Assembly: GCA_964016885.1 (NCBI GenBank)
Contig: OZ024744.1
Location: 131,068,001-131,132,000, forward strand
Origin: Eledone cirrhosa
Lineage: Eukaryota
Length of the DNA: 64,000 nucleotides
Direction of reading: 5' to 3'
Shown here in pieces: positions 1 through 64,000 of the stretch (its first letter is position 1; each line of letters starts with the position of its first letter). A program made the position numbers and the translations under genes. Below the pieces are notes generated by a model. The model was given only the letters and a program-made list of their open reading frames with translations, was not told the DNA's origin and ran no database searches.

Positions 1-148
1 GTTGGGGTTAAGTCAAGTTGGGGTTAAGTTGGGGTTAAATTAAGTTGGGGTTAAGTTAAGTTGGGGTCAAGTTAAGTTAGGGTTAAGTTAAGTTGGGGTT
101 AAGTTAAGTTGGGGTTAAGTTAATTTGTGGTTAAGTTAAGTTGGGGTT

Positions 149-348
149 AACCCCAACTTAACTTAACCCCAACTTCACTCAAACCCAACTTAACTCAACC
201 CCAACTTAACTTAACCCCAGCTTCACTCAACCCCAACTTAACTTAACCCCAACTTCACTCAACCCCAACTTAACTCAACCCCAACTTAACTTAACCCCAA
301 CTTGACTTAACCCCAACTTAACTTAACCCCAACTTAACTTAACCCCAA
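149..348 (-). repeat. Inverted satellite island 1, subtype A, 200 bp
   Basis: C-rich AACTTAACTTAACCCC units. Left junction GGGGTT|AACCCC, right junction ACCCCAA|AGTCGGGG. Markers CAAACCC and CCAGCTT. Confidence 0.95.
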
Positions 349-3300
349 AGTCGGGGTTAAGTTAAGTTGGGGGTAAGTTAAGTTGGGATTAAGTTAAGTT
401 GCGGTTAAGTTGGGGTTAAGTTAAGTTGGGGTTAAGTTAAGTCGGGGTAAGTTAAGTCGGGGTTAAGTTAAGTTAGGGTTAAGTTAAGTTGGGGTTAAGT
501 TAAAGTTGGGGTTGAGTTAAGTTGCGGTTGAGTTAAATTGGGGTTGAGTTAAGTTGGGGTTGAGTGAAGTTGGTGTTGAGTTAAGTTGGGGTTAAGTTAA
601 GTTGGGGTTAAGTTATGTTGCGGTTAAGTTAAGTTGAGGTTAAGTTAAGTTGGGGTTAACTTAAGTGTGGGTTAAGTTAAGTTGGGGTTAAGTTAAGTTG
701 GGGTTGAGTTAAGTTGGGGTAGAGTTAAATTGGGGTTGAGTTAAGTTAGGGTTGAGTTAAGTTGGGGCTGAGTTAAGTTGGGGCTGAGTTAAGTTGGGGC
801 TGAGTTAAGTTGGGGTTCAGTTAAGTTGGGGTTGAGTTAAGTTGCGCTTAAGTTAAGTTGGGGTTAAGTTAAGTTGGGGTTATGTTAAGTTGGGGTTTAG
901 TTAAGTTGGGGTTCATTTAAGTTGGGGTTAAGTTAAGTTTAGGTTAAGTTGGGGTTAAATTAATTTGGGGTTAAGTTAAGTTGGGGTTAAGTTAAGTTGG
1001 GGTTAATTTAAGTTGGGGTTAATTTAAGTTGGGGTTAAGTTAAGTTGCGGGTAATTTAAGTTGGGGTTAAGTTAAGTTGGTGTTAAGTTAAGTTGGGGTT
1101 AAGTTAAGTTGGGGTTAATTTAAGTTTGGGTTAAGTTAAGTTGGGGCTAATTTAAGTTGGGGCTGAGTTAAGTTGGGGTTAAGTTAAGTTGGGGTTAAGT
1201 TAATTTGGGGTTAAGTTGGGGTTAAGTTAAGTTGGGGTTTATTTAAGTTGGGGTTAAGTTAAGTTGGGGTTCAGTTAAGTTGGGGTTCAGTTAAGTTGGG
1301 GTTAAGTTAAGTTGGGGTTAAGTTAAGTTGGTTAGTTAAGTTGAGGTTAAGTTAAGTTGGGGTTAAGTTAAGTTGGGGTTAAGTTAAGTTGGGGTTAATT
1401 AAAGTTAGGGTTAAGTTAAGTTGGGGTTAAGTTAAGTTGGGGTTATGTTAAGTTGGGGTTAAGTTAGGTTGGGGTTAAGTTAAGTTGTGGCTAAGTTAAG
1501 TTGGGGCTGAGTTAAGTTGGGGTTAAGTTAAGTTGGGGTTAAGTTAAGTTGGGGATAAGTTAAGTTGGGGTTAAGTTAAGTTGTGGTTTATTTAAGTTGG
1601 GGTTAATTTAAGTTGGGGTTCAGTTAAGTTGGGGTTCAGTTAAGTTGGGGTTAAGTTAAGTTGGGGTTTATTTAAGTTGGGGTTAATTTAAGTCGGGGTT
1701 AAGTTAAGTCGGGGTTAAGTTAAGTTAGGGTTAAGTTAAGTTGGGGTTAAGTTAAGTTGGGGTTGTGTTAAGTTGGGGTTGAGTTAAATTGGGGTTGAGT
1801 TAAGTTGGGGTTGAGTTAAGTTGGTGTTGAGTTAAGTTGGGGTTAAGTTAAGTTGGGGTTAATTTAAGTTGCAGTTAAGTTAAGTTGAGGTTAAGTTAAG
1901 GTGGGGTTAAGTTAAGTTGGGGTTAAGTTAAGTTGGGGTATATTAAGTTGGGGTTAAGTTAAGTTGGGGTTAAGTTAAGTTGGGGTTAAGTTAAGTTGGT
2001 GTTAAGTTAAGTTGGGGCTGAGTTAAGTTGGGGCTGAGTTAAGTTGGGGCTGAGTTAAGTTGGGGTTAAGATAAGTTGGGGTTGAGTTAAGTTGGGGTTA
2101 AGTTAAGTTGGGGTTAAGTTAAGTTGGGGTTAAGTTGGGGTTAAGTTAAGTTAGGTTTAAGTTAAGTTGGGTTTAAGTTAAGTTGGGGTTAAGTTAAGTT
2201 GGGGTTAAGTTAAGTTGGGTTTAAGTTAAGTTGGGGTTAAGTTAAGTTGGGGTTAAGTTAAGTCGGGGTTAAGTTAAGTTGGGGTTAAGTTAAGTTGGGG
2301 TTAAGTTAAGTTGGGGTTAAGTTAAGTTGGGGTTAAGTTAAGTTGGTGTTAAGTTAAGTTGAGGTTAAGTTAAGTTGGGGTTAAATTAAGTTGGGGTTAA
2401 GTCAAGTTGGGGTTAAGTTAAGTTGGGGTTAAGTTAAGTTGGGGATATGTTAAGTTGGGGATGAGTTAAGTTGGGGTTAAGTTAAGTTGGGTTTAAGTTA
2501 AGTTGGGGTTAAGTTAAGTTGGGGTTAAGTTAAGTTGGGGTTAAGTTAAGTTGGTTAGTTAAGTTGAGTTTAAGTTAAGTTGGGGTTAATTTAAGTCGGG
2601 TTTAAGTTAAGTTAGGGTTAAGTTGGGGTTGAGTTAAGTTGGGGTTGAGTTAAATTGGGGTTGAGTTAAGTTGGGGTTGAGTTAAGTTGGTGTTGAGTTA
2701 AGTTGGGGTTAAGTTAAGTTGGGGTTAAGTTAAGTTGTGGTTAAGTTAAGTTGAGGTTAAGTTAAGTTGGGGTTAAGTTAAGTTGGGGTTAATTTAAGTT
2801 GGGGCTAAGTTAAGTTGGGGCTAAGTTAAGTTGGGGTTAAGTTAAGTTGGGGTCAACTTAAGTTGGGGTTAAGTTAAGTTGGCGTTAAGTTAAGTTGGGG
2901 TTAAGCTAAGTTGGGGTTAAGTTAAGTTGGTGTTAAGTTAAGTTGGGGCTGAGTTAAGTTGGGGCTGAGTTAAGTTGGGGCTGAGTTAAGTTGGGGTTCA
3001 GTCAAGTTGGGGTTGAGTTAAGTTGCGGTTAAGTTAAGTTGGGGTTAAGTTAAGTTGGGGTTATTTTAAGTTGGGGTTTAGTTAAGTTGGGGTTCATTTA
3101 AGTTGGGGTTAAGTTAAGTTTGGGTTAAGTTGGGGTTAAATTAATTTGGGGTTAAATGAAGTTGGGGTTAAGTTAAGTTGCGGGTAATTTAAGTTGGGGT
3201 TAAGTTAAGTTGGGGTTAAGTTAAGTTGGGGTTAATTTAAGTTTGGGTTAAGTTAAGTTGGGGTTAAGTTAATTTGGGGTTAAGTTAAGTTGGGGTTAAG

Positions 3301-3668
3301 TTAAGTTGGGGTTTATTTAAGTTGGGGTTAAGTTAAGTTGGGGTTCAGTTAAGTTGGGTTTCAGTTAAGTTGGGGTTAAGTTAAGTTGGGGTTAAGATGG
3401 GGTTAAATTAAGTTGGGGTTAAGTTAAGTTGGTTAGTTAAGTTGAGGTTAAGTTAAGTTGGGGTTAATTTAAGTTGGGGTTAAGTTAAGTTGGGCTTAAG
3501 TTAAGTTGGGGTTAATTTAAGTTGGGGTTAAGTTAAGTTGGGGTTCAGTTAAGTTGGGGTTAAGTCAAGTTGGGGTTAAGTTGGGGTTAAATTAAGTTGG
3601 GGTTAAGTTAAGTTGGGGTCAAGTTAAGTTAGGGTTAAGTTAAGTTGGGGTTAAGTTAAGTTGGGGTT

Positions 3669-3868
3669 AACCCCAACTTAACTTAACCCCAACTTCACTC
3701 AAACCCAACTTAACTCAACCCCAACTTAACTTAACCCCAGCTTCACTCAACCCCAACTTAACTTAACCCAAACTTCACTCAACCCCAACTTAACTCAACC
3801 CCAACTTAACTTAACCCCAACTTGACTTAACCCCAACTTAACTTAACCCCAACTTAACTTAACCCCAA
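3669..3868 (-). repeat. Inverted satellite island 2, subtype A, 200 bp
   Basis: Same junctions and markers as island 1, plus a CCCAAAC variant shared with island 4. Confidence 0.95.
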
Positions 3869-6541
3869 AGTCGGGGTTAAGTTAAGTTGGGGGTAAGTTA
3901 AGTTGGGATTAAGTTAAGTTGCGGTTAAGTTGGGGTTAAGTTAAGTTGGGGTTAAGTTAAGTCGGGGTAATTTAAGTCGGGGTTAAGTTAAGTTAGGGTT
4001 AAGTTAAGTTGGGGTTAAGTTAAAGTTGGGGTTGAGTTAAGTTGCGGTTGAGTTAAATTGGGGTTGAGTTAAGTTGGGGTTGAGTGAAGTTGGTGTTGAG
4101 TTAAGTTGGGGTTGAGTTAAGTTGGTGTTGAGTTAAGTTGGGGTTAAGTTAAGTTGGGGTTAAGTTATGTTGCGGTTAATTTAAGTTGAGGTTAAGTTAA
4201 GTTGGGGTTAACTTAAGTGTGGGTTAAGTTCAGTTGGGGTTAAGTTAAGTTGGGGTTGAGTTAAGTTGGGGTTGAGTTAAATTGGGGTTGAGTTAAGTTG
4301 GGGTTGAGTTAAGTTGGTGTTGAGTTAAGTTGGGGTTAAGTTAAGTTGGGGTTAAGTTAAGTTGCGGTTAAGTTAAGTTGAGGTTAAGTTAAGTTGGGGT
4401 TAACTTAAGTGTGGGTTAAGTTAAGTTGGGGTTAAGTTAAGTTGGGGTTAAGTTAAGTTGGTGTTAAGTTAAGTTGGGGCTGAGTTAAGTTGGGGCTGAG
4501 TTAAGTTGGGGCTGAGTTAAGTTGGGGTTCAGTTAAGTTGGGGTTGAGTTAAGTTGCGGTTAAGTTAAGTTGGGGTTAAGTTAAGTTGGGGTTATGTTAA
4601 GTTGGGGTTAAGGTAGGTTGGGGTTAAGTTAAGTTGGGGTTGAGTTAAGTTGGGGTTGAGTTAAATTGGGGTTGAGTTAAGTTGGGGTTGAGTTAAGTTG
4701 GTGTTGAGTTAAGTTGGGGTTAAGTTAAGTTGGGGTTAAGTTAAGTTGGGGTTAACTTAAGTGTGGGTTAAGTTAAGTTAAGGTTAAGTTAAGTTGGGGT
4801 TAAGTTAAGTTGGGGTTAAGTTAAGTTGGGGTTAAGTTAAGTTGGTGTTAAGTTAAGTTGGGGCTGAGTTAAGTTGGGGCTGAGTTAAGTTGGGGCTGAG
4901 TTAAGTTGGGGTTCAGTTAAGTTGGGGTTGAGTTAAGTTGCGGTTAAGTTAAGTTGGGGTTAAGTTAAGTTGGGGTTATGTTAAGTTGGGGTTTAGTTAA
5001 GTTGGGGTTCATTTAAGTTGGGGTTAAGTTAAGTTTAGGTTAAGTTGGGGTTAAATTAATTTGGGGTTAAGTTAAGTTGGGGTTAAGTTAAGTTGGGGTT
5101 AATTTAAGTTGGGGTTAATTTAAGTTGGGGTTAAGTTAAGTTGCGGGTAATTTAAGTTGGGGTTAAGTTAAGTTGGGGTTAAGTTAAGTTGGGGTTAAGT
5201 TAAGTTGGGGTTAAGTTAAGTTTGGGTTAAGTTAAGTTGGGGCTAATTTAAGTTGGGGCTGAGTTAAGTTGGGGTTAAGTTAAGTTGGGGTTAAGTTAAT
5301 TTGGGGTTAAGTTGGGGTTAAGTTAAGTTGGGGTTTATTTAAGTTGGGGTTAAGTTAAGTTGGGGTTCAGTTAAGTTGGGGTTCAGTTAAGTTGGGGTTA
5401 AGTTAAGTTGGGGTTAAGTTAAGTTGGGGTTAAGTTAAGTTGGGGTTAATTTAAGTTGGGGCTAAGTTAAGTTGGGGCTAAGTTAAGTTGGAGCTAAGTT
5501 AAGTTGGGTTTAAGTTAAGGTGGGGTTAAGTTAAGTTGAGGTTAAGTTAAGTTGGGGTTAAGTTAAGTTGGTGTTAAGTTAAGTTGGGGCTGAGTTAAGT
5601 TGGGGCTGAGTTAAGTTGGGGCTGATTTAAGTTGGGGTTGAGTTAAGTTGGGGTTGAGTTAAGTTGCGGTTAAGTTAAGTTGGGGTTAAGTTAAGTTGGG
5701 GTTATGTTAAGTTGGGGTTAAGTTAAGTTGGGGTTAAGTTACGTTGGGGTTGAGTTAAGTTGGGGTTGAGTTAAATTGGGGTTGAGTTAAGTTGGGGTTG
5801 AGTTAAGTTGGTGTTGAGTTAAGTTGGGATTAAGTTAAGTTGGGGTTAAGTTAAGTTGGGGTTAAGTTAAGGTGAGGTTAAGTTAAGTTGGGGTTAACTT
5901 AAGTTGGGGTTAAGTTAAGTTGGGGTTAAGTTAAGTTGGGGTTAAGTTAAGTTGGTGTTAAGTTAAGTTGGGGCTGAGTTAAGTTGGGGCTGAGTTAAGT
6001 TGGGGCTGAGTTAAGTTGGGGTTCAGTTAAGTTGGGGTTGAGTTAAGTTGCGGTTAATTTAAGTTGGGGTTAAGTTAAGTTGGGGTTCATTTAAGTTGGG
6101 GTTAAGTTAAGTTTGGGTTAAGTTGGGGTTAAATTAATTTGGGGTTAAGTTAAGTTGGGGTTAAGTTAAGTTGGGGTTAAGTTAAGTTGGGGTTAATTTA
6201 AGTTGGGGTTAATTTAAGTTGCGGGTAATTTAAGTTGGGGTTAAGTTAAGTTGGGGTTAAGTTAAGTTGGGGTTAAGTTAAGTTGGGGTTAAGTTAAGTT
6301 GGGGTTAAGTTAAGTTGGGGCTGAGTTAAGTTGGGGTTAATTTAAGTTGGGGTTAAGTTAAGTTGGGGTTAAGTTAAGTTGGGGTTTATTTAAGTTGGGG
6401 TTAAGTTAAGTTGGGGTTCAGTTAAGTTGGGGTTCAGTTAAGTTGGGGTTAAGTTAAGTTGGGGTTAAGATGGGGTTAAATTAAGTTGGGGTTAAGTTAA
6501 GTTGGGGTTAAGTTAAGTTGGGGTTAAGTTAAGTTGGGGTT

Positions 6542-6716
6542 AACCCCAACTTAACTTAACCGCAACTTCACTCAACCCCAACGTAACTCAGCCCCAACTT
6601 AACTTAACCCCAACTTCAATCAACCCCAACTTAACTTAACCCCAACTTCACTCAACCCCAACTTCCAACTTGACTTAACCCCAACTTAACTTAGCCCCAA
6701 CTTAACTTAAGCCCAA
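6542..6716 (-). repeat. Inverted satellite island 3, subtype B, 175 bp
   Basis: 25-bp deletion scar ACTTCCAACTTGAC, ends AAGCCCAA|AGTC. Markers CCGCAAC and CAATCAA are shared with island 5. Confidence 0.95.
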
Positions 6717-8956
6717 AGTCGGGGTTAAGTTAAGTTGGCGTTAAGTTAAGTTAGGCTTAACTTAAGTTGGGGTTCAGTTAAGTTGGGGGTAAGTTAAGTT
6801 GGGGGTAAGTTAAGTTGGGGTTAAGTTAAGTTGCGGTTAAGTTGGGGTTAAGTTAAGTTAGGGTTAAGTTAAGTTGGGGTTGAGTTAAGTTGGGGTTAAT
6901 TAAGTGGTGGTTATGTTAAGTTGGGGTTAAGTTAAGTTGGGGTTAATTTAAATTGGGGTTAAGTTAACTTTGTGGTTAAGTTAAGTTGGGGTTAAGTTAA
7001 GTTGGGGTAAAGTTGGGGTTGAGTTAAGTTGGGGTTGAGTGAAGTTGGGGTTAAGTTAAGTTGGGGTTAAGTTAAGTTGGGGTTAAGATAAGTCGGGGTT
7101 AAATTAAGTTGTGGTTGAGTTAAGTTGGGGTTAATTTAAGTTGGGGCTAAGTTAATTTGTGGTTAAGTTAAGTTGGGGTTAAGTTAAGTTGGGGTTAAGT
7201 TAAGTCGGGGTAAGTTAAGTCGGGGTTAAGTTAAGTTAGGGTTAAGTTAAGTTGGGGTTAAGTTAAGTTGTGGTTGAGTTAAGTTGGGGTTGAGTTAAAT
7301 TGGGGTTGAGTTAAGTTGGGGTTGAGTTAAGTTGGTGTTGAGTTAAGTTGGGGTTAAGTTAAGTTGGGGTTGAGTTAAGTTGGGGTTAAGTTAAGTTGGG
7401 GTTAAGTTAAGTTGGGGTTAAGTTGGGGTTAAGTTAAGTTAGGTTTAAGTTAAGTTGGGTTTAAGTTAAGTTGGGGTTAAGTTAAGTTGGGGTTAAGTTA
7501 AGTTGGGTTTAAGTTAAGTTGGGGTTAAGTTAAGTTGGGGTTAAGTTAAGTCGGGGTTAAGTTAAGTTGGGGTTAAGTTAAGTTGGGGTTAAGTTAAGTT
7601 GGGGTTAAGTTAAGTTGGGGTTAAGTTAAGTTGGTGTTAAGTTAAGTTGAGGTTAAGTTAAGTTGGGGTTAAATTAAGTTGGGGTTAAGTTAAGTTGGGG
7701 TTAAGTTAAGTTGGGGTTAAGTTAAGTTGGGGATATGTTAAGTTGGGGATGAGTTAAGTTGGGGTTAAGTTAAGTTGGGTTTAAGTTAAGTTGGGGTTAA
7801 GTTAAGTTGGGGTTAAGTTAAGTTGGGGTTAAGTTAAGTTGGTTAGTTAAGTTGAGTTTAAGTTAAGTTGGGGTTAATTTAAGTCGGGTTTAAGTTAAGT
7901 TAGGGTTAAGCTGGGGTTGAGTTAAGTTGGGGTTGAGTTAAATTGGGGTTGAGTTAAGTTGGGGTTGAGTTAAGTTGGTGTTGAGTTAAGTTGGGGTTAA
8001 GTTAAGTTGGGGTTAAGTTAAGTTGTGGTTAAGTTAAGTTGAGGTTAAGTTAAGTTGGGGTTAAGTTAAGTTGGGGTTAATTTAAGTTGGGGCTAAGTTA
8101 AGTTGGGGCTAAGTTAAGTTGGGGTTAAGTTAAGTTGGGGTCAACTTAAGTTGGGGTTAAGTTAAGTTGGCGTTAAGTTAAGTTGGGGTTAAGCTAAGTT
8201 GGGGTTAAGTTAAGTTGGTGTTAAGTTAAGTTGGGGCTGAGTTAAGTTGGGGCTGAGTTAAGTTGGGGCTGAGTTAAGTTGGGGTTCAGTCAAGTTGGGG
8301 TTGAGTTAAGTTGCGGTTAAGTTAAGTTGGGGTTAAGTTAAGTTGGGGTTATTTTAAGTTGGGGTTTAGTTAAGTTGGGGTTCATTTAAGTTGGGGTTAA
8401 GTTAAGTTTGGGTTAAGTTGGGGTTAAATTAATTTGGGGTTAAATGAAGTTGGGGTTAAGTTAAGTTGCGGGTAATTTAAGTTGGGGTTAAGTTAAGTTG
8501 GGGTTAAGTTAAGTTGGGGTTAATTTAAGTTTGGGTTAAGTTAAGTTGGGGTTAAGTTAATTTGGGGTTAAGTTAAGTTGGGGTTAAGTTAAGTTGGGGT
8601 TTATTTAAGTTGGGGTTAAGTTAAGTTGGGGTTCAGTTAAGTTGGGTTTCAGTTAAGTTGGGGTTAAGTTAAGTTGGGGTTAAGATGGGGTTAAATTAAG
8701 TTGGGGTTAAGTTAAGTTGGTTAGTTAAGTTGAGGTTAAGTTAAGTTGGGGTTAATTTAAGTTGGGGTTAAGTTAAGTTGGGCTTAAGTTAAGTTGGGGT
8801 TAATTTAAGTTGGGGTTAAGTTAAGTTGGGGTTCAGTTAAGTTGGGGTTAAGTCAAGTTGGGGTTAAGTTGGGGTTAAATTAAGTTGGGGTTAAGTTAAG
8901 TTGGGGTCAAGTTAAGTTAGGGTTAAGTTAAGTTGGGGTTAAGTTAAGTTGGGGTT

Positions 8957-9156
8957 AACCCCAACTTAACTTAACCCCAACTTCACTCAAACCCAACTTA
9001 ACTCAACCCCAACTTAACTTAACCCCAGCTTCACTCAACCCCAACTTAACTTAACCCAAACTTCACTCAACCCCAACTTAACTCAACCCCAACTTAACTT
9101 AACCCCAACTTGACTTAACCCCAACTTAACTTAACCCCAACTTAACTTAACCCCAA
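8957..9156 (-). repeat. Inverted satellite island 4, subtype A, 200 bp
   Basis: Appears identical to island 2. Confidence 0.95.
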
Positions 9157-11874
9157 AGTCGGGGTTAAGTTAAGTTGGGGGTAAGTTAAGTTGGGATTAA
9201 GTTAAGTTGCGGTTAAGTTGGGGTTAAGTTAAGTTGGGGTTAAGTTAAGTCGGGGTAATTTAAGTCGGGGTTAAGTTAAGTTAGGGTTAAGTTAAGTTGG
9301 GGTTAAGTTAAAGTTGGGGTTGAGTTAAGTTGCGGTTGAGTTAAATTGGGGTTGAGTTAAGTTGGGGTTGAGTGAAGTTGGTGTTGAGTTAAGTTGGGGT
9401 TGAGTTAAGTTGGTGTTGAGTTAAGTTGGGGTTAAGTTAAGTTGGGGTTAAGTTATGTTGCGGTTAATTTAAGTTGAGGTTAAGTTAAGTTGGGGTTAAC
9501 TTAAGTGTGGGTTAAGTTCAGTTGGGGTTAAGTTAAGTTGGGGTTGAGTTAAGTTGGGGTTGAGTTAAATTGGGGTTGAGTTAAGTTGGGGTTGAGTTAA
9601 GTTGGTGTTGAGTTAAGTTGGGGTTAAGTTAAGTTGGGGTTAAGTTAAGTTGCGGTTAAGTTAAGTTGAGGTTAAGTTAAGTTGGGGTTAACTTAAGTGT
9701 GGGTTAAGTTAAGTTGGGGTTAAGTTAAGTTGGGGTTAAGTTAAGTTGGTGTTAAGTTAAGTTGGGGCTGAGTTAAGTTGGGGCTGAGTTAAGTTGGGGC
9801 TGAGTTAAGTTGGGGTTCAGTTAAGTTGGGGTTGAGTTAAGTTGCGGTTAAGTTAAGTTGGGGTTAAGTTAAGTTGGGGTTATGTTAAGTTGGGGTTAAG
9901 GTAGGTTGGGGTTAAGTTAAGTTGGGGTTGAGTTAAGTTGGGGTTGAGTTAAATTGGGGTTGAGTTAAGTTGGGGTTGAGTTAAGTTGGTGTTGAGTTAA
10001 GTTGGGGTTAAGTTAAGTTGGGGTTAAGTTAAGTTGGGGTTAACTTAAGTGTGGGTTAAGTTAAGTTAAGGTTAAGTTAAGTTGGGGTTAAGTTAAGTTG
10101 GGGTTAAGTTAAGTTGGGGTTAAGTTAAGTTGGTGTTAAGTTAAGTTGGGGCTGAGTTAAGTTGGGGCTGAGTTAAGTTGGGGCTGAGTTAAGTTGGGGT
10201 TCAGTTAAGTTGAGGTTGAGTTAAGTTGCGGTTAAGTTAAGTTGGGGTTAAGTTAAGTTGGGGTTATGTTAAGTTGGGGTTTAGTTAAGTTGGGGTTCAT
10301 TTAAGTTGGGGTTAAGTTAAGTTTAGGTTAAGTTGGGGTTAAATTAATTTGGGGTTAAGTTAAGTTGGGGTTAAGTTAAGTTGGGGTTAATTTAAGTTGG
10401 GGTTAATTTAAGTTGGGGTTAAGTTAAGTTGCGGGTAATTTAAGTTGGGGTTAAGTTAAGTTGGGGTTAAGTTAAGTTGGGGTTAAGTTAAGTTGGGGTT
10501 AAGTTAAGTTTGGGTTAAGTTAAGTTGGGGCTAATTTAAGTTGGGGCTGAGTTAAGTTGGGGTTAAGTTAAGTTGGGGTTAAGTTAATTTGGGGTTAAGT
10601 TGGGGTTAAGTTAAGTTGGGGTTTATTTAAGTTGGGGTTAAGTTAAGTTGGGGTTCAGTTAAGTTGGGGTTCAGTTAAGTTGGGGTTAAGTTAAGTTGGG
10701 GTTAAGTTAAGTTGGTTAGTTAAGTTGAGGTTAAGTTAAGTTGGGGTTAAGTTAAGTTGGGGTTAAGTTAAGTTGGGGTTAATTTAAGTTGGGGCTAAGT
10801 TAAGTTGGGGCTAAGTTAAGTTGGAGCTAAGTTAAGTTGGGTTTAAGTTAAGGTGGGGTTAAGTTAAGTTGAGGTTAAGTTAAGTTGGGGTTAAGTTAAG
10901 TTGGTGTTAAGTTAAGTTGGGGCTGAGTTAAGTTGGGGCTGAGTTAAGTTGGGGCTGATTTAAGTTGGGGTTGAGTTAAGTTGGGGTTGAGTTAAGTTGC
11001 GGTTAAGTTAAGTTGGGGTTAAGTTAAGTTGGGGTTATGTTAAGTTGGGGTTAAGTTAAGTTGGGGTTAAGTTAAGTTGGGGTTGAGTTAAGTTGGGGTT
11101 GAGTTAAATTGGGGTTGAGTTAAGTTGGGGTTGAGTTAAGTTGGTGTTGAGTTAAGTTGGGATTAAGTTAAGTTGGGGTTAAGTTAAGTTGCGGTTAAGT
11201 TAAGGTGAGGTTAAGTTAAGTTGGGGTTAACTTAAGTTGGGGTTAAGTTAAGTTGGGGTTAAGTTAAGTTGGGGTTAAGTTAAGTTGGTGTTAAGTTAAG
11301 TTGGGGCTGAGTTAAGTTGGGGCTGAGTTAAGTTGGGGCTGAGTTAAGTTGGGGTTCAGTTAAGTTGGGGTTGAGTTAAGTTGCGGTTAATTTAAGTTGG
11401 GGTTAAGTTAAGTTGGGGTTCATTTAAGTTGGGGTTAAGTTAAGTTTGGGTTAAGTTGGGGTTAAATTAATTTGGGGTTAAGTTAATTTGGGGTTAAGTT
11501 AAGTTGGGGTTAAGTTAAGTTGGGGTTAATTTAAGTTGGGGTTAATTTAAGTTGCGGGTAATTTAAGTTGGGGTTAAGTTAAGTTGGGGTTAAGTTAAGT
11601 TGGGGTTAAGTTAAGTTGGGGTTAAGTTAAGTTGGGGTTAAGTTAAGTTGGGGCTGAGTTAAGTTGGGGTTAATTTAAGTTGGGGTTAAGTTAAGTTGGG
11701 GTTAAGTTAAGTTGGGGTTTATTTAAGTTGGGGTTAAGTTAAGTTGGGGTTCAGTTAAGTTGGGGTTCAGTTAAGTTGGGGTTAAGTTAAGTTGGGGTTA
11801 AGATGGGGTTAAATTAAGTTGGGGTTAAGTTAAGTTGGGGTTAAGTTAAGTTGGGGTTAAGTTAAGTTGGGGTT

Positions 11875-12049
11875 AACCCCAACTTAACTTAACCGCAACT
11901 TCACTCAACCCCAACGTAACTCAGCCCCAACTTAACTTAACCCCAACTTCAATCAACCCCAACTTAACTTAACCCCAACTTCACTCAACCCCAACTTCCA
12001 ACTTGACTTAACCCCAACTTAACTTAGCCCCAACTTAACTTAAGCCCAA
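11875..12049 (-). repeat. Inverted satellite island 5, subtype B, 175 bp
   Basis: Appears identical to island 3. Confidence 0.95.
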
Positions 12050-13450
12050 AGTCGGGGTTAAGTTAAGTTGGCGTTAAGTTAAGTTAGGCTTAACTTAAGT
12101 TGGGGTTCAGTTAAGTTGGGGGTAAGTTAAGTTGGGGGTAAGTTAAGTTGGGGTTAAGTTAAGTTGCGGTTAAGTTGGGGTTAAGTTAAGTTAGGGTTAA
12201 GTTAAGTTGGGGTTGAGTTAAGTTGGGGTTAATTAAGTGGTGGTTATGTTAAGTTGGGGTTAAGTTAAGTTGGGGTTAATTTAAATTGGGGTTAAGTTAA
12301 CTTTGTGGTTAAGTTAAGTTGGGGTTAAGTTAAGTTGGGGTAAAGTTGGGGTTGAGTTAAGTTGGGGTTGAGTGAAGTTGGGGTTAAGTTAAGTTGGGGT
12401 TAAGTTAAGTTGGGGTTAAGATAAGTCGGGGTTAAATTAAGTTGTGGTTGAGTTAAGTTGGGGTTAATTTAAGTTGGGGCTAAGTTAATTTGTGGTTAAG
12501 TTAAGTTGGGGTTAAGTTAAGTTGGGGTTAAGTTAAGTCGGGGTAAGTTAAGTCGGGGTTAAGTTAAGTTAGGGTTAAGTTAAGTTGGGGTTAAGTTAAG
12601 TTGTGGTTGAGTTAAGTTGGGGTTGAGTTAAATTGGGGTTGAGTTAAGTTGGGGTTGAGTTAAGTTGGTGTTGAGTTAAGTTGGGGTTAAGTTAAGTTGG
12701 GGTTAAGTTAAGTTGCGGTTAAGTTAAGTTGGGGTTCAGTTAAGTTGGGGTTAAGTTAAGTTGGGGTTAAGTTAAGTTGGGGTTAAGTTAAGTTGGGGTT
12801 AAGTTAAGTTGGGTTTAAGTTAAGTTGGGGTTAAGTTAAGTTGGGGTCAAGTTAAGTTGGGGTTAAGTTAAGTTGGTTAGTTAAGTTGAGTTTAAGTTAA
12901 GTTGGGGTTAATTTATGTTGGGGTTAAGTTAAGTTGGGGTTAAGTTAAGTTGGGGTTAATTTAAGTTGGGGTTAAGTTAAGTTGCGGGTAATTTAAGTTG
13001 GGGTTAAGTTAAGTTGGGGTTAAGTTAAGTTGGGGTTATGTTAAGTTGGGGTTAAGTTAAGTTGGGGTTAAGTTAAGTTGGGGCTAAGTTAAGTTGGGGC
13101 TGAGTTAAGTTGGGGTTAAGTTAAGTTGGGGTTAAGTTAAGTTGGGGATAAGTTAAGTTGGGGTTAAGTTAAGTTGGGGTTTATTTAAGTTGGGGTTAAT
13201 TTAAGTTGGGGTTCAGTTAAGTTGGGGTTAAGTTAAGTTGGGGTTAAGTTAAGTTGGGGTTAAGTTAAGTTGGGTTTAAGTTAAGTTGGGGTTAAGTTAA
13301 GTTGGGGTCAAGTTAAGTTGGGGTTAAGTTAAGTTGGTTAGTTAAGTTGAGTTTAAGTTAAGTTGGGGTTAATTTATGTTGGGGTTAAGTTAAGTTGGGG
13401 TTAAGTTAAGTTGGGGTTAAGTTAAGTTGGGGTTAAGTTAAGTTGGGGTT

Positions 13451-13650
13451 AACCCCAACTTAACTTAACCCCAACTTCACTCAACCCCAACGTAACTCAA
13501 CCCCAACTTAACTTAACCCCAACTTCACTCAACCCCAACTTAACTTAACCCCAACTTCACTCAACCCCAACTTAAGTCAACCCCAACTTAACTTAACCCC
13601 AACTTGACTTAACCCCAACTTAGCTTAGCACCAACTTAACTTAAGCCCAA
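13451..13650 (-). repeat. Inverted satellite island 6, subtype C (TTAGCACC variant), 200 bp
   Basis: AAGTCAACC and TTAGCACC markers. Right junction variant AAGCCCAA|AGCCGGGG. Confidence 0.95.
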
Positions 13651-16600
13651 AGCCGGGGTTAAGTTAAGTTGGCGTTAAGTTAAGTTAGGCTTAACTTAAG
13701 TTGGGGTTCAGTTAAGTTGGGGGTAAGTTAAGTTGGGGGTAAGTTAAGTTGGGGTTAAGTTAAGTTGCGTTTAAGTTGGGGTTAAGTTAAGTTAGGGTTA
13801 AGTTAAGTTGGGGTTAAGTTAAGTTGGGGTTAATTTAAATTGGGGTTAAGTTAACTTTGTGGTTAAGTTAAGTTGGGGTTAAGTTAAGTTGGGGTTAAGT
13901 TGGGGTTAATTTAAGTTGGGGCTAAGTTAATTTGTGGTTAAGTTAAGTTGGGGTTAAGTTAAGTTGGGGTTAAGTTAAGTTGGGGTTGAGTTAAGTTGGG
14001 GTTGAGTTAATTTGGGGTTAAATTAAGTTGGGGTTAAGTTAAGTTGCGGGTAAGTTAAGTTGGGGCTAAGTTAAGTTGGGGTTAAATTAAGTTGGAGTTA
14101 CGTTAAGTTGGTGTTAAGTTAAGTTGGGGTTAATTTAAGTTGGGGTTAATTAAGTTGGGGTTAAGTTAAGTTGGGGTTAAGTTAAGTTGGGGTTTATTTA
14201 AGTTGGGGTTAAGTTAAGTTGGGGTTCAGTTAAGTTGGGGTTCAGTTAAGTTGGGGTTAAGTTAAGTTGGGGTTAAGATGGGGTTAAATTAAGTTGGGGT
14301 TAAGTTAAGTTGGGGTTAAGTTGAGTTGGGGTTAAGTTAAGTTGGGGTTAAGTTAAGTCGGGGTTAAGTTAAGTCGGGGTTAAGTTAAGTTAGGGTTCAG
14401 TTAAGTTGGGGTTAAGTTAAGTTGGGGTTGAGTTAAGTTGGGGTTGAGTTAAATTGGTGTTGAGTTAAGTTGGGGTTAAGTTAAGTTGGGGTTAAGTTAA
14501 GTTGCAGTTAAGTTAAGTTGAGGTTAAGTTAAGGTGCGGTTAAGTTAAGTTGGGGTTAAGTTAAGTTGGGGCTAAGTTAAGTTGGGGCTAAGTTAAGTTG
14601 GGGCTAAGTTACGTTGGGGTTAGGTTAAGTTGGGGTTAAGTTAAGTCGGGGTCAAGTTAAGTTGGCGTTAAGTTAAGTTGGGGTTAATTTAAGTTGGGGT
14701 TAAGTTATGTTGGGGTTAATTTAAGTTGGGGTTAAGTTAAGTTGCGGGTAATTTAAGTTGGGGTTAAGTTAAGTTGGGGTTAAGTTAAGTTGGGGTTATG
14801 TTAAGTTGGGGTTAAGTTAAGTTGGGGTTAAGTTAAGTTGGGGCTAAGTTAAGTTGGGGCTGAGTTAAGTTGGGGTTAAGTTAAGTTGGGGATAAGTTAA
14901 GTTGGGGTTAAGTTAAGTTGGGGTTTATTTAAGTTGGGGTTAATTTAAGTTGGGGTTCAGTTAAGTTGGGGTTCAGTTAAGTTGGGGTTAAGTTAAGTTG
15001 GGGTTTATTTAAGTTGGGGTTAATTTAAGTCGGGGTTAAGTTAAGTCAGGGTTAAGTTAAGATAGGGTTAAGTTAAGTTGGGGTTAAGTTAAGTTGGGGT
15101 TGTGTTAAGTTGGGGTTGAGTTAAATTGGGGTTGAGTTAAGTTGGGGTAAAGTTAAGTTGGTGTTGAGTTAAGTTGGGGTTAAGTTAAGTTGGGGTTAAT
15201 TTAAGTTGCAGTTAAGTTAAGTTGAGGTTAAGTTAAGGTGGGGTTAAGTTAAGTTGGGGTTAATTTAAGTTGGGGCTAAGCTAAGTTGGGGCTAATTTAA
15301 GTTGGGGCTAAGTTAAGTTGGGGTTAAGTTAGGTTGGGGTATATTAAGTTGGGGTTAAGTTAAGTTGGGGTTAAGTTAAGTTGGGGTTAAATTAAGTTGG
15401 TGTTAAGTTAAGTTGGGGCTGAGTTAAGTTGGGGCTGAGTTAAGTTGGGGCTGAGTTAAGTTGGGGTTAAGATAAGTTGGGGTTGAGTTAAGTTGGGGTT
15501 AAGTTAAGTTGGGGTTAAGTTAAGTTGGGGTTAAGTTGGGGTTAAGTTAAGTTAGGTTAAAGTTAAGTTGGGTTTAAGTTAAGTTGGGGTTAAGTTAAGT
15601 TGGGGTTAAGTTAAGTTGGGTTTAAGTTAAGTTGGGGTTAAGTTAAGTTGGGGTTAAGTTAAGTCGGGGTTAAGTTAAGTTGGGTTTAAGTTAAGTTGGG
15701 GTTAAGTTAAGTTGGGGTTAAGTTAAGTTGGGGTTAAGTTAAGTTGGTTAGTTAAGTTGAGTTTAAGTTAAGTTGGGGTTAATTTAAGTCGGGGTTAAGT
15801 TAAGTTAGGGTTAAGTTAAGTTGGGGTTGAGTTAAGTTGGGGTTGAGTTAAATTGGGGTTGAGTTAAGTTGGGGTTGAGTTAAGTTGGTGTTGAGTTAAG
15901 TTGGGGTTAAGTTAAGTTGGGGTTAAGTTAAGTGGTGGTTAAGTTAAGTTGAGGTTAAGTTAAGTTGGGGTTAAGTTAAGTTGGGGTTGAGTTAAGTTGG
16001 GGTTGAGTTAATTTGGGGTTAATTTAAGTTGGGGTTAAGTTAAGTTGGGTTTAAGTTAAGTTGGGGTTAAATTAAGTTGGGGTTAAATTAAGTTGGGGTT
16101 AAGTTAAGTTGGGGGTAAGTTAAGTTGGGGGCAAGTTAAGTTGAGGCTAAGTTAAGTTGGGGTTAAATTAAGTTGGGGTTACGTTTAGTTGGTGTTAAGT
16201 TAAGTTGGGGTTAATTTAAGTTGGGGTTAATTAAGTTGGGGTTAAGTTAAGTTGGGGTTAAGTTAAGTTGGGGTTTATTTAAGTTGGGGTTAAGTTAAGT
16301 TGGGGTTCAGTTAAGTTGGGGTTCAGTTAAGTTGGGGTTAAGTTAAGTTGGGGTTAAGATGGGGTTAAATTAAGTTGGGGTTAAGTTAAGTTGGGGTTAA
16401 GTTAAGTTGGGGTTAAATTAAGTTGGGGTTAAGTTAAATCGGGGTTAAGTTAAGTCGGGGTTAAGTTAAGTTAGGGTTCAGTTAAGTTGGGGTTAAGTTA
16501 AGTTGGGGTTGAGTTAAGTTGGGGTTGAGTTAAATTGGGGTTGAGTTAAGTTGGGGTTGAGTTAAATTGGGGTTAAGTTAAGTTGGGGTTAAGTTAAGTT

Positions 16601-17766
16601 GGGGCTAAGTTAAGTTGGGGCTGAGTTAAGTTGGGGTTAAGTTAAGTTGGGGTTAAGTTAAGTTGGGGATAAGTTAAGTTGGGGTTAAGTTAAGTTGGGG
16701 TTTATTTAAGTTGGGGTTAATTTAAGTTGCAGTTAAGTTAAGTTGAGGTTAAGTTAAGTTGGGGTTAAGTTAAGTTGGGTTTAAGTTAAGTTGGGGTTAA
16801 ATTAAGTTGGGGTTAAATTAAGTTGGGGTTAAGTTAAGTTGGGGGTAAGTTAAGTTGGGGGCAAGTTAAGTTGGGGTTAATTTAAGTTGGGGCTAAGTTA
16901 AGTTGGGGCTGAGTTAAGTTGGGGTTAAGTTAAGTTGGGGTTAAGTTAAGTTGGGGTTAAGTTAAGTTGGGGCTAATTTAAGTTGGGGCTGAGTTAAGTT
17001 GGGGTTAAGTTAAGTTAGGGTTAAGTTAAGTTGGGGTTAAGTTAAGTTGGGGTTAAGTTAAGTTGGGGTTTATTTAAGTTGGGGTTAAGTTAAGTTGGGG
17101 TTCAATTAAGTTGGGGTTCAGTTAAGTTGGGGTTAAGTTAAGTTGGGGTTAAGATGGGGTTAAATTACGTTGGAGTTAAGTTAAGTTGGGGTTAAGTTAA
17201 GTTGGGGTTAAGTTAAGTTGGGGTTAAGTTAAGTCGGGGTTAATTTAAGTCGGGGTTAAGTTAAGTTAGGGTTCAGTTAAGTTGGGGTTAAGTTAAGTTG
17301 GGGCTGAGTTAAGTTGGGGTTGAGTTAAATTGGGGTTGAGTTAAGTTGGGGTTGAGTTAAGTTGGTGTTGAGTTAAGTTGGGGTTAAGTTAAATTGGGGT
17401 TAAATTAAGTTGCAGTTAAGTTAAGTTGAGGTTAAGTTAAGGTGCGGTTAAGTTAAGTTGGGGTTAAGTTAAGTTGGGGCTAAGTTAAGTTGGGGCTAAG
17501 TTAAGTTGGGGCTAAGTTAAGTTGGGGTTAAGTTAAGTTGGGGTTAAGTTAAGTCGGGGTTAAGTTAAGTTGGGGTTAAGTTAAGTTGGGGTTAATTTAA
17601 GTTGGGGTTAAGTTAAGTTGGGGTTAAGTTAAGTTGGGTTTAAGTTAAGTTGGGGTTAAGTTAAGTTGGGGTTAAGTTAAGTTGGTTAGTTAAGTTGAGT
17701 TTAAGTTAAGTTGGGGTTAATTTAAGTTGGGGTTAAGTTAAGTTGGGGTTAAGTTAAGTTGGGGTT

Positions 17767-17941
17767 AACCCCAACTTAACTTAACCCCAACTTCACTCAA
17801 CCCCAACGTAACTCAACCCCAACTTAACTTAACCCCAACTTCACTCAACCCCAACTTAACTTAACCCCAACTTCACTCAACCCCAACTTCCAACTTGACT
17901 TAACCCCAACTTAACTTAGCCCCAACTTAACTTAAGCCCAA
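17767..17941 (-). repeat. Inverted satellite island 7, subtype B, 175 bp
   Basis: Shared junctions and ACTTCCAACTTGAC scar. Confidence 0.95.
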
Positions 17942-18991
17942 AGTCGGGGTTAAGTTAAGTTGGCGTTAAGTTAAGTTAGGCTTAACTTAAGTTGGGGTTC
18001 AGTTAAGTTGGGGGTAAGTTAAGTTGGGGGTAAGTTAAGTTGGGGGTAAGTTAAGTTGGGGTTAAGTTAAGTTGCGGTTAAGTTGGGGTTAAGTTAAGTT
18101 AGGGTTAAGTTAAGTTGGGGTTGAGTTAAGTTGGGGTTAATTAAGTGGTGGTTATGTTAAGTTGGGGTTAAGTTAAGTTGGGGTTAAGTTAAGTTGGGGT
18201 TAAGTTAAGTTGGGGTTAAGTTAAGTTGGGGTAAAGTTGTGGTTGAGTTAAGTTGGGGTTGAGTGAAGTTGGGGTTAAGTTAAGTTGGGGTTAAGTTAAG
18301 TTGGGGTTAAGATAAGTCGGGGTTAAGTTAAGTTGTGGTTGAGTTAAGTTGGGGTTAATTTAAGTTGGGGCTAAGTTAATTTGTGGTTAAGTTAAGTTGG
18401 GGTTAAGTTAAGTTGGGGTTAAGTTAAGTTGGGGTTGAGTTAAGTTGGGGTTGAGTTAATTTGGGGTTAAGTTAAGTTGGGGTTAAGTTAAGTTGGGTTT
18501 AAGTTAAGTTGGGGTTAAATTAAGTTGGGGTTAAATTAAGTTGGGGTTAAGTTAAGTTGGGGGTAAGTTAAGTTGGGGGCAAGTTAAGTTGGGGTTAATT
18601 TAAGTTGGGGCTAAGTTAAGTTGGGGCTGAGTTAAGTTGGGGTTAAGTTAAGTTGGGGTTAAGTTAAGTTGGGGTTAAGTTAAGTTGGGGTTAATTTAAG
18701 TTGGGGTTAAGTTAAGTTGCGGGTAATTTAAGTTGGGGTTAAGTTAAGTTGGGGTTAAGTTAAGTTGGGGCTAATTTAAGTTGGGGCTGAGTTAAGTTGG
18801 GGTTAAGTTAAGTTGGGGTTAAGTTAAGTTGGGGTTAAGTTAAGTTGGGGTTAAGTTAAGTTGGGGTTCAGTTAAGTTGGGGTTCAGTTAAGTTGGGGTT
18901 AAGTTAAGTTGGGGTTAAGATGGGGTTAAATTACGTTGGAGTTAAGTTAAGTTGGGGTTAAGTTAAGTTGGGGTTAAGTTAAGTTGGGGTT

Positions 18992-19166
18992 AACCCCAAC
19001 TTAACTTAACCCCAACTTCACTCAACCCCAACGTAACTCAACCCCAACTTAACTTAACCCCAACTTCACTCAACCCCAACTTAACTTAACCCCAACTTCA
19101 CTCAACCCCAACTTCCAACTTGACTTAACCCCAACTTAACTTAGCCCCAACTTAACTTAAGCCCAA
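18992..19166 (-). repeat. Inverted satellite island 8, subtype B, 175 bp
   Basis: Shared junctions and scar. Confidence 0.95.
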
Positions 19167-20138
19167 AGTCGGGGTTAAGTTAAGTTGGCGTTAAGTTAAG
19201 TTAGGCTTAACTTAAGTTGGGGTTCAGTTAAGTTGGGGGTAAGTTAAGTTGGGGGTAAGTTAAGTTGCGGTTAAGTTGGGGTTAAGTTAAGTTAGGGTTA
19301 AGTTAAGTTGGGGTTGAGTTAAGTTGGGGTTAATTAAGTGGTGGTTATGTTAAGTTGGGGTTAAGTTAAGTTGGGGTTAAGTTAAGTTGGGGTTAATTTA
19401 AGTTGGGGTTTATTTAAGTTGGGGTTAAGTTAAGTTGGGGTTCAGTTAAGTTGGGGTTCAGTTAAGTTGGGGTTAAGTTAAGTTGGGGTTAAGATGGGGT
19501 TAAATTACGTTGGAGTTAAGTTAAGTTGGGGTTAATTTAAGTTGGGGTTAAGTTAAGTTGGGGTTAAGTTAAGTCGGGGTTAATTTAAGTCGGGGTTAAG
19601 TTAAGTTAGGGTTCAGTTAAGTTGGGGTTAAGTTAAGTTGGGGTTGAGTTAAGTTGGGGTTGAGTTAAATTGGGGTTGAGTTAAGTTGGGGTTGAGTTAA
19701 GTTGGTGTTGAGTTAAGTTGGGGTTAAGTTAAATTGGGGTTAAATTAAGTTGCAGTTAAGTTAAGTTGAGGTTAAGTTAAGGTGCGGTTAAGTTAAGTTG
19801 GGGTTAAGTTAAGTTGGGGCTAAGTTAAGTTGGGGCTAAGTTAAGTTGGGGCTAAGTTAAGTTGGGGTTAAGTTAAGTTGGGGTTAAGTTAAGTCGGGGT
19901 TAAGTTAAGTTGGGGTTAAGTTAAGTTGGGGTTAATTTAAGTTGGGGTTAAGTTAAGTTGGGGTTAAGTTAAGTTGGGTTTAAGTTAAGTTGGGGTTAAG
20001 TTAAGTTGGGGTTAAGTTAAGTTGGGGTTAAGTTAAGTTGGTTAGTTAAGTTGAGTTTAAGTTAAGTTGGGGTTAATTTAAGTTGGGGTTAAGTTAAGTT
20101 GGGGTTAAGTTAAGTTGGGGTTAAGTTAAGTTGGGGTT

Positions 20139-20313
20139 AACCCCAACTTAACTTAACCCCAACTTCACTCAACCCCAACGTAACTCAACCCCAACTTAAC
20201 TTAACCCCAACTTCACTCAACCCCAACTTAACTTAACCCCAACTTCACGCAACCCCAACTTCCAATTTGACTTAACCCCAACTTAACTTAGCCCCAACTT
20301 AACTTAAGCCCAA
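20139..20313 (-). repeat. Inverted satellite island 9, subtype B, 175 bp
   Basis: Shared junctions. The scar reads ACTTCCAATTTGAC here and there is a private CACGC variant. Confidence 0.95.
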
Positions 20314-22463
20314 AGTCGGGGTTAAGTTAAGTTGGCGTTAATTAAGTTAGGCTTAACTTAAGTTGGGGTTCAGTTAAGTTGGGGGTAAGTTAAGTTGGGG
20401 GTAAGTTAAGTTGGGGGTAAGTTAAGTTGGGGTTAAGTTAAGTTGCGGTTAAGTTGGGGTTAAGTTAAGTTAGGGTTAAGTTAAGTTGGGGTTGAGTTAA
20501 GTTGGGGTTAATTAAGTGGTGGTTATGTTAAATTGGGGTTAAGTTAAGTTGGGGTTAAGTTAAGTTGGGGTTAAGTTAAGTTGGGGTAAAGTCGGGGTTG
20601 AGTTAAGTTGGGGTTGAGTGAAGTTGGGGTTAAGTTAAGTTGGGGTTAAGTTAAGTTGGGGTTAAGATAAGTCGGGGTTAAGTTAAGTTGTGGTTGAGTT
20701 AAGTTGGGGTTAATTTAAGTTGGGGCTAAGTTAATTTGTGGTTAAGTTAAGTTGGGGTTAAGTTAAGTTGGGGTTAAGTTAAGTTGGGGTTGAGTTAAGT
20801 TGGGGTTGAGTTAATTTGGGGTTAAGTTAAGTTGGGGTTAAGTTAAGTTGGGTTTAAGTTAAGTTGGGGTTAAATTAAGTTGGGGTTAAATTAAGTTGGG
20901 GTTAAGTTAAGTTGGGGGTAAGTTAAGTTGGGGGCAAGTTAAGTTGGGGTTAATTTAAGTTGGGGCTAAGTTAAGTTGGGGCTGAGTTAAGTTGGGGTTA
21001 AGTTAAGTTGGGGTTAAGTTAAGTTGGGGTTAAGTTAAGTTGGGGTTAATTTAAGTTGGGGTTAAGTTAAGTTGCGGGTAATTTAAGTTGGGGTTAAGTT
21101 AAGTTGGGGTTAAGTTAAGTTGGGGCTAATTTAAGTTGGGGCTGAGTTAAGTTGGGGTTAAGTTAAGTTGGGGTTAAGTTAAGTTGGGGTTAAGTTAAGT
21201 TGGGGTTAAGTTAAGTTGGGGTTAAGTTAAGTTGGGGTTAAGTTAAGTTAGGGTTAAGTTAAGTTGAGGTTAAGTTAAGTTGGGGTTAAGTTAAGTTGGG
21301 GATAAGTTAAGTTGGGGTTAAGTTAAGATGGGGTTAAGTTAAGTTGGGGATAAGTTAAGTTGGGGATAATTTAAGTTGGGGTTAAGTTAAGTTGGGTTTA
21401 AGTTAAGTTGGGGTTAAGTTAAGTTGGGGTTAAGTTAAGTTGGGGTTAAGTTAAGTTGGGGTTAAGTTAAGTTGGGGCTAAGTTAAGTTGGGGCTGAGTT
21501 AAGTTGGGGTTAAGTTAAGTTGGGGTTAAGTTAAGTTGGGGTTAAGTTAAGTTGGGGTTAATTTAAGTTGGGGTTAAGTTAAGTTGCGGGTAATTTAAGT
21601 TGGGGTTAAGTTAAGTTGGGGTTAAGTTAAGTTGGGGCTAATTTAAGTTGGGGCTGAGTTAAGTTGGGGTTAAGTTAAGTTGGGGTTAAGTTAAGTTGGG
21701 GTTAAGTTAAGTTGGGGTTAAGTTAAGTTGGGGTTTATTTAAGTTGGGGTTAAGTTAAGTTGGGGTTCAGTTAAGTTGGGGTTCAGTTAAGTTGGGGTTG
21801 AGTTAAGTTGGGGTTAAGATGGGGTTAAATTACGTTGGAGTTAAGTTAAGTTGGGGTTAAGTTAAGTTGGGGTTAAGTTAAGTTGGGGTTAAGTTAAGTC
21901 GGGGTTAATTTAAGTCGGGGTTAAGTTAAGTTAGGGTTCAGTTAAGTTGGGGTTAAGTTAAGTTGGGGTTGAGTTAAGTTGGGGTTGAGTTAAATTGGGG
22001 TTGAGTTAAGTTGGGGTTGAGTTAAGTTGGTGTTGAGTTAAGTTGGGGTTAAGTTAAATTGGGGTTAAATTAAGTTGCAGTTAAGTTAAGTTGAGGTTAA
22101 GTTAAGGTGCGGTTAAGTTAAGTTGGGGTTAAGTTAAGTTGGGGCTAAGTTAAGTTGGGGCTAAGTTAAGTTGGGGCTAAGTTAAGTTGGGGTTAAGTTA
22201 AGTTGGGGTTAAGTTAAGTCGGGGTTAAGTTAAGTTGGGGTTAAGTTAAGTTGGGGTTAATTTAAGTTGGGGTTAAGTTAAGTTGGGGTTAAGTTAAGTT
22301 GGGTTTAAGTTAAGTTGGGGTTAAGTTAAGTTGGGGTTAAGTTAAGTTGGGGTTAAGTTAAGTTGGTTAGTTAAGTTGAGTTTAAGTTAAGTTGGGGTTA
22401 ATTTAAGTTGGGGTTAAGTTAAGTTGGGGTTAAGTTAAGTTGGGGTTAAGTTAAGTTGGGGTT

Positions 22464-22638
22464 AACCCCAACTTAACTTAACCCCAACTTCACTCAACCC
22501 CAACGTAACTCAACCCCAACTTAACTTAACCCCAACTTCACTCAACCCCAACTTAACTTAACCCCAACTTCACTCAACCCCAACTTCCAACTTGACTTAA
22601 CCCCAACTTAACTTAGCCCCAACTTAACTTAAGCCCAA
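22464..22638 (-). repeat. Inverted satellite island 10, subtype B, 175 bp
   Basis: Shared junctions and scar. Confidence 0.95.
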
Positions 22639-24005
22639 AGTCGGGGTTAAGTTAAGTTGGCGTTAAGTTAAGTTAGGCTTAACTTAAGTTGGGGTTCAGT
22701 TAAGTTGGGGGTAAGTTAAGTTGGGGGTAAGTTAAGTTGGGGGTAAGTTAAGTTGGGGTTAAGTTAAGTTGCGGTTAAGTTGGGGTTAAGTTAAGTTAGG
22801 GTTAAGTTAAGTTGGGGTTGAGTTAAGTTGGGGTTAATTAAGTGGTGGTTATGTTAAGTTGGGGTTAAGTTAAGTTGGGGTTAAGTTAAGTTGGGGTTAA
22901 GTTAAGTTGGGGTAAAGTTGGGGTTGAGTTAAGTTGGGGTTGAGTGAAGTTGGGGTTAATTTAAGTTGGGGCTAAGTTAATTTGTGGTTAAGTTAAGTTG
23001 GGGTTAAGTTAAGTTGGGGTTAAGTTAAGTTGGGGTTGAGTTAAGTTGGGGTTGAGTTAATTTGGGGTTAAGTTAAGTTGGGGTTAAGTTAAGTTGGGTT
23101 TAAGTTAAGTTGGGGTTAAATTAAGTTGGGGTTAAATTAAGTTGGGGTTAAGTTAAGTTGGGGGTAAGTTAAGTTGGGGGCAAGTTAAGTTGGGGTTAAG
23201 TTAAGTTGGGGCTAATTTAAGTTGTGGCTGAGTTAAGTTGGGGTTAAGTTAAGTTGGGGTTAAGTTAAGTTGGGGTTAAGTTAAGTTGGGGTTAAGTTAA
23301 GTTGGGGTTTATTTAAGTTGGGGTTAAGTTAAGTTGGGGTTCAGTTAAGTTGGGGTTCAGTTAAGTTGGGGTTAAGTTAAGTTGGGGTTAAGATGGGGTT
23401 AAATTACGTTGGAGTTAAGTTAAGTTGGGGTTAAGTTAAGTTGGGGTTAAGTTAAGTTGGGGTTAAGTTAAGTCGGGGTTAATTTAAGTCGGGGTTAAGT
23501 TAAGTTAGGGTTCAGTTAAGTTGGGGTTAAGTTAAGTTGGGGTTGAGTTAAGTTGGGGTTGAATTAAATTGGGGTTGAGTTAAGTTGGGGTTGAGTTAAG
23601 TTGGTGTTGAGTTAAGTTGGGGTTAAGTTAAATTGGGGTTAAATTAAGTTGCAGTTAAGTTAAGTTGAGGTTAAGTTAAGGTGCGGTTAAGTTAAGTTGG
23701 GGTTAAGTTAAGTTGGGGCTAAGTTAAGTTGGGGCTAAGTTAAGTTGGGGCTAAGTTAAGTTGGGGTTAAGTTAAGTTGGGGTTAAGTTAAGTCGGGGTT
23801 AAGTTAAGTTGGGGTTAAGTTAAGTTGGAGTTAATTTAAGTTGGGGTTAAGTTAAGTTGGGGTTAAGTTAAGTTGGGTTTAAGTTAAGTTGGGGTTAAGT
23901 TAAGTTGGGGTTAAGTTAAGTTGGTTAGTTAAGTTGAGTTTAAGTTAAGTTGGGGTTAATTTAATTTGGGGTTAAGTTAAGTTGGGGTTAAGTTAAGTTG
24001 GGGTT

Positions 24006-24180
24006 AACCCCAACTTAACTTAACCCCAACTTCACTCAACCCCAACGTAACTCAACCCCAACTTAACTTAACCCCAACTTCACTCAACCCCAACTTAACT
24101 TAACCCCAACTTCACTCAACCCCAACTTCCAACTTGACTTAACCCCAACTTAACTTAGCCCCAACTTAACTTAAGCCCAA
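24006..24180 (-). repeat. Inverted satellite island 11, subtype B, 175 bp
   Basis: Shared junctions and scar. Confidence 0.95.
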
Positions 24181-25072
24181 AGTCGGGGTTAAGTTAAGTT
24201 GGCGTTAAGTTAAGTTAGGCTTAACTTAAGTTGGGGTTCAGTTAAGTTGGGGGTAAGTTAAGTTGGGGGTAAGTTAAGTTGGGGGTAAGTTAAGTTGGGG
24301 TTAAGTTAAGTTGCGGTTAAGTTGGGGTTAAGTTAAGTTAGGGTTAAGTTAAGTTGGGGTTGAGTTAAGTTGGGGTTAATTAAGTGGTGGTTATGTTAAG
24401 TTGGGGTTAAGTTAAGTTGGGGTTAAGTTAAGTTGGGGTTAAGTTAAGTTGGGGTTTATTTAAGTTGGGGTTAAGTTAAGTTGGGGTTCAGTTAAGTTGG
24501 GGTTCAGTTAAGTTGGGGTTAAGTTAAGTTGGGGTTAAGATGGGGTTAAATTACGTTGGAGTTAAGTTAAGTTGGGGTTAAGTTAAGTTGGGGTTAAGTT
24601 AAGTTGGGGTTAAGTTAAGTCGGGGTTAATTTAAGTCGGGGTTAAGTTAAGTTAGGGTTCAGTTAAGTTGGGGTTAAGTTAAGTTGGGGTTGAGTTAAGT
24701 TGGGGTTGAGTTAAATTGGGGTTCAGTTAAGTTGGGGTTGAGTTAAGTTGGTGTTGAGTTAAGTTGGGGTTAAGTTAAATTGGGGTTAAATTAAGTTGCA
24801 GTTAAGTTAAGTTGAGGTTAAGTTAAGGTGCGGTTAAGTTAAGTTGGGGTTAAGTTAAGTTGGGGCTAAGTTAAGTTGGGGCTAAGTTAAGTTGGGGCTA
24901 AGTTAAGTTGGGGTTAAGTTAAGTTGGGGTTAATTTAAGTTGGGGTTAAGTTAAGTTGGGGTTAAGTTAAGTTGGGTTTAAGTTAAGTTGGTTAGTTAAG
25001 TTGAGTTTAAGTTAAGTTGGGGTTAATTTAAGTTGGGGTTAAGTTAAGTTGGGGTTAAGTTAAGTTGGGGTT

Positions 25073-25247
25073 AACCCCAACTTAACTTAACCCCAACTTC
25101 ACTCAACCCCAACGTAACTCAACCCCAACTTAACTTAACCCCAACTTCACTCAACCCCAACTTAACTTAACCCCAACTTCACTCAACCCCAACTTCCAAC
25201 TTGACTTAACCCCAACTTAACTTAGCCCCAACTTAACTTAAGCCCAA
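25073..25247 (-). repeat. Inverted satellite island 12, subtype B, 175 bp
   Basis: Shared junctions and scar. Confidence 0.95.
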
Positions 25248-26569
25248 AGTCGGGGTTAAGTTAAGTTGGCGTTAAGTTAAGTTAGGCTTAACTTAAGTTG
25301 GGGTTCAGTTAAGTTGGGGGTAAGTTAAGTTGGGGGTAAGTTAAGTTGGGGGTAAGTTAAGTTGGGGTTAAGTTAAGTTGCGGTTAAGTTGGGGTTAAGT
25401 TAAGTTAGGGTTAAGTTAAGTTGGGGTTGAGTTAAGTTGGGGTTAATTAAGTGGTGGTTATGTTAAGTTGGGGTTAAGTTAAGTTGGGGTTAAGTTAAGT
25501 TGGGGTTAAGTTAAGTTGGGGTAAAGTTGGGGTTGAGTTAAGTTGGGGTTGAGTGAAGTTGGGGTTAAGTTAAGTTGGGGTTAAGTTAAGTTGGGGTTAA
25601 GATAAGTCGGTGTTAAGTTAAGTTGTGGTTGAGTTAAGTTGGGGTTAATTTAAGTTGGGGCTAAGTTAATTTGTGGTTAAGTTAAGTTGGGGTTAAGTTA
25701 AGTTGGGGTTAAGTTAAGTTGGGGTTGAGTTAAGTTGGGGTTGAGTTAATTTGGGGTTAAGTTAAGTTGGGGTTAAGTTAAGTTGGGTTTAAGTTAAGTT
25801 GGGGTTAAATTAAGTTGGGGTTAAATTAAGTTGGGGTTAAGATAAGTTGGGGGTAAGTTAAGTTGGGGGCAAGTTAAGTTGGGGTTAATTTAAGTTGGGG
25901 CTAAGTTAAGTTGGGGCTGAGTTAAGTTGGGGTTAAGTTAAGTTGGGGTTAAGTTAAGTTGGGGTTAAGTTAAGTTGGGGTTAATTTAAGTTGGGGTTAA
26001 GTTAAGTTGCGGGTAATTTAAGTTGGGGTTAAGTTAAGTTGGGGTTAAGTTAAGTTGGGGCTAATTTAAGTTGGGGCTGAGTTAAGTTGGGGTTAAGTTA
26101 AGTTGGGGTTAAGTTAAGTTGGGGTTAAGTTAAGTTGGGGTTAAGTTAAGTTGGGGTTTATTTAAGTTGGGGTTAAGTTAAGTTGGGGTTCAGTTAAGTT
26201 GGGGTTCAGTTAAGTTGGGGTTAAGTTAAGTTGGGGTTAAGATGGGGTTAAATTACGTTGGAGTTAAGTTAAGTTGGGGTTAAGTTAAGTTGGGGTTAAG
26301 TTAAGTTGGGGTTAAGTTAAGTCGGGGTTAATTTAAGTCGGGGTTAAGTTAAGTTAGGGTTCAGTTAAGTTGGGGTTAAGTTAAGTTGGGGTTGAGTTAA
26401 GTTGGGGTTGAGTTAAATTGGGGTTGAGTTAAGTTGGGGTTGAGTTAAGTTGGTGTTGAGTTAAGTTGGGGTTAAGTTAAATTGGGGTTAAATTAAGTTG
26501 CAGTTAAGTTAAGTTGAGGTTAAGTTAAGGTGCGGTTAAGTTAAGTTGGGGTTAAGTTAAGTTGGGGTT

Positions 26570-26744
26570 AACCCCAACATAACTTAACCCCAACTTCACT
26601 CAACCCCAACGTAACTCAACCCCAACTTAACTTAACCCCAACTTCACTCAACCCCAACTTAACTTAACCTCAACTTCACTCAACCCCAACTTCCAACTTG
26701 ACTTAACCCCAACTTAACTTAGCCCCAACTTAACTTAAGCCCAA
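26570..26744 (-). repeat. Inverted satellite island 13, subtype B, 175 bp
   Basis: Shared junctions and scar. Private variants AACATAAC and ACCTCAAC. Confidence 0.95.
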
Positions 26745-28686
26745 AGTCGGGGTTAAGTTAAGTTGGCGTTAAGTTAAGTTAGGCTTAACTTAAGTTGGGG
26801 TTCAGTTAAGTTGGGGGTAAGTTAAGTTGGGGGTAAGTTAAGTTGGGGGTAAGTTAAGTTGGGGTTAAGTTAAGTTGCGGTTAAGTTGGGGTTAATTTAA
26901 GTTAGGGTTAAGTTAAGTTGGGGTTGAGTTAAGTTGGGGTTAATTAAGTGGTGGTTATGTTAAGTTGGGGTTAAGTTAAGTTGGGGTTAAGTTAAGTTGG
27001 GGTTAAGTTAAGTTGGGGTAAAGTTGGGGTTGAGTTAAGTTGGGGTTGAGTGAAGTTGGGGTTAAGTTAAGTTGGGGTTAAGATAAGTCGGGGTTAAGTT
27101 AAGTTGTGGTTGAGTTAAGTTGGGGTTAATTTAAGTTGGGGCTAAGTTAATTTGTGGTTAAGTTAAGTTGGGGTTAAGTTAAGTTGGGGTTAAGTTAAGT
27201 TGGGGTTGAGTTAAGTTGGGGTTGAGTTAATTTGGGGTTAAGTTAAGTTGGGGTTAAGTTAAGTTGGGTTTAAGTTAAGTTGGGGTTAAATTAAATTGGG
27301 GTTAAATTAAGTTGGGGTTAATTTAAGTTGGGGGTAAGTTAAGTTGGGGGCAAGTTAAGTTGGGGTTAATTTAAGTTGGGGTTAAATTAAGTTGGGGTTA
27401 CGTTAAGTTGGTGTTAAGTTAAGTTGGGGTTAATTTAAGTTGGGGTTAATTAAGTTGGGGTTAAGTTAAGTTGGGGTTAAGTTAAGTTGGGGTTAATTTA
27501 AGTTGGGGTTGAGTTAAGTTGGGGTTAAGTTAAGTTGGGGTTATATTAAGTTGGGGTTAAGTTAAGTTGGGGTTCAGTTAAATTGGGGTTAAATTAAGTT
27601 GCAGTTAAGTTAAGTTGAGGTTAAGTTAAGGTGCGGTTAAGTTAAGTTGGGGTTAAGTTAAGTTGGGGTTAAGTTAAGTCGGGGTTAAGTTAAGTTGGGG
27701 TTAAGTTAAGTTGGGGTTAAGTTAAGTTGGGGTTAAGTTAAGTTGGGGCTAAGTTAAGTTGGGGCTGAGTTAAGTTGGGGTTAAGTTAAGTTGGGGTTAA
27801 GTTAAGTTGGGGTTAAGTTAAGTTGGGGTTAATTTAAGTTGGGGTTAAGTTAAGTTGCGGGTAATTTAAGTTGGGGTTAAGTTAAGTTGGGGTTAAGTTA
27901 AGTTGGGGCTAATTTAAGTTGGGGCTGAGTTAAGTTGGGGTTAAGTTAAGTTGGGGTTAAGTTAAGTTGGGGTTAAGTTAAGTTGGGGTTAAGTTAAGTT
28001 GGGGTTTATTTAAGTTGGGGTTAAGTTAAGTTGGGGTTCAGTTAATTTGGGGTTCAGTTAAGTTGGGGTTAAGTTAAGTTGGGGTTAAGATGGGGTTAAA
28101 TTACGTTGGAGTTAAGTTAAGTCGGGGTTAATTTAAGTCGGGGTTAAGTTAAGTTAGGGTTCAGTTAAGTTGGGGTTAAGTTAAGTTGGGGTTGAGTTAA
28201 GTTGGGGTTGAGTTAAATTGGGGTTGAGTTAAGTTGGGATTGAGTTAAGTTGGTGTTGAGTTAAGTTGGGGTTAAGTTAAATTGGGGTTAAATTAAGTTG
28301 CAGTTAAGTTAAGTTGAGGTTAAGTTAAGGTGCGGTTAAGTTAAGTTGGGGTTAAGTTAAGTTGGGGCTAAGTTAAGTTGGGGCTAAGTTAAGTTGGGGC
28401 TAAGTTAAGTTGGGGTTAAGTTAAGTTGGGGTTAAGTTAAGTCGGGGTTAAGTTAAGTTGGGGTTAAGTTAAGTTGGGGTTAATTTAAGTTGGGGTTAAG
28501 TTAAGTTGGGGTTAAGTTAAGTTGGGTTTAAGTTAAGTTGGGGTTAAGTTAAGTTGGGGTTAAGTTAAGTTGGGGTTAAGTTAAGTTGGTTAGTTAAGTT
28601 GAGTTTAAGTTAAGTTGGGGTTAATTTAAGTTGGGGTTAAGTTAAGTTGGGGTTAAGTTAAGTTGGGGTTAAGTTAAGTTGGGGTT

Positions 28687-28861
28687 AACCCCAACTTAAC
28701 TTAACCCCAACTTCACTCAACCCCAACGTAACTCAACCCCAACTTAACTTAACCCCAACTTCACTCAACCCCAACTTAACTTAACCCCAACTTCACTCAA
28801 CCCCAACTTCCAACTTGACTTAACCCCAACTTAACTTAGCCCCAACTTAACTTAAGCCCAA
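28687..28861 (-). repeat. Inverted satellite island 14, subtype B, 175 bp
   Basis: Shared junctions and scar. Confidence 0.95.
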
Positions 28862-29865
28862 AGTCGGGGTTAAGTTAAGTTGGCGTTAAGTTAAGTTAGG
28901 CTTAACTTAAGTTGGGGTTCAGTTAAGTTGGGGGTAAGTTAAGTTGGGGGTAAGTTAAGTTGGGGGTAAGTTAAGTTGGGGTTAAGTTAAGTTGCGGTTA
29001 AGTTGGGGTTAAGTTAAGTTAGGGTTAAGTTAAGTTGGGGTTGAGTTAAGTTGGGGTTAATTAAGTGGTGGTTATGTTAAGTTGGGGTTAAGTTAAGTTG
29101 GGGTTAAGTTAAGGTGGGGTTAAGTTAAGTTGGGGTTTATTTAAGTTGGGGTTAAGTTAAGTTGGGGTTCAGTTAAGTTGGGGTTCAGTTAAGTTGGGGT
29201 TAAGTTAAGTTGGGGTTAAGATGGGGTTAAATTACGTTGGAGTTAAATTAAGTTGGGGTTAAGTTAAGTTGGGGTTAAGTTAAGTTGGGGTTAAGTTAAG
29301 TCGGGGTTAATTTAAGTCGGGGTTAAGTTAAGTTAGGGTTCAGTTAAGTTGGGGTTAAGTTAAGTTGGGGTTGAGTTAAGTTGGGGTTGAGTTAAATTGG
29401 GGTTCAGTTAAGTTGGGGTTGAGTTAAGTTGGTGTTGAGTTAAGTTGGGGTTAAGTTAAATTGGGGTTAAATTAAGTTGCAGTTAAGTTAAGTTGAGGTT
29501 AAGTTAAGGTGCGGTTAAGTTAAGTTGGGGTTAAGTTAAGTTGGGGCTAAGTTAAGTTGGGGCTAAGTTAAGTTGGGGCTAAGTTAAGTTGGGGTTAAGT
29601 TAAGTTGGGGTTAAGTTAAGTCGGGGTTAAGTTAAGTTGGGGTTAAGTTAAGTTGGGGTTAATTTAAGTTGGGGTTAAGTTAAGTTGGGGTTAAGTTAAG
29701 TTGGGTTTAAGTTAAGTTGGGGTTAAGTTAAGTTGGGGTTAAGTTAAGTTGGGGTTAAGTTAAGTTGGTTAGTTAAGTTGAGTTTAAGTTAAGTTGGGGT
29801 TAATTTAAGTTGGGGTTAAGTTAAGTTGGGGTTAAGGTAAGTTGGGGTTAAGTTAAGTTGGGGTT

Positions 29866-30040
29866 AACCCCAACTTAACTTAACCCCAACTTCACTCAAC
29901 CCCAACGTAACTCAACCCCAACTTAACTTAACCCCAACTTCACTCAACCCCAACTTAACTTAACCCCAACTTCACTCAACCCCAACTTCCAACTTGACTT
30001 AACCCCAACTTAACTTAGCCCCAACTTAACTTAAGCCCAA
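29866..30040 (-). repeat. Inverted satellite island 15, subtype B, 175 bp
   Basis: Shared junctions and scar. Confidence 0.95.
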
Positions 30041-32082
30041 AGTCGGGGTTAAGTTAAGTTGGCGTTAAGTTAAGTTAGGCTTAACTTAAGTTGGGGTTCA
30101 GTTAAGTTGGGGGTAAGTTAAGTTGGGGGTAAGTTAAGTTGGGGGTAAGTTAAGTTGGGGTTAAGTTAAGTTGCGGTTAAGTTGGGGTTAAGTTAAGTTA
30201 GGGTTAAGTTAAGTTGGGGTTGAGTTAAGTTGGGGTTAATTAAGTGGTGGTTATGTTAAGTTGGGGTTAAGTTAAGTTGGGGTTAAGTTAAGTTGGGGTT
30301 AAGTTAAGTTGGGGTAAAGTTGGGGTTGAGTTAAGTTGGGGTTGAGTGAAGTTGGGGTTAAGTTAAGTTGGGGTTAAGTTAAGTTGGGGTTAAGATAAGT
30401 CGGGGTTAAGTTAAGTTGTGGTTGAGTTAAGTTGGGGTTAATTTAAGTTGGGGCTAAGTTAATTTGTGGTTAAGTTAAGTTGGGGTTAAGTTAAGTTGGG
30501 GTTAAGTTAAGTTGGGGTTGAGTTAAGTTGGGGTTGAGTTAATTTGGGGTTAAGTTAAGTTGGGGTTAAGTTAAGTTGGGTTTAAGTTAAGTTGGGGTTA
30601 AATTAAGTTGGGGTTAAATTAAGTTGGGGTTAATTTAAGTTGGGGGTAAGTTAAGTTGGGGGCAAGTTAAGTTGGGGTTAATTTAAGTTGGGGTTAAATT
30701 AAGTTGGGTTACGTTAAGTTGGTGTTAAGTTAAGTTGGGGTTAATTTAAGTTGGGGTTAATTAAGTTGGGGTTAAGTTAAGTTGGGGTTAAGTTAAGTTG
30801 GAGTTAATTTAAGTTGGGGTTGAGTTAAGTTGGGGTTAAGTTAAGTTGGGGTTATATTAAGTTGGGGTTAAGTTAAGTTGGGGTTCAGTTAAGTTGGGGT
30901 TAAGTTAAGTTGGGGTTAAGTTAAGTTGGTGTTAAGTTAAGTTGGGGTTAAGTTAAGTTGGGGTTAAGATAAGTCGGGGTTAAGTTAAGTTGTGGTTGAA
31001 TGAAGTTGGGGTTAAGTTAAGTTGGGGTTAAGTTAAGTTGGGGTTAAGATAAGTCGGGGTTAAGTTAAGTTGTGGTTGAGTTAAGTTGGGGTTAATTTAA
31101 GTTGGGGTTAAGTTAAGTTGGGGTTAAGTTAAGTTGGGGTTGAGTTAAGTTGGGGTTGAGTTAATTTGGGGTTAAGTTAAGTTGGGGTTAAGTTAAGTTG
31201 GGTTTAAGTTAAGTTGGGGTTAAATTAAGTTGGGGTTAAATTAAGTTGGGGTTAAGTTAAGTTGGGGGTAAGTTAAGTTGGGGGCAAGTTAAGTTGGGGT
31301 TAATTTAAGTTGGTGTTAAGTTAAGTTGGGGCTAAGTTAAGTTGGGGCTGAGTTAAGTTGGGGCTGAGTTAAGTTGGGGCTAAGTTAAGTTGGGGTTGAG
31401 TTAAGTTGGGGTTAAGTTAAGTTGGGGTTAAGTTAAGTTGGGGTTAAGTTAAGTTAGGTTTAAGTTAAGTTGGGGTTAAGTTAAGTTGGGGTTAAGTTAA
31501 GTTGGGGTTAAGTTAAGTTGGGGTTAAGTTAAGTTGGGGTTAAGTTAATTTGTGGTTAAGTTAAGTTGTGGTTAAGTTAAGTTGGGGTTAAGTTAAGTTG
31601 GGCTTAAGTTAAGTCGGGGTTAAGTTAAGTTGGGGTTAAGTTAAGTTGGGGTTAATTTAAGTTGGGGTTAAGTTAAGTTGGGGTTAAGTTAAGTTGGGTT
31701 TAAGTTAAGTTGGGGTTAAGTTAAGTTGAGGTTAAGTTAAGTTGGGGTTAAATTAAGTTGGGGTTAAGTTAAGTTGGGGTTAAGTTAAGTTGGGGTTAAG
31801 TTAAGTTGGGGTTAAGTTAAGTTGGGGCTAAGTTAAGTTGGAGCTGAGTTAAGTTGGGGTTAAGTTAAATTGGGGTTAAGTTAAGTTGGGGTTAAGTTAA
31901 GTTGGGGTTAAGTTAAGTTGGGGTTTATTTAAGTTGGGGTTAAGTTAAGTTGGGGTTAAGTTAAGTTGGGGTTAAGTTAAGTTGGTTAGTTAAGTTGAGT
32001 TTAAGTTAAGTTGGGGTTAATTTAAGTTGGGGTTAAGTTAAGTTGGGGTTAAGTTAAGTTGGGGTTAAGTTAAGTTGGGGTT

Positions 32083-32257
32083 AACCCCAACTTAACTTAA
32101 CCCCAACTTCACTCAACCCCAACGTAACTCAACCCCAACTTAACTTAACCCCAACTTCACTCAACCCCAACTTAACTTAACCCCAACTTCACTCAACCCG
32201 AACTTCCAACTTGACTTAACCCCAACTTAACTTAGCCCCAACTTAACTTAAGCCCAA
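32083..32257 (-). repeat. Inverted satellite island 16, subtype B, 175 bp
   Basis: Shared junctions and scar. Private CCCGAAC variant. Confidence 0.95.
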
Positions 32258-34871
32258 AGTCGGGGTTAAGTTAAGTTGGCGTTAAGTTAAGTTAGGCTTA
32301 ACTTAAGTTGGGGTTCAGTTAAGTTGGGGGTAAGTTAAGTTGGGGGTAAGTTAAGTTGGGGGTAAGTTAAGTTGGGGTTAAGTTAAGTTGCGGTTAAGTT
32401 GGGGTTAAGTTAAGTTAGGGTTAAGTTAAGTTGGGGTTGAGTTAAGTTGGGGTTAATTAAGTGGTGGTTATGTTAAGTTGGGGTTAAGTTAAGTTGGGGT
32501 TAAGTTAAGTTGGGGTTAAGTTAAGTTGGGGTAAAGTTGGGGTTGAGTTAAGTTGGGGTTGAGTGAAGTTGGGGTTAAGTTAAGTTGGGGTTAAGTTAAG
32601 TTGGGGTTAAGATAAGTCGGGGTTAAGTTAAGTTGTGGTTGAGTTAAGTTGGGGTTAATTTAAGTTGGGGCTAAGTTAATTTGTGGTTAAGTTAAGTTGG
32701 GGTTAAGTTAAGTTGGGGTTAAGTTAAGTTGGGGTTGAATTAAGTTGGGGTTGAGTTAATTTGGGGTTAAGTTAAGTTGGGGTTAAGTTAAGTTGGGTTT
32801 AAGTTAAGTTGGGGTTAAATTAAGTTGGGGTTAAATTAAGTTGGGGTTAAGTTAAGTTGGGGGTAAGTTAAGTTGGGGGCAAGTTAAGTTGGGGTTAATT
32901 TAAGTTGGGGTTAAATTAAGTTGGGGTTACGTTAAGTTGGTGTTAAGTTAAGTTGGGGTTAATTTAAGTTGGGGTTAATTAAGTTGGGGTTAAGTTAAGT
33001 TGGGGTTAAGTTAAGTTCGGGTTAATTTAAGTTGGGGTTGAGTTAAGTTGGGGTTAAGTTAAGTTGGGGTTAATTTAAGTTGGGGTTAAGTTAAGTTGGG
33101 GTTCAGTTAAGTTGGGGTTAAGTTAAGTTGGGGTTAAGTTAAGTTGAGGTTAAGTTAAGTTGGGGTTAAGTTAAGTTGGTGTTAAGTTAAGTTGGGGCTA
33201 AGTTAAGTTGGGGCTGAGTTAAGTTGGGGCTGAGTTAAGTTGGGGCTAAGTTAAGTTGGGGTTGAGTTAAGTTGGGGTTAAGTTAAGTTGGGGTTAAGTT
33301 AAGTTGGGGTTAAGTTAAGTTGGGGTTCAGTTAAGTTGGGGTTAAGTTAAGTTGGGGTTAAGTTAAGTTGAGGTTAAGTTAAGTTGGGGTTAAGTTAAGT
33401 TGGTGTTAAGTTAAGTTGGGGCTAAGTTAAGTTGGGGCTGAGTTAAGTTGGGGCTGAGTTAAGTTGGGGCTAAGTTAAGTTGGGGTTGAGTTAAGTTGGG
33501 GTTAAGTTAAGTTGGGGTTAAGTTAAGTTGGGGTTAAGTTAAGTTAGGTTTAAGTTAAGTTGGGGTTAAGTTAAGTTGGGGTTAAGTTAAGTTGGGGTTA
33601 AGTTAAGTTGGGGTTAAGTTAAGTTGGGGATAAGTTAAGTTGGGGATAATTTGAGTTGGGGTTAAGTTAAGTTGGGTTTAAGTTAAGTTGGGGTTAAGTT
33701 AAGTTGGGGTTAAGTTAAGTTGGGGCTAAGTTAAGTTGGGGCTGAGTTAAGTTGGGGTTAAGTTAAATTGGGGTTAAGTTAAGTTGGGGTTAAGTTAAGT
33801 TGGGGTTAAGTTAAGTTGGGGTTTATTTAAGTTGGGGTTAAGTTAAGTTGGGGTTCAGTTAAGTTGGGGTTCAGTTAAGTTGGGGTTAAGTTAAGTTGGG
33901 GTTTAGATGGGGTTAAATTAAGTTGGGGTTAAGTTAAGTTGGGGTTAAGTTAAGTTGGGGTTAAGCTAAGTTGGGGTTAAGTTAAGTCGGGGTTAAGTTA
34001 AGTCGGGGTTAAGTTAAGTTAGGGTTCAGTTAAGTTGGGGTTAAGTTAAGTTGGTGTTAAGTTAAGTTGGGGCTAAGTTAAGTTGGGGCTGAGTTAAGTT
34101 GGGGCTGAGTTAAGTTGGGGCTAAGTTAAGTTGGGGTTGAGTTAAGTTGGGGTTAAGTTAAGTTGGGGTTAAGTTAAGTTGGGGTTAAGTTAAGTTAGGT
34201 TTAAGTTAAGTTGGGGTTAAGTTAAGTTGGGGTTAAGTTAAGTTGGGGTTAAGTTAAGTTGGGGTTAAGTTAAGTTGGGGTTAAGTTAATTTGTGGTTAA
34301 GTTAAGTTGTGGTTAAGTTAAGTTGGGGTTAAGTTAAGTTGGGCTTAAGTTAAGTCGGGGTTAAGTTAAGTTGGGGTTAAGTTAAGTTGGGGTTAAGTTA
34401 AGTTGGGTTTAAGTTAAGTTGGGGTTAAGTTAAGTTGAGGTTAAGTTAAGTTGGGGTTAAATTAAGTTGGGGTTAAGTTAAGTAGGGGTTCAGTTAAGTT
34501 GGGGTTAAGTTAAGTTGGGGATAAGTTAAGTTGGGGTTGAGTGAAGTTGGGGTTAAGTTAAGTTGGGTTTAAGTTAAGTTGGGGTTAAGTTAAGTTGGGG
34601 TTAAGTTAAGTTGGGGCTAAGTTAAGTTGGGGCTGAGTTAAGTTGGGGTTAAGTTAAATTGGGGTTAAGTTAAGTTGGGGTTAAGTTAAGTTGGGGTTAA
34701 GTTAAGTTGGGGTTTATTTAAGTTGGGGTTAAGTTAAGTTGGGGTTAAGTTAAGTTGGGGTTAAGTTAAGTTGGTTAGTTAAGTTGAGTTTAAGTTAAGT
34801 TGGGGTTAATTTAAGTTGGGGTTAAGTTAAGTTGGGGTTAAGTTAAGTTGGGGTTAAGTTAAGTTGGGGTT

Positions 34872-35046
34872 AACCCAAACTTAACTTAACCCCAACTTCA
34901 CTCAACCCCAACGTAACTCAACCCCAACTTAACTTAACCCCAACTTCACTCAACCCCAACTTAACTTAACCCAAACTTCACTCAACCCCAACTTCCAACT
35001 TGACTTAACCCCAACTTAACTTAGCCCCAACTTAACTTAAGCCCAA
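34872..35046 (-). repeat. Inverted satellite island 17, subtype B, 175 bp
   Basis: Scar present. Starts AACCCAAAC, like island 18. Confidence 0.95.
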
Positions 35047-37340
35047 AGTCGGGGTTAAGTTAAGTTGGCGTTAAGTTAAGTTAGGCTTAACTTAAGTTGG
35101 GGTTCAGTTAAGTTGGGGGTAAGTTAAGTTGGGGGTAAGTTAAGTTGGGGGTAAGTTAAGTTGGGGTTAAGTTAAGTTGCGGTTAAGTTGGGGTTAAGTT
35201 AAGTTAGGGTTAAGTTAAGTTGGGGTTGAGTTAAGTTGGGGTTAATTAAGTGGTGGTTATGTTAAGTTGGGGTTAAGTTAAGTTGGGGTTAAGTTAAGTT
35301 GGGGTTAAGTTAAGTTGGGGTAAAGTTGGGGTTGAGTTAAGTTGGGGTTGAGTGAAGTTGGGGTTAAGTTAAGTTGGGGTTAAGTTAAGTTGGGGTTAAG
35401 ATAAGTCGGGGTTAAGTTAAGTTGGGGTTGAGTTAAGTTGGGGTTAATTTAAGTTGGGGCTAAGTTAATTTGTGGTTAAGTTAAGTTGGGGTTAAGTTAA
35501 GTTGGGGTTAAGTTAAGTTGGGGTTGAGTTAAGTTGGGGTTGAGTTAATTTGGGGTTAAGTTAAGTTGGGGTTAAGTTAAGTTGGGTTTAAGTTAAGTTG
35601 GGGTTAAATTAAGTTGGGGTTAAATTAAGTTGGGGTTAAGTTAAGTTGGGGGTAAGTTAAGTTGGGGGCAAGTTAAGTTGGGGTTAATTTAAGTTGGGGT
35701 TAAATTAAGTTGGGGTTACGTTAAGTTGGTGTTAAGTTAAGTTGGGGTTAATTTAAGTTGGGGTTAATTAAGTTGGGGTTAAGTTAAGTTGGGGTTAAGT
35801 TAAGTTGGGGTTAATTTAAGTTGGGGTTGAGTTAAGTTGGGGTTAAGTTAAGTTGGGGTTATATTAAGTTGGGGTTAAGTTAAGTTGGGGTTCAGTTAAG
35901 TTGGGGTTAAGTTAAGTTGGGGTTAAGTTAAGTTGAGGTTAAGTTAAGTTGGGGTTAAGTTAAGTTGGTGTTAAGTTAAGTTGGGGCTAAGTTAAGTTGG
36001 GGCTGAGTTAAGTTGGGGCTGAGTTAAGTTGGGGCTAAGTGAAGTTGGGGTTGAGTTAAGTTGGGGTTAAGTTAAGTTGGGGTTAAGTTAAGTTGGGGTT
36101 AAGTTAAGTTAGGTTTAAGTTAAGTTGGGGTTAAGTTAAGTTGGGGTTAAGTTAAGTTGGGGTTAAGTTAAGTTGGGGTTAAGTTAAGTTGGGGTTAAGT
36201 TAATTTGTGGTTAAGTTAAGTTGTGGTTAAGTTAAGTTGGGGTTAAGTTAAGTTGGGCTTAAGTTAAGTCGGGGTTAAGTTAAGTTGGGGTTAAGTTAAG
36301 TTGGGGTTAATTTAAGTTGGGGTTAAGTTAAGTTGGGGTTAAGTTAAGTTGGGTTTAAGTTAAGTTGGGGTTAAGTTAAGTTGAGGTTAAGTTAAGTTGG
36401 GGTTAAATTAAGTTGGGGTTAAGTTAAGTTGGGGTTAAGTTAAGTTGGGGTTAAGTTAAGTTGGGGATAAGTTAAGTTGGGGATAATTTAAGTTGGGGTT
36501 AAGTTAAGTTGGGTTTAAGTTAAGTTGGGGTTAAGTTAAGTTGGGGTTAAGTTAAGTTGGGGCTAAGTTAAGTTGGGGCTGAGTTAAGTTGGGGTTAAGT
36601 TAAATTGGGGTTAAGTTAAGTTGGGGTTAATTTAAGTTGGGGTTAAGTTAAGTTGGGGTTTATTTAAGTTGGGGTTAAGTTAAGTCGGGGTTAAGTTAAG
36701 TTGGGGTTTAGATGGGGTTAAATTAAGTTGGGGTTAAGTTAAGTTGGGGTTAAGTTAAGTTGGGGTTAAGCTAAGTTGGGGTTAAGTTAAGTCGGGGTTA
36801 AGTTAAGTCGGGGTTAAGTTAAGTTAGGGTTCAGTTAAGTTGGGGTTAAGTTAAGTTGGGGTTGAGTTAAGTTGGGGTTGAGTTAAGTTGGGGTTACGTT
36901 AAGTTGGGGTTAAGTTAAGTTGCAGTTAAGTTAAGTTGAGGTTAAGTTAAGGTGCGGTTAAGTTAAGTTGGGGTTAAGTTAAGTTGGGGCTAAGTTAAGT
37001 TGGGGCTAAGTTAAGTTGGGGCTAAGTTAAGTTGGGGTTAAGTTAAGTCGGGGTTAAGTTAAGTTGGGGTTAAGTTAATTTGGGGTTAATTTAAGTTGGG
37101 GTTAAGTTAAGTTGGGGTTAAGTTAAGTTGGGGTTAAGTTAAGTTGGGGTTGAGTTAAGTTGGGTTTAAGTTAAGTTGGGGTTAAGTTAAGTTGGGGTCA
37201 AGTTAAGTTGGGGTTAAGTTAAGTTGGTTAGTTAAGTTGAGTTTAAGTTAAGTTGGGGTTAATTTAAGTTGGGGTTAAGTTAAGTTGGGGTTCAGTTAAG
37301 TTGGGGTTAAGTTAAGTTGGGGTTAAGTTAAGTTGGGGTT

Positions 37341-37540
37341 AACCCAAACTTAACTTAACCCCAACTTCACTCAACCCCAACGTAACTCAACCCCAACTTA
37401 ACTTAACCCCAACTTCACTCAACCCCAACTTAACTTAACCCCAACTTCACTCAACACCAACTTAAGTCAACCCCAACTTAACTTAACCCCAACTTGACTT
37501 AACCCCAACTTAAATTAGCCCCAACTTAACCTAAGCCCAA
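37341..37540 (-). repeat. Inverted satellite island 18, subtype C, 200 bp
   Basis: AAGTCAACC and AAATTAGCCCC markers. Starts AACCCAAAC. Confidence 0.95.
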
Positions 37541-38332
37541 AGTCGGGGTTAAGTTAAGTTGGCGTTATGTTAAGTCAGGCTTAACTTAAGTTGGGGTTCA
37601 GTTAAGTTAGGGGTAAGTTAAGTTGGGGGTAAGTTAAGTTGGGGTTAAGTTAAGTTGCGGTTAAGTTGGGGTTAAGTTAAGTTAGGGTTAAGTTAAGTTG
37701 GGGTTGAGTTAAGTTGGGGTTAATTAAGTGGTGGTTATGTTAAGTTGGGGTTAATTTAAATTGGGGTTAAGTTAACTTTGTGGTTAAGTTAAGTTGGGGT
37801 TAAGTTAAGTTGGGGTTAAGTTGGGGTTGAGTTAAGTTGGGGTTGAGTGAAGTTGGGGTTAAGTTAAGTTGGGGTAAAGTTAAGTTGGGGTTAAGTTAAG
37901 TCGGGGTTAAGTTAAGTTGTGGTTGAGTTAAGTTGGGGTTAATTTAAGTTGGGGCTAAGTTAATTTGTGGTTAAGTTAAGTTGGGGTTGAGTTAAGTTGG
38001 GGTTAAGTTAAGTTGGGGTCAAGTTAAGTTGGGGTTAAGTTGGGGTTAAGTTAAGTTAGGTTTAAGTTAAGTTGGGGTTAAGTTAAGTTGGGGTTAAGTT
38101 AAGTTGGGGTTAAGTTAAGTTGGGGTTAAGTTAAGTTGGGGTTAAGTTAAATTGGGGTTAAGTTAAGTTGGGTTTAAGTTAAGTTGGGGTTAAGTTAAGT
38201 TGGGGTCAAGTTAAGTTGGGGTTAAGTTAAGTTGGTTAGTTAAGTTGAGTTTAAGTTAAGTTGGGGTTAATTTAAGTTGGGGTTAAGTTAAGTTGGGGTT
38301 AAGTTAAGTTGGGGTTAAGTTAAATTGGGGTT

Positions 38333-38532
38333 AACCCCAACTTAACTTAACCCCAACTTCACTCAACCCCAACGTAACTCAACCCCAACTTAACTTAACC
38401 CCAACTTCACTCAACCCCAACTTAACTTAACCCCAACTTCACTCAACCGCAACTTAAGTCAACCCCAACTTAACTTAACCCCAACTTGACTTAACCCCAA
38501 CTTAACTTAGCCCCAACTTAACTTAAGCCCAA
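38333..38532 (-). repeat. Inverted satellite island 19, subtype C, 200 bp
   Basis: AAGTCAACC marker, followed by AGTCGGGA. Confidence 0.95.
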
Positions 38533-38731
38533 AGTCGGGATTAAGTTAAGTTGGCGTTAAGTTAAGTTGGGGTTAAGTTAAGTTGGGTTTAAGTTAAGTT
38601 GGGGTTAAGTTAAGTTGGGGTCAAGTTAAGTTGGGGTTAAGTTAAGTTGGTTAGTTAAGTTGAGTTTAAGTTAAGTTGGGGTTAATTTAAGTTGGGGTTA
38701 AGTTAAGTTGGGGTTAAGTTAAGTTGGGGTT

Positions 38732-38883
38732 AACCCCAACTTAACTTAACCCCAACTTCACTCAACCCCAACTTAACTTAACCCCAACTTCACTCAACCC
38801 CAACTTAAGTCAACCCCAACTTAACTTAACCCCAACTTGACTTAACCCCAACTTAAATTAGCCCCAACTTAACTTAAGCCCAA
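38732..38883 (-). repeat. Inverted satellite island 20, subtype C minus 3 monomers, 152 bp
   Basis: Lacks the 48 bp containing AACGTAACTC. Junctions intact. Confidence 0.93.
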
Positions 38884-39824
38884 AGTCGGGGTTAAGTTAA
38901 GTTGGCGTTATGTTAAGTCAGGCTTAACTTAAGTTGGGGTTCAGTTAAGTTGGGGGTAAGTTAAGTTGGGGGTAAGTTAAGTTGGGGTTAAGTTAAGTTG
39001 CGGTTAAGTTGGGGTTAAGTTAAGTTAGGGTTAAGTTAAGTTGGGGTTGAGTTAAGTTGGGGTTAATTAAGTGGTGGTTATGTTAAGTTGGGGTTAATTT
39101 AAATTGGGGTTAAGTTAACTTTGTGGTTAAGTTAAGTTGGGGTTAAGTTAAGTTGGGGTTAAGTTGGGGTTGAGTTAAGTTGGGGTTGAGTGAAGTTGGG
39201 GTTAACTTAAGTTGGGGTAAAGTTAAGTTGGGGTTAAGTTAAGTCGGGGTTAAGTTAAGTTGTGGTTGAGTTAAGTTGGGGTTAATTTAAGTTGGGGCTA
39301 AGTTAATTTGTGGTTAAGTTAAGTTGGGGTTAAGTTAAGTTGGGGTTAAGTTAAGTTGGGGTTGAGTTAAGTTGGGGTTGAGTTAATTTGGGGTTAAGTT
39401 AAGTTGGGGTTAAGTTAAGTTGGGTTTAAGTTAAGTTGGGGTTAAATTAAGTTGGGGTTAAATTAAGTTGGGGTTAAGTTAAGTTGGGGGTAAGTTAAGT
39501 TGGGGGCAAGTTAAGTTGGGGCTAAGTTAAGTTGGGGTTAAATTAAGTTGGGGTTACGTTAAGTTGGTGTTAAGTTAAGTTGGGGTTAATTTAAGTTGGG
39601 GTTAAGTTAAGTTGGGGTTAAGTTAAGTTGGGGTTAAGTTAAGTTGGGGTTAAGTTAAGTTGGGTTTAAGTTAAGTTGGGGTTAAGTTAAGTTGGGGTCA
39701 AGTTAAGTTGGGGTTAAGTTAAGTTGGTTAGTTAAGTTGAGTTTAAGTTAAGTTGGGGTTAATTTAAGCTGGGGTTAAGTTAAGTTGGGGTTAAGTTAAG
39801 TTGGGGTTAAGTTAAGTTGGGGTT

Positions 39825-40024
39825 AACCCCAACTTAACTTAACCCCAACTTCACTCAACCCCAACGTAACTCAACCCCAACTTAACTTAACCCCAACTTC
39901 ACTCAACCCCAACTTAACTTAACCCCAACTTCACTCAACCCCAACTTAAGTAAACCCCAACTTAACTTAACCCCAACTTGACTTAACCCCAACTTAACTT
40001 AGCCCCAACTTAACTTAAGCCCAA
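39825..40024 (-). repeat. Inverted satellite island 21, subtype C, 200 bp
   Basis: AAGTAAACC variant of the marker, followed by AGTCGGGA. Confidence 0.95.
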
Positions 40025-42242
40025 AGTCGGGATTAAGTTAAGTTGGCGTTAAGTTAAGTTAGACTTAACTTAAGTTGGGGTTCAGTTAAGTTGGGAGTAA
40101 ATTAAGTTGGGGGTAAGTTAAGTTGGGGTTAAGTTAAGTTGCGGTTAAGTTAGGGTTAAGTTAAGTTGGCGTTGAGTTAAGTTGGGGTTAATTAAGTGGT
40201 GGTTATGTTAAGTTGGGGTTAATTTAAATTGGGGTGAAGTTAACTTTGTGGTTAAGTTAATTTGGGGTTAAGTTAAGTTGGGGTTAAGTTGGGGTTGAGT
40301 TAAGTTGGGGTTGAGTGAAGTTGGGGTTAAGTTAAGTTGGGGTAAAGTTAAGTTGGGGTTAAGTTAAGTCGGGGTTAAGTTAAGTTGTGGTTGAGTTAAG
40401 TTGGGGTTAATTTAAGTTGGGGCTAAGTTAATTTGTGGTTAAGTTAAGTTGGGGTTAAGTTAAGTTGGGGTTAAGTTAAGTTGGGGTTAAGTTAAGTTGG
40501 GGTTAAGTTAAGTTGGGGTTAAGTTAAGTTGGTGTTAAGTTAAGTTGGGGTCAAGTTAAGTTGGGGTTAAGTTGGGGTTAAGTTAAGTTAGGTTTAAGTT
40601 AAGTTGGGGTTAAGTTAAGTTGGGGTTAAGTTAAGTTGGGGTTAAGTTAAGTTGGGGTTAAGTTAAATTGGGGTTAAGTTAAGTTGGGGCTAAGTTAAGT
40701 TGGGGCTAAGTTAAGTTGGGGTTAAGTTAAGTTGGGGTTAAGTTAAGTTGGGGTTAAGTTAAGTTGGGGTTAAGTTAAGTTGGTGTTAAGTTAAGTTGGG
40801 GCTAAGTTAAGTTGGGGCTGAGTTAAGTTGGGGCTAAGTTAAGTTGGGGTTAAGTTAAGTTGGGGTTGAGTTAAGTTGGGTTTAAGTTAAGTTGGGGTCA
40901 AGTTAAGTTGGGGTTAAGTTGGGGCTAAGTTAAGTTAGGTTTAAGTTAAGTTGGGGTTAAGTTAAGTTGGGGTTAAGTTAAGTTGGGGTTAAGTTAAGTT
41001 GGGGTTAAGTTAAGTTGGGGTTAAGTTAAGTCGGGGTTAAGTTAAGTCGGGGTTAAGTTAAGTTGGGGTTAAGTTAAGTTGGGGTTAAGTTAAGTTGGGG
41101 TTAAGTTAAGTTGGGGTTAAGTTAAGTTGGGGTTAAGTTAAGTTGAGGTTAAGTTAAGTTGGGGTTAAATTAAGTTGGGGTTAAGTTAAGTTGGGGTTAA
41201 GTTAAGTTGGGGTTAAGTTAAGTTGGGGTTAAGTTAAGTTGGTTAGTTAAGTTGAGTTTAAGTTAAGTTGGGGTTAATTTAAGTTGGGGTTAAGTTAAGC
41301 TGGGGTTAAGTTAAGTTGGGGTTAAGTTAAGTTGGGGTTAATTTAAGTTGGGGTTAAGTTAAGTTGCGGGTAATTTAAGTTGGCGTTAAGTTAAGTTGGG
41401 GTTAAGTTAAGTTGGGGTTAAGTTAAGTTGGGGTTAAGTTAAGTTGGGGTTAATTTAAGTTGGGGTTAAGTTAAGTTGCGGGTAATTTAAGTTGGCGTTT
41501 AGTTAAGTTGGGGTTAAGTTAAGTTGGGGTTAAGTTAAGTTGGGGTTAAGTTAAGTTGGGGTTTATTTAAGTTGGGGTTAAGTTAAGTTGGGGTTCAGTT
41601 AAGTTGGAGTTCAGTTAAGTTGGGGTTAAGTTAAGTTGGGGTTAAGATGGGGTTAAATTACGTTGGAGTTAAGTTAAGTTGGGGTTAAGTTAAGTTGGGG
41701 TTAAGTTAAGTTGGGGTTAAGTTAAGTCGGGGTTAATTTAAGTCGGGGTTAAGTTAAGTTAGGGTTCAGTTAAGTTGGGGTTAAGTTAAGTTGGGGTTGA
41801 GTTAGTTGGGGTCGAGTTAAATTGGGGTTGAGTTAAGTTGAGGTTAAGTTAAGGTGCGGTTAAGTTAAGTTGGGGTTAAGTTAAGTTGGGGCTAAGTTAA
41901 GTTGGGGCTAAGTTAAGTTGGGGCTAAGTTAAGTTGGGGTTAAGTTAAGTTGGGGTTAAGTTAAGTCGGGGTTAAGTTAAGTTGGGGTTAAGTTAAGTTG
42001 GGGTTAATTTAAGTTGGGGTTAAGTTAAGTTGGGGTTAAGTTAAGTTGGGGTTAAGTTAAGTTGGGTTTAAGTTAAGTTGGGGTTAAGTTAAGTTGGGGT
42101 TAAGTTAAGTTGGGGTTAAGTTAAGTTGGTTAGTTAAGTTGAGTTTAAGTTAAGTTGGGGTTAATTTAAGTTGGGTTTAAGTTAAGTTGGGGTTAAGTTA
42201 AGTTGGGGTTAAGTTAAGTTGGGGTTAAGTTAAGTTGGGGTT

Positions 42243-42369
42243 AACCCCAACTTAACTTAACCCCAACTTCACTCAACCCCAACTTAACTTAACCCCAACT
42301 TCACTCAACCCCAACTTCCAACTTGACTTAACCCCAACTTAACTTAGCCCCAACTTAACTTAAGCCCAA
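42243..42369 (-). repeat. Inverted satellite island 22, subtype B minus 3 monomers, 127 bp
   Basis: Has the ACTTCCAACTTGAC scar and lacks the 48 bp containing AACGTAACTC. Confidence 0.93.
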
Positions 42370-44483
42370 AGTCGGGGTTAAGTTAAGTTTGCGTTAAGTT
42401 AAGTTAGGCTTAACTTAAGTTGGGGTTCAGTTAAGTTGGGGGTAAGTTAAGTTGGGGTTAAGTTAAGTTGCGGTTAAGTTGGGGTTAAGTTAAGTTAGGG
42501 TTAAGTTAATTTGGGGTTGAGTTAAGTTGGGGTTAATTAAGTGGTGGTTATGTTAAGTTGGGGTTAAGTTAAGTTGGGGTTAATTTAAATTGGGGTTAAG
42601 TTAACTTTGTGGTTAAGTTAAGTTGGGGTTAAGTTAAGTGGGGGTAAAGTTGGGGTTGAGTTAAGTTGGGGTTGAGTGAAGTTGGGGTTAAGTTAAGTTG
42701 GGGTTAAGTTAAGTTGGGGTTAAGATAAGTCGGGGTTAAGTTAAGTTGTGGTTGAGTTAAGTTGGGGTTAATTTAAGTTGGGGCTAAGTTAATTTGTGGT
42801 AAAGTTAAGTTGGGGTTAAGTTAAGTTGGGGTTAAGTTAAGTTGGGGTTGAGTTAAGTTGGGGTTGAGTTAATTTGGGGTTAAGTTAAGTTGGGGTTAAG
42901 TTAAGTTGGGTTTCAGTTAAGTTGGGGTTAAATTAAGTTGGGGTTAAATTAAGTTGGGGTTGAGTTAAGTTGGGGGTAAGTTAAGTTGGGGGCAAGTTAA
43001 GTTGGGGTTAATTTAAGTTGGGGTTAAATTAAGTTGGGGTTACGTTAAGTTGGTGTTAAGTTAAGTTGGGGTTAATTTAAGTTGGGGTTAATTAAGTTGG
43101 GGTTAAGTTAAGTTGGGGTTAAGTTAAGTTGGATTTAATTTAAGTTGGGGTTGAGTTAAGTTGGGGTTATATTAAGTTGGGGTTAAGTTAAGTTGGGGTT
43201 CAGTTAAGTTGGGGTTAAGTTAAGTTGGGGTTAAGTTAAGTTGAGGTTAAGTTAAGTTGGGGTTAAGTTAAGTTGGTGTTAAGTTAAGTTGGGGCTAAGT
43301 TAAGTTGGGGCTGAGTTAAGTTGGGGCTGAGTTAAGTTGGGGCTAAGTTAAGTTGGGGTTGAGTTATGTTGGGGTTAAGTTAAGTTGGGGTCAAGTTAAG
43401 TTGGGGTTAAGTTGGGGTTAAGTTAAGTTAGGTTTAAGTTAAGTTGGGGTTAAGTTAAGTTGGGGTTAAGTTAAGTTGGGGTTAAGTTAAGTTAGGTTTA
43501 AGTTAAGTTGGGGTTAAGTTAAGTTGGGGTTAAGTTAAGTTGGGGTTAAGTTAAGTTGGGGTTAAGTTAAGTTGAGGTTAAGTTAAGTTGGGGTTAAATT
43601 AAGTTGGGGTTAAGTTAAGTTGGGGTTAAGTTAAGTTGGGGATAAGTTAAGTTGGGGATAATTTAAGTTGGGGTTAAGTTAAGTTGGGTTTAAGTTAAGT
43701 TGGGGTTAAGTTAAGTTGGGGTTAAGTTAAGTTGGGGTTAAGTTAAGTTGGGGTTAAGTTAAGTTGGGGTTCAGTTAAGTTGGGGTTCAGTTAAGTTGGG
43801 GTTAAGTTAAGTTGGGGTTAAGATGGGGCTAAATTAAGTTGGGGTTAAGTTAAGTTGGGGTTAAGTTAAGTTGGGGTTAAGCTAAGTTGGGGTTAAGTTA
43901 AGTCGGGGTTAAGTTAAGTCGGGGTTAAGTTAAGTTAGGGTTCAGTTAAGTTGGGGTTAAGTTAAGTTGGGGTTGAGTTAAGTTGGGGTTGAGTTAAATT
44001 GGGGTTGAGTTAAGTTGGGGTTGAGTTAAGTTGGTGTTGAGTTAAGTTGGGGTTAAGTTAAGTTGGGGTTAAGTTAAGTTGCAGTTAAGTTAAGTTGAGG
44101 TTAAGTTAAGGTGCGGTTAAGTTAAGTTGGGGTTAAGTTAAGTTGGGGCTAAGTTAAGTTGGGGCTAAGTTAAGTTGGGGCTAAGTTAAGTTGGGGTTAA
44201 GTTAAGTCGGGGTTAAGTTAAGTTGGGGTTAAGTTAAGTTGGGGTTAATTTAAGTTGGGGTTAAGTTAAGTTGGGGTTAAGTTAAGTTGGGGTTAAGTTA
44301 AGTTGGGGTTAAGTTAAGTTGGGTTTAAGTTAAGTTGGGGTCAAGTTAAGTTGGGGTTAAGTTAAGTTGGTTAGTTAAGTCGAGTTTAAGTTAAGTTGGG
44401 GTTAATTTAAGTTGGGGTTAAGTTAAGTTGGGGTTAAGTTAAGTTGGGGTTAAGTTAAGTTGGGGTTAAGTTAAGTTGGGGTT

Positions 44484-44683
44484 AACCCCAACTTAACTTA
44501 ACCCCAACTTCACTCAACCCCAACGTAACTCAACCCCAACTTAACTTAACCCCAACTTCACTCAACCCCAACTTAACTTAACCCCAACTTCACTCAACCC
44601 CAACTTAAGTCAACCCCAACTTAACTTAACCCCAACTTGACTTAACCCCAACTTAAATTAGCCCCAACTTAACTTAAGCCCAA
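44484..44683 (-). repeat. Inverted satellite island 23, subtype C, 200 bp
   Basis: AAGTCAACC and AAATTAGCCCC markers. Confidence 0.95.
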
Positions 44684-46335
44684 AGTCGGGGTTAAGTTAA
44701 GTTGGCGTTATGTTAAGTCAGGCTTAACTTAAGTTGGGGTTCAGTTAAGTTGGGAGTAAGTTAAGTTGGGGGTAAGTTAAGTTGGGGTTAAATTAAGTTG
44801 CGGTTAAGTTGGGGTTAAGTTAAGTTAGGGTTAAGTTAAGTTGGGGTTGAGTTAAGTTGGGGTTAATTAAGTGGTGGTTATGTTAAGTTGGGGTTAATTT
44901 AAATTGGGGTTAAGTTAACTTTGTGGTTAAGTTCAGTTGGGGTTAAGTTAAGTTGGGGTTAAGTTGGGGTTGAGTTAAGTTGGGGTTGAGTGAAGTTGGG
45001 GTTAAGTTAAGTTGGGGTAAAGTTAAGTTGGGGTTAAGTTAAGTCGGGGTTGAGTTAAGTTGTGGTTGAGTTAAGTTGGGGTTAATTTAAGTTGGGGCTA
45101 AGTTAATTTGTGGTTAAGTTAAGTTGGGGTTAAGTTAAGTTGGGTTTAAGTTAAGTTGGGGTTAAATTAAGTTGGGGTTAAATTAAGTTGGGGTTAAGTT
45201 AAGTTGGGGGTAAGTTAAGTTGGGGGCAAGTTAAGTTGGGGCTAAGTTAAGTTGGGGTTAAATTAAGTTGGGGTTACGTTAAGTTGGTGTTAAGTTAAGT
45301 TGGGGTTAATTTAAGTTGGGGTTAATTAAGTTGGGGTTAATTTAAGTTGGGGTTAAGTTAAGTTGGGGTTAATTTAAGTTGGGGTTGAGTTAAGTTGGGG
45401 TTAATTTAAGTTGGGGTTATATTAAGTTGGGGTTAAGTTAAGTTGGGGTTAATTTAAGTTGGGGTTAAGTTAAGTTGGGGTTTATTTAAGTTGGGGTTAA
45501 GTTAAGTTGGGGTTCAGTTAAGTTGGGGTTCAGTTAAGTTGGGGTTAAGTTAAGTTGGGGTTAAGATGGGGTTAAATTAAGTTGGGGTTAAGTTAAGTTG
45601 GGGTCAAGTTAAGTTGGGGTTAAGTTAAGTTGGGGTTAAGTTAAGTCGGGGTTAAGTTAAGTCGGGGTTAAGTTAAGTTAGGGTTCAGTTAAGTTGGGGT
45701 TAAGTTAAGTTGGGGTTGAGTTAAGTTGGGGTTGAGTTAAATTGGGGTTGAGTTAAGTTGGGGTTGAGTTAAGTTGGTGTTGAGTTAAGTTGGGGTTAAG
45801 TTAAGTTGCAGTTAAGTTAAGTTGAGGTTAAGTTAAGGTGCGGTTAAGTTAAGTTGGGGTTAAGTTAAGTTGGGGCTAAGTTAAGTTGGGGCTAAGTTAA
45901 GTTGGGGTTAAGTTAAGTTGGGGTTAAGTTAAGTCGGGGTTAAGTTAAGTTGGGGTTAAGTTAAGTTGGGGTTAAGTTAAGTTGGGGTTAAGTTAAGTTG
46001 GGGTTAAGTTAAGTTGGGTTTAAGTTAAGTTGGGGTTAAGTCAAGTTGGGGTTAAGTTAAGTTGGGGTTAAGTTTAGTTGGTTAGTTAAGTTGAGTTTAA
46101 GTTAAGTTGGGGTTAATTTAAGTTGGAGTTAAGTTAATATGGGGTTAAGTTAAGTTGGGGTTAAGTTAAGTTGGGTTTAAGTTAAGTTGGGGTTAAGTTA
46201 AGTTGGGGTCAAGTTAAGTTGGGGTTAAGTTAAGTTGGTTAGTTAAGTCGAGTTTAAGTTAAGTTGGGGTTAATTTAAGTTGGGGTTAAGTTAAGTTGGG
46301 GTTAAGTTAAGTTGGGGTTAAGTTAAGTTGGGGTT

Positions 46336-46487
46336 AACCCCAACTTAACTTAACCCCAACTTCACTCAACCCCAACGTAACTCAACCCCAACTTAACTTA
46401 ACCCCAACTTCACTCAACCCCAACTTAACTTAACCCCAACTTCACTCAACCCCAACTTATGTCAACCCCAACTTAACTTAAGCCCAA
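46336..46487 (-). repeat. Inverted satellite island 24, subtype C minus 3 distal monomers, 152 bp
   Basis: TTATGTCAACC marker, lacks the CTTGAC unit. Junctions intact. Confidence 0.93.
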
Positions 46488-47934
46488 AGTCGGGGTTAAG
46501 TTAAGTTGGCGTTATGTTAAGTCAGGCTTAACTTAAGTTGGGGTTCAGTTAAGTTGGGGGTAAGTTAAGTTGGGGGTAAGTTAAGTTGGGGTTAAGTTAA
46601 GTTGCGGTTAGGTTGGGGTTAAGTTAAGTTAGGGTTAAGTTAAGTTGGGGTTGAGTTAAGTTGGGGTTAATTAAGTGGTGGTTATGTTAAGTTGGGGTTA
46701 ATTTAAATTGGGGTTAAGTTAACATTGTGGTTAAGTTAAGTTGGGGTTAAGTTAAGTTGGGGTTAAGTTGGGGTTGAGTTAAGTTGGGGTTGAGTGAAGT
46801 TGGGGTTAAGTTAAGTTGGGGTAAAGTTAAGTTGGGGTTAAGTTAAGTCGGGGTTAAGTTAAGTTGTGGTTGAGTTAAGTTGGGGTTAATTTAAGTTGGG
46901 GCTAAGTTAATTTGTGGTTAAGTTAAGTTGGGGTTAAGTTAAGTTGGGGTTGAGTTAAGTTGGGGTTGAGTTAATTTGGGGTTAAGTTAAGTTGGGGTTA
47001 AGTTAAGTTGGGTTTAAGTTAAGTTGGGGTTAAATTAAGTTGGGGTTAAATTAAGTTGGGGTTAAGTTAAGTTGGGGGTAAGTTAAGTTGGGGGCAAGTT
47101 AAGTTGGGGCTAAGTTAAGTTGGGGTTAAATTAAGTTGGGGTTACGTTAAGTTGGTGTTAAGTTAAGTTGGGGTTAATTTAAGTTGGGGTTAATTAAGTT
47201 GGGGTTAATTTAAGTTGGGGTTAAGTTAAGTTGGGGTTAATTTAAGTTGGGGTTGAGTTAAGTTGGGGTTAAGTTAAGTTGGGGTTATATTAAGTTGGGG
47301 TTAAGTTAAGTTGGGGTTAAGTTAAGTTGGGGTTAAGTTAAGTTGGGGTTTATTTAAGTTGGGGTTAAGTTAAGTTGGGGTTCAGTTAAGTTGGGGTTCA
47401 GTTAAGTTGGGGTTAAGTTAAGTTGGGGTTAAGATGGGGTTCAATTAAGTTGGGGTTAAGTTAAGTTGGGGTCAAGTTAAGTTGGGGTTAAGTTAAGTTG
47501 GGGTTAAGTTAAGTCGGGGTTAAGTTAAGTCGGGTTTAAGTTAAGTTAGGGTTCAGTTAAGTTGGGGTTAAGTTAAGTTGGGGTTGAGTTAAGTTGGGGT
47601 TGAGTTAAATTGGGGTTGAGTTAAGTTGGGGTTGAGTTAAGTTGGTGTTGAGTTAAGTTGGGGTTAAGTTAAGTTGGGGTTAAGTTAAGTTGGGGTTAAT
47701 TTAAGTTGGGGTTAATTTAAGTTGGGGTTAATTTAAGTTGGGGTTAAGTTAAGTTGGGGTTAAGTTAAGTTGGGGTTAAGTTAAGTTGGGTTTAAGTTAA
47801 GTTGGGGTTAAGTTAAGTTGGGGTCAAGTTAAGTTGGGGTTAAGTTAAGTTGGTTAGTTAAGTCGAGTTTAAGTTAAGTTGGGGTTAATTTAAGTTGGGG
47901 TTAAGTTAAGTTGGGGTTAAGTTAAGTTGGGGTT

Positions 47935-48134
47935 AACCCCAACTTAACTTAACCCCAACTTCACTCAACCCCAACTTCACTCAACCCCAACTTAACTTAA
48001 CCCCAACTTCACTCAACCCCAACTTAACTTAACCCCAACTTCACTCAACCCCAACTTAAGTCAACCCCAACTTAACTTAACCCCAACTTGACTTAACCCC
48101 AACTTAAATTAGCCCCAACTTAACTTAAGCCCAA
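47935..48134 (-). repeat. Inverted satellite island 25, subtype C, 200 bp
   Basis: The CGTAAC unit is replaced by a second CTTCACTC unit. AAATTAGCCCC marker. Confidence 0.95.
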
Positions 48135-49298
48135 AGTCGGGGTTAAGTTAAGTTGGCGTTATGTTAAGTCAGGCTTAACTTAAGTTGGGGTTCAGTTAAG
48201 TTGGGGGTAAGTTAAGTTGGGGGTAAGTTAAGTTGGGGTTAAGTTAAGTTGCGGTTAAGTTGGGGTTATGTTAAGTTAGGGTTAAGTTAAGTTGGGGTTG
48301 AGTTAAGTTGGGGTTAATTAAGTGGTGGTTATGTTAAGTTGGGGTTAATTTAAATTGGGGTTAAGTTAACATTGTGGTTAAGTTAAGTTGGGGTTAAGTT
48401 AAGTTGGGGTTAAGTTGGGGTTGAGTTAAGTTGGGGTAAAGTTAAGTTGGGGTTAAGTTAAGTTGGGGTTAAGTTAAGTTGGGGTTGAGTTAAGTTGGGG
48501 TTGAGTTAATTTGGGGTTAAGTTAAGTTGGGGTTAAGTTAAGTTGGGTTTAAGTTAAGTTGGGGTTAAATTAAGTTGGGGTTAAATTAAGTTGGGGTTAA
48601 GTTAAGTTGGGGGTAAGTTAAGTTGGGGGCAAGTTAAGTTGGGGCTAAGTTAAGTTGGGGTTAAATTAAGTTGGGGTTACGTTAAGTTGGTGTTAAGTTA
48701 AGTTGGGGTTAATTTAAGTTGGGGTTAATTAAGTTGGGGTTAATTTAAGTTGGGGTTAAGTTAAGTTGGGGTTAATTTAAGTTGGGGTTGAGTTAAGTTG
48801 GGGTTAAGTTAAGTTGGGGTTATATTAAGTTGGGGTTAGGTTAAGTTGGGGTTAAGTTAAGTTGGGGTTAAGTTAAGTTGGGGTTTATTTAAGTTGGGGT
48901 TAAGTTAAGTTGGGGTTAATTTAAGTTGGGGTTGAGTTAAGTTGGTGTTGAGTTAAGTTGCGGTTATGTTAAGTTGGGGTTAAGTTAAGTTGGGGTTAAG
49001 TTAAGTTGGGGCTGAGTTAAGTTGGGGCTGAGTTAAGTTGGGGTTAAGTTAAGTTGGGGTTAAGTTAAGTCGGGGTTAAGTTAAGTTGGGGTTAAGTTAA
49101 GTTGGGGTTAAGTTAAGTTGGGGTTAAGTTAAGTTGGGGTTAAGTTAAGTTGGGTTTAAGTTAAGTTGGGGTTAAGTTAAGATGGGGTCAAGTTAAGTTG
49201 GGGTTAAGTTAAGTTGGTTAGTTAAGTTGAGTTTAAGTTAAGTTGGGGTTAATTTATGTTGGGGTTAAGTTAAGTTGGGGTTAAGTTAAGTTGGGGTT

Positions 49299-49498
49299 AA
49301 CCCCAACTTAACTTAACCCCAACTTCACTCAACCCCAACGTAACTCAACCCCAACTTAACTTAACCCCAACTTCACTCAACCCCAACTTAACTTAACCCC
49401 AACTTCACTCAACCCCAACTTAAGTCAACCCCAACTTAACTTAACCCCAACTTGACTTAACCCCAACTTAACTTAGCACGAACTTAACTTAAGCCCAA
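49299..49498 (-). repeat. Inverted satellite island 26, subtype C (TTAGCACG variant), 200 bp
   Basis: AAGTCAACC and TTAGCACGAAC markers. Confidence 0.95.
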
Positions 49499-51511
49499 AG
49501 TCGGGGTTAAGTTAAGTTGGCGTTAAGTTAAGTTAGGCTTAACTTAAGTTGGGGTTCAGTTAAGTTGGGGGTAAGTTAAGTTGGGGGTAAGTTAAGTTGG
49601 GGTTAAGTTAAGTTGCGTTTAAGTTGGGGTTAAGTTAAGTTAGGGTTAAGTTAAGTTGGGATTAAGTTAAGTTGGGGATAATTTAAGTTGGGGTTAAGTT
49701 GGGGTTAATTTAACTTGGGGCTAAGTTAATTTGTGGTTAAGTTAAGTTGGGGTTAAGTTAAGTTGGGGTTAAGTTAAGTTGGGGTTGAGTTAAGTTGGGG
49801 TTGAGTTAATTTGGGGTTAATTTAAGTTGGGGTTAAGTTAAGTTGGGTTTAAGTTAAGTTGGGGTTAAATTAAGTTGGGGTTAAATTAAGTTGGGGTTAA
49901 GTTAAGTTGGGGGTAAGTTAAGTTGGGGGCAAGTTAAGTTGGGGCTAAGTTAAGTTGGGGTTAAATTAAGTTGGGGTTACGTTAAGTTGGTGTTAAGTTA
50001 AGTTGGGGTTAATTTAAGTTGGGGTTAATTAAGTTGGGGTTAAGTTAAGTTGGGGTTAAGTTAAGTTGGGGTTTATTTAAGTTGGGGTTAAGTTAAGTTG
50101 GGGTTCAGTTAAGTTGGGGTTCAGTTAAGTTGGGGTTAAGTTAAGTTGGGGTTAAGATGGGGTTAAATTAAGTTGGGGTTAAGTTAAGTTGGGGTTAAGT
50201 TAAGTTGGGGTTAAGTTAAGTTGGGGTTCAGTTAAGTTGGGGTTAAGTTAAGTTGGGGTTAAGTTAAGTTGAGGTTAAGTTAAGTTGGGGTTAAGTTAAG
50301 TTGGTGTTAAGTTAAGTTGGGGCTAAGTTAAGTTGGGGCTGAGTTAAGTTGGGGCTGAGTTAAGTTGGGGCTAAGTTAAGTTGGGGTTGAGTTATGTTGG
50401 GGTTAAGTTAAGTTGGGGTCAAGTTAAGTTGGGGTTAAGTTGGGGTTAAGTTAAGTTAGGTTTAAGTTAAGTTGGGGTTAAGTTAAGTTGGGGTTAAGTT
50501 AAGTTGGGGTTAAGTTAAGTTAGGTTTAAGTTAAGTTGGGGTTAAGTTAAGTTGGGGTTAAGTTAAGTTGGGGTTAAGTTAAGTTGGGGTTAAGTTAAGT
50601 TGAGGTTAAGTTAAGTTGGGGTTAAATTAAGTTGGGGTTAAGTTAAGTTGGGGTTAAGTTAAGTTGGGGATAAGTTAAGTTGGGGATAATTTAAGTTGGG
50701 GTTAAGTTAAGTTGGGTTTAAGTTAAGTTGGGGTTAAGTTAAGTTGGGGTTAAGTTAAGTTGGGGTTAAGTTAAGTTGGGGTTAAGTTAAGTTGGGGTTC
50801 AGTTAAGTTGGGGTTCAGTTAAGTTGGGGTTAAGTTAAGTTGGGGTTAAGATGGGGCTAAATTAAGTTGGGGTTAAGTTAAGTTGTGGTTAAGTTAAGTT
50901 GGGGTTAAGCTAAGTTGGGGTTAAGTTAAGTCGGGGTTAAGTTAAGTCGGGGTTAAGTTAAGTTAGGGTTCAGTTAAGTTGGGGTTAAGTTAAGTTGGGG
51001 TTGAGTTAAGTTGGGGTTGAGTTAAATTGGGGTTGAGTTAAGTTGGGGTTGAGTTAAGTTGGTGTTGAGTTAAGTTGGGGTTAAGTTAAGTTGGGGTTAA
51101 GTTAAGTTGCAGTTAAGTTAAGTTGAGGTTAAGTTAAGGTGCGGTTAAGTTAAGTTGGGGTTAAGTTAAGTTGGGGCTAAGTTAAGTTGGGGCTAAGTTA
51201 AGTTGGGGCTAAGTTAAGTTGGGGTTAAGTTAAGTCGGGGTTAAGTTAAGTTGGGGTTAAGTTAAGTTGGGGTTAATTTAAGTTGGGGTTAAGTTAAGTT
51301 GGGGTTAAGTTAAGTTGGGGTTAAGTTAAGTTGGGGTTAAGTTAAGTTGGGTTTAAGTTAAGTTGGGGTCAAGTTAAGTTGGGGTTAAGTTAAGTTGGTT
51401 AGTTAAGTCGAGTTTAAGTTAAGTTGGGGTTAATTTAAGTTGGGGTTAAGTTAAGTTGGGGTTAAGTTAAGTTGGGGTTAAGTTAAGTTGGGGTTAAGTT
51501 AAGTTGGGGTT

Positions 51512-51711
51512 AACCCCAACTTAACTTAACCCCAACTTCACTCAACCCCAACGTAACTCAACCCCAACTTAACTTAACCCCAACTTCACTCAACCCCAAC
51601 TTAACTTAACCCCAACTTCACTCAACCCCAACTTAAGTCAACCCCAACTTAACTTAACCCCAACTTGACTTAACCCCAACTTAAATTAGCCCCAACTTAA
51701 CTTAAGCCCAA
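51512..51711 (-). repeat. Inverted satellite island 27, subtype C, 200 bp
   Basis: Copy of island 23. Confidence 0.95.
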
Positions 51712-53379
51712 AGTCGGGGTTAAGTTAAGTTGGCGTTATGTTAAGTCAGGCTTAACTTAAGTTGGGGTTCAGTTAAGTTGGGAGTAAGTTAAGTTGGGGG
51801 TAAGTTAAGTTGGGGTTAAATTAAGTTGCGGTTAAGTTGGGGTTAAGTTAAGTTAGGGTTAAGTTAAGTTGGGGTTGAGTTAAGTTGGGGTTAATTAAGT
51901 GGTGGTTATGTTAAGTTGGGGTTAATTTAAATTGGGGTTAAGTTAACTTTGTGGTTAAGTTCAGTTGGGGTTAAGTTAAGTTGGGGTTAAGTTGGGGTTG
52001 AGTTAAGTTGGGGTTGAGTGAAGTTGGGGTTAAGTTAAGTTGGGGTAAAGTTAAGTTGGGGTTAAGTTAAGTCGGGGTTGAGTTAAGTTGTGGTTGAGTT
52101 AAGTTGGGGTTAATTTAAGTTGGGGCTAAGTTAATTTGTGGTTAAGTTAAGTTGGGGTTAAGTTAAGTTGGGTTTAAGTTAAGTTGGGGTTAAATTAAGT
52201 TGGGGTTAAATTAAGTTGGGGTTAAGTTAAGTTGGGGGTAAGTTAAGTTGGGGGCAAGTTAAGTTGGGGCTAAGTTAAGTTGGGGTTAAATTAAGTTGGG
52301 GTTACGTTAAGTTGGTGTTAAGTTAAGTTGGGGTTAATTTAAGTTGGGGTTAATTAAGTTGGGGTTAATTTAAGTTGGGGTTAAGTTAAGTTGGGGTTAA
52401 TTTAAGTTGGGGTTGAGTTAAGTTGGGGTTAATTTAAGTTGGGGTTATATTAAGTTGGGGTTAAGTTAAGTTGGGGTTAATTTAAGTTGGGGTTAAGTTA
52501 AGTTGGGGTTTATTTAAGTTGGGGTTAAGTTAAGTTGGGGTTCAGTTAAGTTGGGGTTCAGTTAAGTTGGGGTTAAGTTAAGTTGGGGTTAAGATGGGGT
52601 TAAATTAAGTTGGGGTTAAGTTAAGTTGGGGTCAAGTTAAGTTGGGGTTAAGTTAAGTTGGGGTTAAGTTAAGTCGGGGTTAAGTTAAGTCGGGGTTAAG
52701 TTAAGTTAGGGTTCAGTTAAGTTGGGGTTAAGTTAAGTTGGGGTTGAGTTAAGTTGGGGTTGAGTTAAATTGGGGTTGAGTTAAGTTGGGGTTGAGTTAA
52801 GTTGGTGTTGAGTTAAGTTGGGGTTAAGTTAAGTTGGGGTTAAGTTAAGTTGCAGTTAAGTTAAGTTGAGGTTAAGTTAAGGTGCGGTTAAGTTAAGTTG
52901 GGGTTAAGTTAAGTTGGGGCTAAGTTAAGTTGGGGCTAAGTTAAGTTGGGGTTAAGTTAAGTTGGGGTTAAGTTAAGTCGGGGTTAAGTTAAGTTGGGGT
53001 TAAGTTAAGTTGGGGTTAAGTTAAGTTGGGGTTAAGTTAAGTTGGGGTTAAGTTAAGTTGGGTTTAAGTTAAGTTGGGGTTAAGTCAAGTTGGGGTTAAG
53101 TTAAGTTGGGGTTAAGTTTAGTTGGTTAGTTAAGTTGAGTTTAAGTTAAGTTGGGGTTAATTTAAGTTGGAGTTAAGTTAATATGGGGTTAAGTTAAGTT
53201 GGGGTTAAGTTAAGTTGGGTTTAAGTTAAGTTGGGGTTAAGTTAAGTTGGGGTCAAGTTAAGTTGGGGTTAAGTTAAGTTGGTTAGTTAAGTCGAGTTTA
53301 AGTTAAGTTGGGGTTAATTTAAGTTGGGGTTAAGTTAAGTTGGGGTTAAGTTAAGTTGGGGTTAAGTTAAGTTGGGGTT

Positions 53380-53531
53380 AACCCCAACTTAACTTAACCC
53401 CAACTTCACTCAACCCCAACGTAACTCAACCCCAACTTAACTTAACCCCAACTTCACTCAACCCCAACTTAACTTAACCCCAACTTCACTCAACCCCAAC
53501 TTATGTCAACCCCAACTTAACTTAAGCCCAA
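53380..53531 (-). repeat. Inverted satellite island 28, subtype C minus 3 distal monomers, 152 bp
   Basis: Copy of island 24. Confidence 0.93.
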
Positions 53532-54978
53532 AGTCGGGGTTAAGTTAAGTTGGCGTTATGTTAAGTCAGGCTTAACTTAAGTTGGGGTTCAGTTAAGTTG
53601 GGGGTAAGTTAAGTTGGGGGTAAGTTAAGTTGGGGTTAAGTTAAGTTGCGGTTAGGTTGGGGTTAAGTTAAGTTAGGGTTAAGTTAAGTTGGGGTTGAGT
53701 TAAGTTGGGGTTAATTAAGTGGTGGTTATGTTAAGTTGGGGTTAATTTAAATTGGGGTTAAGTTAACATTGTGGTTAAGTTAAGTTGGGGTTAAGTTAAG
53801 TTGGGGTTAAGTTGGGGTTGAGTTAAGTTGGGGTTGAGTGAAGTTGGGGTTAAGTTAAGTTGGGGTAAAGTTAAGTTGGGGTTAAGTTAAGTCGGGGTTA
53901 AGTTAAGTTGTGGTTGAGTTAAGTTGGGGTTAATTTAAGTTGGGGCTAAGTTAATTTGTGGTTAAGTTAAGTTGGGGTTAAGTTAAGTTGGGGTTGAGTT
54001 AAGTTGGGGTTGAGTTAATTTGGGGTTAAGTTAAGTTGGGGTTAAGTTAAGTTGGGTTTAAGTTAAGTTGGGGTTAAATTAAGTTGGGGTTAAATTAAGT
54101 TGGGGTTAAGTTAAGTTGGGGGTAAGTTAAGTTGGGGGCAAGTTAAGTTGGGGCTAAGTTAAGTTGGGGTTAAATTAAGTTGGGGTTACGTTAAGTTGGT
54201 GTTAAGTTAAGTTGGGGTTAATTTAAGTTGGGGTTAATTAAGTTGGGGTTAATTTAAGTTGGGGTTAAGTTAAGTTGGGGTTAATTTAAGTTGGGGTTGA
54301 GTTAAGTTGGGGTTAAGTTAAGTTGGGGTTATATTAAGTTGGGGTTAAGTTAAGTTGGGGTTAAGTTAAGTTGGGGTTAAGTTAAGTTGGGGTTTATTTA
54401 AGTTGGGGTTAAGTTAAGTTGGGGTTCAGTTAAGTTGGGGTTCAGTTAAGTTGGGGTTAAGTTAAGTTGGGGTTAAGATGGGGTTCAATTAAGTTGGGGT
54501 TAAGTTAAGTTGGGGTCAAGTTAAGTTGGGGTTAAGTTAAGTTGGGGTTAAGTTAAGTCGGGGTTAAGTTAAGTCGGGTTTAAGTTAAGTTAGGGTTCAG
54601 TTAAGTTGGGGTTAAGTTAAGTTGGGGTTGAGTTAAGTTGGGGTTGAGTTAAATTGGGGTTGAGTTAAGTTGGGGTTGAGTTAAGTTGGTGTTGAGTTAA
54701 GTTGGGGTTAAGTTAAGTTGGGGTTAAGTTAAGTTGGGGTTAATTTAAGTTGGGGTTAATTTAAGTTGGGGTTAATTTAAGTTGGGGTTAAGTTAAGTTG
54801 GGGTTAAGTTAAGTTGGGGTTAAGTTAAGTTGGGTTTAAGTTAAGTTGGGGTTAAGTTAAGTTGGGGTCAAGTTAAGTTGGGGTTAAGTTAAGTTGGTTA
54901 GTTAAGTCGAGTTTAAGTTAAGTTGGGGTTAATTTAAGTTGGGGTTAAGTTAAGTTGGGGTTAAGTTAAGTTGGGGTT

Positions 54979-55178
54979 AACCCCAACTTAACTTAACCCC
55001 AACTTCACTCAACCCCAACTTCACTCAACCCCAACTTAACTTAACCCCAACTTCACTCAACCCCAACTTAACTTAACCCCAACTTCACTCAACCCCAACT
55101 TAAGTCAACCCCAACTTAACTTAACCCCAACTTGACTTAACCCCAACTTAAATTAGCCCCAACTTAACTTAAGCCCAA
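54979..55178 (-). repeat. Inverted satellite island 29, subtype C, 200 bp
   Basis: Copy of island 25. Confidence 0.95.
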
Positions 55179-56342
55179 AGTCGGGGTTAAGTTAAGTTGG
55201 CGTTATGTTAAGTCAGGCTTAACTTAAGTTGGGGTTCAGTTAAGTTGGGGGTAAGTTAAGTTGGGGGTAAGTTAAGTTGGGGTTAAGTTAAGTTGCGGTT
55301 AAGTTGGGGTTAAGTTAAGTTAGGGTTAAGTTAAGTTGGGGTTGAGTTAAGTTGGGGTTAATTAAGTGGTGGTTATGTTAAGTTGGGGTTAATTTAAATT
55401 GGGGTTAAGTTAACATTGTGGTTAAGTTAAGTTGGGGTTAAGTTAAGTTGGGGTTAAGTTGGGGTTGAGTTAAGTTGGGGTAAAGTTAAGTTGGGGTTAA
55501 GTTAAGTTGGGGTTAAGTTAAGTTGGGGTTGAGTTAAGTTGGGGTTGAGTTAATTTGGGGTTAAGTTAAGTTGGGGTTAAGTTAAGTTGGGTTTAAGTTA
55601 AGTTGGGGTTAAATTAAGTTGGGGTTAAATTAAGTTGGGGTTAAGTTAAGTTGGGGGTAAGTTAAGTTGGGGGCAAGTTAAGTTGGGGCTAAGTTAAGTT
55701 GGGGTTAAATTAAGTTGGGGTTACGTTAAGTTGGTGTTAAGTTAAGTTGGGGTTAATTTAAGTTGGGGTTAATTAAGTTGGGGTTAATTTAAGTTGGGGT
55801 TAAGTTAAGTTGGGGTTAATTTAAGTTGGGGTTGAGTTAAGTTGGGGTTAAGTTAAGTTGGGGTTATATTAAGTTGGGGTTAGGTTAAGTTGGGGTTAAG
55901 TTAAGTTGGGGTTAAGTTAAGTTGGGGTTTATTTAAGTTGGGGTTAAGTTAAGTTGGGGTTAATTTAAGTTGGGGTTGAGTTAAGTTGGTGTTGAGTTAA
56001 GTTGCGGTTATGTTAAGTTGGGGTTAAGTTAAGTTGGGGTTAAGTTAAGTTGGGGCTGAGTTAAGTTGGGGCTGAGTTAAGTTGGGGTTAAGTTAAGTTG
56101 GGGTTAAGTTAAGTCGGGGTTAAGTTAAGTTGGGGTTAAGTTAAGTTGGGGTTAAGTTAAGTTGGGGTTAAGTTAAGTTGGGGTTAAGTTAAGTTGGGTT
56201 TAAGTTAAGTTGGGGTTAAGTTAAGATGGGGTCAAGTTAAGTTGGGGTTAAGTTAAGTTGGTTAGTTAAGTTGAGTTTAAGTTAAGTTGGGGTTAATTTA
56301 TGTTGGGGTTAAGTTAAGTTGGGGTTAAGTTAAGTTGGGGTT

Positions 56343-56542
56343 AACCCCAACTTAACTTAACCCCAACTTCACTCAACCCCAACGTAACTCAACCCCAACT
56401 TAACTTAACCCCAACTTCACTCAACCCCAACTTAACTTAACCCCAACTTCACTCAACCCCAACTTAAGTCAACCCCAACTTAACTTAACCCCAACTTGAC
56501 TTAACCCCAACTTAACTTAGCACGAACTTAACTTAAGCCCAA
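56343..56542 (-). repeat. Inverted satellite island 30, subtype C (TTAGCACG variant), 200 bp
   Basis: Copy of island 26. Confidence 0.95.
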
Positions 56543-57827
56543 AGTCGGGGTTAAGTTAAGTTGGCGTTAAGTTAAGTTAGGCTTAACTTAAGTTGGGGTT
56601 CAGTTAAGTTGGGGGTAAGTTAAGTTGGGGGTAAGTTAAGTTGGGGTTAAGTTAAGTTGCGTTTAAGTTGGGGTTAAGTTAAGTTAGGGTTAAGTTAAGT
56701 TGGGATTAAGTTAAGTTGGGGATAATTTAAGTTGGGGTTAAGTTGGGGTTAATTTAACTTGGGGCTAAGTTAATTTGTGGTTAAGTTAAGTTGGGGTTAA
56801 GTTAAGTTGGGGTTAAGTTAAGTTGGGGTTGAGTTAAGTTGGGGTTGAGTTAATTTGGGGTTAATTTAAGTTGGGGTTAAGTTAAGTTGGGTTTAAGTTA
56901 AGTTGGGGTTAAATTAAGTTGGGGTTAAATTAAGTTGGGGTTAAGTTAAGTTGGGGGTAAGTTAAGTTGGGGGCAAGTTAAGTTGGGGCTAAGTTAAGTT
57001 GGGGTTAAATTAAGTTGGGGTTACGTTAAGTTGGTGTTAAGTTAAGTTGGGGTTAATTTAAGTTGGGGTTAATTAAGTTGGGGTTAAGTTAAGTTGGGGT
57101 TAAGTTAAGTTGGGGTTTATTTAAGTTGGGGTTAAGTTAAGTTGGGGTTCAGTTAAGTTGGGGTTCAGTTAAGTTGGGGTTAAGTTAAGTTGGGGTTAAG
57201 ATGGGGTTAAATTAAGTTGGGGTTAAGTTAAGTTGGGGTTAAGTTAAGTTGGGGTTAAGTTAAGTTGGGGTTAAGTTAAGTCGGGGTTAAGTTAAGTCGG
57301 GGTTAAGTTAAGTTAGGGTTCAGTTAAGTTGGGGTTAAGTTAAGTTGGGGTTGAGTTAAGTTGGGGTTGAGTTAAATTGGGGTTGAGTTAAGTTGGGGTT
57401 GAGTTAAGTTGGTGTTGAGTTAAGTTGCGGTTATGTTAAGTTGGGGTAAGTTAAGTTGGGGTTAAGTTAAGTTGGGGCTAAGTTAAGTTGGGGCTGAGTT
57501 AAGTTGGGGTTAAGTTAAGTTGGGGTTAAGTTAAGTCGGGGTTAAGTTAAGTTGGGGTTAAGTTAAGTTGGGGTTAAGTTAAGTTGGGGTTAATTAAGTT
57601 GGGGTTAAGTTAAGTTGGGGTTAAGTTTAGTTGGGTTTAAGTTAAGTTGGGGTTAAGTTAAGTTGGGGTCAAGTTAATTTGGGGTTAAGTTAAGTTGGTT
57701 AGTTAAGTTGAGTTTAAGTTAAGTTGGGGTTAATTTATGTTGGGGTTAAGTTAAGTTGGGGTTAAGTTAAGTTGGGGTTAAGTTAAGTTGGGGTTAAGTT
57801 AAGTTGGGGTTAAGTTAAGTTGGGGTT

Positions 57828-58027
57828 AACCCCAACTTAACTTAACCCCAACGTAACTCAACCCCAACGTAACTCAACCCCAACTTAACTTAACCCCAAC
57901 TTCACTCAACCCCAACTTAACTTAACCCCAACTTCACTCAACCCCAACTTAAGTCAACCCCAACTTAACTTAACCCCAACTTGACTTAACCCCAACTTAA
58001 CTTAGCACCAACTTAACTTAAGCCCAA
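57828..58027 (-). repeat. Inverted satellite island 31, subtype C (TTAGCACC variant), 200 bp
   Basis: Two adjacent AACGTAACTC units and the TTAGCACC marker. Confidence 0.95.
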
Positions 58028-59222
58028 AGTCGGGGTTAAGTTAATTTGGCGTTAAGTTAAGTTAGGTTTAACTTAAGTTGGGGTTCAGTTAAGTTGGGGG
58101 TAAGTTAAGTTGGGGGTAAGTTAAGTTGTGGTTAAGTTAAGTTGCGTTTAAGTTGGGGTTAAGTTAAGTTAGGGTTAAGTTAAGTTGGGGTTAAGTTAAG
58201 TTGGGGTTAATTTAAATTGGGGTTAAGTTAACTTTGTGGTTAAGTTGGGGTTAATTTAAGTTGGGGCTAAGTTAATTTGTGGTTAAGTTAAGTTGGGGTT
58301 AAGTTAAGTTGGGGTTAAGTTAAGTTGGGGTTGAGTTAAGTTGGGGTTGAGTTAATTTGGGGTTAATTTAAGTTGGGGTTAAGTTAAGTTGGGGCTAAGT
58401 TAAGTTGGGGCTAAGTTAAGTTGGGGCTAAGTTAAGTTGGGGTTAGGTTAAGTCGGGGTTAAGTTAAGTCGGGGTTAAGTTAAGTTGGCGTTAAGTTAAG
58501 TTGGGGTTAATTTAAGTTGGGGTTAAGTTAAGTTGGGGTTAATTTAAGTTGGGGTTAAGTTAAGTTGCGGGTAATTTAAGTTGGGGTTAAGTTAAGTTGG
58601 GGTTAAGTTAAGTTGGGGTTATGTTAAGTTGGTTAGTTAAGTTGAGTTTAAGTTAAGTTGGGGTTAATTTATGTTGGGGTTAAGTTAAGTTGGGGTTAAG
58701 TTAAGTTGGGGTTAATTTAAGTTGGGGTTAAGTTAAGTTGCGGGTAATTTAAGTTGGGGTTAAGTTAAGTTGGGGTTAAGTTAAGTTGGGGTTATGTTAA
58801 GTTGGGGTTAAGTTAAGTTGGGGTTAAGTTAAGTTGGGGCTAAGTTAAGTTGGGGCTGAGTTAAGTTGGGGTTAAGTTAAGTTGGGGTTAAGTTAAGTTG
58901 GGGATAAGTTAAGTTGGGGTTAAGTTAAGTTGGGGTTTATTTAAGTTGGGGTTAATTTAAGTTGGGGTTCAGTTAAGTTGGGGTTAAGTTAAGTTGGGGT
59001 TAAGTTAAGTTGGGGTTAAGTTAAGTTGGGGTTAAGTTAAGTTGGGTTTAAGTTAAGTTGGGGTTAAGTTAAGTTGGGGTCAAGTTAAGTTGGGGTTAAG
59101 TTAAGTTGGTTAGTTAATTTGAGTTTAAGTTAAGTTGGGGTTAATTTTTGTTGGGGTTAAGTTAAGTTGGGGTTAAGTTAAGTTGGGGTTAAGTTAAGTT
59201 GGGGTTAAGTTAAGTTGGGGTT

Positions 59223-59422
59223 AACCCCAACTTAACTTAACCCCAACTTCACTCAACCCCAACGTAACTCAACCCCAACTTAACTTAACCCCAACTTCAC
59301 TCAACCCCAACTTAACTTAACCCCAACTTCACTCAACCCCAACTTAAGTCAACCCCAACTTAACTTAACCCCAACTTGACTTAACCCCAACTTAACTTAG
59401 CACCAACTTAACTTAAGCCCAA
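59223..59422 (-). repeat. Inverted satellite island 32, subtype C (TTAGCACC variant), 200 bp
   Basis: Closest to island 6, including its flanks. Confidence 0.95.
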
Positions 59423-62400
59423 AGTCGGGGTTAAGTTAAGTTGGCGTTAAGTTAAGTTAGGCTTAACTTAAGTTGGGGTTCAGTTAAGTTGGGGGTAAGT
59501 TAAGTTGGGGGTAAGTTAAGTTGGGGTTAAGTTAAGTTGCGTTTAAGTTGGGGTTAAGTTAAGTTAGGGTTAAGTTAAGTTGGGGTTAATTTAAATTGGG
59601 GTTAAGTTAACTTTGTGGTTAAGTTAAGTTGGGGTTAAGTTAAGTTGGGGTTAAGTTGGGGTTAACTTAAGTTGGGGCTAAGTTAATTTGTGGTTAAGTT
59701 AAGTTGGGGTTAAGTTAAGTTGGGGTTAAGTTAAGTTGGGGTTGAGTTAAGTTGGGGTTGAGTTAATTAGGGGTTAAATTAAGTTGGGGTTAAGTTAAGT
59801 TGGGGGTAAGTTAAGTTGGGGCTAAGTTAAGTTGGGGTTAAATTAAGTTGGGGTTACGTTAAGTTGGTGTTAAGTTAAGTTGGGGTTAATTTAAGTTGGG
59901 GTTAATTAAGTTGGGGTTAAGTTAAGTTGGGGTTAAGTTAAGTTGGGGTTTATTTAAGTTGGGGTTAAGTTAAGTTGGGGTTCAGTTAAGTTGGGGTTCA
60001 GTTAAGTTGGGGTTAATTTAAGTTTGGGTTAAGATGGGGTTAAATTAAGTTGGGGTTAAGTTAAGTTTGGGTTAAGTTAAGTTGGGGTTAAGTTAAGTTG
60101 GGGTTAAGTTAAGTCGGGGTTAAGTTAAGTCGGGGTTAAGTTAAGTTAGGGTTCAGTTAAGTTGGGGTTAAGTTAAGTTGGGGTTGAGTTAAGTTGGGGT
60201 TGAGTTAAATTGGGGTTGAGTTAAGTTGGGGTTGAGTTAAGTTGGTGTTGACTTAAGTTGGGGTTAAGTTAAGTTGGGGTTAAGTTAAGTTGCAGTTAAG
60301 TTAAGTTGAGGTTAAGTTAAGGTGCGGTTAAGTTAAGTTGGGGTTAAGTTAAGTTGGGGCTAAGTTAAGTTGGGGCTAATTTAAGTTGGGGCTAAGTTAC
60401 GTTGGGGTTAGGTTAAGTTGGGGTTAAGTTAAGTCGGGGTTAAGTTAAGTTGGCGTTAAGTTAAGTTGGGGTTAATTTAAGTTGGGGTTAAGTTAAGTTG
60501 GGGTTAAGTTAAGTTGGGGTTAAGTTAAGTTGGGGTTATGTTAAGTTGGGGTTAAGTTAAGTTGGGGTTAAGTTAAGTTGGGGCTAAGTTAAGTTGGGGC
60601 TGAGTTAAGTTGGGGTTAAGTTAAGTTGGGGTTAAGTTAAGTTTGGGATAAGTTAAGTTGGGGTTAAGTTAAGTTGGGGTTTATTTAAGTTGGGGTTAAT
60701 TTAAGTTGGGGTTCAGTTAAGTTGGGGTTCAGTTAAGTTGGGGTTAAGTTAAGTTGGGGTTTATTTAAGTTGGGGTTAATTTAAGTCGGGGTTAAGTTAA
60801 GTCGGGGTTCAGTTAATATAGGGTTAAGTTAAGTTGGGGTTAAGTTAAGTTGGGGTTGTGTTAAGTTGGGGTTGAGTTAAATTGGGGTTGAGTTAAGTTG
60901 GGGTTGAGTTAAGTTGGTGTTCAGTTAAGTTGGGGTTAAGTTAAGTTGGGGTTAATTTAAGTTGCAGTTAAGTTAAGTTGAGGTTAAGTTAAGGTGGGGT
61001 TAAGTTAAGTTGGGGTTAGTTTAAGTTGGGGCTAAGCTAAGTTGGGGCTAAGTTAAGTTGGGGCTAAGTTAAGTTGGGGTTAAGTTAAGTTGGGGTATAT
61101 TAAGTTGGGGTTAAGTTAAGTTGGGGTTAAGTTAAGTTGGGGTTAAGTTAAGTTGGGGCTGAGTTAAGTTGGGGCTGAGTTAAGTTGGGGCTGAGTTAAG
61201 TTGGGGTTAAGTTAAGTTGGGGTATATTAAGTTGGGGTTAAGTTAAGTTGGGGTTAAGTTAAGTTGGGGTTAAGTTAAGTTGGGGCTGAGTTAAGTTGGG
61301 GCTTAGTTAAGTTGGGGCTGAGTTAAGTTGGGGTTAAGATAAGTTGGGGTTGAGTTAAGTTGGGTTTAAGTTAAGTTGGGGTTAATTTAAGTTGGGGATA
61401 AGTTAAGTCGGGGTTAAGTTAAGTTGGTGTTAAGTTAAGTTGGGGTTAAGTTAAGTTGGGGTTAAGTTAAGTTGGGGTTAAGTTAAGTTGGGGTTAAGTT
61501 AAGTTGAGGTTAAGTTAAGTTGGGGTTAAATTAAGTTGGGGTTAAGTTAAGTTGGGGTTAAGTTAAGTTGGGGTTAAGTTAAGTTGGAGATATGTTAAGT
61601 TGGGGATGAGTTAAATTGGGGTTAAGTTAAGTTGGGTTTAAGTTAAGTTGGGGTTAAGTTAAGTTGGTTAGTTAAGTTGAGTTTAAGTTAAGTTGGGGTT
61701 AATTTAAATCGGGGTTAAGTTAAGTTAGGGTTAAGTTAAGTTGGGGTTGAGTTAAGTTGGGGTTGAGTTAAATTGGGGTTGAGTTAAGTTGGGGTTGAGT
61801 TAAGTTGGTGTTGAGTTAAGTTGGGGTTAAGTTAAGTTGGGGTTAAGTTAAGTTGTGGTTAAGTTAAGTTGAGGTTAAGTTAAGTTGGGGTTAAGTTAAG
61901 TTGGGGTTAATTTAAGTTGGGGCTAAGTTAAGTTGGGGCTAAGTTAAGTTGGGGTTAAGTTAAGTTGGGGTCAACTTAAGTTGGGGTTAAGTTAAGTTGG
62001 CGTTAAGTTAAGTTGGGGTTAAGTTAAGTTGGGGTTAAGTTAAGTTGGTGTTAAGTTAAGTTGGGGCTGAGTTAAGTTGGGGCTGAGTTAAGTTGGGGCT
62101 GAGTTAAGTTGGGGTTCAGTCAAGTTGGGGTTAAGTTAAGTTGGGGTTATTTTAAGTTGGGGTTTAGTTAAGTTGGGGTTCATTTAAGTTGGGGTTAAGT
62201 TAAGTTTGGGTTAAGTTGGGGTTAAATTAATTTGGGGTTAAATGAAGTTGGGGTTAAGTTAAGTTGGGGTTAAGTTAAGTTGGGGTTAATTTAAGTTGGG
62301 GTTAAGTTAAGTTGCGGGTAATTTAAGTTGGGGTTAAGTTAAGTTGGGGTTAAGTTAAGTTGGGGTTAAGTTAAGTTTGGGTTAAGTTAAGTTGGGGTTA

Positions 62401-62850
62401 AGTTAATTTGGGGTTAAGTTGGGGTTAAGTTAAGTTGGGGTTTATTTAAGTTGGGGTTAAGTTAAGTTGGGGTTCAGTTAAGTTGGGGTTCAGTTAAGTT
62501 GGGGTTAAGTTAAGCTGGGGTTAAGATGGGGTTAAATTAAGTTGGGGTTAAGTTAAGTTGGTTAGTTAAGTTGAGGTTAAGTTAAGTTGGGCTTAAGTTA
62601 AGTTGGGGTTAATTTAAGTTGGGGTTAAGTTAAGTTGGGGTTAAGTTAAGTTGGGGTTAAGTCAAGTTGGGGTTAAGTTAAGTTGGGGTTGAGTTAAGTT
62701 GGGGTTGAGTGAAGTTGGGGTTAAGTTAAGTTGGGGTTAAGTTAAGTTGGGGTTAAGTTAAGTTGGGGTCAAGTTAAGTTAGGGTTAAGTTAAGTTGGGG
62801 TTAAGTTAAGTTGGCGTTAAGTTAATTTGTGGTTAAGTTAAGTTGGGGTT

Positions 62851-63050
62851 AACCCCAACTTAACTTAACCCCATTTTCACTCAAACCCAACTTAACTCAA
62901 CCCCAACTTAACTTAACCCCAGCTTCACTCAACCCCAACTTAACTTAACCCCAACTTCACTCAACCCCAACTTAACTCAACCCCAACTTAACTTAACCCC
63001 AACTTGACTTAACCCCAACTTAACTTAACCCCAACTTAACTTAACCCCAA
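62851..63050 (-). repeat. Inverted satellite island 33, subtype A, 200 bp
   Basis: CAAACCC and CCAGCTT markers, ACCCCAA|AGTC end. The upstream TAATTTGTGG is the same as for island 1. Confidence 0.95.
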
Positions 63051-64000
63051 AGTCGGGGTTAAGTTAAGTTGGGGGTAAGTTAAGTTGGGATTAAGTTGGG
63101 GTTAAGTTAAGTTAGGGTTAAGTTAAGTTGGGGTTAAGTTAAGTTGGGGTTAAGTTGGGGTTAAATTAAGTTGGGGCTAAGTTAATTTGTGGTTAAGTTA
63201 AGTTGGGGTTAAGTTAAGTTGGGGTTAAGTTAAGTTGCGTTTAAGTTGGGGTTAAGTTAAGTTAGGGTTAAGTTAAGTTGGGGTTAAGTTAAGTTGGGGT
63301 TAATTTAAATTGGGGTTAAGTTAACTTTGTGGTTAAGTTAAGTTGGGGTTAAGTTAAGTTGGGGTTAAGTTGGGGTTAATTTAAGTTGGGGCTAAGTTAA
63401 TTTGTGGTTAAGTTAAGTTGGGGTTAAGTTAAGTTGGGGTTAAGTTAAGTTGGGGTTGAGTTAAGTTGGGGTTGAGATAATTTGGGGTTAATTTAAGTTG
63501 GGGTTAAGTTAAGTTGGGTTTTAGTTAAGTTGGGGTTAAATTAAGTTGGGGTTAAATTAAGTTGGGGTTAAGTTAAGTTGGGGGTAAGTTAAGTTGGGGG
63601 CAAGTTAAGTTGGGGCTAAGTTAAGTTGGGGTTAAATTAAGTTGGGGTTACGTTAAGTTGGTGTTAAGTTAAGTTGGGGTTAATTTAAGTTGGGGTTAAT
63701 TAAGTTGGGGTTAAGTTAAGTTGGGGTTAAGTTAAGTTGGGGTTTATTTAAGTTGGGGTTAAGTTAAGTTGGGGTTAATTAAGTTGGGGTTAATTTAAGT
63801 TGGGGTTAAGTTAAGTTGGGGTTAATTTAAGTTGGGGTTGAGTTAAGTTGGGGTTAAGTTAAGTTGGGGTTATATTAAGTTGGGGTTAGGTTAAGTTGGG
63901 GTTAAGTTAAGTTGGGGTTAAGTTAAGTTGGGGTTTATTTAAGTTGGGGTTAAGTTAAGTTGGGGTTAATTTAAGTTGGGGTTGAGTTAAGTTGGTGTTG

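What the first reader, a model, noticed from the sequence alone, without database searches (positions are those of the whole stretch)
149..63050. 33 micro-inversion islands with invariant breakpoints punctuate a telomere-like satellite
Seen: the G-rich array flips strand 33 times, for 200 bp (16 islands), 175 bp (13), 152 bp (3) or 127 bp (1), and then flips back. Every island starts at GGGGTT|AACCC and ends at CCCAA|AG(T/C)CGGG. Start-to-start spacing is irregular, from 399 to 4316 bp (about 2 kb on average). Established: satellite arrays are usually head-to-tail with rare orientation switches, and long palindromes tend to be unstable. Inference: one founding double template-switch event was amplified with the array. 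Internal deletions always left both junctions intact, so the island behaves like a conserved module. It may be a structural element (cruciform, replication or recombination site, hairpin-RNA source) or a neutral passenger.
Basis: partly seen in the sequence, partly recalled or inferred. Interest (0 to 1): 0.75.

Follow-up and report, generated by a model that had tools for sequence, protein, structure and literature searches.

The report
Copied micro-inversion riding a satellite array
The 33 back-to-front patches in this 16-letter repeat are copies of one old inversion, likely a DNA-copying U-turn, that was likely multiplied as a passenger to over 800 copies; they mutate as fast as the DNA around them, so their fixed ends likely reflect how repeats are copied rather than a function.

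Summary
Each island plus its spacer is one variable higher-order unit. The same two junctions occur at least 832 times. Over 3 Mb of the same array has no junction match.

Tests of function were negative. In 433 islands, substitutions run at 1.03/kb against 0.94/kb in the flanks (p 0.58), and the junctions are not protected. Lengths span 56-488 bp. The perfect palindrome is broken in 63 of 63 islands of one block. A neutral simulation reproduces the spacing. In-register exchange cannot move a junction, and two rare events did move one.

An independent three-copy island family on C18 mirrors its flank and turns at TTAA, supporting a template-switch origin. Residual signals: about twofold more monomer indels beside the palindrome (not significant on replication), and one exchange inside an island.

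Closest known: the conserved inversion sites of Tribolium satellites. The scan reported this array earlier from other windows with the same reading. Verdict: real, probably neutral, modest interest.

The parts
1..64000 (+). 16-bp satellite GGGGTTAAGTTAAGTT, G-rich on +; part of an array at about C28:127.0-135.3 Mb; island plus spacer form one variable higher-order unit
122..175 (.). example left (head-to-head) junction region, centred on TT|AA at 148|149; perfect arms are 27 bp in 116 of 177 islands of block C
343..356 (.). example right (tail-to-tail) junction CCCCAA|AG|TCGGGG: inverted arms around a 2-nt spacer
149..348 (-). island, 200 bp, lineage A
3669..3868 (-). island, 200 bp, lineage A
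6542..6716 (-). island, 175 bp
8957..9156 (-). island, 200 bp, lineage A; copy of 3669 in a 5.3-kb tandem duplication (3004 aligned bases, 4 mismatches)
11875..12049 (-). island, 175 bp; copy of 6542 in the same duplication
13451..13650 (-). island, 200 bp; right junction AGCCGGGG
17767..17941 (-). island, 175 bp
18992..19166 (-). island, 175 bp
20139..20313 (-). island, 175 bp
22464..22638 (-). island, 175 bp
24006..24180 (-). island, 175 bp
25073..25247 (-). island, 175 bp
26570..26744 (-). island, 175 bp
28687..28861 (-). island, 175 bp
29866..30040 (-). island, 175 bp
32083..32257 (-). island, 175 bp
34872..35046 (-). island, 175 bp; substitution 5 bp from the palindrome centre
37341..37540 (-). 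island, 200 bp; same substitution near the centre
38333..38532 (-). island, 200 bp; followed by the shortest spacer (199 bp)
38732..38883 (-). island, 152 bp (48-bp loss, type 1)
39825..40024 (-). island, 200 bp
42243..42369 (-). island, 127 bp (175 type minus 48 bp)
44484..44683 (-). island, 200 bp
46336..46487 (-). island, 152 bp (48-bp loss, type 2)
47935..48134 (-). island, 200 bp
49299..49498 (-). island, 200 bp; the one on which reads were laid
51512..51711 (-). island, 200 bp; copy of 44484 in a 7-kb tandem duplication
53380..53531 (-). island, 152 bp; copy of 46336
54979..55178 (-). island, 200 bp; copy of 47935
56343..56542 (-). island, 200 bp; copy of 49299
57828..58027 (-). island, 200 bp
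59223..59422 (-). island, 200 bp
62851..63050 (-). island, 200 bp, lineage A

Best explanation
The islands are copies of one old inverted insertion in a 16-bp satellite, likely made by a switch-and-return of the replicating strand that turned at the monomer's self-complementary TTAA, and likely multiplied as a neutral passenger of a variable 2-3 kb higher-order repeat. Step 1, origin (inferred): the polymerase reversed onto the opposite strand, copied roughly 25-30 monomers backwards and returned, leaving a zero-spacer palindrome at one end and a 2-nt-spacer fold at the other. Step 2, spread (shown as pattern; process inferred): tandem duplications of kilobases to tens of kilobases copied island and spacer together. 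Step 3, why the ends stay put (inference from geometry): in-register gains and losses need same-strand homology at both ends, so they keep or remove whole junction pairs and only change island or spacer length. Only rare out-of-register events move a junction (two such events seen). Step 4, side effects (one case shown; otherwise a hint): islands give opposite-strand homology that is sometimes used for exchange with forward monomers.
For: Single origin: all lineages from 124.6 to 135.0 Mb share both junctions and the downstream marker string. Higher-order unit: spacers begin and end with the same marker monomers; spacers 24 and 28 are both 1447 bp with the same monomer string. No sequence constraint: 67 substitutions in 65,286 island bases against 107 in 113,570 flank bases (p 0.58); junction +-8 bp 8 in 9,400 against 166 in 169,456 (p 0.86); palindrome arms 19 in 15,699 (p 0.35) (block C alone gave 0.61 against 0.65 per kb). 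No length constraint: 56-488 bp. Symmetry dispensable: perfect arms of only 2-11 bp in 63 of 63 islands of block D. Islands dispensable: no + strand junction match is listed between 124.69 and 130.247 Mb, though the satellite runs from 127.0 Mb, and about 113 kb sampled there has no strand switch. Spacing: neutral simulation gives island CV 0.41-0.49 at 1500 events, with islands the most regular of nine markers in 64-100% of runs. Origin at TTAA: it is the only self-complementary 4- or 6-mer in the monomer. An unrelated three-copy island of about 144 bp on C18 has both junctions at TTAA and mirrors two rare marker monomers of its upstream flank; two large-inversion junctions on C28 also sit at TTAA.
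Against: Indels end within four monomers upstream of the left junction more often than the roughly 3% expected: 8 of 60 (block B), 14 of 82 (C), 9 of 111 (E), but 1 of 39 in D where symmetry is broken. After matching for the length of pure runs this falls to 14 against 6.0 expected (p 0.002; 6 against 3.7, p 0.16, in the closest pairs) and 6 against 3.2 (p 0.10) in the replication block. So the island may not be wholly inert. For the C28 founder, fold-back copying of the adjacent flank rests on one post hoc mirror pair (5G,5G at monomers 5-6 on both arms; background 1.3%). Anchored alignments of present-day islands to their flanks were mostly no better than random. Neutral base divergence does not exclude selection on having an inverted tract at all. 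The simulation's parameters are my choice and it assumes the homology rule. No chromatin, RNA or population data were available.
Confidence: 0.75

Rival explanations
1. Self-promoting island: the palindromic left junction forms a hairpin or cruciform that stalls or breaks replication forks. Repair by in-register exchange then concentrates beside it and tends to duplicate island-bearing units, so the island helps its own spread without benefit to the host.
For: Excess of indel ends next to the left junction in blocks B, C and E but not in D, where symmetry is broken. The upstream flank differs between lineages up to the last monomer, while the downstream flank is shared. On C18 the upstream arm is three monomers shorter than its mirror. 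The single strand folds strongly (expected for any inverted satellite).
Against: The effect is about twofold after controls and not significant in the closest pairs or on replication. Block D also lacks the pure run, so it is a confounded control, and it was amplified without a perfect palindrome. Palindrome arms mutate at background rate. Central deletions are rare: one event in 2 copies, plus a 1-bp loss, among 433 islands. Island-free array also reached megabases.
Confidence: 0.15
2. Selected structural element: regularly spaced inverted tracts make hairpins, cruciforms or double-stranded RNA that organise (peri)centromeric chromatin, as proposed for Tribolium macro-dyads.
For: About a thousand copies in a multi-megabase satellite block; spacing more regular than Poisson; precedent hypothesis in PMC13081366.
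Against: No constraint on sequence, length or symmetry. Over 3 Mb of the array lacks junction matches, and 100 kb on C18 holds only three islands, of another origin. Spacing is matched by a forward marker and by neutral runs. No junction match is listed on contigs C1-C27; later contigs could not be seen in the listing.
Confidence: 0.07
3. Sequencing or assembly artefact (fold-back chimeras or collapsed and re-expanded repeats).
For: Palindromic junctions are a known artefact type (own knowledge). The left junction is not bridged by the tool's 31-base rule, and the RAD-seq raw reads were ambiguous.
Against: Junctions are paired and carry heritable variants that sort into lineages and blocks. 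Short-read contigs span the right junction and cross the left one exactly. There is no N in the four blocks analysed.
Confidence: 0.03

Closest known systems
Conserved inversion sites in Tribolium madens and T. freemani satellite macro-dyad symmetries (PMC13081366, PMC12581902; search passages read)
   Same: A few inversion-site types present in thousands of near-identical copies inside multi-megabase satellite blocks; variable numbers of monomers between fixed points; predicted hairpins; the authors leave function versus spread mechanism open.
   Different: Here the monomer is 16 bp and the inverted tract is short and lopsided (0.06-0.5 kb against about 2 kb). In Tribolium the subarrays are kilobases long, tend to symmetry and occur on all chromosomes. 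This junction family was seen on one scaffold, and rate tests here show no constraint.
Human HSat3B5 (chr9) and beta-satellite arrays with over 200 inversion breakpoints (bioRxiv 10.1101/2021.07.12.452052; passages read)
   Same: Many strand switches within one satellite array, so frequent orientation changes are already known.
   Different: The passages read give counts only and do not say whether the breakpoints are copies of one event; the satellite sequences are unrelated.
Four-point template-switch model, types 3-2-1-4 and 1-4-3-2 (PMC5453318; passages read); fold-back inverted duplication (PMC3907307; abstract only)
   Same: One switch-and-return leaves an inverted copy next to its source; the C18 family fits this directly.
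   Different: Those are single-copy events in unique sequence. Here the product sits in a satellite, is 0.1-0.5 kb long and was amplified about a thousandfold.

Membership tests
Tribolium-type macro-dyad symmetry | few inversion-site types, highly conserved, in hundreds to thousands of copies | tested here: met
   at least 832 right junctions; 430 and 431 of 433 junctions in place
Tribolium-type macro-dyad symmetry | multi-kilobase direct and inverted subarrays tending to equal length | tested here: not met
   islands 56-488 bp against mean spacing of 1.9-3.5 kb
Tribolium-type macro-dyad symmetry | present in the major satellite blocks of all chromosomes | tested here: not met
   no junction match listed on C1-C27; all listed matches on C28; listing is cut, so later contigs are unseen
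Tribolium-type macro-dyad symmetry | (peri)centromeric location | not testable with these tools
   no CENP-A or cytological data
Short template-switch inverted duplication (four-point model) | inverted tract is a copy of the adjacent flank | tested here: inconclusive
   met for the C18 family (two mirrored marker monomers); for the C28 founder only one mirrored pair, and flank alignments mostly not above random
Short template-switch inverted duplication (four-point model) | switch points at microhomology or short inverted repeats | tested here: met
   left junction at TTAA, the only self-complementary word; right junction has inverted arms around 2 nt; four other independent junctions at TTAA
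Satellite higher-order repeat with a passenger marker | marker and flanks share variants and are duplicated together | tested here: met
Satellite higher-order repeat with a passenger marker | marker diverges at the same rate as its flanks | tested here: met
   1.03 against 0.94 substitutions per kb, p 0.58
Telomeric repeat array | consists of the organism's telomere motif at a chromosome end | tested here: not met
   consensus lacks TTAGGG, which is abundant elsewhere in the genome (that it is the telomere motif here is an assumption); non-satellite DNA lies between the array and the scaffold end
Hairpin-RNA or small-RNA source | transcribed and processed to small RNA | not tested

The most novel reading that the evidence does not exclude
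The island is a selfish structural element with no coding part: a palindrome in a satellite that raises slippage and recombination right beside itself, seeds larger inversions, and so helps drive the expansion of the repeat units that carry it.
Probability: 0.15. Interest if true: 0.6.

Novelty: new variant of a known kind. Interest (0 to 1): 0.3.

Why it matters
Recent satellite papers read highly conserved inversion sites as a sign of possible function, and one states that macro-dyads were documented only in Tribolium (PMC13081366, passages). This array is a related case in a 3-Gb genome where the inference can be tested. About a thousand fixed junctions come with neutral divergence, free length, lost symmetry and megabases without any. 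It gives a simple null model and test set (flank-matched substitution rate, forward-marker spacing, island-free domains) for such claims. The islands are also convenient lineage markers for dating array expansion. If the excess of indels beside the palindrome is real, the contrast between perfect and symmetry-broken blocks is a natural experiment on palindrome instability in satellite DNA.

Tried and rejected
Island spacing as evidence of function: exact monomer-pair markers looked less regular (CV 0.74-1.56 against 0.45), but mutation-tolerant markers were as regular in each block and neutral runs gave the same ordering; rejected.

A strong hotspot at the left junction: the first estimates (13 of 43 and 11 of 53 indels) were inflated by cheap gap extension. 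Rescoring and run-length matching cut it to about twofold. The large 'island' gaps were alignment artefacts and were not used. Edges above the distance cut-offs and spacers over 330 monomers were left out of these counts.

In-place inversion or inverted triplication: re-inverting the island does not restore the register (sequence), and the upstream flank is not a forward copy of the island.

Other species: run X1 (organism A, share 0.17) holds the monomer, but no listed contig crosses a junction; contigs cannot show absence, so no conclusion. RAD-seq raw reads X5 and X6 show opposite-strand joints but cannot be assigned to this junction.

Literature: four monomer strings gave 0 papers; an octopus-plus-satellite search listed nothing on this repeat; one paper id was not held. 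No supplements were read, and a satellite catalogue in a supplement could list this repeat.

Host not identified here. Folding energy is uninformative, because any inverted satellite tract folds so.
Full report
Observation. The window is one satellite with the 16-bp monomer GGGGTTAAGTTAAGTT; 3411 of 3713 parsed forward pieces are 16 bp and 1321 are exact consensus. It flips strand 33 times at the stated places and lengths; spacing is 399-4316 bp, mean 1959, CV 0.43. The left junction is a zero-spacer palindrome centred on TT|AA. The right junction is CCCCAA-AG-TCGGGG. The longer junction k-mers occur 30 and 26 times, so positions are fixed but bases are not.

Is it real? A contig from run X3 bridges the right junction (depth 950). 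A 40-base contig crosses the left junction exactly (depth 3095), though short of the tool's bridging rule. X2-X4 are one sample and may be the assembly's source; the raw RAD-seq reads were ambiguous. Junction variants sort into lineages and duplicated blocks, which chimeric reads would not do.

Setting. The window is G000:C28:131,068,001-131,132,000 in a 3.0-Gb genome; C28 is 136.5 Mb. Samples place the satellite from about 127.0 to 135.3 Mb, with a 92-kb reverse block at 124.6 Mb. A degenerate right-junction pattern has 805 + 27 matches. This is a lower bound: it misses a CCCTAAGTC variant seen. The sorted listings show no + strand match between 124.69 and 130.247 Mb and none on C1-C27; later contigs are not visible. 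About 113 kb sampled in 127.0-130.247 Mb has no strand switch.

Anatomy. In monomer code, every spacer starts and most end with the same marker strings, so island plus spacer is one higher-order unit with internal gains and losses. Forward markers have similar copy numbers: 32 copies of one 13-bp monomer against 33 islands. Recent tandem duplications are visible in the window (5.3 kb and 7 kb). I analysed four contiguous blocks: B 130.20-130.47 Mb (94 islands), C 130.868-131.21 (177), D 131.40-131.62 (63) and E 134.65-134.89 (99). All share the two junctions. Lengths run from 56 to 488 bp; the longest types carry markers that the window's 200-bp types have lost.

Tests for constraint. Between closest-relative units, substitutions are 1.03/kb in islands, 1.13 upstream and 0.76 downstream (islands against both flanks p 0.58). 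Junction +-8 bp gives 0.85 against 0.98 (p 0.86), and the palindrome arms 1.21 (p 0.35). Perfect arms are 27 bp in 116 of 177 islands in C but 2-11 bp in all 63 in D, which was amplified all the same. Of 433 islands, 430 keep the left junction and 431 the right. The exceptions are two 56-bp islands with a new right junction (the only two such matches genome-wide), two copies with the palindrome centre deleted, and one 1-bp loss. Spacing CV is 0.63, 0.45, 0.53 and 0.53 in B, C, D and E. The 13-bp marker gives 0.45, 0.54 and 0.44 in B-D. A neutral model of same-strand duplications and deletions gives island CV 0.41-0.49 at an intermediate event number and makes islands the most regular of nine markers in 64-100% of runs, because short events cannot copy or remove them.

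Why the ends stay fixed (inference). Exchange between monomers needs the same orientation at both ends. Forward-forward events keep or remove whole islands; reverse-reverse events change island length or fuse two islands. Neither creates a new switch point. Invariant junctions are therefore the default outcome, not evidence of selection.

Origin. TTAA is the only self-complementary 4- or 6-mer in the monomer. A search for a head-to-head junction at the second TTAA found five sites. Three are on C18: a separate island of about 144 bp, both ends perfect palindromes at TTAA, whose inverted copy mirrors two rare double-variant monomers of the upstream flank. Two are ends of larger inverted blocks on C28. 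The C18 family looks like a young example of the inverted-repeat-creating template switch of PMC5453318 (passages). For the C28 founder the evidence is weaker: one mirrored marker pair across the right junction (background 1.3%, post hoc), and anchored alignments mostly at random level.

Evidence that the island is not wholly inert. Indel ends cluster within four monomers upstream of the left junction in B, C and E (8 of 60, 14 of 82, 9 of 111; about 3% expected) but not in D (1 of 39). Matching for pure-run length leaves 14 against 6.0 (p 0.002), 6 against 3.7 in the closest pairs (p 0.16) and 6 against 3.2 in the planned replication (p 0.10). This is a hint only. Islands also exchange with ordinary monomers: two islands in D and one at 132.6 Mb carry forward-flank strings. 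At C28:132,857,198 a right junction leads through nine island monomers straight into a long reverse block with no left junction; an earlier scan note pointed me to this case.

Comparison. The nearest system is the set of conserved inversion sites in Tribolium macro-dyad satellites (PMC13081366, PMC12581902; passages). It is organised like them in having few, amplified inversion sites. It is not a member: the inverted tracts are short and lopsided, and were seen on one scaffold. Human HSat3B5 and beta-satellite arrays hold over 200 breakpoints (preprint passages). The monomer strings were in no held paper. Earlier scan notes on other windows of this array reached the same reading; they are not independent support. 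One note calls the host a likely octopus, which I did not test.

Verdict. Real, single origin, most likely a neutral passenger (0.75); a self-promoting hotspot is possible (0.15); a selected structural role is unlikely (0.07). A new variant of a known kind; interest 0.3.

Noticed in passing
G000:C18:10,129,109; 10,132,209; 10,188,785 (L161, L162, L167): Independent three-copy island family of about 144 bp in the same satellite, with both junctions perfect palindromes at TTAA and the island mirroring upstream marker monomers.
   Followed up: yes
G000:C2:209.19-209.61 Mb (L087-L089): Composite satellite of about 520 bp: roughly 270 bp of unique sequence plus a tract of 16-bp monomers (GCGG variant), near the midpoint of a 416-Mb scaffold; a loose end in run X1 shows the same joint.
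   Followed up: no
G000:C28:131,964,570 and 132,859,230 (L170, L172): Ends of larger inverted blocks, both at the second TTAA of the monomer; a reverse-oriented stretch with islands runs through the samples from 132.8 to 133.31 Mb.
   Followed up: partly
G000:C28:132,857,198 (L172:7198): Right junction whose island side runs into ordinary reverse monomers with no left junction: an exchange inside an island bounding a 2-kb forward segment.
   Followed up: partly
G000:C28:130,418,253 and 130,422,462; 134,760,577 and 134,787,577: Rare junction-moving events: 56-bp islands with a new right junction; islands with the palindrome centre deleted.
   Followed up: yes
G000:C28:124.60-124.69 Mb (L021-L031) and 132.2-132.75 Mb (L047-L051, L148, L149, L177): The detached reverse block shares island types and inserted AT-rich satellite tracts with the 132.2-132.75 Mb region; likely a transposed or mis-scaffolded piece (a 200-N gap lies at one end).
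   Followed up: no
G000:C28:124,500,001-124,503,000 (L003): Reverse-transcriptase-like coding sequence, by eye resembling an RTE-type LINE (label recalled, not tested).
   Followed up: no
G000:C1:208.56-208.59 and 217.83-217.87 Mb: Interstitial clusters of TTAGGG tracts deep inside a scaffold.
   Followed up: no
L001, L002, L004, L091, L098, L099, L140, L141: Several other unrelated tandem repeats flank the array and both ends of C28; neither end sample shows a telomere tract.
   Followed up: no
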